NCBI GenBank assembly: GCA_031370005.1
Contig: JANMPT010000075.1
Location: forward strand, 1-64,000
Direction: 5' to 3'
DNA length: 64,000 bases
From: Bdellovibrionales bacterium
GTDB lineage: Bacteria > Bdellovibrionota > Bdellovibrionia > Bdellovibrionales > Bdellovibrionaceae
The notes under the pieces are model-generated. The model did no database searches and was not told where the DNA came from. It worked only from the letters and a program-made list of their open reading frames with translations. Position 1 is the first letter of the stretch; each line of letters begins with the position of its first letter. Of the stretch, positions 1 through 64,000 are shown in pieces. Made by a program: the position numbers and the translations under genes.

Positions 1-98
1 CTGGCAATACGGAAGTAGCCTTTTTTGATAAAGCGGCCACCGCTAAGTGCGTGGTGGAGGCAAGAGGGGTTCGAGCAAAGCTTTGGAGAGTAGGACAT
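1..98 (-). mobile_element. 5' end of a putative IS-type transposase (Zn-ribbon N-terminus), truncated by the window edge
   Basis: Manual translation from ATG at 98: MSYSPKLCSNPSCLHHALSGGRFIKKGYFRIA, open to position 1. CxxPxC...KKGYF resembles IS1/IS1595-like N-terminal zinc ribbons. Only 32 codons are visible. Confidence 0.45.
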
Positions 99-378
99 GG
101 GGAGCTTTTGTAGCAAGGCTCACTCCCCTGGCTTTTCCTCCCACGGAGGACAAGAACCGTTTGCTCTGACGAGTTCCGGATACAAAGAAGTGGGCTTCGG
201 AATTAAAAAAGCCCCCTTTCCAGGGACTTTAGGTACAATCATCTGGGGCAGTTTCTAATCCCTAGATAAAAATTCTATGACCCGATGCTAAGTTTTTGAG
301 TTTTAGTAATTACTTCAGACCCGCTCACGGAGCATACGTAAAAGTATACTTAAACACGTATAGAATGATATTGGGGCT

Positions 379-393
379 TGGCCTAGGGTTTGC
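379..393 (+). promoter_or_regulatory. sigma54 (-24/-12) promoter upstream of the trypsin-like protease
   Basis: TGGCCT-agggt-TTGC, GG-N10-GC spacing. Confidence 0.6.
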
Positions 394-417
394 TATGGCA
401 ATCCATAGCCTTTCGAT

Positions 418-1290
418 GTGGAGTTTTTTGTGATCAAGTTATTTGTACAAATTCTGACTATTACAGCACTTACATTCGCTCTCACCGCCTGTACATCAAG
501 TAAAGAAATAACTGAAACAGAACAACCTCAAATCACCAAGATCCTCAACTGCCAGGACAAAGACAGTTCCCATGGAATCATAAATGGCAGTTCCGTTAAC
601 CTTCTTGATCCGGACTCTAAAAGAGCAGTTTTACTTATTATCAAAAAAGGATCAGAAGCTTTTTCCTGCACGGGAGTACCCGTCTCAGATCGTATAATCC
701 TAACGGCAGCTCATTGTGTGAAGGACGTTTCAAAGACTGAAATCACAGTGGTCTTTTATCCAGAGATGACCTGCGCTTCAGGCTATAATATCAGTAAAAC
801 AATTCGCTCCGTTAATACTGTTATTCACAAGGACTATGATGGTACCGCCCAAGCGAATGCAGATCTAGCACTTGTAAAATTGGCATCCACAATCCCAAAT
901 GAGTATTCGGTAGCATCGCTTTACGATGGCAAAAGTGCACTCGATAATGATAAGGTTTTGATGATTGGCTATGGAGTAAGCCAAGAGTCCTTAAATGATT
1001 CGCTTCACTTAAGAAAAACAATAAAAAGCTACAGGTATGATTCTTTAGTTAGAGACCAAAATATTAGCTTCATCCAAAGTGGTGCTAGCGGCGGTGTATG
1101 CAGTGGGGACTCCGGCGGTCCTATTTATGTTGAATCCAAGGGCGAGTACAAATTAATTGCTGTGAACTCTATTGTTTCCGGCAAAAATATAGAAACAGCC
1201 TGTCACGAAGCCAGTATCGCGATGTATACTCCATATTTTACGGAGTGGATTCAAAGCAATATTTTAAAATTAACAATAGGAAATGAATGA
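418..1290 (+). CDS. Trypsin-like (S1) serine protease, probable lipoprotein
   Basis: LTAAHC, DLAL and GDSGGP catalytic triad motifs; lipobox LTAC after a hydrophobic N-terminus. Confidence 0.92.
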   Translation: MEFFVIKLFVQILTITALTFALTACTSSKEITETEQPQITKILNCQDKDSSHGIINGSSVNLLDPDSKRAVLLIIKKGSEAFSCTGVPVSDRIILTAAHCVKDVSKTEITVVFYPEMTCASGYNISKTIRSVNTVIHKDYDGTAQANADLALVKLASTIPNEYSVASLYDGKSALDNDKVLMIGYGVSQESLNDSLHLRKTIKSYRYDSLVRDQNISFIQSGASGGVCSGDSGGPIYVESKGEYKLIAVNSIVSGKNIETACHEASIAMYTPYFTEWIQSNILKLTIGNE

Positions 1291-1312
1291 GCCGTCTGCA
1301 ACAAGACGCTCA
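1288..1312. terminator. Hairpin between convergent genes
   Basis: TGAGCCGTCT-gcaaca-AGACGCTCA imperfect inverted repeat between the stops at 1290 and 1321. Confidence 0.5.
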
Positions 1313-1320
1313 CTCAGGAT

Positions 1321-2862
1321 CTAATCTTGAACATCAAGATAAAGTTTCGGATCCAAGAATGGGAATATTGGTACCTTACTTAATACTGGGTCGAAGGAAA
1401 ATTTAAACATACCAAGGCTCATTATCGAAAATTCTGCGATAATTGTTCCAGAAATATTTCCTTCATAGCGACTCTGGACGATTGGGGCATTAAGTAAAAT
1501 CCTTTCGAAGGAGACATTGCGTCCTTCGACTCGGCAAGAGGCATCGTAAAGGGTGCCGACTTTGGCTTCAATTAGCGCAGCTTCTGCTAAAATTGATTTT
1601 CCGAAAGCTACGGGGTCAGCACTCTGTCGGACATAATTCCCAGAAGTAGACCAAAATGTCGAGTAGCGATTGGCAAGTGAGGACGTGCCATATTTCGAAG
1701 TTTCCGTTGCATAACGACCTGTCGGCTCACAGAAGGCGCCATTTTTTAACGCCGAACCAAGTCCCATACTAATCGACTTGGTGCTTGTGATCTCAAGATT
1801 ACGAGTGTCATCATTACCAGTGTAGGTAATGTTACCGAAAATAAATACAGACCCAATGACATAAAGTCGACAGCCTGTTTTAGAGTTTAACTGTAGGTTG
1901 TCCAAAAGAAGAGGGCCTTGAATCGCCAAGTCTCCTTCACACGAAAGTACTCCGTCGTTTTGGAAGAAGTTTGTTTGATCCTTAAGACCTGAAAGCTCAA
2001 CTGCTCCATCTGAGTTTTTAAAATATTTATATCGATCGCTTGGAACGAGTTTAAATGCAGAAATAATATCAGCGTCCGCAGGAGCTCCAATATATATACT
2101 TTTCTTTTCAATTACTTTAGCTGCCCTCGTTGTCGGCATTGATGACTGTGAAAATTGTGATTTCACGTAATCAGCTAGGGTTGAGAGTTTTAATGCCGAT
2201 GCAATGTTTGCGGGTAAATTAGCTTTCGGGACAATCACTGCTTTATCAGAAGGTATATTTATCGTATTAAAGTTGTTGGCGTGATCCCCATAGACGCTAC
2301 CCATATTCCACCAGCTAGGGCTTGGGGCTTGGCCAAAGTAATACGAATTTTTATAACCAAAATCAGTCACAATATTTGAGGCAACTTGAGCGTGACACTG
2401 GATGCAGCCCATTCCACGCACGGCCAAGGCCGGCTCCAGGGATCGAATGGCGTTGCCAACAAACACTACAACATTAAGTTGGACATCGTTACCAGATTGA
2501 TCTTTAAGATTCACAGTCGCAGAATCTGTACCACGAAATCCAAAATTTGGAGTGTATTTGAGCTTAAAACCACTCTCATCTATAATTTCGAAATTTCCAT
2601 TCAATACCGTACCTGGCTGTGTCGGCTGAAAGACAAACTTAATCCCATTATCGAACGACGTAGCTGGGGGAAGGCCTAGAACGAACTCAACCGGTATATT
2701 CATATCAGTTTCAACTGCAGTGTCTTTACTGGTGAAGGTATGCGCAGCAAGTGAGCTTGCAACTGAAGAGCTTTCGGTAGGTTTAAAATCAACCTTCGAA
2801 CAATTCTGAAAAGGAACAACCAATAAAGTGAACATAGCCACAAGTTTGACTGTTCTTCTCAT
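1321..2862 (-). CDS. Secreted/lipoprotein of unknown function with FQNC N-terminal motif, Ig-like repeat and one CxxCH
   Basis: Start taken at MRRTVK (GGGGAG RBS); signal peptide ends FQNC; YTPNFGFRGTDS resembles a Big_9/cadherin-like repeat; CIQCH motif. Confidence 0.65.
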   Translation of the reverse strand: MRRTVKLVAMFTLLVVPFQNCSKVDFKPTESSSVASSLAAHTFTSKDTAVETDMNIPVEFVLGLPPATSFDNGIKFVFQPTQPGTVLNGNFEIIDESGFKLKYTPNFGFRGTDSATVNLKDQSGNDVQLNVVVFVGNAIRSLEPALAVRGMGCIQCHAQVASNIVTDFGYKNSYYFGQAPSPSWWNMGSVYGDHANNFNTINIPSDKAVIVPKANLPANIASALKLSTLADYVKSQFSQSSMPTTRAAKVIEKKSIYIGAPADADIISAFKLVPSDRYKYFKNSDGAVELSGLKDQTNFFQNDGVLSCEGDLAIQGPLLLDNLQLNSKTGCRLYVIGSVFIFGNITYTGNDDTRNLEITSTKSISMGLGSALKNGAFCEPTGRYATETSKYGTSSLANRYSTFWSTSGNYVRQSADPVAFGKSILAEAALIEAKVGTLYDASCRVEGRNVSFERILLNAPIVQSRYEGNISGTIIAEFSIMSLGMFKFSFDPVLSKVPIFPFLDPKLYLDVQD

Positions 2863-2916
2863 ATAACACTCCCCCAAATAAAACAGGTACTAACCTATCT
2901 TGATTGTATGTTGAGT

Positions 2917-2931
2917 GCAAAGTTACGGCCA
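2917..2931 (-). promoter_or_regulatory. sigma54 promoter for the 1321..2862 gene
   Basis: Minus strand TGGCCG-taact-TTGC. Confidence 0.6.
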
Positions 2932-3023
2932 GCTGAAATGCATTTAAAGCGCCAATCGTCCAATAAAAACTAGACAGTGTTCATGATATCTACAATCTTG
3001 AAATGTATACAGCCAGACGCCGC

Positions 3024-3980
3024 TTAATGAAGACCTTTTTCGAGACTTTTGATTGTCCTCTGAAGCCATGGTTGGGTAATTTTATCTTGATGTACACTCA
3101 AGTAGATAGTTTTACGAACTGGGGGCCATTCTTTAACATTGATAACTCGCAATTTCCCGTCATGGATATGCTGCTGAGCCTGAATATTAGGCAAAAAAAT
3201 CAATTGATCCGTATTTTCAACTACGGACAAACCTATCTCCCCATTGCTAACCTCAGTCAGACGAAGACGCTTTTTTGAAGAAACTGGACAGTTATCGTCC
3301 TCGGTCCTAAATCCTTGTGGACCAAGGCTCGCTGGAGTCACAAAAGGAAATCGCAAAACTTCTTTTTCAGTCACTTTGCTCTGGAGTGAATGATTGGTAT
3401 GCGCACACAATACCCACTCAACCGAGCCCAAAGGATAGCTTTGCCATGTTGAGCCCCAATTAATTTCATCGCAGTGGATTGCGGCATCAAGATGTGCCCG
3501 CGATTCAGTCGCAACCATTTCTGAATTTATCATTTCGATAAGACGCAAAGCCTGGCTTTCTTGTCTTAATGCTTTTGGAAGTCGAGGGGCCACAAGATGA
3601 GTAAGTAAAAACATTGGTCCAGCTATAGTAATAAAGGGCGGTTGATTAAAAGAGCTAAGCTCCGTTTGCCACACCGTCTGTTCCATTAGGGATGTGATTG
3701 ACTTGCTAAATTGTAAAAACTCCAAGCCATCACTGGTTAGAGAAACTCCACGAGCTGATCTTTCTAGCAGTTTCTTGGAAAGATGAGACTCCAGCCGCTG
3801 CATCGCCTTAGTTAAAAATGGCGCTCTAAGTCCCAACTCCCTAGCTGCGGCAGACAATGAGGTGTGTCTGGCCACACTCTCAAAAAGTGAAAGGTCTTGA
3901 AAGCTAATATGTTGAAGTGCATTTCTGAATTCCACTTGGCGTAGCTTAGTAAACTTACCCATCAGTAGCATTATAAACAA
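3024..3980 (-). CDS. LysR-family transcriptional regulator
   Basis: N-terminal HTH (SLSAAARELG...LLERSARGVSLT) plus a substrate-binding domain; the true start is probably downstream of 3980. Confidence 0.9.
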   Translation of the reverse strand: MFIMLLMGKFTKLRQVEFRNALQHISFQDLSLFESVARHTSLSAAARELGLRAPFLTKAMQRLESHLSKKLLERSARGVSLTSDGLEFLQFSKSITSLMEQTVWQTELSSFNQPPFITIAGPMFLLTHLVAPRLPKALRQESQALRLIEMINSEMVATESRAHLDAAIHCDEINWGSTWQSYPLGSVEWVLCAHTNHSLQSKVTEKEVLRFPFVTPASLGPQGFRTEDDNCPVSSKKRLRLTEVSNGEIGLSVVENTDQLIFLPNIQAQQHIHDGKLRVINVKEWPPVRKTIYLSVHQDKITQPWLQRTIKSLEKGLH

Positions 3981-4090
3981 GTATTTCCATTTTTGAAATA
4001 TCTATTTCTACTTTATGGCATAGCCAATCGCATTATATTGCTTTACATTGCGCACAATTAAACAACAACAAGCACAGAGGAGAATAATAA

Positions 4091-4504
4091 ATGAAAGCAT
4101 TACTAACAATAGCAGGTATCTTCTTGGCAGCAGTCGTTGCCCATGCAGAAACAATTGAGTGTGTCTACTCGAACCCACCAAATGCACGTATCATAATTAA
4201 AACGACGCAGCTTGAAGGCGAGAATCACCAGAAGCTTGCGCAAGTTATCCTGCCTGGTGAGAGAAACAGAGTCCTCCTTTATCAGTATGATTCAAACAAT
4301 AATTTCGTCGGCGACAATCAAGGATTTTTCCCAGAAGCAGCATTTCAACTAACAAAAACAGCTTCAGGAGCATTTATTGAAAGCAGCAGATTTGTTTGCG
4401 ATCAATCAGGTAATGACGATGGTGGTGAAGGTTCCGGCGGTAGCGGATGTATCGCTCACCATATTCAGGTAACTCAACATCCATGTGTTATTAAGTCTAA
4501 CTAG
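4091..4504 (+). CDS. Small secreted hypothetical protein, divergent from LysR
   Basis: GAGGAG RBS, signal peptide ending AHA, 4 Cys. Confidence 0.75.
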   Translation: MKALLTIAGIFLAAVVAHAETIECVYSNPPNARIIIKTTQLEGENHQKLAQVILPGERNRVLLYQYDSNNNFVGDNQGFFPEAAFQLTKTASGAFIESSRFVCDQSGNDDGGEGSGGSGCIAHHIQVTQHPCVIKSN

Positions 4505-4513
4505 TCCAGAGCT

Positions 4514-4535
4514 GGGCGTATTTTAAAATACGCCC
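4514..4535 (+). terminator. Rho-independent terminator-like palindrome
   Basis: GGGCGTATTTT/AAAATACGCCC perfect inverted repeat 10 nt after the stop, followed by a pyrimidine run. Confidence 0.7.
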
Positions 4536-4694
4536 CCTCTTTCTATCTAAAAAATCACAAAATAAAATTTCTTTTACCTGGAGCTAACTCAAGGCATAAG
4601 CACTTTCGTTATTTTCCGAACATGTGCTCGGTTAATAGACAACTCTTTGATATAGGTGATTTCTACTCGAAGTGAGATGTTTTTACATTACACA

Positions 4695-4722
4695 TTGCAT
4701 TGTATATACATTGTGATATAGT
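4695..4722 (+). promoter_or_regulatory. sigma70 promoter with operator palindrome for the brnTA-like operon (leaderless)
   Basis: TTGCAT-N16-TATAGT with extended TGn; TGTATATACA palindrome in the spacer; ATG 6 nt after the -10. Confidence 0.7.
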
Positions 4723-4728
4723 GTATTT

Positions 4729-4977
4729 ATGAAGTTCACATGGGACGAAGACAAAAACATCGAGAATCAAATCAAGCACGGAATCAGCTTCGAAGAGACT
4801 GTACCAATGCTTTCAGGAATCGATTTCGAAGTAAAGTATGACTCTGAGCACTCGACTCTCGATGAGGACCGCTTTCACGCCATCGGTAAAATTGAACATC
4901 ATGGTCTTGTGGTCGCGGTCTATGTCGAACTTATCGAAGGTGAGCTTTGCAGAATAATTTCAGCCCACAGGGCATAG
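4729..4977 (+). CDS. brnT: BrnT-family ribonuclease toxin
   Basis: MKFTWDEDKN..N..KHGISFEE...EDRF..IG...RIISA signature. Confidence 0.9.
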   Translation: MKFTWDEDKNIENQIKHGISFEETVPMLSGIDFEVKYDSEHSTLDEDRFHAIGKIEHHGLVVAVYVELIEGELCRIISAHRA

Positions 4978-4984
4978 GTGAAAT

Positions 4985-5254
4985 ATGGCAAATTTAAAAG
5001 AAGCAATGAAAGCCGCTAAAGCAACAGGAAAACCACAGCGAGTCACTGAGCCTACAAAAATTGAAGAGGTGAAGGTAAACCTTTCCGTTCGCCTTGACCT
5101 TGAGACTCTAAATTGGCTTAAGGTTGAGGCGAAGGCCAAAGGACTCCCTTACCAGACGCTCTTAAATTCAATTCTCACTCAGGCAAAGAATACGGGAAGC
5201 GTTGAGGAACGCCTTGCTCGTCTGGAAAACTTAGCCAAGGGCAAGACTGCATAA
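4985..5254 (+). CDS. brnA: BrnA/CopG-type (RHH) antitoxin
   Basis: SVRLD..L.WLK......YQTLLN.IL motif directly downstream of brnT. Confidence 0.85.
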   Translation: MANLKEAMKAAKATGKPQRVTEPTKIEEVKVNLSVRLDLETLNWLKVEAKAKGLPYQTLLNSILTQAKNTGSVEERLARLENLAKGKTA

Positions 5255-5284
5255 TCCCCTTCTGAGACGCTCTTTAAAATAGCT

Positions 5285-5479
5285 TTAGTTTATATGGGGG
5301 CGCTTCCTGATGAGGCGCTTCCGGACGCCATTTATAGGATTGAAATGCTCCTCTCCGGGCTTAAGAACAACAAGCCGTCCTCTAGCAGCGTTAAAGACTG
5401 ACTCACGTTCCTTAAATTCTCGAAGTTCCTTCAGAAATGCATCAATAGCAATTTCGATTTCTTTTACAGTAAATTTCAT
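5285..5479 (-). CDS. Small hypothetical protein (64 aa)
   Basis: ORF with AGGGGG upstream and a sigma28-like promoter. Confidence 0.5.
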   Translation of the reverse strand: MKFTVKEIEIAIDAFLKELREFKERESVFNAARGRLVVLKPGEEHFNPINGVRKRLIRKRPHIN

Positions 5480-5489
5480 CGAACCCCCC

Positions 5490-5516
5490 TGTTCGGCAAT
5501 TTAAACCGCCCCTTGA
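5490..5516 (-). promoter_or_regulatory. sigma28 (FliA)-like promoter
   Basis: Minus strand TCAA-N15-GCCGAACA. Confidence 0.5.
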
Positions 5517-5607
5517 TCATAAACCATCTCTATAAGTATTTATTGACAGAAATTTGACCTAGTTCGTCTCGAAGTGACACAATCTTAATATGCACAGACT
5601 TCTGGTC

Positions 5608-5636
5608 TTTACTTTTTGTCCAGAATACCGTACAGT
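5608..5636 (+). promoter_or_regulatory. sigma70 promoter of the second TA operon (leaderless)
   Basis: TTTACT-N17-TACAGT; ATG 6 nt downstream; no SD. Confidence 0.6.
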
Positions 5637-5642
5637 GTATAA

Positions 5643-5927
5643 ATGAACATCTTTAGATCAGACGAATTTACAGCATGGCTCAAAACTCAAACCCCAAAGG
5701 TTCAAACCCAAATTGAGGAGCGTTTTGTAAAGATTCTGGAAAGCAACCACTTTGGGACAATTAACAAGGTTGGAAAGCATTGCTTTGAGCTGAAATTCAA
5801 TAATGGAAACCGTATCTATTACACGATCAAAAATGACATGTTTTTAATTCTGGGAGGAAATAAAAATGGGCAACAAAAAAACATCAACAAAGCAAACAAA
5901 GTCGCCGAAGCAATCCACTCCTCGTAA
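5643..5927 (+). CDS. RelE/HigB-like addiction module killer protein
   Basis: EF.AWL...FG....VG...ELK...G.RIYY......ILGGNK..Q.K.I pattern. Confidence 0.82.
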   Translation: MNIFRSDEFTAWLKTQTPKVQTQIEERFVKILESNHFGTINKVGKHCFELKFNNGNRIYYTIKNDMFLILGGNKNGQQKNINKANKVAEAIHSS

Positions 5928-6204
5928 AATCGAAGTTGGCGGCATGACCTTCACCGAGCACTCACCCACTCAATGGATGAAAGAAAACTCCGATGTCATG
6001 CTTGCGGGCCTTGTTGAGGCTTTGCGTGATGGCGATAAGGAAGCCGTTCAAGACATCATGGGAGCGCTCATCAGGTCTCAAAATATCGCTAAGATTGCGA
6101 AGAAATCAAAGATCAGCCGGACCTTGATTTATGATGCTATTGATAAAACCAAGAATCCAACACTGGGGACTATCTGCAAGCTCATGCAATCTTTTGCGTC
6201 ATAA
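5866..6204 (+). CDS. HigA-like addiction module antidote protein (XRE HTH)
   Basis: IAKKSKISRTLIYDAI...KNPTLGTI.K HTH; overlaps the toxin gene; exact start uncertain. Confidence 0.8.
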   Translation: MGNKKTSTKQTKSPKQSTPRKIEVGGMTFTEHSPTQWMKENSDVMLAGLVEALRDGDKEAVQDIMGALIRSQNIAKIAKKSKISRTLIYDAIDKTKNPTLGTICKLMQSFAS

Positions 6205-6334
6205 TCCCAATCTGACATGCTATTTAAAATGCACTTTAGTTTATAAACAAATTGGCCGATAATTTGGACGTGTGTGTTCGCGTTGAAGCGAAATTGACGC
6301 AATTTGAAATTTGGCTCTGAAAAACGAAAATAAT

Positions 6335-6410
6335 TGGTGGTCTGTACAAGACTCGAACTTGTGACCTCTCCCATGTCAAGGGAACGCGCTACCAACTGCG
6401 CTAACAGACC
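6335..6410 (-). tRNA. tRNA-Val (GAC)
   Basis: Reverse complement GGTCTGTTAGCGCAGTTGGTAGCGCGTTCCCTTGACATGGGAGAGGTCACAAGTTCGAGTCTTGTACAGACCACCA; cloverleaf, anticodon GAC, encoded CCA. Confidence 0.97.
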
Positions 6411-6492
6411 AATTAAAAGAAATCAAAGACAACACCTTATAGCCCAAGGAGGCTCGAAGATACAACGGAGGCCCTGTGATTGACGTTGCGTA

Positions 6493-7431
6493 TCAATAAA
6501 GTTCAATGCGATCATTCTCTTTAAAGCCTGAGCCTGAGTGAATCACAGCAATAGAGCCATCATTTCCGAAATAGCTAATGACCTCAAGTGTGCCCTTCAG
6601 CCGTCCTGGAACTGTGCCAATATGACCTCCACTTTCAGGGTCATAGACATCGTCCCCTTGCTCTAAGACCTTAAGCAAGTCTCCTACTTGAATGCCGGAA
6701 ATGCGACCCACATTCAAATAAATACGATCGCCATTTAGAGCTGCGATGCGCCCCTCCCAGCTAACCTTGCCGAGTGAACTGAGGACTTGAGGAACAAAAT
6801 CCAAAAAAGCATCGCGAACGACGGCCTCTATTAACTCTGGATTATTTTGCAAAAACTTATCAGTTTCTACTCGCTCGGCGACACGAATTGTGGGCTCTTC
6901 AAGGTTAACCGTTTTTACAGTGTTAAAGATCTCTTGGCCACCATGTGTGCTGACCAAACGAACGCGAATAACTGCTTCAAATTCACTCTTCATTTGACGT
7001 ACAAGACCAACATTATCGGCTTTTCTAGAGACCCGAACATCAAGAATTTTTCCCTCAAGAATAGCATTTGCCCCAAGGCCCTCAGCCTGTTTTGCAATTT
7101 CCTTAAGATCGTACTCACCTTTTTCTGCTGGCTTTAAATGCTCTGACTTCATGTCTCGGCTATCCACCGCAATAACTTCGCCAGACTTATTGAGCTCTTT
7201 AATAAAGGCGCTGCGTGCTTTATCACGGAGATACTCTGGTCGTTTTTCAGAGGAATCTAAAAATGGTAATATTATTACCCTTTTGCGAGGTTGGCCATTG
7301 CCACTCTTTTCAGCGAGAGATTGATCCTTTACTTCCCGCCTAATAATGGGAGTACTGCGATCAATAGTTTGGCAAGCTGCAAACACAAAAGATAAAACAA
7401 AAGACAATGTAATAAAAAAAGATCTCTTCAT
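6493..7431 (-). CDS. Lipoprotein with CsgG/TolB-N-like domain and FlgT C-terminal-like domain
   Basis: Lipobox FAAC; RKRVIILPFLD...AILEGKI; C-terminal GRIAALNGDRIYLNVGR..GI.VGD.L.V. Confidence 0.65.
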   Translation of the reverse strand: MKRSFFITLSFVLSFVFAACQTIDRSTPIIRREVKDQSLAEKSGNGQPRKRVIILPFLDSSEKRPEYLRDKARSAFIKELNKSGEVIAVDSRDMKSEHLKPAEKGEYDLKEIAKQAEGLGANAILEGKILDVRVSRKADNVGLVRQMKSEFEAVIRVRLVSTHGGQEIFNTVKTVNLEEPTIRVAERVETDKFLQNNPELIEAVVRDAFLDFVPQVLSSLGKVSWEGRIAALNGDRIYLNVGRISGIQVGDLLKVLEQGDDVYDPESGGHIGTVPGRLKGTLEVISYFGNDGSIAVIHSGSGFKENDRIELY

Positions 7432-7443
7432 TTTTCTTTTTCC

Positions 7444-8613
7444 TTATCGACTCAATTGCATGGTCACTTCATTATCAGAATAACCCGTTGGATTCCATTT
7501 GCGGCCGTCAATTTCAAGACCACTTAACTTTGAAGCAAAATCTTTTGAATTCAACTGTGTATCCACTTCATAAGCAATTGAACTTGAGGTAATCAGACGT
7601 TCTCGAATATTTCGAATCTCACGCACCTGATTTTTCAATTTCTCTTTGAAAGATTCTTGTTGATTGAGAGGGATTTTTCCGAGAAAAGTGAGCCTCAGAA
7701 TCGCAGTACCCAATGAACCACGCTGCCAAGCCTCGTAAACCTGAGATGCCAATTCTTGAGTCGTAGCATCTATGATTTCATGGACTTTTTTGTCCACCGA
7801 GGCCTCAAAAACTCCCATCTCAGTTTCGAACTTTCGCGACACATCTGCAATCGGTCGGCCATTACTAACTTGTAAGGCCAATAGTTTTATTTCAATGTGA
7901 TAACGATTAGAGGCTTCTGAACTTTTTGTGTACTGAACTTGCCCTTCGATCATCAGAGGTGCTCCAAAGTATTGACTGAGGAACTGCATATCATCAAGAC
8001 TGAGGCGTTCGTTTTGATAACTTCTTGGAATTTGTAGCCCCAAAGGTAAGGTCTTGATTAAATAGAAATTATACTTTTGGAAGGCACTACGAAGTGCATT
8101 TTCGAACTGACGATTCTGAGAGATCAAGAAGGGCTTGCCAGCCCCTCCATCTTGCTTCCACCAGCGAAAGCTCTTAAGTTCAACCTTATCAATAAAACTA
8201 ATCAGGGGCAAAACCAAAGGGACAGTGTCATTTTCAGAAAGCAATGAGTGCTCTTGAAGTAGAATCTTTAAATCCTTTATAGAAACCTTTAAAACAACCG
8301 TCATTTTATAGGTCTTTCCCTCTAGCGTGAGTTCGCTGGGCTTTGTAAATGGGATGTAACGATTGGAAATTTTTTCCACTTTGTTTTGAATCAGAGTTTT
8401 ATTCTTAGCGTATCGTTCTTCACCGATGAGCTCTTTGATCAGCTCAGTTGAAATTTTTTTTGCCGCCTGCTCTTGGATGTCCCTTTTTGCTGCCTGAGGT
8501 ATTGCCTCATTGGAGGTTCCAGTATAACTTCTTTCAATCAGGTCCATTGGCTGGGCAAACACTGCTTGAGAGCAAGTTATTAGTCCCACAAAGAGCATCA
8601 ATACTTTCCTCAT
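7444..8613 (-). CDS. Secreted hypothetical protein, possibly FlgT-N/LPP20-like
   Basis: Signal peptide ending VFA; 389 aa; in an operon between dnaE and the lipoprotein. Confidence 0.55.
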   Translation of the reverse strand: MRKVLMLFVGLITCSQAVFAQPMDLIERSYTGTSNEAIPQAAKRDIQEQAAKKISTELIKELIGEERYAKNKTLIQNKVEKISNRYIPFTKPSELTLEGKTYKMTVVLKVSIKDLKILLQEHSLLSENDTVPLVLPLISFIDKVELKSFRWWKQDGGAGKPFLISQNRQFENALRSAFQKYNFYLIKTLPLGLQIPRSYQNERLSLDDMQFLSQYFGAPLMIEGQVQYTKSSEASNRYHIEIKLLALQVSNGRPIADVSRKFETEMGVFEASVDKKVHEIIDATTQELASQVYEAWQRGSLGTAILRLTFLGKIPLNQQESFKEKLKNQVREIRNIRERLITSSSIAYEVDTQLNSKDFASKLSGLEIDGRKWNPTGYSDNEVTMQLSR

Positions 8614-8628
8614 AACTATCCTTGTCCT

Positions 8629-11600
8629 TTAAGTTCTTAACTCAATAAAATCAGTTCTTCCGAACATGGAATGAATACTTTCAAAGAATTCATTACTAAT
8701 ACTAACTGCAATTTCTTCCTGAATTTCCAACTGTACTCGACGATTTACTTCCTTAAGGTCAATTTCAAAACTAACGTTGGTAGCTCCTGGGTGATCTTTT
8801 AAAAGTCCCTGCAGACGTTCATAATCTGTAACAGGAATCCGCTCTAAGTGCAGCACCATGCGTTTGGTCTTTTTCAAAATGTCTTCCATAGGGGAAATTG
8901 AATCCACCATAATTTTAACAGAACCCTCATCTACCTCTAAAGATCCCGCGATCAAAACAGGTTTTTCATCACGACACGCAATCTCATTGCGCGCAAAGGC
9001 GTCTGGAAATATGACAAGCTCGCAGGTCCCTGAAAGGTCCTCAAGCTTGGCAAAAGCCATACGCGTACCTTTTTTAGTGATCAACTCACGAAGATCTGAA
9101 ATTAGTCCGGCAACAACGACTTTTTTCTTATTAGCATCTCGACCCCAGCGGTTCTCTTTTGTTTTTTGCACAGGGGTTTGAGTTTGAGCTGCCTCTGGTT
9201 TTACATATTGTGGAAGATCTGCCACCTTACAAGTAGTCCAGATCTCTGCCAGATTCTCGTATCCCTTTAAGGGATGATCACTCAGATAAAAGCCTAAGAC
9301 TTCTTTCTCGTAAGATAGGGAGGCCGCCCTTGTCCATGGCTTGCAGTTTTCAAGCTTTACATCACTTTCGTCACTAGGCTCAAGGTCAAACAAGGACGTT
9401 TGCCCCAGCTCACGATCTTTGCGTTTGATTTCGGCGCGATCAAGAAGCCTTTGGTAACCCGCCATGAGCTGGGCGCGGTGTGCTCCAAATCCTTCGAAGG
9501 CACCTGCTTTAATCAAACACTCAATCACTTTTTTATTCACTCGGCGAGTATCAATAGTACTAAAAAACTCATTCAAGCTTGTAAATTTCTTTTGCGGAAG
9601 ACTCGCACGCGCCTCCACAATGGCCATCACAGCAGATTCACCAACGCCTTTGATGGCTCCAAGGCCGTAATAAACCTCATCGCCATGGGCACCAAAAAAG
9701 TATTCAGAAAAATTAACGTGAGGTGGCTTTACTGGAAGACCCCGCTTAGTAGCATCTTTAGAATACTTAACGATTTTATCAATATCTGACAGCTCAGTGC
9801 TAAGAAGTGCTGCGAAGAACTCAGTTGGATAATAATTTTTCAGCCACGCCGTTTGCACAGTAATCACAGAGTAGGCCGCAGCGTGGGATTTATTAAAACC
9901 GTAATCAGCGAACTTATACATCAACTCAAAAAGTTCATTGGAAGCTTTTTCTTCATAACCTTTTGCTTTCGCGCCTTCCATAAAGCGGATACGCTGATGG
10001 TCCATCTCTTCTTTGATTTTTTTTCCCATCGCTCGACGAAGCATGTCGGCCTCGCCGAGTGAGTATCCAGCGATATGAGAAGCAATGCCCATTACCTGCT
10101 CCTGATATACCATGATCCCATAGGTCTCAGACAAGATTTCCTTGGTGTCTTCGATTAAATACTGTACCAAAGATTTTCCGTTCTTACGATCTGTAAACTC
10201 TGGAATATTCGCCATTGGGCCTGGGCGATAAAGCGACGTAATGGCGGTTATGTCACCAAAACTTGAAGGGCGGATCTTCCGAGTTGCATCGGTAATACCC
10301 TCTCCCTCGAACTGAAAAATTCCGGCAGTGTCACCACGTGACATCATCTCAAAAACTTTCGGATCATTCATTGGAATCAAACTTGTTACAAGTTTTACTC
10401 TACGATTTTTTTCAATCAACTTTATCGCGTGATGGATATGGGTCAGAGTTTTTAAGCCTAAGAAATCAAACTTGATCAAACCGATTTTTTCGGCATGTTT
10501 CATGTCGTACTGAACAACTTGCTCCCCGTCAGCACCACGATAAAGCGGCGCATGAGTTACGAGCTGACCGTCCGCAATGATAACACCAGCGGCATGAATC
10601 CCCGCATGGCGGACCATTCCTTCAATTCGCTGTGCAAGTTCCATCAAGGTATTTACTGTTGGATTCATATCCATGAGCTCACGCAAACGTGGCTCCAACT
10701 CGAGGGCATCTTTGAGAGTGACACCAAGTTTGTCAGGAATCAATTTTGTCACCACGTCTACTTCAGGAAAGGTCATTCCCAAAACACGACCCACATCCTT
10801 AATGGCGGCACGAGCCTGAAGCTTTCCATAGGTGATAATTTGCGAAACCGACTCTTGGCCGTATTTTTGAGTGACGTATTGAATTACCTCCTGACGTCGA
10901 TCTTGGCAAAAGTCGATATCAAAGTCGGGCATAGAAATACGCTCAGGATTTAAGAAACGTTCAAACAAAAGAAAGTTAGGCAGTGGATCAAGATCTGTGA
11001 TCCGCAAACTGTATGCAACCAAAGAACCTGCTCCGGATCCCCGCCCTGGTCCCACAGGGATATCGTGACTCTTTGCCCAGTTAATAAAATCTTGGACAAT
11101 CAAAAAATATCCATTAAAGCCCATGCGATCGATAACATTTAGCTCAAACTCAAGACGACTGTAGTACTCAGGCTTTCTCTCTTCTTGAATTGGCTCATTA
11201 CGAATAGCCGCCTCTGAAAAACGTACTTCAAGACCTTTCAAGGCCTTAGCTGCGATATCATCCTTAAGTGTTGCACCATTTTCAGTTGGGAAAGTTGGTA
11301 AATGATAAATTGGTTTTCCTGACTCATCTTTAATCTTAAATTTAACGTCACAACGATCAGCGATTTCTAAAGTGCGCGCAAGAGCTTCAGGCACATCTTC
11401 GAAAAGCTTCTGCATTTGCTCAGGTTTTTTAAAATAAAACTCGCTGGAACCTAATTTAAAACGACCTTCATCTGAAAGCGTTTTATTAGTTCCTATGCAA
11501 ATCAGAACCTCTTGCGCCAATTGGTCATCGGAACTCATATAGTGAACATCATTCGTCGCAACGACCGGCACACCCGTAATCTTTGAAGCCTCAAGCAAAA

Positions 11601-12168
11601 ATGGATTGAGCTTTTGCCACTCGGGCAGCCCTGTGCGACACATCTCAAGATAAAGTCGATCACCAAAGATTTTTAGAAGTTTACGAACTCTTTCCAGCGC
11701 CTGCTCAGGACCTTCATTAAAAAAAATATCAGCCACTTCCCCACGAAGCCCGCCAGTTAAACATAGCAAATTGGCATTGTGTTTCTCAATAACCTCGTAA
11801 TCAATCCGAGGCTTCCAATAGAAGCCCTCTTGATAACCAATAGTGGAAAGCATATTTAAATTGCGGTAACCCTCAATATTTTGAGCCAGAAACACCAGAC
11901 GACGCGGGTATTGAGCAATCTGATCACGGTCCTGCTTTTTGTCTAAACGTGAACCTGGGGCAATATAAGCATCAAAACCTAAAAGTGGTTTTATGTTGTT
12001 ATCTCTGGCTGCAAAATAAAATTCAGCGGCAGCAAACATATTTCCATTATCAGTAAGGGCTACCGCAGGCATTCCATACTCAACTGCTTTTTTGACAATG
12101 GATTTCACTGGGCAGGCGGCCTCAAGTAATGAGTATTCAGAGTGGACATGAAGGTGAACAAAAGACAT
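8629..12168 (-). CDS. dnaE: DNA polymerase III alpha subunit
   Basis: PHP domain FVHLHVHSEYSLL, GPGRGSGAGS, PDFDIDF, YGFNKSHAAAY, C-terminal OB fold. Confidence 0.98.
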   Translation of the reverse strand: MSFVHLHVHSEYSLLEAACPVKSIVKKAVEYGMPAVALTDNGNMFAAAEFYFAARDNNIKPLLGFDAYIAPGSRLDKKQDRDQIAQYPRRLVFLAQNIEGYRNLNMLSTIGYQEGFYWKPRIDYEVIEKHNANLLCLTGGLRGEVADIFFNEGPEQALERVRKLLKIFGDRLYLEMCRTGLPEWQKLNPFLLEASKITGVPVVATNDVHYMSSDDQLAQEVLICIGTNKTLSDEGRFKLGSSEFYFKKPEQMQKLFEDVPEALARTLEIADRCDVKFKIKDESGKPIYHLPTFPTENGATLKDDIAAKALKGLEVRFSEAAIRNEPIQEERKPEYYSRLEFELNVIDRMGFNGYFLIVQDFINWAKSHDIPVGPGRGSGAGSLVAYSLRITDLDPLPNFLLFERFLNPERISMPDFDIDFCQDRRQEVIQYVTQKYGQESVSQIITYGKLQARAAIKDVGRVLGMTFPEVDVVTKLIPDKLGVTLKDALELEPRLRELMDMNPTVNTLMELAQRIEGMVRHAGIHAAGVIIADGQLVTHAPLYRGADGEQVVQYDMKHAEKIGLIKFDFLGLKTLTHIHHAIKLIEKNRRVKLVTSLIPMNDPKVFEMMSRGDTAGIFQFEGEGITDATRKIRPSSFGDITAITSLYRPGPMANIPEFTDRKNGKSLVQYLIEDTKEILSETYGIMVYQEQVMGIASHIAGYSLGEADMLRRAMGKKIKEEMDHQRIRFMEGAKAKGYEEKASNELFELMYKFADYGFNKSHAAAYSVITVQTAWLKNYYPTEFFAALLSTELSDIDKIVKYSKDATKRGLPVKPPHVNFSEYFFGAHGDEVYYGLGAIKGVGESAVMAIVEARASLPQKKFTSLNEFFSTIDTRRVNKKVIECLIKAGAFEGFGAHRAQLMAGYQRLLDRAEIKRKDRELGQTSLFDLEPSDESDVKLENCKPWTRAASLSYEKEVLGFYLSDHPLKGYENLAEIWTTCKVADLPQYVKPEAAQTQTPVQKTKENRWGRDANKKKVVVAGLISDLRELITKKGTRMAFAKLEDLSGTCELVIFPDAFARNEIACRDEKPVLIAGSLEVDEGSVKIMVDSISPMEDILKKTKRMVLHLERIPVTDYERLQGLLKDHPGATNVSFEIDLKEVNRRVQLEIQEEIAVSISNEFFESIHSMFGRTDFIELRT

Positions 12169-12249
12169 GAGTAATTAATAACTTGGACTGCCTTTAGGTT
12201 CAATTTTATCCGCATTTCTTCTTTAGTTTACCCCTTGCGTTAGAATAAG

Positions 12250-13749
12250 CTACAGCAAGAAATCAAACAGGTTTGAGAGAGGCGAAAGCAAGTAATAAGA
12301 AATGCGTTTAGAGATAGAAACTCCTTCAAAAGCACTGCTGCCATCCACAGGTAGGCCGTGGGAGTTTAACTGCACACTTTGTTGTTGATGCTCATACATA
12401 CTGCTTAAAACCTCAGCGGCCAATGCAGAATTGTTTCGACACATGATCGCCATTTCTGCATTTATATTACGCGAACGAGGATCCACATTAAAAGTTCCAA
12501 CCATAATGGTTTTCTCATCAATAACTGCAGACTTCGCATGAATACCCCAACGAGCCTGCTTAGATTCAGGGGTCAGAAAATCTTGTCCGACCAAGCTTGA
12601 ACCTTTATAAATAAAAGCTTTCATTCCATCTTTAATCAAAGCACCTACACGCGGATAAAAAGTCGCAGTTGTATAAATGGCATCTGTGGAATTCAAACTA
12701 TTGGTATAAACATTTACCTCAACTCCTTTTTGAAGATAACTGCGAATAAGCTCCATACCATTTTTTGTAGTCACGAAATACGGAGACTCGACATAAATGC
12801 TTTTTTGTGCAGACTTTAACTGGCTTTCAATCTCTTGAAAAAGAATTCGACTTCTATTGCCAATAGCAGGCATATCTGCGGCAAAAATCGTGTCATTACA
12901 AATATGCGTATGTATTAAACTCGTATTGAGAAGCTTAATGGCACGAAGCGATTCTAAAACCTGCTTGTCTTTAGTATTTTGATGAAGATAATCTTGGGCC
13001 TTTCCCATCCCCTTCTCATATTGTCTATAAAATTCATTATAACGATCCACAGCTGCTTGATCATTCATAACGTCCAAATCAGAAAGACCAAAGTCACGAC
13101 GAGTTGGTTTTTTTTCCAACCTAGGAATTCTAGTCATATTCGAAAACCAAAAACGATCAAAACTATACCGCATAGCACGGGCCACACTTCCGCGAATTAA
13201 AATATCGCGATCCAGAAAATTATATTCAGCAGACATATCAAAGTACTCATCGGCGATATTGCGGCCACCAGTCATGCCCTCTACGTCGTCAACGACTAAA
13301 GCTTTGCGGTGACTGCGGAACTGACCTTTGAAGAGTTCAAAAGACATGTTTGGATTATAATAACGAACCTCAATACCATTTTGTGCAAGAAGAGTGGCAT
13401 AATAGGGATCAAGTTGAGCTATTGGCCAGCCATAATCTACCAAAACGCGGACTTTCACTCCCTCATGAGCTTTTTTCACTAAGGCTTGAGTAAAGAGCCG
13501 CCCCGCTTCGTCGATATTGTAAATAAAAAATTCCGCCTCGATACTACTTTTGGCATTGGCTATCATTTCAAGACGCTTATGTAATGAAAGCGAGCCCACA
13601 TTGATAATGCTGATCTCTTGAGGTTCCTGAGTTTTATATAAGTAGGACCCTGATTTATCAATAACAGGGTCTACAGAAGCAGCTGCGCATACCTGAGTCA
13701 TTATTCCAGAGGCTAACAAAACTCCCATTACATATAAAAACATTCGCAT
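12250..13749 (-). CDS. Phospholipase D family / ClsC-like protein, secreted
   Basis: Two HKD motifs (HRKALVVD, HAKSAVID); signal peptide. Confidence 0.88.
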   Translation of the reverse strand: MRMFLYVMGVLLASGIMTQVCAAASVDPVIDKSGSYLYKTQEPQEISIINVGSLSLHKRLEMIANAKSSIEAEFFIYNIDEAGRLFTQALVKKAHEGVKVRVLVDYGWPIAQLDPYYATLLAQNGIEVRYYNPNMSFELFKGQFRSHRKALVVDDVEGMTGGRNIADEYFDMSAEYNFLDRDILIRGSVARAMRYSFDRFWFSNMTRIPRLEKKPTRRDFGLSDLDVMNDQAAVDRYNEFYRQYEKGMGKAQDYLHQNTKDKQVLESLRAIKLLNTSLIHTHICNDTIFAADMPAIGNRSRILFQEIESQLKSAQKSIYVESPYFVTTKNGMELIRSYLQKGVEVNVYTNSLNSTDAIYTTATFYPRVGALIKDGMKAFIYKGSSLVGQDFLTPESKQARWGIHAKSAVIDEKTIMVGTFNVDPRSRNINAEMAIMCRNNSALAAEVLSSMYEHQQQSVQLNSHGLPVDGSSAFEGVSISKRISYYLLSPLSNLFDFLL

Positions 13750-13778
13750 TCCCTTCGATATAAGCTACTTCCAACAAA

Positions 13779-13793
13779 GCAAAAGGAATGCCT
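13779..13793 (-). promoter_or_regulatory. sigma54-like promoter for the PLD gene
   Basis: Minus strand AGGCAT-tcctt-TTGC. Confidence 0.55.
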
Positions 13794-13873
13794 AGCAAAC
13801 ACCCGCTGAGGGGCACTTACGCGCTATATAGGAAACAGGATGTGTTCAAAGTTTTGACAGGAGCCGCATGAGG

Positions 13874-14488
13874 CTACTGTTTTGCGGTACGACGGGTAGC
13901 TTTTTTGAAGGATATCGTTTTATTTTTCTTCTTGAATTTATAAGTGTATTTAACAAGTGATTTTTTTAACAAATTCGTCTTCGCCAAACTAAAATCCAGG
14001 CCCGAAGCAACTTCACGAATACACTTTTGAACATCTGCGTTCACAATATCTGTGGACTTAATCGCAGAATCTATAACTGCGCCACTCGGCGCAATCATCC
14101 AAATCACTGTGGCATGGGTTCCCTGAAAGCTCTTGACGTTTTCAGCCACGCAAGCATAAACCGCCCCAACACTTGAGTTCAAGCGCTTCATGATTGCGCT
14201 TTGACGTCTTTTGTTTTCAGCCACAATTTTTTGATCCATTATTTTGGCCTCATGAGCTGACATAATGTCTTGATGTATCGACTGAAATTCATCCTTTACT
14301 TTCGATTCGATTTTTTCCTGACGTTCAGTGGACTTCGTTAGCTCATTTTTTTTGTAAACACGGTCTAAGTCGTCATCCTCGTAAGGAGGTGCTGCTGATT
14401 TAAAAAAACTATCATCAGTCTCAAGAACTGATTCTGCATGCGCTGTCATCGATATAATAAAAAGCGCAATATATAAAATTAACTTCAT
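13874..14488 (-). CDS. Secreted protein with AgmX/PglI (TonB-C-like) C-terminal domain
   Basis: Start reassigned to MKLILY (GGGGA RBS); V.AC...G...V.W.I.PSG.V.....STD....VQKCI......F pattern. Confidence 0.65.
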   Translation of the reverse strand: MKLILYIALFIISMTAHAESVLETDDSFFKSAAPPYEDDDLDRVYKKNELTKSTERQEKIESKVKDEFQSIHQDIMSAHEAKIMDQKIVAENKRRQSAIMKRLNSSVGAVYACVAENVKSFQGTHATVIWMIAPSGAVIDSAIKSTDIVNADVQKCIREVASGLDFSLAKTNLLKKSLVKYTYKFKKKNKTISFKKATRRTAKQ

Positions 14489-14668
14489 AAAATCCCCCAA
14501 CAAAGTCTTATCGACAATTATAACAAGGGAATGAAGACCTTCAGTAAAAACTCCTATAAGTTCCTTTAAAAAAATCAATTCAAAACAAACATCTTTAAAG
14601 CGTCTACTTATTAGACAGTTGTCCAATAGAGAAATGCCGGTGTTTAAGATTTAACAGCTTGTTTTCAA

Positions 14669-16195
14669 TCATTCCCACTCAATGGTTCCAGGGGGTTTAC
14701 TGGTCACATCATAAACTACGCGGTTCACTCCGCGGACCTTATTAGTAATTCGATTTGAAATTTCCCTTAGTTGATTAAAGTCAAAAGGATACCAATCTGC
14801 CGTCATGCCGTCCGTAGAGGTTACAGCTCGCAAAGCCAGAGCAAACTCATAAGTTCTGGAATCCCCCTGAACTCCCACAGACTTCACTGGCAAAAGTACA
14901 CAAAACGCCTGCCAAATTTCAGAGTACATACCTTTCTCGCGCAAAAAAGAGATAAATAAGTCATCACATTCCTTAAGTATCTTAAGCTTTTCTTCTGTCA
15001 CTTCCCCAAGACAACGGATCGCCAGGCCGGGGCCTGGAAAGGGATGGCGAGACAAAATCTCTGCAGGCAAGCCAAGTTCTGCACCAATTTTACGAACTTC
15101 ATCTTTGAAAAGCTCACGGACCGGCTCAATCAGTTTTAATTTCATTTTTTCAGGTAAACCACCAACATTGTGATGAGACTTGATAGTAACACTTCCACCT
15201 ACCGAAGAAACGCTCTCAATCACATCCGGGTAAAGAGTTCCTTGGGCTAAAAACTGAATGTTAATACCATGATCATAGGATTTATCAAAAACTTCGATAA
15301 AAAGTCCGCCAATGGTTTTGCGCTTATCCTCAGGATCTTCTTTGCCCTTCAGACCCATCATGAATTCTTCTGAAGCATCAATGCCTTTTACATTTAAACC
15401 GATTTCTCTGTAGGTCTGCAAAACGCTTTCAAATTCATTTTTTCGCAACAAACCATTGTCAACAAAAACGCAGTGAACCCGCTCATGACCGAGGGCCTTT
15501 GTTAACAAGGCTGCCACAACCGAAGAGTCAACGCCGCCACTCAAGGCACATAAAACATGCTCGTCGGCGGCTACCCTGCGCTGAATATCTTTAATCAAGA
15601 CCTCAGTAATATGTGGAGCATTCCATGTAGGAGTGCCTCCGCAGAAATTGTGTGCAAAAGCTCTGATAATCTCAATGCCTTTAAAAGTATGACTAACCTC
15701 CGGATGAAATTGAATCGCCCAAGCACGTGGACCCTTCATAGCTGCAGCATGACCTGATTCAGATACAGCAACAATTTGAAATCCTGGCGGTGCTTTTTTA
15801 ACGACATCACCATGACTCATCCAGACTTGTTGGTCTGCAGGAATAGCTCCAAAGGTTTCTCTCCAAGCAATGCGACTCAAACCGTATTCGCGGTGATCAC
15901 TTTTCTCAACTTCTCCGCCCAACTGATGCGCAAGCAACTGCATCCCATAACAAACTCCAAGGACTGGAGCCACTTCAAGAAGCTCCTTAACATCGCGACG
16001 TGGAGAGCTCAATTCGTATACTGAATTTGGACCACCGCTCAGAATAATTCCGTAGGGTTTGCGTTTTTTAATTTCATCGATAGGAAACTTGAAAGCATGG
16101 ATCTCAGAGTAAAAACCCAATTCACGTAAGCGACGTGCTATCAACTGAGTAAACTGTGAGCCAAAATCTAAAATGATAAAACCACGTTCGATCAT
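14669..16195 (-). CDS. guaA: GMP synthase (glutamine-hydrolysing)
   Basis: ILDFGSQFTQLIARR, GVCYGMQ, QFHPEV, LSGGVDS, KPPGTIEWE; start set at MIERGF just after the guaB stop. Confidence 0.98.
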   Translation of the reverse strand: MIERGFIILDFGSQFTQLIARRLRELGFYSEIHAFKFPIDEIKKRKPYGIILSGGPNSVYELSSPRRDVKELLEVAPVLGVCYGMQLLAHQLGGEVEKSDHREYGLSRIAWRETFGAIPADQQVWMSHGDVVKKAPPGFQIVAVSESGHAAAMKGPRAWAIQFHPEVSHTFKGIEIIRAFAHNFCGGTPTWNAPHITEVLIKDIQRRVAADEHVLCALSGGVDSSVVAALLTKALGHERVHCVFVDNGLLRKNEFESVLQTYREIGLNVKGIDASEEFMMGLKGKEDPEDKRKTIGGLFIEVFDKSYDHGINIQFLAQGTLYPDVIESVSSVGGSVTIKSHHNVGGLPEKMKLKLIEPVRELFKDEVRKIGAELGLPAEILSRHPFPGPGLAIRCLGEVTEEKLKILKECDDLFISFLREKGMYSEIWQAFCVLLPVKSVGVQGDSRTYEFALALRAVTSTDGMTADWYPFDFNQLREISNRITNKVRGVNRVVYDVTSKPPGTIEWE

Positions 16196-16196
16196 C

Positions 16197-17663
16197 TTAG
16201 TTTTCCAGTCTATAGTTAGGAGCCTCTTTGGTGATACTGACATCATGAACATGGGACTCGCGAAGGCCTTGGGCACTGATTTGCACAAACTTAGCCTTCA
16301 CCTGCAGCTCTTGAACATTACGAGCACCTAGGTAACCCATTCCAGATTTCAAACCTCCAATTAATTGATGAACAATACCCGTAGCAGAGCCTTTGTATGG
16401 AACTTTTCCCTCAATACCCTCTGGCACTAGTTTGTCATCATCCGTAATATCGTACTGTGCATAGCGATCTTTAGAGCCTTTCGCCATAGCCCCAAGACTT
16501 CCCATACCGCGGTAAACTTTATATGTGCGGCCTTGATATAAAATCGTTTCGCCTGGGGATTCTTCTGCTCCAGCTAAAAGATTTCCGATCATTACTGAAT
16601 TTGCACCTAAAGCTAAGGCCTTCGTAATGTCTCCTGAGTATTTAATTCCACCATCTGCGATAATTGTCTTCCCTTTTTGGGCAGCAACTTTTGCACACTC
16701 CACAATAGCTGAAATCTGTGGCATCCCCACCCCCGCAATCACACGAGTGGTACAGATACTTCCTGGCCCCACGCCAACTTTCACTACGTCAGCACCGGCT
16801 TCAATTAAAGCCAGCGTTCCGTCAGCAGTAACTACATTTCCAGAAACGATGATTACGTCCTTGTGGTTCTGTGAAATATATCTCACCATTTCCATAACGT
16901 TGCGAGAATGTCCATGGGCTGTGTCCACACAAAGGACATCAACCTTTGCTGCTACCAAGGCGCTGGCCCTCTCGCGAGAGTCTGCATTAACCCCCAAGGC
17001 AGCACCAACAAGAAGACGACCATGACTATCTTTGGTTGCCTGAGGAAAGGCCTGAGCTTTTTCGATATCTTTAATCGTAATCAGGCCTTTGAGCCTAAAG
17101 TTTTTATCGACCACAGGAAGTTTTTCAATACGATATTTTTGCAAGATCTGTTTAGCCTGCTCAAGAGTGGTACCAACCTCTGCAGTGACAAGCTTTTCTT
17201 TATGAGTCATTAAGTTTTTAATTGGCTGATTCACATTGGTTTCAAAACGCAAATCTCGATTGGTCAAAATACCTACCAACATTTGATTCACAGTGATCGG
17301 CACGCCACTAATAGAATATTTAGCCATAATCTCTAAAGCCTCATGGACCATTTGATCGGGCCCAAGAGTGATCGGGTCTTGAATCATTCCGCTCTCATAT
17401 TTTTTAACTTTTTCAACTTCAAGAGCTTGAGCCTCGATACTCATATTTTTATGTATAACTCCAAGCCCCCCCATTTGCGCCATGATTCGAGCGACGCGGT
17501 TCTCAGTCACCGTATCCATTGCTGCTGACAAAATTGGAGTATTGAGGAACTTACCGCGGGCAAATTCAGATCGCGAGGTCACATCTGAAGGAATGATCTC
17601 AGAATACTGAGGAACCAACAGAATATCATCGTAAGTTAATGCATATGGAATCTTGCTATCCAT
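16197..17663 (-). CDS. guaB: IMP dehydrogenase
   Basis: LTYDDILLVP, SAAMDTVTE, CBS pair, GVGPGSICTTR, YRGMGS. Confidence 0.98.
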   Translation of the reverse strand: MDSKIPYALTYDDILLVPQYSEIIPSDVTSRSEFARGKFLNTPILSAAMDTVTENRVARIMAQMGGLGVIHKNMSIEAQALEVEKVKKYESGMIQDPITLGPDQMVHEALEIMAKYSISGVPITVNQMLVGILTNRDLRFETNVNQPIKNLMTHKEKLVTAEVGTTLEQAKQILQKYRIEKLPVVDKNFRLKGLITIKDIEKAQAFPQATKDSHGRLLVGAALGVNADSRERASALVAAKVDVLCVDTAHGHSRNVMEMVRYISQNHKDVIIVSGNVVTADGTLALIEAGADVVKVGVGPGSICTTRVIAGVGMPQISAIVECAKVAAQKGKTIIADGGIKYSGDITKALALGANSVMIGNLLAGAEESPGETILYQGRTYKVYRGMGSLGAMAKGSKDRYAQYDITDDDKLVPEGIEGKVPYKGSATGIVHQLIGGLKSGMGYLGARNVQELQVKAKFVQISAQGLRESHVHDVSITKEAPNYRLEN

Positions 17664-17726
17664 AAGAATCTCCGTCGTAGAGTTTTTTTGGAATTTCTTT
17701 ATTCTGTCATGGAGATCAAAAAGACA

Positions 17727-18245
17727 TCAACGCTTTTCTTCGTACCAGGTTTTATAGAGAAGATAATTGTCAGCAGAGTGACTTAAGGCTTTAATTTCTT
17801 CAGCTGTGAGCTCTCGTTTTTGCTTCGCCGGGCGGCCAAGTATCAAACTGCGCGGCGGAAAGCTTGCGCCTTCAGTAACTAAAGAGCCTGCGCCAACTAT
17901 ACACTGCTCACCTATCACAACGCCGTCCATTACAATGCTTCCCATGCCAATCAAAGACTCTCGACCAATCGTACACCCATGGAGCATCACTTGGTGACCA
18001 ATGGTCACACGATCCTGCACCGTGCAACCAAACTTACCGTAGGTTCCATGCAAAATAGATCCATCTTGAACGTTGACTTCATTTCCGATTTGGATTGGCA
18101 TGACGTCCCCTCTAATTGTCACATTGTACCAAATTGAGGAGCCCCTACCCACTTTCACATTTCCAATAATACGCGCGTTGTCTGCTATAAAGACGTCACT
18201 TGCGATTTCTGGCGTAAATCCCTGAACTGATTGAATATTTTTCAT
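17727..18245 (-). CDS. Gamma carbonic anhydrase family protein
   Basis: Hexapeptide repeats, RGD, NVQDGSILH, GHQVMLHGC. Confidence 0.92.
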   Translation of the reverse strand: MKNIQSVQGFTPEIASDVFIADNARIIGNVKVGRGSSIWYNVTIRGDVMPIQIGNEVNVQDGSILHGTYGKFGCTVQDRVTIGHQVMLHGCTIGRESLIGMGSIVMDGVVIGEQCIVGAGSLVTEGASFPPRSLILGRPAKQKRELTAEEIKALSHSADNYLLYKTWYEEKR

Positions 18246-18257
18246 AAGAACAAGCCC

Positions 18258-18824
18258 TTACATAATATAGGGATGATTCTTCTGAATAAGAAATGGATGG
18301 GCCTTAATATCAGCGCTCACTCCATCCATTTCAGCATTCATCACACGACTTTTTGTAATATACTCTTTAGAGGCATACATCGGAATGTCCAAGTGCAAGC
18401 ACAAAGACATTGCTTCGTCAGCTCGGACTTTTAAGGTTTCTTGAGTTGGATGGTTTTTTAAAAATAAGCGCACAAACTGGAAATGCCCCTTGATCTCAAC
18501 GAAAACACATTTTTCAATTTGCATATGAAGACTTTCCAACAACACCTCAGTAAAACGGTGTGGTGTCGTTGGAGCCACAGATTTGTTTGCTTGAGTAAGT
18601 GCAACGCCGGCTTCAAGCGGGTTGATTGCTACTGGCAGAGTGTATGTATGTTTTTCGTCTTTTAAAAGCAAAAAAGGGCGGGCAAAGTCCGCGCTCACAG
18701 ACAGCCCATAGGGTCTTAGACGAATCATATCTTTCTCAGCAAACAAAGCCCCCTCTAGCAATTCAGCAGAAAAAACAATGTGGGAATCCAATTTTTCGGA
18801 ACTAACATCGTGCGAGTCTTTCAT
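18258..18824 (-). CDS. Bifunctional nuclease (DUF151) family protein
   Basis: PFLLLKD....LPVAI...EA....TPH...F..LFL...RADEA pattern. Confidence 0.8.
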   Translation of the reverse strand: MKDSHDVSSEKLDSHIVFSAELLEGALFAEKDMIRLRPYGLSVSADFARPFLLLKDEKHTYTLPVAINPLEAGVALTQANKSVAPTTPHRFTEVLLESLHMQIEKCVFVEIKGHFQFVRLFLKNHPTQETLKVRADEAMSLCLHLDIPMYASKEYITKSRVMNAEMDGVSADIKAHPFLIQKNHPYIM

Positions 18825-20206
18825 TATTGCACCAATTCTCCTCTTAGAACTGCAGGAAAAGCCTTCGTGATTTTCACCGGCACCGTCTTGCCGATAAGAT
18901 CCTCGGAGCCCAGGAAGTGCACAAGCTTATTTTCTGGAGTGCGCCCTGATACTTTTTTTTCCGTTGATTCTGATTTCTCAACTAGCACCTCCAGTGTGAG
19001 TCCTTCGTAGCGTTTGACAAGCTCAAAGGCCATTTTTTTATGTGCATCAAAAAGTCGGTTCAATCGTTCATTTTTAATATCTTCAGAAACCTGGTCTTCA
19101 AACTTCGCGGCCTTGGTAAATGGACGTGGCGAGTAACTAAAGGCAAAAATGGTTTCAAATCCAACCTCATGCATTAAAGACATCGTATCAAGAAAATCAG
19201 ATTCCGTCTCCCCAGGAAATCCAACGATAATATCAGTTGATAACACGACGTTTGGAATCGCCTTTTTGATCATTTTGATTTTTTCTAGATACTCTTCTCG
19301 AGTATAACCTCGATTCATTCTATTTAGAATGCGACTATTTCCGCTTTGTACCGGCAAGTGGACATATTCACAAGCTTTTGGTTGGTTAGCAAACATCACA
19401 TCAGCTAATTTTTGATTAAAATCCTTCGGGTGAGACGTCGTGAAACGTACTCTTTCGATATCTGTCTCACAAGCGACTTTTTCAAGTAGGTCCGCAAAAT
19501 CTGCTCCGCACTCGCTGTGATATGAATTTACATTCTGACCAAGTAAAGTCACTTCTTTCGTTCCACGCTTAATCAAGGCACGAACGTCATTCAAAACATG
19601 GGCCAAGGGGCGACTTTTTTCACGACCACGAGTATAAGGCACAACACAGAAACTGCAAAAGTTATCACAACCTTTTGCTATATTAACGAAAGTTGAAACT
19701 CCAGGATTTCTCACCAAGGTTTCAACATGGTAAGGGGCTCGATGCTCTACCTTGGCATTCACAAGCTTTGCCTTATATGTCTGGTAAACCTGCGCTACGA
19801 GTTCTGGCAGAATATCGATGGTATCGGTACCAAAAACAAAATCGATCATTGGTTCGCGCTTAATTAGATTTTCCTTTTCCTGCTGCCCCACACAACCACC
19901 TACGCCAATACGCAGATCAGGATTTTTCTCTTTCAATTTACGATATGTACCGACCTCAGAGTAAACCTTGTGAACGGGTTTCTCTCGAATACTACAAGCA
20001 TTGATAATGATAACTGAAGCCTCTTCAGCGCTTTGCACCGGAGTAAAGTTCGCCATCTCTAAAAGACTGTACATACGTTCAGTGTCATTTACATTCATTT
20101 GGCAACCATAGGTAGAAATGAAAACACCACGCCCTTTTCCGATATCCTGGTTTTGTGTTTCTTCCATCTTAAGGCTTCCTGCTTCCTGAATTTCACATTG
20201 TGTCAT
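18824..20206 (-). CDS. miaB: tRNA-2-methylthio-N6-dimethylallyladenosine synthase
   Basis: TYGCQMN, CSIRE, GCDNFCSFCVVP radical SAM motif, C-terminal TRAM domain; start may be 20167. Confidence 0.96.
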   Translation of the reverse strand: MTQCEIQEAGSLKMEETQNQDIGKGRGVFISTYGCQMNVNDTERMYSLLEMANFTPVQSAEEASVIIINACSIREKPVHKVYSEVGTYRKLKEKNPDLRIGVGGCVGQQEKENLIKREPMIDFVFGTDTIDILPELVAQVYQTYKAKLVNAKVEHRAPYHVETLVRNPGVSTFVNIAKGCDNFCSFCVVPYTRGREKSRPLAHVLNDVRALIKRGTKEVTLLGQNVNSYHSECGADFADLLEKVACETDIERVRFTTSHPKDFNQKLADVMFANQPKACEYVHLPVQSGNSRILNRMNRGYTREEYLEKIKMIKKAIPNVVLSTDIIVGFPGETESDFLDTMSLMHEVGFETIFAFSYSPRPFTKAAKFEDQVSEDIKNERLNRLFDAHKKMAFELVKRYEGLTLEVLVEKSESTEKKVSGRTPENKLVHFLGSEDLIGKTVPVKITKAFPAVLRGELVQ

Positions 20207-20246
20207 TAACGCTTTTGAGTTATAGAGGATCGCTAGGAGAAAATCA

Positions 20247-20822
20247 ATGCAAGCACGGCTTAAAACCTCAAAAAAGTGGACAGCATTTCCTAAGGAATAT
20301 GTAGATCAAATCCAGTCGGTCTTTCGCGAAAATTTTTCTCAGCAACTAGCTGGCAACAGTCTCCTCGTAGAAGGCCATATTTATCCCTCCGAAGTTATGC
20401 TCCGCGTTGGAATTAAAGAAAAGGGCCGCCTACGCCAAGCAAACTTTGAGGTCTCCATGGACTACGACACAAAGAAAAAGGATGCTGTGGAGCGTATACA
20501 CAACTGCATCGATGCTGCGGCCTCCATGATGATGGACTATTTTGAGTCCAAGGATGATGCTGAACTCCCAAGAGCATGGCAAGAATACCCATTCCAAGGA
20601 GAAATCTTATTTCTTAAATTTAGCACTGAAAACTCAGACCTCGAAGCTCAAGCAAACGCCTTGTTAGGCGAAACTGCGGACTCTCTTGTCCTTGAAGAAG
20701 AAGGTGAAGATGCATTGGCTCGAGCAGAGGTTGATTCAACTCTTACTGATGATTCTGAAAAAATCTCTGGACCAAAAATGTTCGGCGCAAGAAAAAATAA
20801 AAAAAAAGGCGAGCTCATGTAG
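20247..20822 (+). CDS. Hypothetical protein
   Basis: 191 aa ORF with AGGAG RBS; no recognised domain. Confidence 0.7.
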   Translation: MQARLKTSKKWTAFPKEYVDQIQSVFRENFSQQLAGNSLLVEGHIYPSEVMLRVGIKEKGRLRQANFEVSMDYDTKKKDAVERIHNCIDAAASMMMDYFESKDDAELPRAWQEYPFQGEILFLKFSTENSDLEAQANALLGETADSLVLEEEGEDALARAEVDSTLTDDSEKISGPKMFGARKNKKKGELM

Positions 20823-20862
20823 CTCGCAAAGAAACTCACTTAATACCATGATTTTCCTAATC

Positions 20863-21240
20863 TTAATTAGCTGGGTAACAAGAATTATTGGAGTAACCAT
20901 ATTTTCTGCCATATTGAGCGCAGTATGGTTGGCACACGCCGACCGTTAATACCCCGATCTGAGTATTCACAGTATCCGTTGCCAAACAAGCTGTCGCAGT
21001 CCCTGTCACGGTTGCTGTTGATGCCGCTGGATAACAAGAGCCATTTAAATAACCAAAGTTGGTTCCACAGGCAGTGGATTGCGGCAAACAGCCTTGAGTG
21101 GTGTAGACATAACCAGCCGTTGCACAAGAACCCGTGGTCACCACTGGAGTATCAGGTGATGAGCTGCTGCCCTTGCTACAATTCACTAGAAACAACGAAG
21201 AAGACAAAACCAGCATAAGTGTTAAAAGATTGTTTTTCAT
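20863..21240 (-). CDS. Small Cys-rich lipoprotein with an internal repeat
   Basis: Lipobox LVNC; two modules ending GY.N.SCYPA. Confidence 0.7.
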   Translation of the reverse strand: MKNNLLTLMLVLSSSLFLVNCSKGSSSSPDTPVVTTGSCATAGYVYTTQGCLPQSTACGTNFGYLNGSCYPAASTATVTGTATACLATDTVNTQIGVLTVGVCQPYCAQYGRKYGYSNNSCYPAN

Positions 21241-21527
21241 ATATAACCCCTTGTTAAAATTTAATACTCATACTTAGGGTCAATACAAAAACTGTGCAAA
21301 GCCTGACAATGCGGCAGCAAATATAGGACATTTGGAACGCCTCAGACTGAGACGGTGCCGAAAACCGCTGACACTACTGCCAAGTGAAGATTTTCCTACT
21401 TAGGCCTCAGGAGTAATCCTGAACCCGTAGTCGATAAACCCAGCGGTTGAATCTATCTAAGTACTCTTGCCAAGCCGAATAGCCCTTAAGTTGCATCTCT
21501 TCAAAAAAGCTTTCTTGATCAAGGATC

Positions 21528-22121
21528 TTAATGCTGCGAATCGCTTTCAGTTTTATTGAGATCCAGTTTTTTAAGCTGATCTCGAAATTTATCTAAGAAC
21601 TCTTTCCAATCTGAGCTTCGTTCTTTTCGAGCTAAAACTTCACCATTTGCCGACAGCAAGTATAAGCTAGTTGAGTGAGTGAAATCTCCATCACCTATAT
21701 CTTTATAACTAAAGCCCAAAACAGCGGCCATCTCGCGCACTTGATCTTTGTCAGAGGTTAACAATAGCCAACGCTGATCAAGTCGCATTTTTTTATAAAA
21801 CTTTTTCAAAGCCTCTGGGGTGTCGCGTGCAGGATCAATAGAAAAAGTAACGTATTTGATTTTTTTTCTTTCAATTTTGGTTAACAAAGAATCAAAAGAC
21901 TTAATATCAGAAATCATTAGCGGACAGGCCCCTGGACAACTCGTAAAAGTCATAGTGACTATAGCTGGAAGGCCAGCGAGATCCTTTAAATTTAAAGGTT
22001 TGTTACCTTGTGTTGTCCAAGTTTGCTCAAGTTGATATATGGATTTTGGTGAAATTTCATTTTTTTCTTCTGAATATGAAATACTTGGAAAGATTGCCAG
22101 AAATATAATTAAAAATTTCAT
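21528..22121 (-). CDS. SCO1/SenC copper chaperone
   Basis: FTSCPGACP, SIDPARDTP, conserved His in THS. Confidence 0.92.
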   Translation of the reverse strand: MKFLIIFLAIFPSISYSEEKNEISPKSIYQLEQTWTTQGNKPLNLKDLAGLPAIVTMTFTSCPGACPLMISDIKSFDSLLTKIERKKIKYVTFSIDPARDTPEALKKFYKKMRLDQRWLLLTSDKDQVREMAAVLGFSYKDIGDGDFTHSTSLYLLSANGEVLARKERSSDWKEFLDKFRDQLKKLDLNKTESDSQH

Positions 22122-22888
22122 TTGGAACCCTCTATTTTTAAATCACTAACACATCTAAAACCCAGGTTTCGCATGCAATAATCTCCCTTGAGACCACTAC
22201 GAAATCCATATCTCATAAATGTGGCGTAAGACTTGGAATCCAAAGAACTCACTGAGCCACCACCACAAAAAAATCCATCCGTCCGATCCCCTTTAGACCT
22301 TGAATCAGAAGATATCATTACCGAACTAAAATCCTCAACCCATTCCCAGATTAACCCATGCATATCGTACACACCAAATTTATTTGGTTTTTTAGAACCA
22401 ATATTTTCAATCGGTTGATTGCCAGTTTTGGCATACCAACTCAATAACTCTTTTAAGATATCGGGGTTGGTTGAGTCGGAAGCGTATTCCCATTCAGCGA
22501 TTGTGGGCAACCTTTTGCCAACTGAAAGACAATATTTCCTGGCGACAAACCAAGATACATAAGTGACTGGCTTCAATCCAATGTCTTTTTTTTCATCTTC
22601 AGATAGTGTTTCTTGCTTCCAGTCTTGCAGATAACGTTGATCAACATATAGCGATATTATTTTACTTTTTCGTAGCTTTTGATTTTTCGAAAGAAATTCA
22701 CTGAACTCCGAATTTGTAACTGGATATTTATCTATATAAAAAGAATCAACCTTTACATCTCTGTCCTTTAATTCCTTAAAAAAGGGCTTAAAATTTCCTG
22801 CAGGAATTAAAACTTGATCTGTGTTCAAGGTGCTAGCCCAAGTCAGGCTAAAAAAAATAAGTAGAATTAGGCTAGCAAAAATTTTCAT
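22118..22888 (-). CDS. nirV: Formylglycine-generating-enzyme family protein (NirV-like)
   Basis: KRLPTIAEWEYA, PNKFGVYDMHGLIWEWV, LGFRC; directly downstream of nirK. Confidence 0.85.
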   Translation of the reverse strand: MKIFASLILLIFFSLTWASTLNTDQVLIPAGNFKPFFKELKDRDVKVDSFYIDKYPVTNSEFSEFLSKNQKLRKSKIISLYVDQRYLQDWKQETLSEDEKKDIGLKPVTYVSWFVARKYCLSVGKRLPTIAEWEYASDSTNPDILKELLSWYAKTGNQPIENIGSKKPNKFGVYDMHGLIWEWVEDFSSVMISSDSRSKGDRTDGFFCGGGSVSSLDSKSYATFMRYGFRSGLKGDYCMRNLGFRCVSDLKIEGSK

Positions 22889-22891
22889 AAA

Positions 22892-24316
22892 TTATTTATT
22901 TCGCACGGACTTAACCTCTGATGTTGTAACCTCATCGGATTTATTACCCCATGAATTACGTATAAATGTAAGCACATTGGCAACATCTTCATCGTCTAAT
23001 CCTAAAGCGGGCATTACGCCATTGTACTCCGCTCCGTTGATTATAAGCTTTCCCTGTAAACCGTTTATTACTGTGCTTATTGCGCGATTTTTATCTGCCA
23101 TTAAATAATCAGATTTTGCAAGCGGAGGAAAAGCCCCCTTTAATCCTGTGCCATCAACTTGGTGACAAGCAGCGCAGTTTTGTGCAAAAACTATTTTACC
23201 AGCAGTCATTCTCTCTTCTAGGTTTTTAGCAAAAATTTTCTGCGTAGCCTTCCCATTAGGCATCGTCTGAGTGGCGCCACCTTCCGGCAAGTACACAGTA
23301 TCGGATTGCTTACCCGTATAAATCATTGGATTCTTGTCCCCTTCGACTTTTAACATCCCTAAGGCTCCTTTATTAAAGGCCCTAAAGATCGCGTGATCTA
23401 CTAAAATATAGGTGGAAGGAATATCGATCTTGAATTCAACAATAGCAGAACCACCCGGCGGAACCACCGTCGTCTGGACATTTTCCTGAGCAAGTTTGGT
23501 TCCTCCCTCGGTGTATACCTTGTCAAAAATTTCTCCGATCACATGAAAGTTTGAGGCCAGATTAGGTCCACCAGTGCCGAAGAAAATTCGAACTTTATCT
23601 CCAACATTTGCTTTAATTGAATTGTCCCCGGTTAAAGCACCGACACTGCCATTAAACACTACGTAATCAGGTTGCTCTTTAATTGCTTTCTCCATATCAA
23701 ATGGCTGAAGTCCCTTGTCACCATACTTTCCTTTAGTATAGAAATCTGATTGGACAACGTAAAACTCTTTATCAACTTTTGGCAAAGGATGTTCTGGTTC
23801 AACGTAAATTAAGCCGTACATGCCATTTGCAATGTGCATACCGACTGGGGCCGTTGCACAATGATAAACAAAAAGCCCAGGATTAAGGGCTCTAAAAGAA
23901 AATCTAGAGCTGTGTCCGGGGATTGTCATAGAGCCCTCTGCTCCACCGCCTTGGCCCGTGACTGCATGTAAATCAATATTGTGAGGCATTTTATTTGAAG
24001 GATGATTGTGAAGGTTAAACTCTACGTAATCGCCTACGCGAATACGCATCATTGGTCCTGGAACAGTTCCACCAAATGTCCAAAAATTATATTCAACTCC
24101 ATCAGCAAGACGACCAGTTATCTCTTTTGTTTCTAAGTTTATTTTCACCCGTGCTGGTGTTTTTCTTTTAATAGGTGGGGGCACGTTCGGCGCAGTGGTA
24201 AGAATCGCAGTCTCTTCAGGAAAATTTTTGGGGTCCGCATATTTAGATTTTGCAAGCGATAAACTTGATACAACTAGTAAACAAGCTGTCAGGAGATATT
24301 TTTTCACGACAAGCAC
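22892..24316 (-). CDS. nirK: Copper-containing nitrite reductase with C-terminal cytochrome c domain
   Basis: PHNIDLHAV, YHCATAPVGMHIANGM, FHVIGE and VDHA Cu-ligand motifs; C-terminal CAACH plus Met ligand. Confidence 0.96.
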   Translation of the reverse strand: MLVVKKYLLTACLLVVSSLSLAKSKYADPKNFPEETAILTTAPNVPPPIKRKTPARVKINLETKEITGRLADGVEYNFWTFGGTVPGPMMRIRVGDYVEFNLHNHPSNKMPHNIDLHAVTGQGGGAEGSMTIPGHSSRFSFRALNPGLFVYHCATAPVGMHIANGMYGLIYVEPEHPLPKVDKEFYVVQSDFYTKGKYGDKGLQPFDMEKAIKEQPDYVVFNGSVGALTGDNSIKANVGDKVRIFFGTGGPNLASNFHVIGEIFDKVYTEGGTKLAQENVQTTVVPPGGSAIVEFKIDIPSTYILVDHAIFRAFNKGALGMLKVEGDKNPMIYTGKQSDTVYLPEGGATQTMPNGKATQKIFAKNLEERMTAGKIVFAQNCAACHQVDGTGLKGAFPPLAKSDYLMADKNRAISTVINGLQGKLIINGAEYNGVMPALGLDDEDVANVLTFIRNSWGNKSDEVTTSEVKSVRNK

Positions 24317-24322
24317 CTTTCT

Positions 24323-24679
24323 TTAAGTTTTTTTAGCCCATGAATTGCAATAGGCATCGGCCGGTACGAATTTGTTAGGAAAGATGGCACAGGTGCCCGC
24401 TGCTTTGCCGTTCTTGTTTTCTGATTTCATAAAAAGTGAACAAGTAGCGCATTTGTTGCCCGCGGCTTTTGGTGATTTTTTTGAGTCCTCGACATATCCA
24501 ACTGCCTTTGCTGTTCCATCATTTGGATCCACCATTTCCGACCCAGCATTGCCAGACTTCTTTCGGCGGCTCTCTTCGGCAAAAGCAGTATTGCCAGTAA
24601 ATGCCGAAATTAAAGCTGGCGCAGCTATTACCAATCCAGAAATTCTGGCCATATTCTTAAAAAAATCTCTTCTTTTCAT
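24323..24679 (-). CDS. High-potential iron-sulfur protein (HiPIP), Tat-exported
   Basis: KRRDFFK Tat signal; A.AVGY...CATC..F...C.IF...V...YCNSW. Confidence 0.9.
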   Translation of the reverse strand: MKRRDFFKNMARISGLVIAAPALISAFTGNTAFAEESRRKKSGNAGSEMVDPNDGTAKAVGYVEDSKKSPKAAGNKCATCSLFMKSENKNGKAAGTCAIFPNKFVPADAYCNSWAKKT

Positions 24680-24715
24680 GTGAACTCCAACGCTTAGTGA
24701 TTACGATCTTTTTCC

Positions 24716-24757
24716 ATTCTAATTAAATTTTAAGGGCACGGGTATGATTCAAATCAT
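24716..24757 (-). promoter_or_regulatory. FNR/DNR-activated class II promoter of HiPIP-nirK-nirV-sco
   Basis: ATGAT-tcaa-ATCAT box (24744-24757); minus-strand -10 TAGAAT (24721-24716) places the box centre at about -41.5. Confidence 0.75.
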
Positions 24758-24896
24758 GTTTTATATCTATAAAACCTAGTGATTGCTCTTAATGATAATG
24801 ATATGAAAAATACATTGCGCGAGGAGTTAAAAACCAAGACCCTAAGGGGGAATAAGCTATAAGTTGAAAGCCATTCGACGAAGATATATAAAAAAT

Positions 24897-24910
24897 ATGA
24901 TCCTAATCAA
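24897..24910 (+). promoter_or_regulatory. FNR/DNR box just upstream of the dnr-like gene (possible autoregulation)
   Basis: ATGAT-ccta-ATCAA, 17 nt before the GTG start. Confidence 0.6.
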
Positions 24911-24927
24911 GAAAGGGACAATTTCAA

Positions 24928-25587
24928 GTGCTTAAACCGCAAGCTCCTAGACCAACTGAGTTCTGTCCTATCTGTTCGAGTCACGAGGAAAAAGTGACAG
25001 ATCAAATTCTACAAATTATTCAAAAAAAAAATTATGCAAAAAACTGCATCATTTTTGAACAAGAGCAGGAAGCTGCTGGTGTCTATCTCATTCAAAAAGG
25101 GAGTGTAAAAATATCTCGTTTTTCCCCTGCTGGTAAGGAAATTCTATTTGAAATTCTTGGCGTTGGAAAAACCTTTGGCGAAAGCGGCCTATTTGGCCAG
25201 GGTCGTCACGCAGACACTGCCACCGCAAGTGAAAATTGTGAACTTTTTATTCTTCCAAAAAATGAGTTTAAAAAAACGTTATCCTCTCACCCTGAACTCT
25301 ATCACTCTGTGATTCACTCGCTTTGTGAGTGGATGGACCGACTCAGTAGCATTATTGAAAATATAAATACCCCCTCCGCCAGGGAACGGGTGTCCTCTTA
25401 TCTTAAAAAAATCCAACAAGACCAGCATAATGCCCTTGTAAATTTGACTGGAAAAAAGCATGAAGTTGCAATGATGCTGGGACTCAGGCCGGAGACCTTT
25501 TCAAGGGCTCTGGCTGAACTAGAAACAGAAGGAATCATTAAAATGAATCACAAGCAAATTCAAGTCCTCCATCCCACAAAACTGTGA
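24928..25587 (+). CDS. Crp/Fnr-family regulator, DNR-like
   Basis: cNMP-binding fold (GKTFGE); recognition helix LGLRPETFSR as in DNR; lacks the full FNR N-terminal Cys cluster. Confidence 0.88.
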   Translation: MLKPQAPRPTEFCPICSSHEEKVTDQILQIIQKKNYAKNCIIFEQEQEAAGVYLIQKGSVKISRFSPAGKEILFEILGVGKTFGESGLFGQGRHADTATASENCELFILPKNEFKKTLSSHPELYHSVIHSLCEWMDRLSSIIENINTPSARERVSSYLKKIQQDQHNALVNLTGKKHEVAMMLGLRPETFSRALAELETEGIIKMNHKQIQVLHPTKL

Positions 25588-25594
25588 ACCAATT

Positions 25595-26731
25595 CTAATC
25601 TTTCGCGTACTTTAAAAAAAACATTTTTGGAAGATAGACCCAGCCCCAGATCAACAAACCCAAAATCCATGCCCATGAGGCATATACCAAGTGTGATTGA
25701 TAGATTGCCACAGAGAACCCAGCGGAGAATCGAGTTATAGCCGCAAATATAACTAATAAAGCCCCAGCAAAAATGGCTTTGGAGCTCTTCTCAAGAGCCA
25801 AGCCGTGGCCTCCATGGGCAAGACTTACACGAGTTGCGATCATCAAAGTCATAAGCCCAAGACCGGAAATAAAAACCAAGTGCAGAAAGTGAATTCGATA
25901 GGCAGGCCACAAGGTAGCGCCCCACTGCCCCACCAGCAATGACCAAGCAGAAAGCCATAACCAAAATGGCTGGTGCCCCTTGCGTGTCGGAAGCAAGTGA
26001 ATTTTCCAAAATCGAAAAATCATAAAACTCATCAGAAATGATCTTAAAAAATTTCCCACAATACTACTGAAAAATACTTCTAAAACATAAGTTAGTACAA
26101 ATAAAAATGCGAGCACTGAAAATAAGCCCAAGCGCGGTGTTGACGTATTAGCTTCATTTGGAAGGGCGCCACGACCTAAAAGGGCGGGGACTAGTCGACT
26201 TCCAACCCCCAGCACTAAAGCCAAAATATAAGCTTGAAGAAAAAATAAACGACCTAAATGCAACCACGAATCCTGAATCCAACCAAAATCACCGAAAATC
26301 AAAAGCAATACGCCGGTGATAGCACTGCCCATACCTACTCCCACAAACACAAATGCATCTGGTGGCGACTGAGTTCGTCGCAAAAAACGCCGCAAAAAAA
26401 ATGCAGCTAAGAACAACAAGAGTAACAGGACTGCAAAATGGAAAATTATAACTCTTCCGAGCAAGGCGCTGATAAAAAGACTTATCAGTAATGTTGCCGA
26501 TATCCAGATGTCCTTAATAGTGGGCGGGAAACTGGCTGTGAATTTGGGGGCCGCAGTCATTAAAAATCCACAAACGAAGCAAAGAAAAAACCCTCCCATC
26601 ATAATTTGTGGATGAAAAAACCCCGGGTAGCTAAGCACGTTGAACGAAAATAAAATCCAAAGTAGAACACCCCAGAGTCCTAACAACCATCCTACAGGAA
26701 AAAAATACCGATAAGCGTCTATTGTTTTCAT
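25595..26731 (-). CDS. nnrS: NnrS family membrane protein (NO response)
   Basis: YRYFFP, H..IMMGGF....CGFLMTA.P.F, IATRVSLAHGG; polytopic. Confidence 0.88.
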   Translation of the reverse strand: MKTIDAYRYFFPVGWLLGLWGVLLWILFSFNVLSYPGFFHPQIMMGGFFLCFVCGFLMTAAPKFTASFPPTIKDIWISATLLISLFISALLGRVIIFHFAVLLLLLFLAAFFLRRFLRRTQSPPDAFVFVGVGMGSAITGVLLLIFGDFGWIQDSWLHLGRLFFLQAYILALVLGVGSRLVPALLGRGALPNEANTSTPRLGLFSVLAFLFVLTYVLEVFFSSIVGNFLRSFLMSFMIFRFWKIHLLPTRKGHQPFWLWLSAWSLLVGQWGATLWPAYRIHFLHLVFISGLGLMTLMIATRVSLAHGGHGLALEKSSKAIFAGALLVIFAAITRFSAGFSVAIYQSHLVYASWAWILGLLIWGWVYLPKMFFLKYAKD

Positions 26732-26752
26732 AAACTGTCCTTTGTCACTTTC

Positions 26753-26794
26753 AATCTATACTCGTTCAGGCTTCCAGAGATTGATCTGAATCAT
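26753..26794 (-). promoter_or_regulatory. FNR/DNR-activated class II promoter of nnrS
   Basis: TTGAT-ctga-ATCAT (26781-26794); minus-strand -10 TAGATT (26758-26753) at about -41.5 spacing. Confidence 0.75.
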
Positions 26795-26871
26795 AATTTC
26801 TGCTATTTTTTGTTCAATATATCCAACTCCAGATGATAAACTTAAACTTTAGTGAGTTGGAGAAATTCTGT

Positions 26872-27243
26872 ATGGGCAAACGTCAAAAAGAACTGATTTA
26901 CTCATGTTCAGGCTGCTCAAGTGCCGCGCAAACCGCAAACGCTGTGGCTGTTCGGTTAGACCGGGCCGGAATCGCCGAAATGTCCTGTATCGCCGGTGTT
27001 GGTGGAAATGTTCTCCCACTGGTTCGGATTGCAAAATCTGGACGTAAAATTAACGTGATTGATGGCTGCCCCCTAGCGTGCGCTAAAAATTGTCTAAAAA
27101 GACACGGCATTATCCCAGACCGCCATCACGACCTCTCCACTTTTGGAGTCAAAAAAATTCAACACGGCGATTCCCAACCAGAACAGGTCGAGGAAATTTT
27201 TCAACTCATTAAGGATGAAATAGAAAGAGCAGGGCGCTCATGA
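26872..27243 (+). CDS. DGC-domain putative zinc-binding protein
   Basis: YSCSGCS, MSCIAGVGG, IDGCPLAC; start at MGKRQ after GGAG. Confidence 0.88.
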   Translation: MGKRQKELIYSCSGCSSAAQTANAVAVRLDRAGIAEMSCIAGVGGNVLPLVRIAKSGRKINVIDGCPLACAKNCLKRHGIIPDRHHDLSTFGVKKIQHGDSQPEQVEEIFQLIKDEIERAGRS

Positions 27244-28946
27244 AAACCACTCCTGATAATATCCCTATTATAAATTTTGAAAATCTTTATCTGCAAGACC
27301 CTTTGGCAGATTCACTTTGGTCCTATTGGTTGGGTGAAAAAAACTTTAAAGATCTCCGTGAGCATTTTGTCGACATGGGAAGAAGTGGCGCTCAAGCAAC
27401 TCCATTCTCGGCAAGGGCCGATTCCCTTGGGCCAATACTAAAAACCCACACGCCTCAGGGGCAAAGACAAGATCTGGTCGAGTATCATCCTGACTATCAT
27501 CAGCTAGAAAAGTTGTCCTATGGTGCTGGCATCATCAGTCGAAAATATGATCCCGCATTTTTAAAGCTCTACCGTCCACTTCGTCATTTAGTTGGTTTTG
27601 GTATTGGATATTACTTCGCACAAACAGAAATTGGTCTTTACTGCCCAATCTGCATGACCGACGGAGTCGGCCGAGTCTTGGAACGACACGGCCCACCTGA
27701 GGTCACCCAAACAGTTCTGAAACATATTGGCTCAAAGCAGCTAGAATCTCTATGGCAGGGGGCCATGTTTCTGACCGAAAAACAGGGTGGCTCTGACGTC
27801 GGCGCAAACACTGCGCAAGCGCGAAAGTCAGGAGATCGCTGGCTCATTAGTGGAGACAAATGGTTCTGCTCTAAAGTGGATGCCGAAGCTATTCTCGTTC
27901 TCGCCCGAATGCCTGAAGATGAAGGACGACCCGAAACTGGTACCCGAGGATTGGGTTTGTTTTTGGTTCTCAGACATCTGCCTCCGAAAAATCATCGCCA
28001 CTTACAAATTCACCGTCTTAAGCAAAAAATGGGTGTAAGGTCCATGCCCTCTGGTGAAGTGACCATGGAAAACGCCGAAGGCTTCCTTATTGGTGGTGCC
28101 GGTGAAGGATTTAAACTGATGGCCGAAATGCTCAACATGTCCCGTCTTTACAATTCAGTAGCAAGTATCGCCGGTATGAGACGAGCCATTATGGAGGCAT
28201 TGGCCTACGGTGCTGAACGAAAAGCTTTTGATCTACATCTGCGTGAACTCCCCTTATGGAGAGCCAACATGGCCGACTTGGTTGCTGAGCACATAGGTGC
28301 CATGCACTTGGTGTTCTCCACGGCCCAGTACCTTGATCATGCTGATGGTGGCGATAAGACAGCGCAGCTGATGGTTCGGCTCCTGACTCCGATAACTAAA
28401 GCCTTCACCGGCAAACTTGCAATCTTCGCCGCCAGCGAATCCATGGAAGCCATTGGTGGCAATGCTTACATCGAGGAGCATATCATGCCCCGAATTCTCC
28501 GTGACTGCCAAGTTTTACCTATCTGGGAGGGCACAACAAACATTCTTTCTTTGGATGCTTTACGAGTCCTTCGCAAATATGGACACCAGTTTTACTATAC
28601 GCATTTGGCAGAGATTCTTGAGTCTTGTTCCTTTATTTCTCCTGCCTGGATGCAAGATCTCAAAAAACGACTCTCAGAAGAGCAAGACTTTCTAGGTAAA
28701 TTGCTCACAATGCCGGATGAGGACCAGCAACGAAGCATTCGCGAATGGGTGGAGAGAACAGCCCGAAGTCTCAGCCTGATCAAGTTGTTGCAATCAAGCC
28801 ACGAGACTTCGTTGAAGGCGATCATGGACGCCGCCTATCAACGTTTAGTTTTGCGACCCACTGCCACTTCGCCTCTGGGGGCCTTCCATACTGCTCAACT
28901 AAAACACACAGAGGAAATTCTGCTCAAGGCTGGTTACCAGGCTTAA
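27240..28946 (+). CDS. Acyl-CoA dehydrogenase family protein, AidB-like
   Basis: HPDYH, CPICMT, LTEKQGGSDV, GDKWFCS, IWEGTTN. Confidence 0.88.
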   Translation: MKTTPDNIPIINFENLYLQDPLADSLWSYWLGEKNFKDLREHFVDMGRSGAQATPFSARADSLGPILKTHTPQGQRQDLVEYHPDYHQLEKLSYGAGIISRKYDPAFLKLYRPLRHLVGFGIGYYFAQTEIGLYCPICMTDGVGRVLERHGPPEVTQTVLKHIGSKQLESLWQGAMFLTEKQGGSDVGANTAQARKSGDRWLISGDKWFCSKVDAEAILVLARMPEDEGRPETGTRGLGLFLVLRHLPPKNHRHLQIHRLKQKMGVRSMPSGEVTMENAEGFLIGGAGEGFKLMAEMLNMSRLYNSVASIAGMRRAIMEALAYGAERKAFDLHLRELPLWRANMADLVAEHIGAMHLVFSTAQYLDHADGGDKTAQLMVRLLTPITKAFTGKLAIFAASESMEAIGGNAYIEEHIMPRILRDCQVLPIWEGTTNILSLDALRVLRKYGHQFYYTHLAEILESCSFISPAWMQDLKKRLSEEQDFLGKLLTMPDEDQQRSIREWVERTARSLSLIKLLQSSHETSLKAIMDAAYQRLVLRPTATSPLGAFHTAQLKHTEEILLKAGYQA

Positions 28947-29401
28947 TACTCAAAAGAGAGTTGTTCTCAACGGAAACCCCGAGGTCAATCTTATAAAGCC
29001 CCATGCCTCCGTGCGCCTCGCTCACAGGTTCTCCGTTCATTGTTTGAATTCCCCGAATGGTGGTATTAATCACATCACCCGGCGAGATGACCTCAACATG
29101 ATCCCCTAGTTGCATTTTGTTGCGCACGTCTGCAACCACACCTGAGTCTGAATGAGTTGTTAACAATGCTGATCAGGCCAGGATCGCTCATAATCAAGGC
29201 ATCTGGCTGCAGCTCCGCAAATGTATCGATTTGGTTCGCAAAAGGCTTCAATTTTAAATTACGAGCAAAAATATTCGCAGTTAAGTAAACCTTTTTATGA
29301 AGACGCCGGGCAATCTGAAGACCGGCTTTCAGATCCTCAAGATCAAATTCGTTCTCGCGCGCTCGGAGTGAAAACATTGGCACCCCTGCATAAATTGAAT
29401 C
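28924..29401 (-). pseudogene. trhP: Remnant of a U32-family tRNA hydroxylation protein (TrhP/YegQ) with 5' and internal deletions
   Basis: DSIYAGVPMFSLRARENEF...DALIMSDPGLI (U32 N-part) joined out of frame at about 29160 to VRNKMQLGDHVEVISP (U32_C); central Fe-S-binding region and start codon absent. Confidence 0.8.
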
Positions 29402-29419
29402 CTTTACTTTAACACGACC

Positions 29420-29460
29420 AGCCTATAAGTAGCCTTATATAAATCAATGACCTCGATCAA
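29420..29460 (-). promoter_or_regulatory. FNR/DNR box and -10 oriented toward the trhP remnant
   Basis: Minus strand TTGAT-cgag-GTCAT (29447-29460) with TAGGCT (29425-29420). Confidence 0.6.
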
Positions 29461-29528
29461 ATTTACACTAATTGGAGAATTTTTCTCAAACACATTGAGT
29501 CCATTCAGGAGTTGGACTATAGGAAATC

Positions 29529-30560
29529 ATGCAGCAAAAACATATCACTTACTGGCTACTGACGATCTGCGGATTCATTGTTGCAATGATCGTGATTGGT
29601 GGAATCACTAGATTGACTCTTTCAGGACTTTCGATCGTTGAATGGTCACCCTTTGCCGGAATTATTCCCCCACTTAACTCTGAGGCATGGAACAAGCTTT
29701 TTGAAAAATATAAATTGTTTCCTCAATACCAAAAAACATTTCCTAATTTGAGCTTGGCAGAGTTTAAAAATATTTTTTTCTGGGAGTACTTACACCGATT
29801 CGTTGCCAGGTCTATTGGCTTTGTTATTCTTATCCCCGGACTTTTGTTCTGGAGGAAAGGACTTCTCTCTCAAGAGCTTACAAAAAGAATTTTGTTCGGA
29901 TTAATCCTTGGCGGATTTCAAGGCGCTTTAGGTTGGTTTATGGTAAAAAGTGGCCTCGTTGATCGACCTTCAGTCAGTCACTTTAGACTTGCCGCTCACC
30001 TCTTGCTTGCATTTCTCATCCTGGCTTACTTCTTATGGTTGGCTTTAGATCGCTTAGAAAGTCATATGCCCCATCTTAAATCAAAACTTTCCCATGCAGA
30101 TCTTTCACTTCAGAGCTTGTTTTTATTTTTTATTTTTCCGCTTTTAATTCTGCAAATCACATATGGAGCTTTTGTTGCTGGGCTAAAAGCTGGTTATTTT
30201 TATAACACATTTCCAAAAATGAATGGCGAGTGGTTGCCTCAAAATGCGCTATATCTAGATCCTCTTTTTAAAAATTGGTTTGAAAATGCAGTCACCATTC
30301 AGTGGACTCACCGTTGGCTCGGAATATGCCTTCTTTTAGCAATTGGTTTTTTTTGGCTCCGTTCGCAATCAGCAACAACTTCACGGTCCATCGTCAAGCT
30401 GTCTACAATTTTTCTTGGCTTAGCTCTTTCTCAAGTGGGCCTTGGGATCTCAACTCTGCTAACACATAATAATATTTTCCTAGCCAGCTCTCATCAGCTG
30501 GTGGGGTGCTTATTGTTCGCCTGCTCTATTTGGATTCTTCACAGAATAAAAGCTTCTTAA
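29529..30560 (+). CDS. ctaA: Heme A synthase (COX15/CtaA type 2)
   Basis: GGITRLTLSGLSIVEW, WEYLHR, GWFMVKSG, RLAAHL, QWTHR, HQ. Confidence 0.94.
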   Translation: MQQKHITYWLLTICGFIVAMIVIGGITRLTLSGLSIVEWSPFAGIIPPLNSEAWNKLFEKYKLFPQYQKTFPNLSLAEFKNIFFWEYLHRFVARSIGFVILIPGLLFWRKGLLSQELTKRILFGLILGGFQGALGWFMVKSGLVDRPSVSHFRLAAHLLLAFLILAYFLWLALDRLESHMPHLKSKLSHADLSLQSLFLFFIFPLLILQITYGAFVAGLKAGYFYNTFPKMNGEWLPQNALYLDPLFKNWFENAVTIQWTHRWLGICLLLAIGFFWLRSQSATTSRSIVKLSTIFLGLALSQVGLGISTLLTHNNIFLASSHQLVGCLLFACSIWILHRIKAS

Positions 30561-32304
30561 TTTCTTCTGCAATATATTGAGCGAACTCCTGCTTTAGATT
30601 TGTGCTAAGCTCTTTGGATTCAAAAAATGGATTCATAATGCAAATTCGAATCACATCAAGATCATCAATTGCTCCTTGATAAGACCAACTTTTTGCATAT
30701 CTTTGTAGATACAAAGCATAGCTTTTTTTATAAAGTTTTGTCTTTGAAATAAAAAACTTAGGAGTTGTTTTTTGAGATACGGCAAGAAATAAGGCTTGTG
30801 TTTTTTGATTCGCCTGCTCAAAAGAGTCCCCGTCAGCGGCCACGCAAAAGCCTAAAATATTCAGTCCTGTGAAGGGCGCTATACGAATTTGAGACACCCT
30901 TTGCAAAGCTTTTTCCAAATCATTTTTACCATGAACTGTTCGTTCAAGGATACTGCCATAGCCGTCAGCAGTGAAGCCAATGGACTGAGCCGTTAGCCAT
31001 GTGGCCACCGCTCCCGCCGCTGAGCGCGATCCTTCCAAAGTAAAAGGCCCTTTGTCTTTTTCAATTTGAAACTGAACATAGGGAGCCACAAAGGATTTAA
31101 CGTAATAATCCTCCTCCTGGCGGGCCAAAAAAGCCCCACTGGAATAAGGAACGTATCCCATTTTATGGGGATCAATTGTGATTGAATGGACTCTGGATAA
31201 TCCCCCCAACGCACGTCTCAAATCCTCCCCCAGAGTCTTCATGGATTTCATTGCCGAAAAAAAACCGCCAAAGGCAGCATCCACATGGTGCCAAATATAT
31301 AGACCTTCTTCTTTTTGGTACTGATCGAGGAGCTGCTGGACCTCATCGATAGGATCCACAAAACCCATCTCGGTGCTTCCTAAAACTGATACAACTGCGA
31401 CAATCGGTCGGTTGCGCCCCCGGGCCTTTTCAATAGATTGACGAAGACTTTCAAGGCTCAAGGTTCCCTGCTCATTCAATTCTATGGGCCAAAGACTTTC
31501 CTCCCCCAATCCAAACAAAGACGCACCCTTTGTCCATGAGTAATGTTTATGATAGGGAACCAATAGAACTGGCCCCTCATATTCCTCAAGGCCAAATATT
31601 TTTTGAATTCTGCGAGCACGGGAAAGAGGATTACTCCAGATAAACCCCTCTCCTTGTTCTATTTTTTTTAGGTCCTCATTCTGTGTCCAAAGTGAGAATT
31701 CTTCCCACCCCATATGAGCCGCTTCAAATGCTGTCAGCTTCGTGTTTTTTAAATCCCGCCGAATCTGCAAGCCCATAAAGAGCCACTTATTAAGTCTTTC
31801 GATGGCCCTCGCAAGACATTCAAAGTTGGCAACAGTTCCACCTGAAGTAAAGTGACCAAAGCTTTGAGGCATTCCCAACATATCAGCCAAGTACTGAATG
31901 GCCTCGTCTTCGATTTGGATTCCTATTCTTGAGGATTCGCTGGAAACATTATTGGGGTTATGAATAAGACTAATGATATGGCCAAAAAGTGCGGGAAGTG
32001 AAATTTCCGAGAACATGTGGCCGATGTAGCGCGGGGAAAACTTGGGAATTTCGTTCTCAAAGCGGGTCAGAAGTTTCTCTATGTTTTTTTTACAAGTAGC
32101 TCTTTTGATTTGAAACTCGCCTAGCTCTAAATCATCGGCTGAAATAGCCTTGCCGTCCTCAGGAAAAAGCCCCCGCCGCCACTCGAACCATCTTTTAAAA
32201 ACTGCGGTCACCTCATCGAGAACCCAATCGCTATTTTCAGCCCTTGGTCCCAGAAAAAAACTTTTAAGAGCAACATCCGCCGGAGAGCACTTTGAGTTTT
32301 CCAT
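30526..32304 (-). CDS. Group II PLP-dependent decarboxylase, tyrosine decarboxylase-like
   Basis: YIGHM, TSGGTVAN, HKHYSW, HVDAA, IDPHKMGY, LEGSR; start at MENSK. Confidence 0.88.
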   Translation of the reverse strand: MENSKCSPADVALKSFFLGPRAENSDWVLDEVTAVFKRWFEWRRGLFPEDGKAISADDLELGEFQIKRATCKKNIEKLLTRFENEIPKFSPRYIGHMFSEISLPALFGHIISLIHNPNNVSSESSRIGIQIEDEAIQYLADMLGMPQSFGHFTSGGTVANFECLARAIERLNKWLFMGLQIRRDLKNTKLTAFEAAHMGWEEFSLWTQNEDLKKIEQGEGFIWSNPLSRARRIQKIFGLEEYEGPVLLVPYHKHYSWTKGASLFGLGEESLWPIELNEQGTLSLESLRQSIEKARGRNRPIVAVVSVLGSTEMGFVDPIDEVQQLLDQYQKEEGLYIWHHVDAAFGGFFSAMKSMKTLGEDLRRALGGLSRVHSITIDPHKMGYVPYSSGAFLARQEEDYYVKSFVAPYVQFQIEKDKGPFTLEGSRSAAGAVATWLTAQSIGFTADGYGSILERTVHGKNDLEKALQRVSQIRIAPFTGLNILGFCVAADGDSFEQANQKTQALFLAVSQKTTPKFFISKTKLYKKSYALYLQRYAKSWSYQGAIDDLDVIRICIMNPFFESKELSTNLKQEFAQYIAEEIKKLLFCEESK

Positions 32305-32321
32305 AAATCCTTTCAACCTCT

Positions 32322-32807
32322 CTAACTCCGAGGTCCCATTTCTGGCGGGATCTTTTTGTAGATGTTATTAATATGTGTTTTCAAGGTCGCCTTTGAAATA
32401 AAAAGCTTATGCGCCACCTGGGAATTACTGAGTCCACCAAGAAGCAGTGAAACAATATTCAACTCACTTTTGGTCAGATTTTTTTTACGATAAAACTCCA
32501 TCCGTGTACGATGCTTGTTCTCAAGAGGATACAGTAAGGTCAAAAACTGATTTCCATCATTTACCATAACAGTGTCTGCCACTCCGTTTTCAAGTTTTAA
32601 TGTTGGAAAATGGCAAAATCCTTCAATGGGATTTTTTTTATCCTGACAAAACTCATCATATTTTTGGAGGCAGCGACCCTTGCAAGGACTTCCCATTTTG
32701 TTTCCGCATTTTTCAATACAAGCAGTATTTTGGAACAAAACAGTTCTATGATTGTCTTTGATACAAACACCAAGCTTGTTATTTGCAATAAAATCTTGTG
32801 TGTTCAT
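32322..32807 (-). CDS. LuxR-type HTH regulator with a Cys-rich PAS-like N-terminal domain
   Basis: LTKSE....L..GLSN..VA..LFIS..T.KTHINNIYKK; 7 Cys in the N-domain. Confidence 0.82.
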   Translation of the reverse strand: MNTQDFIANNKLGVCIKDNHRTVLFQNTACIEKCGNKMGSPCKGRCLQKYDEFCQDKKNPIEGFCHFPTLKLENGVADTVMVNDGNQFLTLLYPLENKHRTRMEFYRKKNLTKSELNIVSLLLGGLSNSQVAHKLFISKATLKTHINNIYKKIPPEMGPRS

Positions 32808-32829
32808 AAGTACCTTTCAGTTATAATAC

Positions 32830-33996
32830 CTATCGGTAGGCTGGGATTCCAGTGATGTACTCACCAACGATTAAACGATGAATATCCTCAGTGCCCTCAT
32901 AGGTGTTAACACTCTCGAGATTGAGCATATGACGTCCGCACTGGTATTCATATGTAATACCGCTGGCTCCTAAAATATCTCTTGTCTTTCTCGCAATGTC
33001 GAGAGCCATTGAAACATTGTTCATTTTTGCCATTGAGATTTGCTGAGCGACGGCCTTATCCGCATCTTTGAGTCGGCCCAGCTGCATTGTAAATGCTTGA
33101 GCTTTTGTGATCTCCGTCAACATATTCGCAAGTTTTGCTTGAACAAGTTGAAAACTCGCAATGGGCTTGCCGAATTGAATACGAGTTTTTGCATACTGTA
33201 CGGCCTCATCATAACAAGCCATTGCGGCTCCTAAGGCACCCCAGGATATCCCATATCGAGCTTGGTTAAGACATGAAAACGGCCCCTTTAGCCCTTGGAC
33301 CTGTAACATTTGAGAGGCCGGAACCCTACAGTCTTCAAAAAAAAGCTCCGAAGTCACTGAAGCTCGTAAAGAAAATTTCTTTTCAATATCCCGAACTTGA
33401 AAGCCTGGAGTCTCTCGTTCAAGGATAAAACCACGAATAATGTTTTCATCATCCTTCGCCCAAACGATAGCTAAATGTGAAATTCCTCCATTGGTAATCC
33501 ACATTTTACTGCCGTTCAAAATATAATCATTTCCATCTTTACGGGCCCTCGTTATCATCCCACCTGGATCAGATCCAAAGTCAGGCTCGGTCAAGCCAAA
33601 GCAGCCAATCAATTCTCCCTGGGCCATCTTTGGAAGATATTTCTTTTTTTGCTCTTCAGTTCCAAACTTGTAAATCGGAAACATACAAAGGGCCCCCTGA
33701 ACACTGGCAAAGCTGCGAACGCCACTATCTCCCCTTTCAAGCTCTTGCATCACAAGGCCATAAGAAGTGTAGTTTAAACCCGCACAACCATAACCTTGGA
33801 TAGTGGCACCAAATACTCCCAACCCACCGAGTTGAGAGATCAGACTCATCGGAAAAGTGCCCGCTTCATAATGATCAGCAATAATCGGCAGGATCTCTCC
33901 ATCCACGTATTGACGGATTGTATTGCGAGTCATCAGTTCTTCTTCTGTGAAAAGCGCGTCTAGTTGATAAAAATCGGGGGACGTAAAAGTTTCCAT
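32830..33996 (-). CDS. gcdH: Glutaryl-CoA dehydrogenase
   Basis: ELERGDSGVRS, GCFGLTEPDFGSDP, RYGISWG, NLESVNTYEGT. Confidence 0.9.
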   Translation of the reverse strand: METFTSPDFYQLDALFTEEELMTRNTIRQYVDGEILPIIADHYEAGTFPMSLISQLGGLGVFGATIQGYGCAGLNYTSYGLVMQELERGDSGVRSFASVQGALCMFPIYKFGTEEQKKKYLPKMAQGELIGCFGLTEPDFGSDPGGMITRARKDGNDYILNGSKMWITNGGISHLAIVWAKDDENIIRGFILERETPGFQVRDIEKKFSLRASVTSELFFEDCRVPASQMLQVQGLKGPFSCLNQARYGISWGALGAAMACYDEAVQYAKTRIQFGKPIASFQLVQAKLANMLTEITKAQAFTMQLGRLKDADKAVAQQISMAKMNNVSMALDIARKTRDILGASGITYEYQCGRHMLNLESVNTYEGTEDIHRLIVGEYITGIPAYR

Positions 33997-34125
33997 GGGA
34001 ACCTCTTTCTAGCTGGCCTAGTATCTGGCTATTTAAATATTTGCTCAAGCGGAGGCATCAAAATCCACCCCAGGGTTGAGGCTCTTGCCTTTGAGTCAGA
34101 CCAACTTATCTAATATCTTAAATCC

Positions 34126-35916
34126 ATGGAAAATGAAACCAATAATCTCAGTATAAACATCGCAACAGTCAACGGCAGTGGCAGCCAAACCGCCAACCAG
34201 GTTTTGGTGAAATCCATTTTTCGAATGGGCCGCCCTGTGGGGGTCAAAAATATGTTTCCCTCTAATATCGCAGGAATGCCCACTTGGTTTAGAATCAGAG
34301 TGAATAGTGAGGGCTTTGTTGGACCCCAAAAAGCCTTTCATATCCTAGTCAATCTCAATCGCAAGACCTTGCTGCGCGATATAGAATCCTTGCATAAGAG
34401 CGCTTTGATCATCTGCGAAGAGGAGTCTCTATCAATCCTACAAAGCTTACCTCAGGATTGTTTTTTGATTGCAGTTCCTTTTAAAAAACTAGTCGATCAA
34501 GCGACATCAACCCAGAAAGTTAAAAAATTTTTAACCAACATGATTTATGTCGGGGTGCTCGCTCAAATATTAAAAATACCTCAAAATATTATCTTCGAAG
34601 TCGTAGCGGATCATTTCTCGCAAAGACCAGACCTTGCGGAACTCAATCAAAAAGCTCTCGCTCTCGGACAGGCCTGGGCCCAAGAGCAGCATTCCTTTTT
34701 GGAAAAAACATATCCTCTTCCTACGGCAGTTCAGAGAAAAAATAAAATCCTGATGGATGGGAATACCGCTGCAGCCCTCGGACTTCTTTTTGGAGGCTGC
34801 ACTGTGGCCACATGGTATCCCATCACTCCAGCGACTTCCTTAATGGAAAGCTTCATTTCTTATGCTTCCCAATACCGCAAAGACAAAAGCGGTCATGACA
34901 ATTACGCCGCTCTTCAGGTCGAAGACGAATTGGCCGCGATTTCTGGAGTGCTTGGTGCCGGCTGGGCGGGGGCCCGCGCCATCACCACAACCTCGGGGCC
35001 TGGCCTTAGTCTTATGGCCGAGGCTGCGGGTTTTGCCTACTATGCTGAGATACCTGCGGTCATCTGGGATGTGCAAAGAGCAGGTCCCTCCACGGGTCTC
35101 CCCACTCGCACCCAACAAAGCGACCTGATTTTTGCGCGCTACCTTTCTCATGGCGACACTCTTCATCCCTGCTTACTTCCGGGAAATCTACAAGAGTGTT
35201 TTGAATTCGGTCAACTTTGTTTTGATCTCGCGGAACGGCTGCAACAACTCGTGATTGTACTCAGCGATCTGGATCTTGGCATGAACCTCTGGATGTCTGA
35301 TGAGCTCTCTATTCCTGATAAGCCCTTTGATAGAGGAAAAATTTTAAATTTTGAAGAGCTCGAACAAAAAAAAGATTTTTTCCGTTATCAAGACACCGAT
35401 AATGATGGACTCTGCTATCGAACGCTGCCGGGTACCCGACATCCACAAGCCGCCTATTTTACCCGAGGCTCCGGACACAATGACAAAGCTCAATACACCG
35501 AAAATCCACAGGAATACGAAGCCACAGCGGATCGGTTAAAACAAAAAAATGAAGTTGCTAAAGGCCTTGTTCCTGGACCCTTGATCACGGGCAAAGGTTC
35601 TCGCTTTGGCATCATCAGCTACGGAGCCACCGAAGCTGTTTTAAATGAAACACAAGCTTTTCTGCAAAAGCAGGGGATATCAGTAGATCTCTGCCGTATC
35701 CGGGCCATTCCTTTTACTCAAGAGCTTGCAGATTTTATTTCCCATCATGAAAAGAGCATCGTCATTGATCAAAATGCCCAGGGACAAATGAAAATGCTTC
35801 TTTCTATGGAGTTGTCCTTATTTGAAAACAAACTCATTTCATTAAAGTATTATAATGGAGAACCGCTTTTTGCTGAAACTCTCGTGGCGGATCTTTTACA
35901 AATCATAGGAGCCTGA
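34126..35916 (+). CDS. 2-oxoacid:ferredoxin oxidoreductase alpha subunit
   Basis: NGSGSQ, WYPITP, EDELAA, TSGPG, QRAGPSTGLPT. Confidence 0.93.
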   Translation: MENETNNLSINIATVNGSGSQTANQVLVKSIFRMGRPVGVKNMFPSNIAGMPTWFRIRVNSEGFVGPQKAFHILVNLNRKTLLRDIESLHKSALIICEEESLSILQSLPQDCFLIAVPFKKLVDQATSTQKVKKFLTNMIYVGVLAQILKIPQNIIFEVVADHFSQRPDLAELNQKALALGQAWAQEQHSFLEKTYPLPTAVQRKNKILMDGNTAAALGLLFGGCTVATWYPITPATSLMESFISYASQYRKDKSGHDNYAALQVEDELAAISGVLGAGWAGARAITTTSGPGLSLMAEAAGFAYYAEIPAVIWDVQRAGPSTGLPTRTQQSDLIFARYLSHGDTLHPCLLPGNLQECFEFGQLCFDLAERLQQLVIVLSDLDLGMNLWMSDELSIPDKPFDRGKILNFEELEQKKDFFRYQDTDNDGLCYRTLPGTRHPQAAYFTRGSGHNDKAQYTENPQEYEATADRLKQKNEVAKGLVPGPLITGKGSRFGIISYGATEAVLNETQAFLQKQGISVDLCRIRAIPFTQELADFISHHEKSIVIDQNAQGQMKMLLSMELSLFENKLISLKYYNGEPLFAETLVADLLQIIGA

Positions 35917-35917
35917 C

Positions 35918-36940
35918 ATGGACCCACTCACGGTAAACAAACTGGGTTTTAGCAAAGAAGAATACAAGGGCGCGCCCTCCACTCTTTGTCTTGGCTGCGG
36001 ACACGACTTGCTTTCGGCCCATATTATCTCTGCATGTTATAGTGCCGGCATCAGTCCCTACGAACTGACAAAGATGTCAGGAATTGGTTGCTCTTCAAAA
36101 ACTCCAGCCTATTTTATTTCAAAATCATTTGCCTTTAATTCCATGCACGGCCGCATGGCTTCCGTTGCAACGGGAGCCATGCTCGCCAACAAAAACCTAA
36201 AACTACTCGGGGTCAGTGGCGATGGTGACACTGCAAACATTGGACTCGGCGGATTCATACATGCCATTCGCCGCAACCTTCCTATCTGTTATTTAGTAGC
36301 CAACAACGGAGTGTACGGCCTAACAAAAGGTCAGTTCTCTGCGACAGCCGATAAAAACTCACCGCTCAAAGATGGTCAAAGAACCCCTTTTGAAACCCTC
36401 GACCTGTGCCTACTTGCGCTAGAGAGTGGCTGTAACTTTGTTGCCAGATCCTACGTCGGAGACCCTAAACAGTTAATTCCATTGATTCATGCCGCCCTTC
36501 GACATGATGGGATGGCTTTGATTGACGTGATTTCACCTTGTGTAACATTTAATAATCATGATAGCTCCACCAAAAGCTATGGCTATCTTAAAAAACACGA
36601 AAAACCATTTCAAGATTTGGAATTTGTCGCCGATGCGGAGGCACCGGTCTGCTCAGACCTCGAAGTTCACGAGATTCAATTTAACACCAACGACAAATTA
36701 ATTATTCGAAGATTGGACCCTCTATATGAAGGACTGAATAATCGCACTGAAGCAATTCGCAGTATTCATGAATCCCTTCGCAAGGAAGAGATCTTAACAG
36801 GTTTATTTTATCACAACGAGCAAAACTCGAGTATGAATGAGCGCCTCAATATGACAGAAACGCCCTTGTCCTCGCTGCAAGAAGAAGATCTACGACCTTC
36901 TTCCGACGAGCTTAAAAACATATTGTCAGAATTCAAATAA
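35918..36940 (+). CDS. 2-oxoacid:ferredoxin oxidoreductase beta subunit
   Basis: LCLGCGH, SGIGCS, HGR, GDGD...NN TPP motif, SPCVTF. Confidence 0.93.
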   Translation: MDPLTVNKLGFSKEEYKGAPSTLCLGCGHDLLSAHIISACYSAGISPYELTKMSGIGCSSKTPAYFISKSFAFNSMHGRMASVATGAMLANKNLKLLGVSGDGDTANIGLGGFIHAIRRNLPICYLVANNGVYGLTKGQFSATADKNSPLKDGQRTPFETLDLCLLALESGCNFVARSYVGDPKQLIPLIHAALRHDGMALIDVISPCVTFNNHDSSTKSYGYLKKHEKPFQDLEFVADAEAPVCSDLEVHEIQFNTNDKLIIRRLDPLYEGLNNRTEAIRSIHESLRKEEILTGLFYHNEQNSSMNERLNMTETPLSSLQEEDLRPSSDELKNILSEFK

Positions 36941-36944
36941 AAAT

Positions 36945-38348
36945 TCATCTCATCAATCGGGTTGTTATGCCTGACGCCAAAATTGTAATCAGCGAGCCCG
37001 TCACAATCCACAAGGGTAAATTGTTAAAGTTACCATAGGCAAAAATGGGTAAGCCAATGCATATAGAAATCAGAATTCCCCAGAAGACACCAGCCTCAGG
37101 TAATTTCTTTCCAAGAATCGTAAATACTGTCGGAAGAAACGTCGCAGAGCGAATCGTGCCATAAAATAAAAACAAGTGAAGAATTTTAAGTCCTGGGATA
37201 TTGGCAACTATCAAGGCAAAACTTGCCAACAGAATCATGCTCAAACGCGAACTACGCAGGACCGCCCCCACCGGATGAACTTGAGTTCCGCGCAAACGAT
37301 TAAGGACATCATGACCACCGATGCTTGAGATAGAAGAAAGTTTAGAATCAAGAATGGAAATCAAACCCGACAACACCAAAAACATAAATGGTATGCTTGC
37401 CCAGAGCGGCAAGAAGTGCTGAAGTGTTTCTAGATTCACCATCGGAACTTCATGAATATCTAGTTTTGCGCCGACGGCTATGAAGCCAAGAACCGACATC
37501 GACAGCGGAACCAGAGCAAAAAGAAATGCGGACAATAAAAATGCCTTTTTAACATTCTTTTCCTGAACTGCAAAAGCTCTTTGCCAAAAAGACTGGTCGC
37601 CAAAAGGTCCAGAAATAAGACCGATGGTTATGGGTAATCCAAAACTTAGAAAAATTTTCCAGCTCTCAGCTGAAAAGAAATCAAGAGTTCCCACCTTGCC
37701 CGGAAGCCCCGCCAAAAAGACAACCGCACCGCCAGAGGACTCAAAGACCCATGGGATCAACCATAAACTCATGGAGTAAATAAAAATCATTTTTGCATAG
37801 TCGGTGACCACAGACGACTTCAAACCAAAAAATAGCGAATAACTTAAAGGAACTGATGTCAAAATCACTGTGCACCAAAAAAATGGAATCCCAGTGATTT
37901 TTTGCATGAACTGACCACCGGCCAGGAGTTGTACGGCAAAGGCGCAAACAGTTAGGCCAACCAGCGTAAACCAATATAGTCCTTGCACTCTGAAAGAGTA
38001 GCGGCTGCGAATGTAGTCGGAAAGAGTAAAGCCTTCGGGAACTTGCTTACGAATTTTTTCTGCGAAGAACGCAAACAAAACTAGGCAAAGAACATTGGGA
38101 ACAAGAAACCACCCAAAGCCAATCAAGCCATCAGTATAGGCTTTCTGCGCGCTTATAAACAAGGAGGGTGCCCAAATCCAAGAAGCGGCTATGGAGAATG
38201 CCGCCTCCCAAAGTCCCAAGTTTCTGTTAGCAACTAAAAATCCAGTTTTACTCGAGTTGAGCTTACGAGAAAAAGACCAGGCTAGGGCCAATGAAATCAA
38301 GGTAAAAACAAACAGAAACAACAAAAGTGCCCATGAGCCAGTTGTCAT
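36945..38348 (-). CDS. Sodium:solute symporter (SSS) family transporter
   Basis: FLVANR....AFSIAASW, GLKSSVVTD, DQSFWQR; about 13 TM segments; starts 1 nt after the nrdD stop. Confidence 0.85.
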   Translation of the reverse strand: MTTGSWALLLFLFVFTLISLALAWSFSRKLNSSKTGFLVANRNLGLWEAAFSIAASWIWAPSLFISAQKAYTDGLIGFGWFLVPNVLCLVLFAFFAEKIRKQVPEGFTLSDYIRSRYSFRVQGLYWFTLVGLTVCAFAVQLLAGGQFMQKITGIPFFWCTVILTSVPLSYSLFFGLKSSVVTDYAKMIFIYSMSLWLIPWVFESSGGAVVFLAGLPGKVGTLDFFSAESWKIFLSFGLPITIGLISGPFGDQSFWQRAFAVQEKNVKKAFLLSAFLFALVPLSMSVLGFIAVGAKLDIHEVPMVNLETLQHFLPLWASIPFMFLVLSGLISILDSKLSSISSIGGHDVLNRLRGTQVHPVGAVLRSSRLSMILLASFALIVANIPGLKILHLFLFYGTIRSATFLPTVFTILGKKLPEAGVFWGILISICIGLPIFAYGNFNNLPLWIVTGSLITILASGITTRLMR

Positions 38349-38349
38349 T

Positions 38350-40212
38350 TTAAGTCATCCTTTCAGAAACTTCCAGATTAGAAATTGATTTTGCACGCGG
38401 AGTCGCTCTCAGTGTCTGTTTATTTTCTCCCGCACTCTGTTCATGGTAAAATCTCCGAACCGCTTCCACTTGACGACCAGAACTAAAAGAAGAAATCCTT
38501 TTCAGATAACCAATAACTCTCGTTGCATGGTCTACGTTTTCACTCATGCAACGTGAACACCGTTTAAGAGTTCTTTTATCAATATGATCACATTCATTGC
38601 AAATGGTGATTTTGACATTCACACACCAGTAGTTGCATCCCGCCTTGGCACCCGCACAAAGAAGCTTATAATAGGCTTCCTTGGTGAGTCTTTCCTCAAG
38701 ATTGAGGTGCAAGGCCGAGCCTCCGTCCAGATATTGCATCATTTCCTGCCCGTGCATTTGAATCTTATCAATTGGAGTCACACTATCATCTTCAACTACA
38801 TAAAAATACGAGTTATAACAATCACGAGGGACAAAAAGACCATCTTTACGATCCCAACTCGCGTTTTTTATGCCTAAATTTTCAGCTGGCACGAACTCAG
38901 TATTAAACATATAGCCAAATTGTTTTTTAGCCTGCCTATTGGCATCATAGATGATTTTTAATTTTTCACGAACAAATTGTTTGTAGTCTTTTTCATTGCG
39001 AACTAAAAGACCTTGGGATTCGGCGGCCTCTACCATTCCATTGATTCCAATGGTTAAGAACTGTTTGTCTAGACTTATAAAGCCCCCTGAATAAGCCGTC
39101 AATAAACCCACTTGAAAGTACTCCTCCATCAAGCGTCGATAAGCAACTTGGTACTTTTGCACCTTTTCAACACAGTCCTGGAGATCAATTTTCTTTTGCG
39201 TGAGACGATTCACGTTGATCGTGATTACATTGACGGATCCGGTAGCAACACCGCCCGCCCCTAAGGAATAGCTAAAAGTCTTGTCAGAAATTTCATTGCG
39301 AAGACGACAGCAGCTTGCTAAGCTGTCAGCAGATTCGCTCATATACATAAAAAAACTATTCCCTTCGCTAAGCTCCTGAGCACACATCGATGCAAAATCA
39401 GCGTCTCTTGGTTTTTGAGAATCCACAAGCATCGCTGCGGTCACAACTGGAAAGGTCAAAAGAGCTTTTTTTCTCTCCTGATTAAACCAAGTCATAAAAT
39501 GATTTTGTAACTTCGAAACATTGTTCCAATCTGGAGTTCCTCCATCGGGAAATACAAAATCCCCAAACAAGGAATTGAAGTAGTATTGATCATAGACTGA
39601 GATATTCCAAAAAACGGATTGATAACCTCTAGCTGCCGCAGGTTGATTTAAGGCATAGACGACATGTTGAAGATGATTATCAATAATCCGGGTATGAGTC
39701 TTTAAATACTCAACTCCATAGTCTTTGCGCGCAAAATAATCGAAGTACATCAGCCATTCAACGGTTGCAACGGCTCCAGCAAATTGTGATGAGACAGCAA
39801 AAATTAGATTAACAAAGGTCCCGCAAAAGCTCTCTAAGTGTTTAGGCGCTTCCGATTCGCCGCCAAGTTTTTTCAAACCATCAATCAGTAAAGGATACAT
39901 GGAAATCGACGCGCAATAGGGCTTCAAAGATGTTTCATCATGAACATAAATTTCATGTTCTTGGATTTGTCTAATATATTCGAGAGCCAGTTCCTTATCG
40001 AAAATTTCTGAAATTTTATTAGCTACCAACTGACGGTTCACTTGAATATTGATATCTTTATTGATTTCCGCCTCTAAAGTCGCAATGTTCTTATGGGTAA
40101 CGTTAGCATTGGCATCTAATTTCGAACCATCTGCAGCATTCTTTGCGTACATATAATTTTCTATAAAGTTAATTTTCTGCTGGATTTGCTCTTCATTGAG
40201 ACGTGTAAACAT
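38350..40212 (-). CDS. nrdD: Anaerobic (class III) ribonucleoside-triphosphate reductase, ATP-cone-less, SCCRL type
   Basis: IYVHD, LTFPV, SCCRL finger loop, PAE, CNEC/CSRC Zn site, glycyl-radical TRVIGYL; start at MFTRL after AAAGGAG. Confidence 0.95.
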   Translation of the reverse strand: MFTRLNEEQIQQKINFIENYMYAKNAADGSKLDANANVTHKNIATLEAEINKDINIQVNRQLVANKISEIFDKELALEYIRQIQEHEIYVHDETSLKPYCASISMYPLLIDGLKKLGGESEAPKHLESFCGTFVNLIFAVSSQFAGAVATVEWLMYFDYFARKDYGVEYLKTHTRIIDNHLQHVVYALNQPAAARGYQSVFWNISVYDQYYFNSLFGDFVFPDGGTPDWNNVSKLQNHFMTWFNQERKKALLTFPVVTAAMLVDSQKPRDADFASMCAQELSEGNSFFMYMSESADSLASCCRLRNEISDKTFSYSLGAGGVATGSVNVITINVNRLTQKKIDLQDCVEKVQKYQVAYRRLMEEYFQVGLLTAYSGGFISLDKQFLTIGINGMVEAAESQGLLVRNEKDYKQFVREKLKIIYDANRQAKKQFGYMFNTEFVPAENLGIKNASWDRKDGLFVPRDCYNSYFYVVEDDSVTPIDKIQMHGQEMMQYLDGGSALHLNLEERLTKEAYYKLLCAGAKAGCNYWCVNVKITICNECDHIDKRTLKRCSRCMSENVDHATRVIGYLKRISSFSSGRQVEAVRRFYHEQSAGENKQTLRATPRAKSISNLEVSERMT

Positions 40213-40229
40213 AGAAACTCCTTTTTCTG

Positions 40230-40682
40230 TCATGGTGTGTGTTGAAATAAATGATTTAGAATTTTTTTTTGTTTTAAATCCCAAAAAACCTGATTCGTCG
40301 CTGGTGAGCTCAAGCCGCCTAGCTTCTGCATCCAAGGCCCGAGCTTTACAAAATCCAAATTATTTTCTAATTCTTTAGGTATCGCCTCTAAACCTGTATA
40401 AAGCGCTGTTTTAAATTTTTGTTCTTGTGCGATTTTAAGAAAATCGTTGAGCTGATGAAGATGCCATTCCCCCCCCATAAAAAGAATACAGCTGACGTAA
40501 GCTTTATATCGTCCCAATAAATAGTCATATAAATCAGAGGTAAGAGGATCGCCGTTTTTTTCTGTCCATAATTCGGCTGAATGACAAAATTTGCAACGCA
40601 ATGGGCATCCACAGACATAAAACGCCAGACTGATTTCATCCGGTACTTCTTGAAAAAGAATGTCATGCTTATAAATGTTCAT
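40230..40682 (-). CDS. nrdG: Anaerobic RNR activating protein (radical SAM)
   Basis: FQEVPDEISL, GCPLRCKFCHS, GGEW, KLGPW, TNQ. Confidence 0.93.
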   Translation of the reverse strand: MNIYKHDILFQEVPDEISLAFYVCGCPLRCKFCHSAELWTEKNGDPLTSDLYDYLLGRYKAYVSCILFMGGEWHLHQLNDFLKIAQEQKFKTALYTGLEAIPKELENNLDFVKLGPWMQKLGGLSSPATNQVFWDLKQKKILNHLFQHTP

Positions 40683-40729
40683 AATGACCACATCCTGTGA
40701 TCATAAGGTTAACAAGGGGTTTTCTTAAA

Positions 40730-40777
40730 TCACTAGGGATTGTGTCTTTTGTTGATCCAAAACACTATATACCCAGT
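40730..40777. promoter_or_regulatory. Tandem NrdR boxes upstream of nrdG-nrdD
   Basis: TCACTAGGGATTGTGT (40730) and ACACTATATACCCAGT (40762), each about 12/16 to acaCwAtATaTwGtgt, 32 bp apart; the second overlaps the -10 TATAGT. Confidence 0.6.
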
Positions 40778-40786
40778 CGGTAAGCT

Positions 40787-40812
40787 CAAACATTGATCGG
40801 GATCAATGTTTG
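40787..40812. promoter_or_regulatory. Consensus FNR box within a 12-bp-arm palindrome, between nrdG and the MCP gene
   Basis: CAAACATTGATC-GG-GATCAATGTTTG containing TTGAT-cggg-ATCAA; minus-strand -10 TATAGT at 40769-40764 (box about -42.5). Confidence 0.8.
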
Positions 40813-40901
40813 CCCCAGATCAGACCAGCTCGCTATTGAGCATCTTTAAACTTGATCCGATAAGACCTCAATATTTACCTAATTTTCGTAAGGAAGTACT
40901 G

Positions 40902-42671
40902 ATGACAATTAGTCTACGACTCAAAATAATAGGTCTTGTTTCTGCCCCACTCTTAATTTCTCTTTTTTACGGCGGACTGTCGTTGCAGTCAAAATGGAGT
41001 CTTTCCAAAGAAGCCCGCCGAGTAGTTGAGGGTGCAAAACTTCTGGAGTTCAACTCCGAACTCATCCACGAAACTCAACTTGAAAGAGCCAAAACCGCTC
41101 TTTTTTTAAATGACAAACTTGATTTAAATGAGCTCAACCTCCATCGAGAAATCGTCGGAAAAAAAATGACCGCCGTCACAGATCAATTCGCCCTAGCTGA
41201 GCTGCCCCCAGCTGCTACAACAACTCTTGAGGGTATCCGCAACAGCTTAAGGGACTTCCGAGCCTCCGTCGATAAAAGGGCCATCGCCCCCACAGAGGCT
41301 GCAAAACAAATCACTCAAATCATCGGGCAAATGATAAGCCTTGATGTGTTTATCTCCTCCACCAACTCAATTGAGGGAACCAACATGGCCCTGCTCAGCC
41401 TGACAATGCTGGAGCTTGGCAAAGAATATGGAGGTAGGTTTAGAGTCAACCTTTTAAATGTTCTTTCCGCCAACAAGCCTTTAAGCTCTCTTCAGCTTTC
41501 AATGCTTGAGAGTTTAAAAACCGGCCTCATCGTAAATATGGACTCTCCTGTTTTGATGATCAGCAGCGAGGGTCGGCAAAAATTAAACAGCTTCAAAGAA
41601 TCTAACGACTGGGAAAAGGTCAACTCGATTTACAATCACGTCTTAGAAAAATCTTCAGAGGGAAACTTCAACCAGGACCCAAAAGAATTTTTCAGTGCTA
41701 TGACCGCTGCCTTAAACAGCATTGGTGAGATCATCAAATTTGAAATCAGCAAAGACCGGGCGCGAATTGAAGCCCTTCATGAGAAGACTCTTCACTCGTT
41801 TACTGTAAACCTGATTATTATCTCGATATTGGATCTTGTTTTGATCGCACTTACAAGCATCATGGTCCGCGCTATCTCCTCAGCGCTCAACAGCACCGTC
41901 AAAAGTCTCTCCCAGGCATCAGAGTCTATCTCCTTAAATAGCTCTCAGGTCGCAAAGGCCAGCAATCAAGTCGCGACCGGGGCCGTTGAGTCCGCCAGCG
42001 CCCTGGAGGAAGTGGTTGCCTCTATCGAAGAACTCAACAGCATTGTTGCTCAAAACACCCTGCGCGCAAAACAGGCTGCCGAATTCTCCGGCCAAGGATA
42101 TTCTATGGTTGATTCAGGTAAAAAAGAAATGGATCTATTGATTCAAGCCATGGCTGGAATATCCGAAAGCTCTAAAAAAATTGAAGAGATCATCAATGTC
42201 ATTGACGACATTGCTTTTCAAACAAACTTACTGGCACTCAATGCCGCCGTTGAAGCCGCCCGCGCGGGAGAACAAGGTAAAGGTTTTGCGGTGGTCGCTG
42301 AGGCCGTACGATCTCTGGCCCAACGAAGTGCGGTGGCGGCCAAAGACATCTCCTCTTTGATTAAAGAGAGCTCCAACAAAATTCAAGAAGGAGTTCAAAA
42401 AGTCACAGTCACCAGCTCCTCGCTTTTAAAAACTGTCGATACTATCAGTAAGATATCCAGTCTTAATTCTGAAATCTCGAATTCCAGTGAAGAACAAGTT
42501 CAAGGAATCAATCAGATTAGCACAGCAATCAACAAACTCGATACCTCGACCCAACAAAATGCCTCAGCAGCTGAGGAAGTCTCAGCTTCCTCAGATCAAA
42601 TGAACCAACAAATCAGCACTATCGGAGAGTTGGTCATTCTTCTTTCGAATCTTGTTGAAGGAGAACTTTGA
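40902..42671 (+). CDS. Methyl-accepting chemotaxis protein with a NIT-like periplasmic sensor domain
   Basis: Two TMs; [16 protein letters not shown] and KEYGGRFR resemble NIT motifs; [30 protein letters not shown] signalling domain; start at MTISL after AAGGA. Confidence 0.9.
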
Positions 42672-42774
42672 TTTTTTTTTCGAATTTAATGTTCTCGATC
42701 AACTATTAGACAAATCCTAATTGGTCCCCTCCGTCGATAGTGTATAGGCTGATGCTTAAAGTATAACGACAAGG

Positions 42775-44133
42775 ATGGACCTAATGAAAAAACAGTTTTT
42801 GGCAGTGGCAGCAATAAGCGCTTTGCTCGGATCCGCGATGGCAAACGCCTCTGTCACACTCTTAGATAAAGACAATTGGAAAGTTCAAATGAACGGTTTT
42901 GTGGAGGCCGACATGATCCACGACTCGACCCGAAGCTTTGGCGAGGTCGTCGGCAGCAACTTCGTTGACAGACCTGGCACTTATAAGGGCGATAATGGCA
43001 GAACTCAGTTTTCAAATCGCAACTCGCGCCTCGCCTTTACCTTGCTTCCACCGATCCAAAATGACTGGAAATCAAAAGGCGTTTTAGAATTTGACCTTTT
43101 TGGCTATGAACCCAATGTCGGCACCTCTAGCCCAAATATGAGCGAAACAAGCTTCTACCAAAGCCCGGCGATGCGTCTGCGTCTTGCTTATTTGACTAAC
43201 GAAAAAGATTCTTGGCAATTTACTGCCGGACAAGCCTGGAGTCTGTTTGGATGGCAACCAAGCTTTTTCCCAGCAACTCTCTCTGTGTTTCCTGAAGCTG
43301 GCGAAATTTGCCAAAGGACTTTACAGTTTTTAGCCATCAACACCATGGCAATCGGCGGCAGCAGTAAAATTCAAACGGCAGCTTCAATGGAAAGGCCTTC
43401 ACAAAGAGACTCTCAGGTTCCGAATTTCAATCTCGGAGTGAAATACAGCTTGGATTCACTGCGCGCAGGTTTTGTATCCGCTTACGGCGACGAGAAAACT
43501 GAGCCTTTGAGCGTCGGTCTGTCAGGCGCTTTCAAACAATTTACAACTCCCTCATCGACAACTGCGACGAACACGCAAAACCATTATAACTCTTCAGCTG
43601 TGGCCGTGGACGTACTGATTCCCATTATCCCCTCTGCAGATGGAAAAGACACGGGCAATACTTTAATATTTAGTGGGGAATTCACCTCAGGTACTGGTTA
43701 TGCGGATGCCTTGGCAAACTGGTCGGGAGGTTTGATAGGTTTTGCCTCGAACACCTCTGTGGGAAACGTCGGCGATAAGACAAATTTAGATGCTGGCCAC
43801 GCTGGTTTTGATGCAAATGCTAACTTTAACTTCGTGAAGTTACAAACCTGGAATGCCTCTTTTCAATACCACTTTTCAAGTGAGTCGAAACTCTATTCGA
43901 ATCTGGGTTATGCAGAGATTTTTTCCAGCAATGTCGGCGACCTGACTCAATCCGCGAGCGCAGCGTCAGCGGTTTATGACAAATCCTCCTCTTATTATAT
44001 CAACTTGATTAAAGACGTCACTAATCAGACCCGTCTGGGATTTGAATACAGCAACTTTGTCACCCATTACTTCTCTGATAAATCGACGGCCGCCAATGAC
44101 CGTTATCAGATCACAGCTTTGTTTAGATTCTAA
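42775..44133 (+). CDS. Outer-membrane beta-barrel channel (DcaP-like porin)
   Basis: Signal peptide; GF..AD...D, SRLAF, RLRLAY, GQAWSLF; C-terminal F. Confidence 0.75.
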   Translation: MDLMKKQFLAVAAISALLGSAMANASVTLLDKDNWKVQMNGFVEADMIHDSTRSFGEVVGSNFVDRPGTYKGDNGRTQFSNRNSRLAFTLLPPIQNDWKSKGVLEFDLFGYEPNVGTSSPNMSETSFYQSPAMRLRLAYLTNEKDSWQFTAGQAWSLFGWQPSFFPATLSVFPEAGEICQRTLQFLAINTMAIGGSSKIQTAASMERPSQRDSQVPNFNLGVKYSLDSLRAGFVSAYGDEKTEPLSVGLSGAFKQFTTPSSTTATNTQNHYNSSAVAVDVLIPIIPSADGKDTGNTLIFSGEFTSGTGYADALANWSGGLIGFASNTSVGNVGDKTNLDAGHAGFDANANFNFVKLQTWNASFQYHFSSESKLYSNLGYAEIFSSNVGDLTQSASAASAVYDKSSSYYINLIKDVTNQTRLGFEYSNFVTHYFSDKSTAANDRYQITALFRF

Positions 44134-44160
44134 CAGCAGTCGCCATCGGCGGAGCCAAAA

Positions 44161-44190
44161 TTGATAAGGATCAATATTGATCCTTATCAC
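44161..44190. promoter_or_regulatory. Tandem FNR-type boxes forming a perfect 28-bp palindrome upstream of the second Crp/Fnr gene
   Basis: TTGAT-aagg-ATCAA-ta-TTGAT-cctt-ATCAC; 44162-44189 TGATAAGGATCAATATTGATCCTTATCA is self-complementary. Confidence 0.8.
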
Positions 44191-44237
44191 CTTGTAAGGA
44201 AGCCTCAATTGTGTGAGCCTGAACGGGCGGAGGTACC

Positions 44238-44942
44238 ATGTCGTCCGACAAGCTCAAAAAAATTCAATCCCTCGATATTTTCCAAGACCTTAAACAAGAG
44301 GAACTTGCTGTTATTGATCGGTCCAGCGAGTACCTTCATTTAAAGAACAATGAACCACTTTTCCATGAAAATGATCCAATCAAAAATGTTTATATTATTG
44401 TTTATGGCTCGTTCAAAATACTCCGTAAAAGCAAACAAGACGATTCCGTTATTTTTAACTTTCTTGGCAGAAATGAAGTGCTTGGAATATCAATGGCGCG
44501 CTTGCCAAACCCCCAGTTCCGGGTATCCGCCATCGCCAACGAAGAGAGCTGCGTTTTAAAAATGAGTCTTCCTGATTTTAATAAATTATTTTTAAAAAAC
44601 CCATTGCTCGAGCCAAGGATTCAGCTGCAGCTTACGCAACGATTCTTAGATTTTCAAGAAGATCGCTGTTCAAGAAAATCCTTAGCCGCGCAAAGGCTTG
44701 CTGATTTCCTCCTACGCACTCTTGATCGCCAACCCCTATCCTGTCGCCAACAAATCATAATTCCACTCACTCGAAACGACATCGCCCGAAGAATTGGCTC
44801 GGAAAATGAAACCGTTGTTCGCTTGATGAGCCAATGGACTAAAAACGGATGGATAGAGACACACTCTAAACATGTGGAAATCTTAAACCGCCAGGCCCTT
44901 GAAGATTTAAAAGCCCCGCCGATGAAGGGCCAAAGCGCGTGA
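44238..44942 (+). CDS. Crp/Fnr-family transcriptional regulator
   Basis: cNMP domain; PLTRNDIARRIGSENETVVR HTH; GGAGG RBS. Confidence 0.9.
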   Translation: MSSDKLKKIQSLDIFQDLKQEELAVIDRSSEYLHLKNNEPLFHENDPIKNVYIIVYGSFKILRKSKQDDSVIFNFLGRNEVLGISMARLPNPQFRVSAIANEESCVLKMSLPDFNKLFLKNPLLEPRIQLQLTQRFLDFQEDRCSRKSLAAQRLADFLLRTLDRQPLSCRQQIIIPLTRNDIARRIGSENETVVRLMSQWTKNGWIETHSKHVEILNRQALEDLKAPPMKGQSA

Positions 44943-45478
44943 AGCTTCTTATAAAAACCCTCAAATCCGAACACGAAACAATTCTTGAAGAAATAAAATT
45001 CCTAGAGGATTCCAAGCTTGTAGATGAGGCGCGGCTCAGCAGCTTGTTTCATTTTGTCGAGTTCACTCACCACGAAAAAGAAGAAGCTATTTTATTTCCC
45101 TGGATGGCTAAGCAAAATTGGCTTAGGCAGGGTGGCCCGCTGTGTGGACACTTTATGAGTGTGCGTCTTGACTTGAATCCCCTTACGCGTATGCATCAGC
45201 ACTTAGAGGATTTTTATATAAAACATCTTTATTTGCCTTCTTATAATAAAAGTTTTTCCTGGTTAAACCCACAAAACCCAATGAGTATTCCGATGGAAGA
45301 ACATGAGATGGGGCATCTTCTGAGCCAGACTCTTCTATATTTAATTCAAACTCCACAGGAAGCTCCAAAAAAAGATTTTTTTAGAACTCTTCTTGAGGAC
45401 TATTTCTCGCTGCTGAGAATGCACATCCATAAAGAAGACAATTGTCTTTTTGTCCAATGTGAACAGGGCTGGTACTAG
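44939..45478 (+). CDS. Hemerythrin-domain (HHE) protein
   Basis: LKSEH..I, HHEKEEAILFP, MEEHE, HIHKEDNCLF. Confidence 0.85.
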   Translation: MKLLIKTLKSEHETILEEIKFLEDSKLVDEARLSSLFHFVEFTHHEKEEAILFPWMAKQNWLRQGGPLCGHFMSVRLDLNPLTRMHQHLEDFYIKHLYLPSYNKSFSWLNPQNPMSIPMEEHEMGHLLSQTLLYLIQTPQEAPKKDFFRTLLEDYFSLLRMHIHKEDNCLFVQCEQGWY

Positions 45479-45513
45479 ACTTTCTGGCTCATGCCAGTTG
45501 TCAGTTATTGGAT

Positions 45514-47418
45514 TTAATCTTCATTTAAAATAACGCCATTGTCAGAATAGATTTGCGAACGCCGTATCTGACTGGATTTAAGCACAAGGGCAGAGCCCTG
45601 ATTGAGACCTGAAAAATACAGTGCTGAACCGAGATTGGCAGTATTGTTTTGAAAGGAGGAGGCTTCAATCGACATTCCCGTCACTGACCCTGTCGCAAGG
45701 GCACCTCCAAAGAGACGGGCTGCATTTTGCGAAAAAGAACTATTTTTTACAGTCACCAAACCAAGGCCGATTAAAATTCCACCGCCACTAATAGCGGAAT
45801 TTTGTATAAACTCGCAGTTTGAAAAATTAAAACCCTGATCCGTGTTAGATCCCGTGGCATAGACAGCGCCACCGAAAGCAGCAGAGTTACGACTAAAGCG
45901 TGTGGAGACTATATTGATCACTAATTTGTTTGGCTGATGAATAGCAATAGCTCCGCCATATAGATTCGCCCCACTCCATGGAACTGAGTTGTCTTCAAAG
46001 ACGCTATCTTTGATCGACAGAACCCCGCCCTCACTATAAATCGCCCCGCCCATTTTACTGCTTACTTCAATATTATTATCGCCTACAGAGTTATGATCAA
46101 AATGCACATGATCAATCATGATAGAACTATTTTCCGAATAAATAGCTCCTCCCTTTGTAAGCACAAATCCATTCGTCAAGCGAAGCGACTGCAAAATGAG
46201 TTTACTATTGCCTGAAACGTTGAGGAGCCTTGATCTTCCTTCACCATCCAATACTGTTTTTGACTGACCAATAAACTTGGCCTCTCCGGAAAAAACAATT
46301 TCTTTTCCTTTTAAATAAATGGTTTCATCTGGGAATTTCACAATACTTGGAAAAGGACTACTTTGCTTAATTTTATTTATCAAAGCGCCACTATCAATAT
46401 CAAAAGAGGTCACCGAAATCTCTCGGCCAACTCCTAATTCTAGGACTGTAGAAATAGAACCAAATTTTAATGTGGCCTCAACCTGATACAGCTGACTTGG
46501 AATCAGCGCACTTGGAACTCCACTGATAACTCCTGTATTGACATCGAGATTTAATCCCATAGGAAGCTCAGGATAAATTGAATATTTCAACACGGGATGA
46601 CTGACGGAAGGGATTATTTTTTCTATTGGCTTTTGTAGAGCAAAGATATCCTGATCCATTGAATATTTAAAAGCAGGAGCCTGGGAGTCAAACTGTCCCC
46701 CCATACGGCAAAGCACGTCTAACTTAATCAACTGACCAGAGAGCTGAGCCATAAGGGAGCCCTTGCGCTCATAAGGCTGATTCGGTAAAGATTGGCTGTA
46801 GGCAATTTCAAGGTAGGCTTGATTGCTACCATAGGAAACGGTGCCAGGAATAAGCTTTCGATAGACTTGGCTTGACTGATAATGTTCATTCGCTTTCTCA
46901 GAAAACAGCTGAAGCGATGCGGCTTTTCCGTCTTGGCCCCACATAACTACCGCATCAACATTGCCATAAAGAGAAGAGGTGGTTCGACACCAAGCTTCAG
47001 TGAAAACTTCACTATTTTGATCAGCCTCTGTCATCTGTTTTACATAGAGTCCGTCTTGATAGGCCAGGACGAGGTCTGTATTTTTAGACAGCAAAAGATT
47101 CTCTGCTTTGATAGGCGCACTGTTGTCACATGCCTGAGCTGAATTTTTTGTTAGGGTGATAAGTGATCCATCGATTTTAATTTGTCCCAAAGGCATAGTC
47201 TGCCCGCCACAAGAATTCCCAGGAACTTTACGGTTATAGAGCTTGCCTTCAAAAGGTTCTCCATTGCCGGCCCCGCCCCCCTCCATGCTGGAAAATAATC
47301 TTGTGGGAGACGCAGAGATTCCTGGATCATACTTACAGTTTGTATATAAAAAGAAAATTGGAATAAATAAAAAAATAACGTGAAATAAAAATAAGTTTTT
47401 CCCCTGAAAACCACGCAT
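45514..47418 (-). CDS. Secreted/lipoprotein with He_PIG Ig domain and Pmp-like beta-helix repeats
   Basis: YTNC after the signal; LP.GLNLD..TGVISGVP; repeated F..N...GGAI/GGAL. Confidence 0.75.
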   Translation of the reverse strand: MRGFQGKNLFLFHVIFLFIPIFFLYTNCKYDPGISASPTRLFSSMEGGGAGNGEPFEGKLYNRKVPGNSCGGQTMPLGQIKIDGSLITLTKNSAQACDNSAPIKAENLLLSKNTDLVLAYQDGLYVKQMTEADQNSEVFTEAWCRTTSSLYGNVDAVVMWGQDGKAASLQLFSEKANEHYQSSQVYRKLIPGTVSYGSNQAYLEIAYSQSLPNQPYERKGSLMAQLSGQLIKLDVLCRMGGQFDSQAPAFKYSMDQDIFALQKPIEKIIPSVSHPVLKYSIYPELPMGLNLDVNTGVISGVPSALIPSQLYQVEATLKFGSISTVLELGVGREISVTSFDIDSGALINKIKQSSPFPSIVKFPDETIYLKGKEIVFSGEAKFIGQSKTVLDGEGRSRLLNVSGNSKLILQSLRLTNGFVLTKGGAIYSENSSIMIDHVHFDHNSVGDNNIEVSSKMGGAIYSEGGVLSIKDSVFEDNSVPWSGANLYGGAIAIHQPNKLVINIVSTRFSRNSAAFGGAVYATGSNTDQGFNFSNCEFIQNSAISGGGILIGLGLVTVKNSSFSQNAARLFGGALATGSVTGMSIEASSFQNNTANLGSALYFSGLNQGSALVLKSSQIRRSQIYSDNGVILNED

Positions 47419-47588
47419 ATTCTATTCTATCATAATCGACCGAGCGTATCTATATGAATGACTGGCTGAATGACCGAAACTGTATTGCCTCAAAATGAGA
47501 TTTTTTGTGTCTGATTTTGGATATCTGTCATATTTCTGACTTATATATATTTAACGATGACTTAGCCCAAGTGAAAATCGAGGGCGTT

Positions 47589-49109
47589 TTATTGTGACAC
47601 GAAAAAGTACCTTAAATTGCGAGAGGCCCCTTGGGCTTTAAGTCTTCCCTCACCGATGGCCCAACTCAGTAGCGAATTTACTGACCGCGTAGAAATTTTT
47701 AAAAGTTCGGCAGCTTGCTTGGCCGAAAAGTTTTGATAAGGCCAATATGATTTAAGTAATAGCAATTTGCTGACTTGACTATCAAATTTCAAATTTTTAA
47801 ATTTGATAGCTCTATCTTTTCGCAGCAAAACTGCACCGGGTTTTTCAGACACCCCACTCAGCCAATAGACCCCATTTTCACCCTTAAGTTCAATCCCCGT
47901 TGAATGGCTTTGTAAGTCGACCCGAAGACGTTGAATCGATTTGATCATTCGACCGGGCGTAGTCATCGGGTTGTAAAACTCCCCAGGATGAATCTTAGAA
48001 AAAATAGAAGCCAACATATGAGGTCTGTAAAAATCTAATGTGAGGGTAGTGAATAAACGATGGGATACACTTTGTGGTTTCAGTACAAAACTATTATCCC
48101 CCGTCTTCCCTGAATAAAGATCCCAACTCGATTCGGCTGCACACTCTTGCTCTTTGTTCATTCTCCAAATAAATTCGCCTGGCAACTTCAAGCCGTGAAA
48201 ATGCCGCCATATTTTTTTTTTGAATGATTCAAAAGGAGTTCCATAAAGAAGATATATCGCAAGATTTTCGTCTTTTGTATAAACTGCTCGATAGAAGTCA
48301 CAGTCGCGAAGAGTTTCCCAATGTTTAAATAACTGGGCTTGTTGGTAAACCTGTTCCAACGCTTGCAACGTTCTCGCGTTTGGCCCCAGCTGTATCAACT
48401 GAAGGATCGCCTTCCACTTTGATAAAAATAAATTTTGTTGAGGAGTTGCCGAAGACATTAATTGATTGACTATCTGGTCAATCTGCACTCGAGCCATCTC
48501 AAAGTCTTTTGCGTTTTGGGCCGTTTCGATAAGCAAGAGCGAAGAAAGTTCATAGACATTTGCCAATAACAGTGACCAATTATTCAATTTACATTTTTGC
48601 GACAATTGCCCTAGCAGCACTTCTGCCTTGGACCAATGAGCAAGATTAACGTAACAAGCTGCTAAATTGACTTGCGCCACGCTTGTTTGATAAGCATCTA
48701 GTGCCTCCCCCCTCGAAATTTCCTCTAAGAGAGGTGCTGCCTTACGATAATTCCATTGTGAAATATGGGCATAGGCCATAAAAAGTGCCGCCCGTGGAGA
48801 TTCAGGACTCATCGGTGTCAGCCGCATTAAGGCCTCATCAACTGCACCTATCTTCGCTAGTAGTGCCGAGTAAACAATCGTTTCTTCCTGACTAGGAGTC
48901 AGACTAGAAACGTCTGACAGAATATATGGTTTTAAAATTCGCAAACCCAGATCTGATAAATTTGTTCTTCTCGTCAGCTCTGCAAATCGCCAAGCCAAGC
49001 TGCGCGGGATTTGCTTAATGGCCAACTGGCGAAGTCCATGTAGGACTTCCGAGCTTCGCCCGGAACGAATTAAATCCTCATATTGAGACAATAGCTTATT
49101 CCAATCCAT
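47589..49109 (-). CDS. TPR-like helical protein with a C-terminal winged HTH (putative regulator)
   Basis: Helical repeats; C-terminal FSAKQAAELLKISTRSVNSLLSWAI..G.L...GASR..RY. Confidence 0.7.
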   Translation of the reverse strand: MDWNKLLSQYEDLIRSGRSSEVLHGLRQLAIKQIPRSLAWRFAELTRRTNLSDLGLRILKPYILSDVSSLTPSQEETIVYSALLAKIGAVDEALMRLTPMSPESPRAALFMAYAHISQWNYRKAAPLLEEISRGEALDAYQTSVAQVNLAACYVNLAHWSKAEVLLGQLSQKCKLNNWSLLLANVYELSSLLLIETAQNAKDFEMARVQIDQIVNQLMSSATPQQNLFLSKWKAILQLIQLGPNARTLQALEQVYQQAQLFKHWETLRDCDFYRAVYTKDENLAIYLLYGTPFESFKKKIWRHFHGLKLPGEFIWRMNKEQECAAESSWDLYSGKTGDNSFVLKPQSVSHRLFTTLTLDFYRPHMLASIFSKIHPGEFYNPMTTPGRMIKSIQRLRVDLQSHSTGIELKGENGVYWLSGVSEKPGAVLLRKDRAIKFKNLKFDSQVSKLLLLKSYWPYQNFSAKQAAELLKISTRSVNSLLSWAIGEGRLKAQGASRNLRYFFVSQ

Positions 49110-49242
49110 TTAGTCCCGAGTCTCAAACTGCTACGATCTTATTAACTTCCTAAATAGTATAGCAGTAACTCCCTATTCGCGAAATTGTTTGTCCATTTTA
49201 GCCCAGGCTTAAGTCTTATATTATGTATGTATTGGAGGACTT

Positions 49243-50166
49243 ATGAGCTTGGAGATTCTAAAACTACAAATCAAACACCTAGTGAATAAACAAGTACTGA
49301 CACGTATTCCAGAGGCATCAGAAATAAGTGACGGTCTTGAACAATCCTTGGACTATAGCAAGTCAAAAGATAGCCTGATGATCGTTCCCTACTTAGTTGC
49401 GCTCAACTTGATTGACCGAACATGCGAACCAGAAAAACGACGCAAAGCCATTGAGTTGTGTTCTGGACCAGGAAATTTCTCTGAGCTATTGGCAAGTGTT
49501 GGAAAGTTTGAACATGTCACAGGAGTGGATATGTCATCTAGAATGATCATGCTAGCCCGAAAAAACGTCGAGTCTACAGGCTTAGAAAGCAAAATACAAT
49601 TTGTGCAGGATGATGTTACTCAACTGCAAAAAATTTCTCAATCGCAAGTTGACCTTGTAACTTTCATGAATGGAGCCCACCACCTCTCTAATTTAGAAAA
49701 AGTAAAATCCGTTCTAACAAGAGCCTCTGAATTGGTAAGTTCGAATGGAGTTGTATTTGTCATGGACCCTGTTCGTCCCAAGACCACAGCCCTTGCAAAA
49801 AAATATGTTGAAATTTTCGGGAAAGATTATTTAGTGAAAAACCTATCCCATTTTCATAAGGACTTCAATGATTCTGTCTTCGCTGCATGGACTGCAAATG
49901 AATTAAAGTCAGCGATCCCTAAAGGCTGCAAACGTAACTGGATACATATTTTGCCTTTAGGATTCCCCGCGTTTCAGTTTATCATTGGTTTACCAGAGGA
50001 TAGAAAAAACCTTTGGCTCAATAAAGGGATCCTCACCTCTGAAATTAAACAGCTGCTGCCGACTTCCTATCGGATGGATTTCAAAATGTTACAAATGTCT
50101 ATCAGTTTAGGAAAAAAAACAATTATAACTGATCACGGTAAATCAGGAATCCGTTTCCAGAGATAA
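49243..50166 (+). CDS. Class I SAM-dependent methyltransferase
   Basis: IELCSGPG, GVDMS..MI..A, FVQDDV, HHL; GGAGG RBS. Confidence 0.88.
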   Translation: MSLEILKLQIKHLVNKQVLTRIPEASEISDGLEQSLDYSKSKDSLMIVPYLVALNLIDRTCEPEKRRKAIELCSGPGNFSELLASVGKFEHVTGVDMSSRMIMLARKNVESTGLESKIQFVQDDVTQLQKISQSQVDLVTFMNGAHHLSNLEKVKSVLTRASELVSSNGVVFVMDPVRPKTTALAKKYVEIFGKDYLVKNLSHFHKDFNDSVFAAWTANELKSAIPKGCKRNWIHILPLGFPAFQFIIGLPEDRKNLWLNKGILTSEIKQLLPTSYRMDFKMLQMSISLGKKTIITDHGKSGIRFQR

Positions 50167-50531
50167 GTAATTGTGTCCTCATTCATGGGAAGGTCCAAAT
50201 AAAAAACATCGCCCACAATCCGCGCATTGTTGGTCGTGATTCGCCCGATTTGCATATCTGGGTCTTGTGCACAGCTGCTTTGATTGTCCGGATTTACCCA
50301 CAGAATTTGCTGAACCAGCACATTGTTTTCGAACTTATAGCTTGATTTTCTCTCGCAAAAACCACTCTCGTCATCTCGCTTATAATACAAACGGCAAACC
50401 CCATCAGTTCCAAACTCCAAGATTTGGGTGAGACTAGGGTTCGGAGCGGGCACTTCATGTCCTTGATAGATGTAGGCGTAAAACTGCCAACTGCCAAAAA
50501 TATTAATAAGAGTTGCTAGCCAAAGACTCAA
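50133..50531 (-). CDS. Hypothetical protein (lipocalin-like)
   Basis: IFGSWQ near the N-terminus, beta-rich; start overlaps the protease stop. Confidence 0.55.
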   Translation of the reverse strand: MSLWLATLINIFGSWQFYAYIYQGHEVPAPNPSLTQILEFGTDGVCRLYYKRDDESGFCERKSSYKFENNVLVQQILWVNPDNQSSCAQDPDMQIGRITTNNARIVGDVFYLDLPMNEDTITYLWKRIPDLP

Positions 50532-51889
50532 AGAAAACCCCTGCTTTTCATGATCTCTTGGGCCGCAGCCAAATCCTTATCCACTAAAACCAAGGGTAGG
50601 ACCTCAAGGATCTTTTTCTTAAAGTCAGAAAAATCACTCTGCGGATCTAAACTAATAAGTAACTTCAAGGCAATATCCACACTCTTTTCAGAGCCTATTT
50701 TTTTCTTGAGTTCCCAAAGAGTCCCACTGATGATGCCACTGTCGTGATATAGCCCTCCATTTTTATCTGAAAGCTTTAATCCATTATCAAGCGTGCGACG
50801 GTATGGCCCTGGGACATAAGACACTTCTCCCATATTTGGTTGATTCAACTGCACCGCAGTCAAAAAATCTGCAAAGCCTTCATTCAAAGAACCGCCCTCA
50901 TCCTGAAATGGAAGACGGGCGAGCTCATCGATCAAGGCATGGGCCGTCTCATGCATCACCACTGTCGGGTCCTGCGGCATCTTTGCATAAATCACTCCAT
51001 CGCCAGAACCTATTCGAATACGACCCTGATAGTAGAAGGCCGCATTGGTTTTCTCAGGAGCCCCTAGATGAACTTGCACATCCAGGGCGCGTGACAAGGT
51101 CACCCCAAGACGTGTTTCGAACCAATCCAGAGCTTTGTTAACGAAATAAAATACTTGAACCTCATCAAAACGATCATCAGGAGGAGAAAACTTTAAGTTA
51201 TTCGTGTTTGGAATTTTTACTTCTGACAAGCTTGTCACAAAAAGGCGCGAATTTTTAAGAGAACCCGAGCCCTCCAAATTTTTAAATGTAACATCTGTTA
51301 AAGAGCTATGAAGGGGCCCGAGAGGAAACACTGTCGCAATGGATTCCTGAAATTGTGAACCGACTCGTTCCTGTTTTTCGATCGCACCCTCTTTATTCAA
51401 GAGAATTTGCCATGGAATCCCTATTTCATCAAAATAAACACATCTCCATTTGAGTTCAAAAGAACTCCCCTTCTTCTCGAAAACCAATTCCGGTTTTTCA
51501 AATGCAATGAACTTAGCCATCTCTGGGTGCTGGCTGCGCAAACGCGAAAGGACCTGGGGCTGCTGCGCCTTGAAGTTTTCAATTTCTGCTTTATTCCCTG
51601 TGGCTCTAGTGTCAACGAGACCTGAAACAGAAAGGAGTTCGCCTTTAACGTCATAAACTTCTTTTACAAAAGCATTTTGAAGAGGGACCCCTAAGACTTG
51701 TTGAGACAAAAACTCAATTTTTTCAAATTTTGTTTGTTTTTGAATATCCGTTTTTAAATTTATTTTTTTAAGTTCTACAGGCAGAGGCTTGCCTGATTTC
51801 CTGGACCACTGAATCTCTTGAAAACTCGTTCTGGACTCACAGTGAACGAGGCCACTTAAAGCAAGAAACACCAGAAGAATGTTTTTCAT
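50528..51889 (-). CDS. Thermolysin/fungalysin-like (M4/M36) zinc metalloprotease
   Basis: NAAFY, HETAH, LNEGFADF, YHDSGI; start at MKNILL. Confidence 0.88.
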   Translation of the reverse strand: MKNILLVFLALSGLVHCESRTSFQEIQWSRKSGKPLPVELKKINLKTDIQKQTKFEKIEFLSQQVLGVPLQNAFVKEVYDVKGELLSVSGLVDTRATGNKAEIENFKAQQPQVLSRLRSQHPEMAKFIAFEKPELVFEKKGSSFELKWRCVYFDEIGIPWQILLNKEGAIEKQERVGSQFQESIATVFPLGPLHSSLTDVTFKNLEGSGSLKNSRLFVTSLSEVKIPNTNNLKFSPPDDRFDEVQVFYFVNKALDWFETRLGVTLSRALDVQVHLGAPEKTNAAFYYQGRIRIGSGDGVIYAKMPQDPTVVMHETAHALIDELARLPFQDEGGSLNEGFADFLTAVQLNQPNMGEVSYVPGPYRRTLDNGLKLSDKNGGLYHDSGIISGTLWELKKKIGSEKSVDIALKLLISLDPQSDFSDFKKKILEVLPLVLVDKDLAAAQEIMKSRGFL

Positions 51890-51905
51890 ACATGACTCCA
51901 AGAAA

Positions 51906-51929
51906 AGACCCGATTGCGAAATCGGGTCT
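51906..51929 (-). terminator. Rho-independent terminator after the 51946..52344 gene
   Basis: Minus strand AGACCCGATT-TCGC-AATCGGGTCT followed by TTTCT. Confidence 0.8.
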
Positions 51930-51945
51930 GAAAGTATTCCTTAGG

Positions 51946-52344
51946 CTACTCGATAGAAATACTTTTCTCAAGGAAAGTGCCATCACCGTTCATAAAACGC
52001 AAAAGATGCTTTCCACTTGCGAATTTACCGAGACTGACTTCCTTAGTGAAAGGAACCATCACCATCAAACACATCCCTTGACTCACGGACGCAATGGATT
52101 TCACTTCATGAGTGAAAGTATCTAGATTGCTGACCTCTGAGCGTTTCCAGCGATAACAACTATTTGGGAATATTCCGTTAGCAACCACAAAGACATTTGA
52201 ATTGCTGTCAAATCCACCAGGAACGTAAACGTCATTGATTCCGATTTGTATCTCTTTTTCAGCTGGGGCAACCCCGGCCTCCGCAGAAACACCGATTACC
52301 AAAAGGCTACTCAAAAGAAGTAATTTAAAATTTCCCACTTGCAT
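51946..52344 (-). CDS. Small secreted hypothetical protein (two Cys, Ig-like)
   Basis: Signal peptide; VPGGFDSN, PNSCY, CLMVMVPF; GGGAG RBS. Confidence 0.75.
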   Translation of the reverse strand: MQVGNFKLLLLSSLLVIGVSAEAGVAPAEKEIQIGINDVYVPGGFDSNSNVFVVANGIFPNSCYRWKRSEVSNLDTFTHEVKSIASVSQGMCLMVMVPFTKEVSLGKFASGKHLLRFMNGDGTFLEKSISIE

Positions 52345-52398
52345 CTCCCTTGCTGTGCTCGCACTTGTTGTTTGTTTGCGCGTTCGTACAGCTTAAGA

Positions 52399-52414
52399 GC
52401 AAAGCAAGTGCCAA
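52399..52414 (-). promoter_or_regulatory. Consensus sigma54 promoter
   Basis: Minus strand TTGGCAC-ttgct-TTGC. Confidence 0.8.
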
Positions 52415-52526
52415 TGTCTAACTTAATTCCATTGTGTTAGAGGATTTTTTCAGGACAAATCTTCTCAAAAAATTATTTGCAGTTGTGGCTAATTGCCCCT
52501 GATGCGATGAGCAACAAATTAAGAAA

Positions 52527-53927
52527 CTAATCTTCTGTGAGACTTTCGTCCTCCAAAACCCAACCATACTCCCGCTCTTTCCTATATAAAGTACGACGAT
52601 TCACGCCAAGAATATGGGCGGCCTTCTCTTTTCGTCCACCTGTCCGATCAAGAACATATTTAATATAGCGCTTTTCAAAATCCTCCAGAGTTGGAAGCTC
52701 TTCAGAAGCCTGGGCGAAGATCATTTCTGAGTTTGAATTTTCACCCTTTGGAAGATCTGAGACCTCAACTTGTGCGCCACGACAAAGGACAACGGCCCGT
52801 TCAATAACGTTCTCAAGCTCCCGTACATTGCCATCCCAAGGCAAACTCATCAGAGTTTGCATCGCCTCTTTGCTGAAAGCCTCCACACGAGTTCCATTCA
52901 AAGAACTGTACTTATCTAGGAACACATGGGCCAAAAGAGGAATGTCCTCAAGGCGGTGACGTAAAGGAGGAAGAACCATCGGGATAACGCTTAGTCTATA
53001 ATATAAGTCCTCGCGAAATCGCCCATCACGAATAGCAGACTTTAAATCCTTGTGAGTCGCCGCAATGATTCTGACGTCAACTGACTTGTCGTGATTGTCC
53101 CCAACAGCGCGAATCTTTTTATCCTGCAATACTCGCAACATCTTGGCTTGCAAAGCTAAATCCATGTCACCGATCTCATCTAAAAATAAAGTCCCGCCAT
53201 GGGCCTCTTCAAAGAGCCCCTTCTTATTGGCAATCGCTCCAGTAAAGGAACCCTTTACATGGCCAAAAAGCTCGGACTCAAGAAGATTCTCAGGGATAGC
53301 CGTACAATTAATGGCAATAAAAGGTTTACTAGCTCTGGCGCTCTGTGAGTGAATTGCTTTTGCAACCAGTTCTTTCCCCGTGCCACTTTCGCCTTGAATT
53401 AAGACATTCGCCATGGCTCCCGAAACCCGTTGAATAAGATCAAATACGGAGTGCATCGCTGCGCTCTTGCCAATAATTCCCGCATAGGAGTGAGCCGAGC
53501 GATGAACCCCTCGAAGAATTTTGTTCTGTTTATTTAGATTGCGAAACTGCAAGGCCCTTTCAACAGTTATATCCATTTCACTCAACTTAAAAGGTTTCAC
53601 AATATAACTAAAGGCACCCTTTTTGGTGGCCTCTATTGCAGATTCAATTGAACCAAAAGCTGTAATGAGAATAATAGGAATGCTTGAATCCAAGGCTTTA
53701 CACTTTTCAATAAAACTGAGCCCGTCCATTCCAGGCATTCGCAGGTCTGTAATAATCAAATGAATCTGCTCTAAAGACCACGCATCGGCTTTTTGCAAAT
53801 CACTGTAAGCTTCAAGTGCTGAAGTATAGGTCTCAACCTTATAGCCCTGGGGAGTTAAAAAATCCTGGAGCAAAGCCCCCATACCGGGGTCATCGTCAAT
53901 CACTAAAATTCGTGACTTATTCTCCAT
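52527..53927 (-). CDS. NtrC-family sigma54-dependent response regulator
   Basis: Receiver DDD/DLRMP; GESGTGKE, ESELFGH..GSFTGA, FLDEIG, WDGNVREL; Fis HTH. Confidence 0.95.
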   Translation of the reverse strand: MENKSRILVIDDDPGMGALLQDFLTPQGYKVETYTSALEAYSDLQKADAWSLEQIHLIITDLRMPGMDGLSFIEKCKALDSSIPIILITAFGSIESAIEATKKGAFSYIVKPFKLSEMDITVERALQFRNLNKQNKILRGVHRSAHSYAGIIGKSAAMHSVFDLIQRVSGAMANVLIQGESGTGKELVAKAIHSQSARASKPFIAINCTAIPENLLESELFGHVKGSFTGAIANKKGLFEEAHGGTLFLDEIGDMDLALQAKMLRVLQDKKIRAVGDNHDKSVDVRIIAATHKDLKSAIRDGRFREDLYYRLSVIPMVLPPLRHRLEDIPLLAHVFLDKYSSLNGTRVEAFSKEAMQTLMSLPWDGNVRELENVIERAVVLCRGAQVEVSDLPKGENSNSEMIFAQASEELPTLEDFEKRYIKYVLDRTGGRKEKAAHILGVNRRTLYRKEREYGWVLEDESLTED

Positions 53928-53963
53928 ACAATTTGCCTCCACTAGAGATCTTCGAGTAACAGA

Positions 53964-55406
53964 TTGAATTCGAGCTGTCTATTGTTTAAGATGGACCTCA
54001 TGGAAAAAACACCAACTATGGAGTACTTAAAAGATCTTGAAAATGTGCGCCTAGCCCTTGATCAGTCAGCCATTGTGGCAATCACGGACCCGCAAGGGAA
54101 TATCATTCAGGTCAATGACAAGTTTTGTGAAATATCGATGTATAGCCGGGAAGAGCTCATTGGCCAGAACCACCGCATCATCAATTCAGGATATCATTCC
54201 CCTGAATTTTTCACAAACCTATGGAAAACCATCTCAACAGGCCAGAAGTGGGAAGGCGATCTTCGTAATCGGACAAAGAGCGGGCAATATTACTGGGTCC
54301 ACACTGTCATTATTCCATTTAAAGATGCTAACGGAAACATCAAGGAATACGTTTCTCTGCGCTATGATATCACCCAAAAGAAGCAAACTGAAGAGAACCT
54401 ACAAAATCTTTTTGATGCGGCCTTTGAAGGGCTTTTGATTTACGATCTAAGCGGAAGGATCGTCTGGAGTAATCTAAAGCTTAATGAAATCATAGAGCAA
54501 CCAATCGAGCCCACCGAAGACATTTACTTCCGAAGCCTCTTTGGTCAAGAAGCTCCCCTTTTTCAAGTGGGTGAATTTAAAATTCACCGCGAGTTAAGCC
54601 ATGGCACTCAAGTTCTTGAACTTAGCTGCAAAAATTACTCATATAAGGGCCACAGGGCCTACCTGGTGGCGGCTCGTGATATCTCAGAAAAAGAAAAATA
54701 CGAATCGCAAATTCTTCAGCAGGATAGAATGGCCTCTATTGGCCTTCTAGCATCAGGACTTGCCCACGAAATTGGAACCCCGCTTGGAATCATGAGGGGA
54801 CGCGCCGAACTTTTAAGCTTACAAAAAAGCCTAGAGACCTCATCCCGCCAGAATGCTGAAATTATTATTCAACAGATTGATCGTATTTCTGATCTCATCA
54901 AGTCCTTACTTAATTTAGCCCGTGGCGGAAACTCAACAACGCCTAATTTAATTGAAATTAATCCGATTTTTGAGGATGTTTTAAAGCTGCTCCATTATGA
55001 GGGTCAAAAATCCAATATTTGCATCGAAAATCAGCTTGGCGATAAGATCCTTGCGCTGGCGGTCCCAACCTCACTTTTTCAGGTTCTCTTGAATCTGTTT
55101 GTAAATGCTTTTCATGCTATTCAAGAGCGGCAAACCAAAGAGCTCAACCTCACTGGTAAAATTCTCATTGAGGCGGAAAAGAAAAATGAGTTTTGGATTC
55201 TTCATATCCACGACAATGGCTGCGGCATTTCTGAAGAAAACCTCAAAAAGATCTTTAGCCCATTTTTCACAACAAAGGATGTTGGCGTCGGTACAGGGCT
55301 TGGCTTAGCAACTTCTTTTAAGCTATTAACTAGTTGGAATGGTGGAATTGAAGTTAAAAGTCATGTCGGTCAAGGAAGCACCATTAGTATTAGACTTCGC
55401 CATTAA
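53964..55406 (+). CDS. Cytoplasmic PAS-domain sensor histidine kinase
   Basis: Aer/NifL-like PAS (NHR....YH....LW.TI..G..W.G...NR.K.G..YWV), LAHEIGTP, N/G1/F/G2 boxes; start probably 54000 or 54018. Confidence 0.93.
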   Translation: MNSSCLLFKMDLMEKTPTMEYLKDLENVRLALDQSAIVAITDPQGNIIQVNDKFCEISMYSREELIGQNHRIINSGYHSPEFFTNLWKTISTGQKWEGDLRNRTKSGQYYWVHTVIIPFKDANGNIKEYVSLRYDITQKKQTEENLQNLFDAAFEGLLIYDLSGRIVWSNLKLNEIIEQPIEPTEDIYFRSLFGQEAPLFQVGEFKIHRELSHGTQVLELSCKNYSYKGHRAYLVAARDISEKEKYESQILQQDRMASIGLLASGLAHEIGTPLGIMRGRAELLSLQKSLETSSRQNAEIIIQQIDRISDLIKSLLNLARGGNSTTPNLIEINPIFEDVLKLLHYEGQKSNICIENQLGDKILALAVPTSLFQVLLNLFVNAFHAIQERQTKELNLTGKILIEAEKKNEFWILHIHDNGCGISEENLKKIFSPFFTTKDVGVGTGLGLATSFKLLTSWNGGIEVKSHVGQGSTISIRLRH

Positions 55407-55505
55407 CTTGCCTCGAGTGAGACTTGATATCCCAAGTCACTTTATTTTTTTGAGATAATTTGTCTCAGCCCGAAGTAAAAACTAGAAAATAAGACACTTT
55501 TGTAT

Positions 55506-55520
55506 TGGCATCTTTCTTGC
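55506..55520 (+). promoter_or_regulatory. sigma54 promoter of the CBS-domain gene
   Basis: TGGCAT-ctttc-TTGC. Confidence 0.75.
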
Positions 55521-55553
55521 GTTAGCAAATGGGAAACTAAAACCGGAGTTCCA

Positions 55554-55961
55554 ATGAAAAGTATCCCTGCAATTGAAAAATACATGACAACTTCACCGCA
55601 CACCATCGGGGCCGACCAGCCCGTCATCAAAGCGGAAAAAATGATGCGTGACTTTAAAATTCGTCATCTACCGGTTCTAGACGGCGGCAAGATTATTGGT
55701 ATAATTTCTGATCGAGACGTCAAATTTATTGAAAGCTTTAAAGACGTAAACCCGGAAACAGTCAAAGTTGTTGAAGCATGCTCTGAAGAACCATACACCG
55801 TTTCGCCAAAAGCACCTTTGAATGAGGTCTGTAGCGAAATGGCCCAACACAAGTATGGCTCTGTCTTAGTCGTCGACAACAATAAGTTGGTTGGCATCTT
55901 TACTTGGGTTGACGCACTTCAGGCAATGAATAGCCTCTTAGAGACACGACTCAAATACTAA
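55554..55961 (+). CDS. CBS-pair domain protein
   Basis: YMTTSPHTI, IRHLPVLD..IIGIISDRD, second CBS; start at MKSIP after GGAG. Confidence 0.9.
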   Translation: MKSIPAIEKYMTTSPHTIGADQPVIKAEKMMRDFKIRHLPVLDGGKIIGIISDRDVKFIESFKDVNPETVKVVEACSEEPYTVSPKAPLNEVCSEMAQHKYGSVLVVDNNKLVGIFTWVDALQAMNSLLETRLKY

Positions 55962-55964
55962 AAT

Positions 55965-57095
55965 TTATTTTGATTTCTCGATAAGTTCCTGCATGACTTT
56001 AATCTCTTTTGAAACGTCTTCCGGAATATGTGTTCCACTTGACCCACTATATGCCATCATGATGAGATTTTGATATTCACTCAGACATTTTTTTGCCACG
56101 GGATTTTTCGGAAATTCAAAAACACATTGCTTTAAATAAAGCTCAGGCAAAGAGTAGAAGGCTTGCTGGCTAAATTTGGATTCGCAAAATGAAAGCCAAT
56201 ATAAAATATCAGGCTTAAGAGCGGTTTCCGGATTCTCATTCAGATATTCATAAAGAATGCTAGAAACCTTTAGGTACTCGAGCTCTCTGCTCGGAATATC
56301 AAAACTAAAGTTTCCTGATAGCTCTTCTTTAAGTGCACTTTCAACATATTGTCTCAAGTTAGCCGTCTGCTGAGCTGTAAAATGCGGATATTTTTCATCC
56401 TTCATTTTTAGTGCTGCAGCCTTAAAATCCCTAATTTTGGAGATAAAGTGGGCGGGAATTTTTTTGTTCTTTAGATCATGACTTAGAACCTTTACAAGCT
56501 CATTAAAATCCCTTTGCACTCGCACATAATAATACAACTGTCGATAAATCACTTTCTCTAGGTCATCTACAGATACAACGTTTTTAGGGTATCCGCTTAA
56601 AACACTGGAGTACAACTTCATGGACTCTTTAAAATTACGAATGATAAATAAAAACTCTGCTTCCTCAAAAGGATTGGTTAATACTCTACTTTGATTTGCG
56701 CTTATGAAGTGGGTTGAGACCGCTGGCAACTGCGTGTGACAAGACATGCAAACACCTAAGGTAGACTTAAGCATCCATAAGGAATAGTCTTTACTTCCGG
56801 AACGAAAAACTTGCTCGGATTCCTTGAGCTGCTGGTTTAAAACCCGTGCGGGAATTTGGAATCCAGTTTTTTGAATTTTATCTTCATGGTTTATCTTCTC
56901 ACTTAAAGCAACCATCTTTTTTAAAGAAGCCTCTATTTTCTGAGCATTTTTTGGATTGCTGTAGGCTTCGCTTGAAACAATGAAGGGTTTAAGATTAAAA
57001 ATCTCATTCAACATTTGATCCATGAACGGCTTTACTTCGGCTTTGCCGTCTAAGACACAGAAGAATAAAGAGAGAAAAATAAAAATATTTTTCAT
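55965..57095 (-). CDS. Secreted helical protein with a single heme c motif
   Basis: Signal peptide; CMSCH; TPR-like helices. Confidence 0.7.
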   Translation of the reverse strand: MKNIFIFLSLFFCVLDGKAEVKPFMDQMLNEIFNLKPFIVSSEAYSNPKNAQKIEASLKKMVALSEKINHEDKIQKTGFQIPARVLNQQLKESEQVFRSGSKDYSLWMLKSTLGVCMSCHTQLPAVSTHFISANQSRVLTNPFEEAEFLFIIRNFKESMKLYSSVLSGYPKNVVSVDDLEKVIYRQLYYYVRVQRDFNELVKVLSHDLKNKKIPAHFISKIRDFKAAALKMKDEKYPHFTAQQTANLRQYVESALKEELSGNFSFDIPSRELEYLKVSSILYEYLNENPETALKPDILYWLSFCESKFSQQAFYSLPELYLKQCVFEFPKNPVAKKCLSEYQNLIMMAYSGSSGTHIPEDVSKEIKVMQELIEKSK

Positions 57096-57220
57096 GGAGC
57101 TCCTTTATAATTAAAAAAATGAGGACATTTATCCAACTAGCCAATATATTCTTTGACTACTTGCCTCCTCTGGTCAAGGACCAGTTGGCATAATTTCTAA
57201 TTCATTTTGATGGAGATAAA

Positions 57221-57859
57221 ATGTCCCATTGCTCTGGAACAAATAAAAAAAGCTTTTCAAATACGAACCTAGTCGTTATCACAGGTGGCCCGGGCGCTGG
57301 CAAAACCGCAGTCTTAGAAGTTGCTAAAAAATTTCTATGTGCACGCGTGGCAATTCTGCCTGAAGCTGCTTCCATTATTTTTAGTGGAGGTTTTTGGAGA
57401 CTCGAAAGCGATAATGCTCGAGCTGCTGCACAAACTGCAATTTATCATGTTCAGAAACAAATGGAACAACTCGTCCACGCAGAACATCGCTGGGGTCTTG
57501 GTCTCTGTGATCGAGGAACGCTGGATGGATTGGCATACTGGCCCAAAGATGAAGCGACCTTTTGGGACATGACTCAAAGTCAAATCCTAAAGGAGTATGT
57601 AAAATATAAAACTGTCATTCACCTGAAAACCCCACCTATAGAGCATGGGTACAATCATCAAAATCCCCTTCGCTTGGAATCTGCCTCCCAAGCAAAGAAA
57701 ATCGATGAAAAGATTGCTAAGATTTGGTCGAATCATCCGCACTATAGAGTGATCGAAAGCTCCGCTAGTTTTTGGCTTAAAACACAAACTGCGATTGAAT
57801 ATATCATCGAGGAGCTGCCCGAATGCTGCAAAAAAGACTCTAAAGAAGAGCCTAAGTAA
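57221..57859 (+). CDS. AAA_28/NadR-Ttd14-like P-loop kinase
   Basis: VITGGPGAGKT, PEAA, LCDRGTLDG.AY. Confidence 0.85.
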   Translation: MSHCSGTNKKSFSNTNLVVITGGPGAGKTAVLEVAKKFLCARVAILPEAASIIFSGGFWRLESDNARAAAQTAIYHVQKQMEQLVHAEHRWGLGLCDRGTLDGLAYWPKDEATFWDMTQSQILKEYVKYKTVIHLKTPPIEHGYNHQNPLRLESASQAKKIDEKIAKIWSNHPHYRVIESSASFWLKTQTAIEYIIEELPECCKKDSKEEPK

Positions 57860-58298
57860 CAGCTTTCGGCTTGTTTTTTGCTGCCTTCTCCTCAGGACTC
57901 ATTCCCCATGGTGAGCCACCTTTTTTCTCGCCACGGCCTCCGCCGCCGCGTCCACCTTTGCCACCGCGTCCGCCCTTAGAGTCTGAGGCAGTCGCCGCTG
58001 GCTTCACAGTATTTAAAAACTCAGGAACATAGTGTAGTTCTTCAACTTGAGTCGCTTTCGCCGGAACACTTTCACCTTCATTGAGGCTGATTACGAAGAC
58101 GCGCTTCAAGTTTTGCTGATTTTGACCAGCTACATCCAGCGCATTCACAAAATACTTAAGCTTATCGCCTTCTAATTTAAAGGTTTCACCAAGGCTTGTT
58201 TGAATTTCTTCAGGGGATTTACCTTCAGCAGCCAAAGCCGCCTTAGCAGCAAGACCTTTGTTCAAAGTGAAAATTGCAAACTCTGTAACTGATTTCAT
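57852..58298 (-). CDS. Hypothetical protein with an RGG-rich basic tail
   Basis: Start at MKSVTEF after GGAGG; tail GGRGGKGGRGGGGRGEKKGG. Confidence 0.7.
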   Translation of the reverse strand: MKSVTEFAIFTLNKGLAAKAALAAEGKSPEEIQTSLGETFKLEGDKLKYFVNALDVAGQNQQNLKRVFVISLNEGESVPAKATQVEELHYVPEFLNTVKPAATASDSKGGRGGKGGRGGGGRGEKKGGSPWGMSPEEKAAKNKPKAVT

Positions 58299-58430
58299 GA
58301 ATAATATCCTCCCTAAGATAATGAGCTGCCCATAATGCGTATAAATCACAGGAAGGTCAACGATGCATTCGCATGAGTTCAAAGGAGAGTTTGACCCTCT
58401 GCATCTGCTTTGATAGGCTGCTGCTACTTT

Positions 58431-59273
58431 ATGCTGAAAATTGGACAGATCAATAAACTTACAGTTCTTAAACACGTCGACTTTGGCCTCTATCTTGATG
58501 GTGGTGAAGGAGGAGAAATCCTTCTTCCTCGCAAATATATCAAAGATAATTGTCAACCAGGCGACAATCTCGATGTTTTTATCTACTATGATTCCGAAGA
58601 CCGCTTAATTGCCACCACAGAAACTCCCAAGACCCGAGTCGGAGAGTTTTCAACTCTAAAAGTGGTTTCGATAAGCTCTGTCGGAGCTTTTTTGGAATGG
58701 GGCCTTTTGAAAGACCTTTTCCTTCCCTTTGCCGAGCAAACTCGTCGAATCGCCGTTGGCGATAATCTCTTAGTTTATGTCTATCTCGACAATACCAGCC
58801 GGATCGCAGCCTCTATGCGCATTGAGCGCAACTTAGATAAGACACCTGAAAAATACGAAGTCGATCAAAGTGTCGAGCTTATTATATGTGGCGAGACTGA
58901 TTTGGGATTTAAAGTCATTATTAACGGAAAACACCTCGGAATGATCTACCACAAGGAAGTTTTTCAAGCTTTGAAACAGGGACAACGCCTGACAGGTTTT
59001 ATCCGTAATGTGCGTGCAGAAGATGGCAAGATTGATCTTGGTCTCTTAAAAACCGGTCATCATGGAGCAGATGATATCGGTCCAAAGATTTTAAGCCTCC
59101 TTGAAAAGTCCGATGGCTTTCTTGCTATCAACGATAAAACCTCTGCTGAGAAAATTTATGATCTCTTCGGCGTAAGCAAAAAAAAATATAAAATTGCTCT
59201 CGGTGGACTCTATAAAAAACGCCTTATTACAGTGAGCAATGATGGCATTCGCCTCGTCCTCACAAAAGCCTAG
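58431..59273 (+). CDS. cvfB: CvfB-family S1 RNA-binding protein
   Basis: IGQIN.L.V....FGLYLD, DSEDRL.AT, GAFLEWGL.KDL, winged-helix SKKKYK.ALG.LYK. Confidence 0.9.
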   Translation: MLKIGQINKLTVLKHVDFGLYLDGGEGGEILLPRKYIKDNCQPGDNLDVFIYYDSEDRLIATTETPKTRVGEFSTLKVVSISSVGAFLEWGLLKDLFLPFAEQTRRIAVGDNLLVYVYLDNTSRIAASMRIERNLDKTPEKYEVDQSVELIICGETDLGFKVIINGKHLGMIYHKEVFQALKQGQRLTGFIRNVRAEDGKIDLGLLKTGHHGADDIGPKILSLLEKSDGFLAINDKTSAEKIYDLFGVSKKKYKIALGGLYKKRLITVSNDGIRLVLTKA

Positions 59274-60876
59274 TATTCTCTTCCGGAAGCGAGTCCTCAT
59301 CCTTCCAATTAAATATTGTTTTTAAGGACTCAAAGAGAGTTTTGAAATCACCCCGGCTGTCGTAAACAGGTATTGGCTCTTTATCAAGATGCAAAAATTT
59401 ATAGACTGCAGTCTGCGCGGCCCGCACCGAGTATTCGATGGTGAAAACAACATCATCAGGAATCTCACAATACTGACTAACAAAGGCCAAATTCGAATAC
59501 GCCTCCGGAATCACCTGCGGGCGGTCATTTTTTCCACGACTTAAAAATTGGCTTGTCATAAAGGGCATCATGCATGGAATGCAAACTGCATTTTTTAAAA
59601 TCACTTCAAGATCCGAGGTGAAGTGTAAATGAGAACAGAGTTCAATCAAGATCTCCTCACCAGTGCACTCTGACATCTTTTTTTTGACAAAGTTACCGGG
59701 GCGATCCACAAAAAGGCCATAGCCCCAAAATACGGTAATGTCAGCTGGTTGATTCATAAAATGAGGCTGATAAGGCAAAAAAACGGACAGAAGCCAATTC
59801 GAGTCCGTAAAACTAACAAGGCCTCCTGTTCCAGCACTATTTCCTGTAAATTGCTCCATCAATCTAAAAAATATCGGGTCTTTGAGAGTCACAGTGAAAG
59901 ATACACACTTCGATTCATCAATGCGGCTGTCGAATACCTCAGGCTTGCCGAACTCTGGACGAGAACTTGCAAGTGTCTCCCAAAGGGACCAGGCTCCGGA
60001 CTCTTTTTTTGAAATCAAAAGAGGGGCAGTTTTCATCGAACCAACACTGGACGAGGCTGTCATAGAACCATTACTAACAAATACAAGATCAGATGTCGCC
60101 ACATCAATTTTATTCACATCTTCGCTGCGGCGATAGTGGATCTTTGAAACGTATTTCTGAGCTCTTAACTGGGAAAAGTCCAAGTCAGTCACCTCTATTC
60201 CCATCATGAAATGCACGCCCTTGCTCTTTAACCAGCTCACCATGGGAAGCACAATCGAGTCATACTGATTATAAGCAGTACGATCCACCCCAACTAATGT
60301 ATTGAGATGTGGAAGCTCGTGAATGAAACGATGGAGATGTCGCTTAAACTCAATGGCACTGTGCCATGGTTGAAAAGCAAACATCGTCGCCCACATATAC
60401 CAAAAATTTGTTTCAAAAAAACTCTTATCAAAAAAGTCCTCAATCCGGCGGGACCCAAGACAATCTTCAGGCTTCATCATCATCTCAAAGATATCAAAGC
60501 GGTCCTTATAACTAAAGCCCATAGAGTTCAAATCAACTTTTTCACCATTTCGCACAAGACGGCAATGAGAGTTGGTTTTCACTTTTGCACTGAACTCTTG
60601 GATTTCATCCATCACTGTCATCTTCGGATTCTTGAGGGAGGGAATAAAAGACAGTAAGTCATAAGTGCATCGATTGGAAAAGTTCAGCATTCTGCCGCCC
60701 CTAACAATATAGCCTTTTTCCAAACCACCAGTTCCATCCAGACTGCCTCCAGCAAGGTCACCCTCATCAAAAACAAGAATGTCCTCGCCGCGAAACTTCC
60801 CATCAAGAATGAGATATGCCGCACTAGCCATGGAGGCGATCCCGCACCCCACAAGATATGCCTTTCTTGCTGCCAT
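59260..60876 (-). CDS. ohyA: Oleate hydratase (MCRA family)
   Basis: GCGIAS FAD motif, GGSLDG, RGGRML, MFAFQPWHS, YNQYDS, VFTIEYSVR. Confidence 0.92.
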   Translation of the reverse strand: MAARKAYLVGCGIASMASAAYLILDGKFRGEDILVFDEGDLAGGSLDGTGGLEKGYIVRGGRMLNFSNRCTYDLLSFIPSLKNPKMTVMDEIQEFSAKVKTNSHCRLVRNGEKVDLNSMGFSYKDRFDIFEMMMKPEDCLGSRRIEDFFDKSFFETNFWYMWATMFAFQPWHSAIEFKRHLHRFIHELPHLNTLVGVDRTAYNQYDSIVLPMVSWLKSKGVHFMMGIEVTDLDFSQLRAQKYVSKIHYRRSEDVNKIDVATSDLVFVSNGSMTASSSVGSMKTAPLLISKKESGAWSLWETLASSRPEFGKPEVFDSRIDESKCVSFTVTLKDPIFFRLMEQFTGNSAGTGGLVSFTDSNWLLSVFLPYQPHFMNQPADITVFWGYGLFVDRPGNFVKKKMSECTGEEILIELCSHLHFTSDLEVILKNAVCIPCMMPFMTSQFLSRGKNDRPQVIPEAYSNLAFVSQYCEIPDDVVFTIEYSVRAAQTAVYKFLHLDKEPIPVYDSRGDFKTLFESLKTIFNWKDEDSLPEENTRLL

Positions 60877-61067
60877 ATCGTCCTCCTGGCTTTCAACTCG
60901 ACTAATTCACTTTGGCACTTTGGATCATAAAAGTTTCCAGCACGTGGAGTAAAGTGAAGAAAAAATCATCTAAATAGAGTACAATCAGCCACGGCCTCGA
61001 CTAAACTCAAGGTCGGTAATTATAATTCATTGCTCTTTTTTTGAAGATCGCATTTCATATAAAGCAT

Positions 61068-62105
61068 ATGGAAATCTATAAGCATATTGCAGTGGAAATT
61101 TTGCCAATTTTTTTAGGTATGATTATATTGTCATATGCTGTTTATCTGAGCTTGCTGTTATACAAAAAGATTCCAAAACAAAAGCTAAAAAAGGCCTGGC
61201 TTTTTCAAACCGCGCTCAGCTCATTTTTCTGTGTTGGATACTTAGCCGCAATTATATTAAATACCTCACACGATACTGATTTTCTGCCTATAATCATTGC
61301 TTTCGTCTTTTTTTTCGGAGCTATATATGTTCTCACGCTGATATCAATCACCAGCGCGCTGACTCGCGATTTAGTAAAATTTAATTCCGAACTTGAAGAG
61401 ATGATTGAGCTTAGAACCCATGAGCTAGAACAGTCATTAGCTGAACTACAGAGTACCCAAGAGCAGCTCTTATTTAGCAAGACACTTTCTGCCTACAGTG
61501 ATATCGCAGGTCAAATTGCTCATGAATTCAACACTCCGATAACTTCTATTCAATTATTGGCAAATCAGCTCTTAAATGAAGAGACTTTGTCAGAAAGCAC
61601 ATTAAATAAAATCCGTATAATTCATGGAGCGACAACGCAGCTTGAAAAATTGACAGGTGCTTTCCGACGACTTTATAGAACAAATCAGAATCCCCTAGAT
61701 GAAGAAAACGTTAAATTTTATGAAATTTTAGAAAGCTTACTTATCCTCATTGGCGAGCAACTAGCACGCACTGGCATTGGCCTAAAAACAGACTTCACAA
61801 TCAGTCATGAAAAACAAATTAAACTTCGAGTGAGCTCCTTTGCACAAATTACAAGCTCACTTATTAATTATTTAATCGATGAAAGTCAGTACAAGAAAGA
61901 ACGAAATTTAAATATTACGTGTTACGAAAATAACAACTCAATATATATTACGATAATAATCGTCTCGAGTAGTCCTAAGCAAGAGCAAACGATAAAAACA
62001 CAGCCTTTTGATAATTTCCATTCTATTTACAAATCCCTCGGGATGAGTTTGACAAAACTATTAATTGATAATGGAACAGAACACACTATAGAGATACCTC
62101 TATAA
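61068..62105 (+). CDS. Membrane histidine-kinase-like protein with a degenerate ATPase domain
   Basis: Three N-terminal TMs, coiled coil, H-box IAHEFNTP; N and G boxes not recognisable. Confidence 0.7.
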   Translation: MEIYKHIAVEILPIFLGMIILSYAVYLSLLLYKKIPKQKLKKAWLFQTALSSFFCVGYLAAIILNTSHDTDFLPIIIAFVFFFGAIYVLTLISITSALTRDLVKFNSELEEMIELRTHELEQSLAELQSTQEQLLFSKTLSAYSDIAGQIAHEFNTPITSIQLLANQLLNEETLSESTLNKIRIIHGATTQLEKLTGAFRRLYRTNQNPLDEENVKFYEILESLLILIGEQLARTGIGLKTDFTISHEKQIKLRVSSFAQITSSLINYLIDESQYKKERNLNITCYENNNSIYITIIIVSSSPKQEQTIKTQPFDNFHSIYKSLGMSLTKLLIDNGTEHTIEIPL

Positions 62106-62249
62106 AGACATTAATGTGCCCCTCTAAGCTGTTGAACTTTTTAACAGTGCCTGAAAAATAGATACAAAAAAATAATTACTCAATACCTTATAAGAATCCC
62201 TGATACATCTTATTGCTTATCGAAAATACATGAAAATGGGAGAGCTATA

Positions 62250-63491
62250 ATGGGAACCGGGTATTATAAATGTTTGGTGCAATTTACTTTTATCGTTCTT
62301 ATTTTTAGCTCTAATATATCTCAAGCAACAGTCTGGCAAGAAACTGATACCTGGAACTCAAGTTGGGAGCAGAAATATTCAGATTGGATTCGAAATTCTT
62401 TCGATGAGGGAATCTATACCTCCGGAAGTTTTAAAGACCTTCCTACGGACTGCGCTGATGCAGTTTATTATGCGCGTATAATTTTTAGTTATGAAAATAA
62501 GCTTCCATTTGTTATCAAAGATGCTACAGGTGGACCAAATTTCATCAGCAATATAATGATTCGTTTTGATGATATTCAAGAGCCTCTCCAACGCGTACGT
62601 AAGTTCATGGATTTTGTCGGTGACGTCACAAGTACAAAATCGCTTCCAAATGATACTTATCCCGTGGCTGTAAATCGCAGCAATATCCGCCCAGGAACTG
62701 TTTGGAGCCGTCCACGCATCTCCTCGGATAATATCTGGCGCCGTATTTTCGGCGGCACCGTTAAAGAGGACCCAGGACATGCAGAAATTGTAAAAGAAGT
62801 TGCTGAGACAGGAGCAATTTATTTAATAGGCTCCACAGTACCTAAAGCAATACGTAAGCTGAATACGACTTCAAGCCTTGTGTTTATGCCAGTTGAAACG
62901 AGCACTGGCTTTCGCAACTGGATGCAACCTACTTACTATTCAAAATCTAGTGAGAACCTCCCTGGCTACTCTTTGGAGCAATTCAAAGAGCTCGGACATA
63001 CTGCAAACGACAATCGCTCCTTGGATAGCTGGAGCTCTGAAGTTCAAGCTCGCCTGGCTTTACGTGATGAAACAAAACCTGAATTCATTACTCGTCAAGT
63101 TATGAGCATTTGCAGTCTTGTAAGTGCTCGAGTTGACACTGTTACAAAATCTGAAGTACGACGTGCTAAACTCAGTGGTGCATGTATGAATGCAGATGAC
63201 TATGATTCCTACTCAACCCCATCCCGTGATAAACGCATTACCACAACCCTCAAACAACTCATTAGCACCGCAGGTGGCTTTGGCTTAACTTCAGCACAAA
63301 GAGCAAAAGTATTGAGACCTTACCTTAATAATGCCTGCGCAGATATCCAAATCTCTGCAGATCAGACTATTTCTTTATATGACTTCTCAATTCTTATGTT
63401 AAAAAATAAAGTTTCCTCAAATCCAAATGACAGTTTTGCAGCACGATGGGGTTTAGAAGATTCAACATCAAATTGTCCGAAATATGAATAG
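62250..63491 (+). CDS. Secreted hypothetical protein (possible papain/NlpC-like fold)
   Basis: Signal peptide; W...WE..YS.W, TDCAD, GH motif, STPSRD; GGGAG RBS. Confidence 0.65.
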   Translation: MGTGYYKCLVQFTFIVLIFSSNISQATVWQETDTWNSSWEQKYSDWIRNSFDEGIYTSGSFKDLPTDCADAVYYARIIFSYENKLPFVIKDATGGPNFISNIMIRFDDIQEPLQRVRKFMDFVGDVTSTKSLPNDTYPVAVNRSNIRPGTVWSRPRISSDNIWRRIFGGTVKEDPGHAEIVKEVAETGAIYLIGSTVPKAIRKLNTTSSLVFMPVETSTGFRNWMQPTYYSKSSENLPGYSLEQFKELGHTANDNRSLDSWSSEVQARLALRDETKPEFITRQVMSICSLVSARVDTVTKSEVRRAKLSGACMNADDYDSYSTPSRDKRITTTLKQLISTAGGFGLTSAQRAKVLRPYLNNACADIQISADQTISLYDFSILMLKNKVSSNPNDSFAARWGLEDSTSNCPKYE

Positions 63492-64000
63492 GAACAAAAA
63501 AGCATTTTTAATTCTCTTTATCGGTGGAGTTGCTATATGGGCAGCTCTTCATTTTCAGTTTGAGAAAAAAATAAATACTGCTATTGCGCCTAACATTTCA
63601 CCGCTAATCTCTCAATCGCCAAAGGCAGATCGTATTGACAAGTCAGCGCCAAGTCTCCAGCCGATTGTTCTAAATTCAAACATTTCACTTACTTCTTTCA
63701 AACCTTATTTACGAAAAATCGGCGAGTGCCTACAAATCAAAAATAGCCTATATGACGATAATGAATTAAATTTTGCTACGCTTCAGGCCTCTCTACGCGA
63801 TGAACTTGGAGAGTTGATTGCCAATAATCTTGATTGGAGAAACGTGCATATTAGCTTGCCAAATGGTGAAAAACGTCGTCTGCGCCTGGAAATTGAAGGA
63901 ACGGGAGAAGAGGCTTCCGGATTACGTTTGCGCTATTACGGCGTGGATAAAGAAAATTTACCGATTCCACTTCCTCTTTCTCAGGAACAAAGCATGAATC
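63484..64000 (+). CDS. Hypothetical membrane-anchored protein, truncated by the window end
   Basis: Manual translation MNRNKKAFLILFIGGVAIWAAL... open to 64000; overlaps the previous stop by 8 nt. Confidence 0.7.
   Translation, partial: MNRNKKAFLILFIGGVAIWAALHFQFEKKINTAIAPNISPLISQSPKADRIDKSAPSLQPIVLNSNISLTSFKPYLRKIGECLQIKNSLYDDNELNFATLQASLRDELGELIANNLDWRNVHISLPNGEKRRLRLEIEGTGEEASGLRLRYYGVDKENLPIPLPLSQEQSMN

Follow-up and report, generated by a model that had tools for sequence, protein, structure and literature searches.

The closest described systems are the two-regulator cascades ANR-DNR of Pseudomonas and FnrL-Dnr of Dinoroseobacter shibae (PMC5398030), in which, according to the available part of that paper, a cysteine-cluster oxygen sensor is tied to the cbb3 oxidase and a DNR-like protein to nir, nor and nnrS, the boxes lie near -41.5, divergent genes have common sites, and the Dnr site cannot be told apart from the Anr box. 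How FNR/ANR and DNR choose their promoters among near-identical boxes is an open point of denitrifier regulation. A similar arrangement is found in the genome described here, but its boxes fall into two classes that differ at the outer base (A or T), its putative oxygen sensor, an FNR-like protein, carries ETV[I/M]R rather than ExxSR, and an N-terminal CxxC is invariant in its DNR-like protein. In the Pseudobdellovibrionaceae nature provides such a case: the difference is sharp, of one base only, and T/T, A/A and hybrid sites are already at hand.

As here, nitrogen-oxide regulons (HcpR, DNR, NnrR) were predicted comparatively and regulator residues correlated with bases in PMC1274295; there, positions 180/181 were correlated with bases G3/A6, whereas the correlated pair found here is the outer base and the residue that precedes the arginine, and the available main text does not mention Bdellovibrio. 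NirK with a C-terminal cytochrome c is described from Burkholderia, Ralstonia and Bdellovibrio (PMC4770552), and nitrite reductases and nitrate-dependent anoxic predation of BALOs in a preprint (bioRxiv 10.64898/2026.07.03.736386). The NirK encoded here is of the same type, and the idea of low-oxygen persistence or nitrate-dependent anoxic predation is likewise shared. Regulation is not described in the available part of either, the term FNR does not occur in that of the preprint, and, unlike in those systems, no canonical Nor was found in our host genome. The initial annotation had stressed the novelty of such a programme in supposedly aerobic predators; since nirK/nor and nitrate-dependent anoxic predation of B. 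bacteriovorus are already in print, and an NCBIfam model whose cut-off the class III ribonucleotide reductase (RNR) passes already bears the name RNR_anaer_Bdell, the surprise is smaller than claimed.

Host and gene content of the island

The window, that is the whole stretch of 64,000 nt that was analysed, comes from a member of the Bdellovibrionota, as proposed at the outset: of the 24 regulator-bearing loci, 23 have titles that name Bdellovibrio, Pseudobdellovibrionaceae or other Bdellovibrionota. Judged from its closest orthologs and housekeeping genes, the host is a member of the Pseudobdellovibrionaceae; its ribosomal protein S1 has 88% identity to that of the relative L059. The island contains the following genes.

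21528..22121, minus: SCO1/SenC copper chaperone, last in the nirK operon (PF02630, E 5e-21; adjoins nirK in relatives)
22118..22888, minus: FGE-sulfatase-domain protein (PF03781), which we take to be NirV-like
22892..24316, minus: nirK, copper nitrite reductase with C-terminal cytochrome c (TIGR02376, 370 bits, cut-off 296)
24323..24679, minus: HiPIP (PF01355)
24928..25587, plus: DNR-like Crp/Fnr regulator with PETFSR helix and invariant N-terminal CPIC (profile match, ortholog alignment)
25595..26731, minus: nnrS (PF05940)
26833..27243, plus: DGC-domain protein (PF08859; also in the islands of G006, G102 and G035)
27240..28946, plus: AidB-like acyl-CoA dehydrogenase (PF18158)
28945..29401, minus: trhP (U32) remnant (ortholog alignment)
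29529..30560, plus: ctaA, heme A synthase (PF02628)
30526..32316, minus: PLP-dependent decarboxylase (PF00282; recurs in islands)
32322..32807, minus: LuxR-type regulator (PF00196)
32830..33996, minus: acyl-CoA dehydrogenase, the gene forming a pair with korAB in many relatives
34126..35916, plus: korA, 2-oxoacid:acceptor oxidoreductase alpha (TIGR03710, above cut-off)
35918..36940, plus: korB (profile match; below the TIGR02177 cut-off)
36945..38348, minus: sodium:solute symporter directly downstream of nrdD (PF00474)
38350..40335, minus: nrdD, class III RNR (TIGR02827, 1009 bits)
40230..40691, minus: nrdG activase (orthologs adjoin nrdD in relatives; CxxxCxxC in the translation)
40902..42671, plus: chemoreceptor (MCP) with NIT (nitrate/nitrite-sensing) domain (PF08376, E 2.5e-20; start from ortholog alignments)
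42775..44133, plus: DcaP-like outer-membrane porin (feature search only; weak site at 42689)
44238..44942, plus: second Crp/Fnr regulator, ENETVVR helix, without cysteine cluster (profile match)
44939..45478, plus: hemerythrin HHE-domain protein (PF01814)

The NirK sequence has the type 1 and type 2 copper motifs and CxxCH, and the HiPIP is likely its electron donor. The true start of nrdD likely lies near 40212-40233. No ortholog of the symporter was found among the relatives' fetched loci.

The nirK/NO-stress/nrdD island is a common accessory trait of the family. NirK is encoded in 66 of 151 Pseudobdellovibrionaceae genomes, nrdD in 46 of these 66 versus 2 of the 85 without nirK, and orthologs of the PETFSR regulator occur only alongside nirK (28/28 genomes, 21 of them also with Nor). 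KorAB, DGC, aidB, ACAD, ctaA, PLP decarboxylase, trhP and MCP genes recur in the relatives' islands, some of them in box-led operons. Cultured B. bacteriovorus genomes (L047, L052, L060) carry the island too, which makes the regulatory map testable for the low-oxygen and nitrate-dependent predation already reported.

Boxes and promoters

All seven TTGAT-N4-ATCAA-type sites listed by the initial annotation were recovered at the positions it gave: those at 40793 and 44161 are perfect, those at 24897, 26781 and 44177 have one mismatch, and those at 24744 and 29447 two. The window holds 17 matches with at most one mismatch against 5.8 expected, a number reached by 0 of 100 shuffles. The four -10 hexamers said to lie within 1 nt of the class II distance do so, at 29.5, 29.5, 28.5 and 30.5 nt from the box centres; the spacing of 29.5 nt is exact at nirK and nnrS, with a deviation of 1 nt for trhP and nrdG. 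With a background of 11.4% for such a hexamer on either strand, four of seven gives a post hoc P of ~0.004. The sites are listed below.

24716..24721, minus: predicted -10 TAGAAT for HiPIP-nirK, 29.5 nt to the box centre
24744..24757: A/A-type box ATGAT-N4-ATCAT for HiPIP-nirK-FGE-SCO (ortholog site in L044)
24897..24910: A/T hybrid box, preceding the DNR-like gene by 24 nt, without class II -10; likely autoregulatory
26753..26758, minus: predicted -10 TAGATT of nnrS, 29.5 nt to the box centre
26781..26794: hybrid box flanked by nnrS and DGC-aidB, at class II distance toward nnrS
29447..29460: hybrid box flanked by the trhP remnant and ctaA; TAGGCT (29420-29425) at an atypical 28.5 nt
40730..40745: NrdR-type box 2
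40762..40777: degenerate NrdR-type box 1, holding the predicted -10 TATAGT (read by eye; over the mismatch limit of the scan)
40764-40769: predicted -10 TATAGT toward nrdG, 30.5 nt to the box centre
40793..40806: perfect T/T box facing nrdG, the best-scoring non-coding site genome-wide
44161..44190: two T-type boxes in tandem, preceding the second regulator, without class II -10 in the host genome

In relatives the spacing is conserved, with its peak at 29.5 nt: TAnnnT follows at 29.5 nt in 15 of 55 cases and at 30.5 nt in 5 (xAnnnT, 29/55). Sites with at most one mismatch precede 11 of 12 orthologs of the second regulator; at nrdG the class II spacing is weak (2/20 core sites).

The claim that the boxes exceed background holds for the island and fails for the plain consensus outside genes genome-wide, where 2 of 33 perfect and 30 of 338 one-mismatch sites are non-coding, non-coding DNA making up 9.5%. 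Of the 38 non-coding matches to the refined pattern, 7 fall within the island's 3,184 of 572,057 nt (P 2e-9), and in a whole-genome scan with a matrix trained only on relatives four island sites top the non-coding matches. The analysis supports a real Crp/Fnr-type regulon, conserved in relatives, that takes in nirK, nnrS and nrdGD as well as the second regulator. For two of the proposed targets direct control was not supported: the chemoreceptor has no -10 at class II distance from the 40793 box, and the best korA site in the host genome scores 7.4 bits. A strong site was found at one of 17 other korA loci; in G006 korAB has a 19-bit site.

At nrdGD the box and the TATAGT hexamer were borne out, with the correction that TATAGT falls within an NrdR-type box. 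The consensus used for such boxes is what we take to be the NrdR motif. Boxes 1 and 2 are spaced 32 nt, the motif precedes 13 of 19 nrdG orthologs versus 4 of 185 other genes, and the host genome has an nrdR gene. The E. coli nrdDG promoter is controlled by FNR and NrdR, with an activator box upstream and, over the -10 region, tandem NrdR boxes at a spacing of 32 nt. The host promoter has the same layout, but its activator box is of the T/T class and assigned to the DNR-like protein.

Two box classes and their candidate regulators

The 24928 protein does carry the PETFSR helix ascribed to it, which is that of P. aeruginosa DNR and is kept in 26 of 27 orthologs of the tree set, the remaining one having PETLSR; the Crp/Fnr regulator tree was built without a reference DNR. 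The protein passes no NCBIfam model and lacks the four-cysteine cluster motif of FNR, its only such feature being the invariant CxxC near the N-terminus. The position aligned with His187 of DNR, presumably the heme ligand before the helix-turn-helix, is an invariant Met183. The protein, the N-terminus of which is modelled with high uncertainty, would likely respond to NO or another nitrosative signal.

A second candidate is encoded on another contig of the host genome (G000, C22:3828-4526). This FNR-like protein has C16-x2-C19-x8-C28 and C118, cysteines that are kept in orthologs, and a PETVMR helix; the helix is ETV[I/M]R in 30 of 30 loci, not ExxSR, and the associated box is ATGAY-N4-RTCAT, not TTGAT-N4-ATCAA. 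The cysteines and the position of the gene before ccoI-ccoNO-ccoP-ccoG suggest an oxygen sensor with an oxygen-labile Fe-S cluster. Of the 21 loci in which ccoI follows this gene, 19 have an A/A box before ccoI, among them 5 of the 6 genomes that have no PETFSR ortholog; in the host genome the box lies at C22:4553.

When the outer base was left free and class II gene-site pairs were counted, the FNR-type boxes fell into two classes, A and T, a division not described in the initial annotation. T-starting half-sites make up 0 of 90 in 18 genomes (7 genera) without the PETFSR regulator, where the boxes are mostly ATGAY-N4-RTCAT, versus 93 of 150 in genomes with its ortholog, and TTGAY half-sites occur in all 22 scorable genomes with the regulator. 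The DUF2249 operon has T/T boxes in 16 of 16 cases with the regulator and, of 13 without it, 12 A/A and one C/A. The same is seen within the host's genus: G003, without the ortholog, has A/A boxes, and G004, G005 and G006 have T sites. The presence of A/A boxes, such as that of nirK, where the PETFSR regulator is missing speaks against one DNR-like regulator for all boxes, as first proposed, and the A/A box of nirK is likely not a target of that protein.

It is improbable, in our estimate, that all boxes are read, with overlapping specificity, by any Crp/Fnr proteins that a genome has, and that the A/T difference was inherited with two island lineages and is meaningless for regulation. Many sites are hybrid, the two genome groups have different resident regulator clades, and NESLSR proteins occur without T sites, all as expected on that account; but in genomes that have both regulators the kind of box depends on the gene it serves (A/A at ccoI in 19/19 primary sites, T/T at DUF2249 in 16/16), and both kinds of box stand side by side in two ccoI loci. 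The split may nevertheless rest on few evolutionary events, the two island lineages comprising kin that are not independent, and the values from Fisher tests of the split are therefore overstated. Another ExxSR protein (NESLSR) is carried by three of five genomes without PETFSR ortholog, and by the host genome, so that a rule in which the serine by itself specifies T is an oversimplification. It could also be the second resident regulator (ETVVR), rather than the FNR-like protein, that reads the A/A boxes; in G036, A boxes go together with only one regulator, which has ESVIR.

Respiratory capacity and a possible cascade

We favour, with a probability of about 0.6, a cascade from low oxygen to NO in which two box versions would be read by two regulators, the island serving micro-oxic life rather than sustained anaerobic growth. 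As oxygen falls, the FNR-like protein would bind ATGAY-N4-RTCAT boxes at -41.5 and turn on the cbb3 oxidase operon and HiPIP-nirK-FGE-SCO; NirK would convert nitrite to NO; and the PETFSR regulator, likely sensing NO or a nitrosative signal, would bind TTGAY half-sites and switch on nnrS, nrdGD, for which NrdR is a further gate, and the second regulator together with the hemerythrin gene. Hybrid A/T boxes would be open to both proteins. In relatives that have norCBQD or qNor, nitrite could be respired as far as N2O, and the host island would most likely provide micro-oxic respiration, electron overflow to nitrite, NO tolerance and dNTP supply in anoxic spells.

This view of the host island is drawn from the host assembly (99.8% complete, 123 contigs), in which no match to NorB/C/Q/D or qNor, no nitrate reductase (Nar/Nap) or other molybdopterin oxidoreductase, and no NosZ, Hcp, globin or bd oxidase was found, although a nor operon could be missing from an assembly in so many contigs. 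Its heme-copper subunits are three only: aa3, cbb3 and an unclassified C-branch one (C31:45686). The latter lacks the cbb3 cross-link Tyr and the Nor glutamates. In the available part of the PMC11214002 supplement, the "N2O red" family has no active-site Tyr and a Tyr at the W236 position; for the C31 oxidase no Tyr is seen there, where the alignment has a gap. It or cbb3 might reduce NO.

These absences bear on the programme first proposed, a single DNR-like regulator driving full anoxic growth through nitrite respiration, DNA synthesis without oxygen, 2-oxoacid oxidation linked to ferredoxin, and taxis. Its boxes and spacing are real, nrdD tracks nirK, korAB follows norCBQD in a box-led run of G102 and has the 19-bit site in G006, a NIT-domain chemoreceptor is present, a hemN-like gene and a class II RNR lie elsewhere in the host genome, and nitrate-dependent anoxic predation is cited for B. 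bacteriovorus. With the canonical respiratory genes not found, trhP broken, korA and MCP of the host without class II sites, and A/A boxes that need no PETFSR regulator, we consider it unlikely. As 26 of 66 nirK genomes, including the single-contig G015 and G117, have no canonical Nor match, nirK plus nrdD should not be read as anaerobic growth.

A bolder form of the favoured cascade is possible but doubtful: one outer base would sort promoters between the ETV[I/M]R oxygen sensor (A) and the CxxC-bearing PETFSR NO sensor (T), hybrids would integrate both, and members with an NO sink would complete anoxic predatory DNA replication on prey-made nitrite, the sink of the host being the C-branch oxidase or cbb3.

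That the host island is instead decaying, with Nor and trhP lost and leftover boxes of little function, seems very unlikely. In G005, the closest relative (85% identity of the regulator), norCBQD lies between the regulator gene and nrdD, and DUF2249 is absent from the host genome; on the other side, nirK, nrdDG, nnrS and the two regulators are unbroken and have strong sites, and nirK genomes without a canonical Nor match are common, also among those with PETFSR ortholog (7/28). TrhP, which had been counted as a working gene, is a remnant: about 23 N-terminal and about 246 central codons are missing, and PF01136 (U32) has no match anywhere in the host genome. What is left aligns with residues 24-102 and 349-413 of an ortholog 419 aa long, and the region is identical in an unbroken contig of run X1.

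Box sites in the window and across the genome

All seven boxes (TTGAT-N4-ATCAA-type Crp/Fnr sites) that the initial annotation had marked in the island (window 21528..45478) were found where it had placed them; two are perfect, three carry one mismatch and two carry two. Allowing one mismatch or none, the whole window contains 17 boxes, where 5.8 would be expected. For the four -10 hexamers assigned to the seven boxes, the distance to the box centre is 29.5, 29.5, 28.5 and 30.5 nt. A -10 within 1 nt of the class II distance (29.5 nt between box centre and -10) at four of seven boxes corresponds to a P of about 0.004, which is a post hoc value against an either-strand background of 11.4%.

Genome-wide, the plain consensus showed no non-coding enrichment (2 of 33 perfect sites outside genes, which were crudely called), but the island is enriched when a matrix or a refined pattern is used. 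The matrix was built from 55 training sites, all from relatives; four nrdG sites had been dropped because they coincided with start codons or preceded a gene that is not an ortholog. This matrix gives its four highest non-coding scores in the 3.2-Mb genome to the sites at 40793, 26781, 24897 and 29447, and of the 20 non-coding sites that reach at least 13 bits genome-wide, the island holds 6. The refined pattern placed 7 of its 38 non-coding matches in the island, which makes up 0.56% of the non-coding sequence. Of the 55 training sites, 15 have a TAnnnT hexamer at 29.5 nt and 5 have one at 30.5 nt, other spacings being represented at most three times each, except for 8 at 47.5 nt; the class II spacing is conserved among relatives. 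A global regulon was rejected: there are 56 non-coding core matches, and outside the island the cbb3 (ccoI) promoter is the only convincing class II site. One 14-mer near the box consensus has five copies outside genes and a second has three, each starting near-identical 200-aa frames (contigs C8, C13, C50, C51, C114, C117 and C118); these are likely repeats rather than regulon sites.

The assembly is 99.8% complete in 123 contigs, and its assignment to Bdellovibrionota held. The DNR-like Crp/Fnr regulator encoded at 24928 (recognition helix PETFSR) occurs in 24 loci; the titles of 23 name Bdellovibrio, Pseudobdellovibrionaceae or other Bdellovibrionota, the remaining one being a 3-kb contig titled Bacillota. 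Ribosomal protein S1 is 88% identical to that of locus L059. The sequencing run best matching the window is from freshwater sediment and may be the source sample; no RNA runs are among those listed as containing window sequence.

Two classes of box and their probable regulators

To compare box classes, the outer base of each half-site was left free in a scan of 32 loci from genomes with a PETFSR ortholog and 28 from ortholog-negative genomes. Only sites whose -10 lay 29.5 or 30.5 nt away were kept, genes with less than 150 nt upstream were skipped, and a site common to divergent genes was counted twice. The results showed 75 gene-site pairs in the ortholog-positive set (half-sites T 93, A 55, G 2) and 45 in the ortholog-negative set of 18 genomes and 7 genera (A 82, C 5, G 3, T 0), the genomes behind these counts including non-independent kin. 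A T half-site was present in all 22 ortholog-positive genomes with a scorable site. Before the DUF2249 operon the box reads T/T in all 16 cases with the ortholog; among the 13 without it, the reading is A/A in 12 and C/A in one. Islands that lack a PETFSR ortholog contain regulators of the E[S/T]x[I/V]R type.

A cysteine-cluster FNR-like protein has the helix ETV[I/M]R in all of its 30 loci, and its gene is followed by ccoI in 21. The A-class sequence ATGAY-N4-RTCAT precedes ccoI in 19 of these 21, with the -10 at 29.5 nt in 18 and at 30.5 nt in one; the A/A box is found in five of six genomes without a PETFSR ortholog, and two loci have an additional T/T box. In the genome studied here (C22:3828-11929, locus L037), an A/A class II box at C22:4553 comes after the FNR-like gene, and then ccoI, a ccoNO fusion, ccoP and ccoG. 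This block is fused to the nirK island in some relatives (L085-L088).

Going by work on FNR, the residue before the helix arginine would contact the outer base. A simple one-residue reading of the two classes is weakened, because other ExxSR proteins are present (in three of five ortholog-negative genomes and in this one), because kin are not independent, and because the relative G036 has A-type sites with ESVIR as its sole regulator. From G036 it follows that more than one regulator clade would read the A class. The 24928 protein is not the single ExxSR protein of its genome: a second Crp/Fnr protein, with the helix NESLSR, is encoded at C70:100114-100968, and its HTH is 82% identical to one in genome G114. 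No core box was found within 1.5 kb of three of its orthologs. A quick regulator tree carried a long-branch warning and was not taken for ancestry.

The 24928 protein would act like DNR but differs from it in a Met and an invariant CxxC. As the Met replaces the histidine that serves DNR as heme ligand, and the CxxC is invariant, we did not file the protein as DNR. Its AlphaFold model (mean pLDDT 65.5, N-terminus below 50) was uninformative. PMC5398030 terms the Dnr site indistinguishable from the Anr box.

Genes, promoters and distribution of the island

Genes were identified with Pfam and NCBIfam. NirK passes its family model with the copper motifs kept, and NrdD passes TIGR02827, a model whose name refers to Bdellovibrio. 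Upstream of nrdG are two motifs 32 nt apart (window 40730-40777), named NrdR-type boxes after the NrdR consensus; the TATAGT taken as the -10 by the initial annotation falls within the upstream one. Such a motif precedes 13 of 19 nrdG orthologs vs 4 of 185 other genes, and an nrdR gene is present in the genome. The class Ia RNR gene on C7 is preceded by a similar site.

The supposed working trhP is a remnant. It aligns with residues 24-102 and 349-413 of a 419-aa ortholog, the two parts meet with a change of frame, and a stop lies upstream; there is no U32 domain match in the genome. An assembly error was rejected, a contig from run X1 (which may be the source sample) being identical across the remnant. 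The MCP has a NIT domain, but on its side no -10 lies at class II distance from the 40793 box. Box control of korAB was likewise not upheld here: the best korA site scores 7.4 bits, and a strong site was found in 1 of 17 other korA loci. Nevertheless, the extra genes of the island are non-accidental neighbours, as the islands of relatives show. In G102 a box-led run has korAB and ctaA behind norCBQD, and ACAD-trhP has a class II box upstream; between DGC-aidB and korA, G006 has a 19-bit box. The order luxR-ACAD-korA is syntenic in G002, where a close ortholog of the 24928 regulator is absent. A role for korAB in place of a missing 2-oxoglutarate dehydrogenase was rejected, since sucA is present here and in 39 of 41 relatives. 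Repeatedly, korAB stands beside one acyl-CoA dehydrogenase type, 70-91% identical (L089, L091, L093-L095, L099, L103), which suggests a predicted 2-oxoadipate/glutaryl-CoA route.

A single sample of 151 genomes of the family, this one included, was surveyed for gene content. NirK is present in 66 of them, 49 have a cNor or qNor match, 28 have the 24928 ortholog and 54 have relatives of the second resident regulator (44238); nrdD occurs in 48 and the FNR-like protein in 75. NirK accompanies the 24928 ortholog in 28 of 28 genomes and nrdD in 46 of 48. Gene order is shuffled, and the boxes recur with a core of nirK-FGE-SCO, nnrS, nrdGD, regulators, hemerythrin and DUF2249, often with norCBQD. The island is a common accessory one, also found in cultured B. 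bacteriovorus (L047, L052, L060). The NirK at 22892-24316 shares 81-83% identity with its counterparts in genus g3 (G102, G153, G163) but 70% with those in G004 and G006, which belong to its own genus; this hints at an exchange across genera. The island is bordered by a cysteine-rich predicted lipoprotein (20863-21240) and a polymorphic-membrane-repeat protein (45514-47418), neither with orthologs among the fetched loci.

The anoxia genes are already known and common; what is new is the two-class box code. For B. bacteriovorus HD100, bioRxiv 10.64898/2026.07.03.736386 describes nitrite and NO reductases, and it also cites predation under anoxia with nitrate (its main text has no occurrence of FNR), PMC4770552 lists Bdellovibrio NirK with cytochrome c, PMC13200544 proposes anaerobic niches and notes korAB in Bdellovibrionota, and PMC11214002 defines oxidase families and tabulates Bdellovibrionota genomes. 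Bdellovibrio is unmentioned in the main text of PMC1274295, a 2005 comparative paper, and PMC3590769, and PMC8465061 added nothing. No description of the regulon, judged by titles and abstract openings, or of the A-type motif was found in the literature searched, most subscription papers and regulon databases lying outside that search.

Respiratory gene content and a proposed scheme

The initial observation of the boxes holds, and its interpretation is supported in part; a full anoxic growth programme is not supported for this genome, in which no cNor, qNor, molybdopterin oxidoreductase or NosZ was found. NorC, NorQ, NorD, globin, Hcp and bd oxidase gave no match either. The genome carries class Ia and class II RNR, sucA and a hemN-like gene, the last named by resemblance. 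As no canonical Nor was found, NirK would yield NO without a canonical sink, although the assembly is fragmented and absence is not proof. Nor was found in 40 of the 66 nirK genomes of the family and likewise lacks a match in 26, single-contig ones included.

Beyond the sites, spacing, covariation and gene content observed, we propose that the FNR-like protein would sense O2 and activate A/A promoters (cbb3 and, here, also HiPIP-nirK), and that NirK would produce NO. The PETFSR protein would activate the T-containing promoters of nnrS, nrdGD and the second regulator; it likely senses NO, since its predicted targets are nor, nnrS and the DUF2249 operon. Hybrid boxes would accept both inputs, and NrdR would add dNTP control at nrdGD. 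The likely outcome in this genome is micro-oxic respiration, an overflow of electrons to nitrite, tolerance of NO and, during anoxic spells, a supply of dNTPs.

Three small contigs (C97, C111, C1) may not belong to the bin; they carry partial second copies of korA (44%), sucA and the large subunit of an RNR. The heme-copper subunits are three: aa3, the cbb3 CcoN-CcoO fusion (a 759-aa frame on C22, considered as qNor and rejected) and an unclassified C-branch protein on C31. The last belongs to a four-gene run (C31:44005-48398, equal to L038:8006-12399) encoding a c4-type cytochrome, a TsdA/SoxA-like cytochrome, a CcoN-like subunit and a CcoO-like tri-heme subunit. The CcoN-like subunit has WIHDAIG in helix VI, with neither the cross-link Tyr of cbb3 nor the glutamates of Nor; NO or N2O chemistry is a possible, predicted function of the run.
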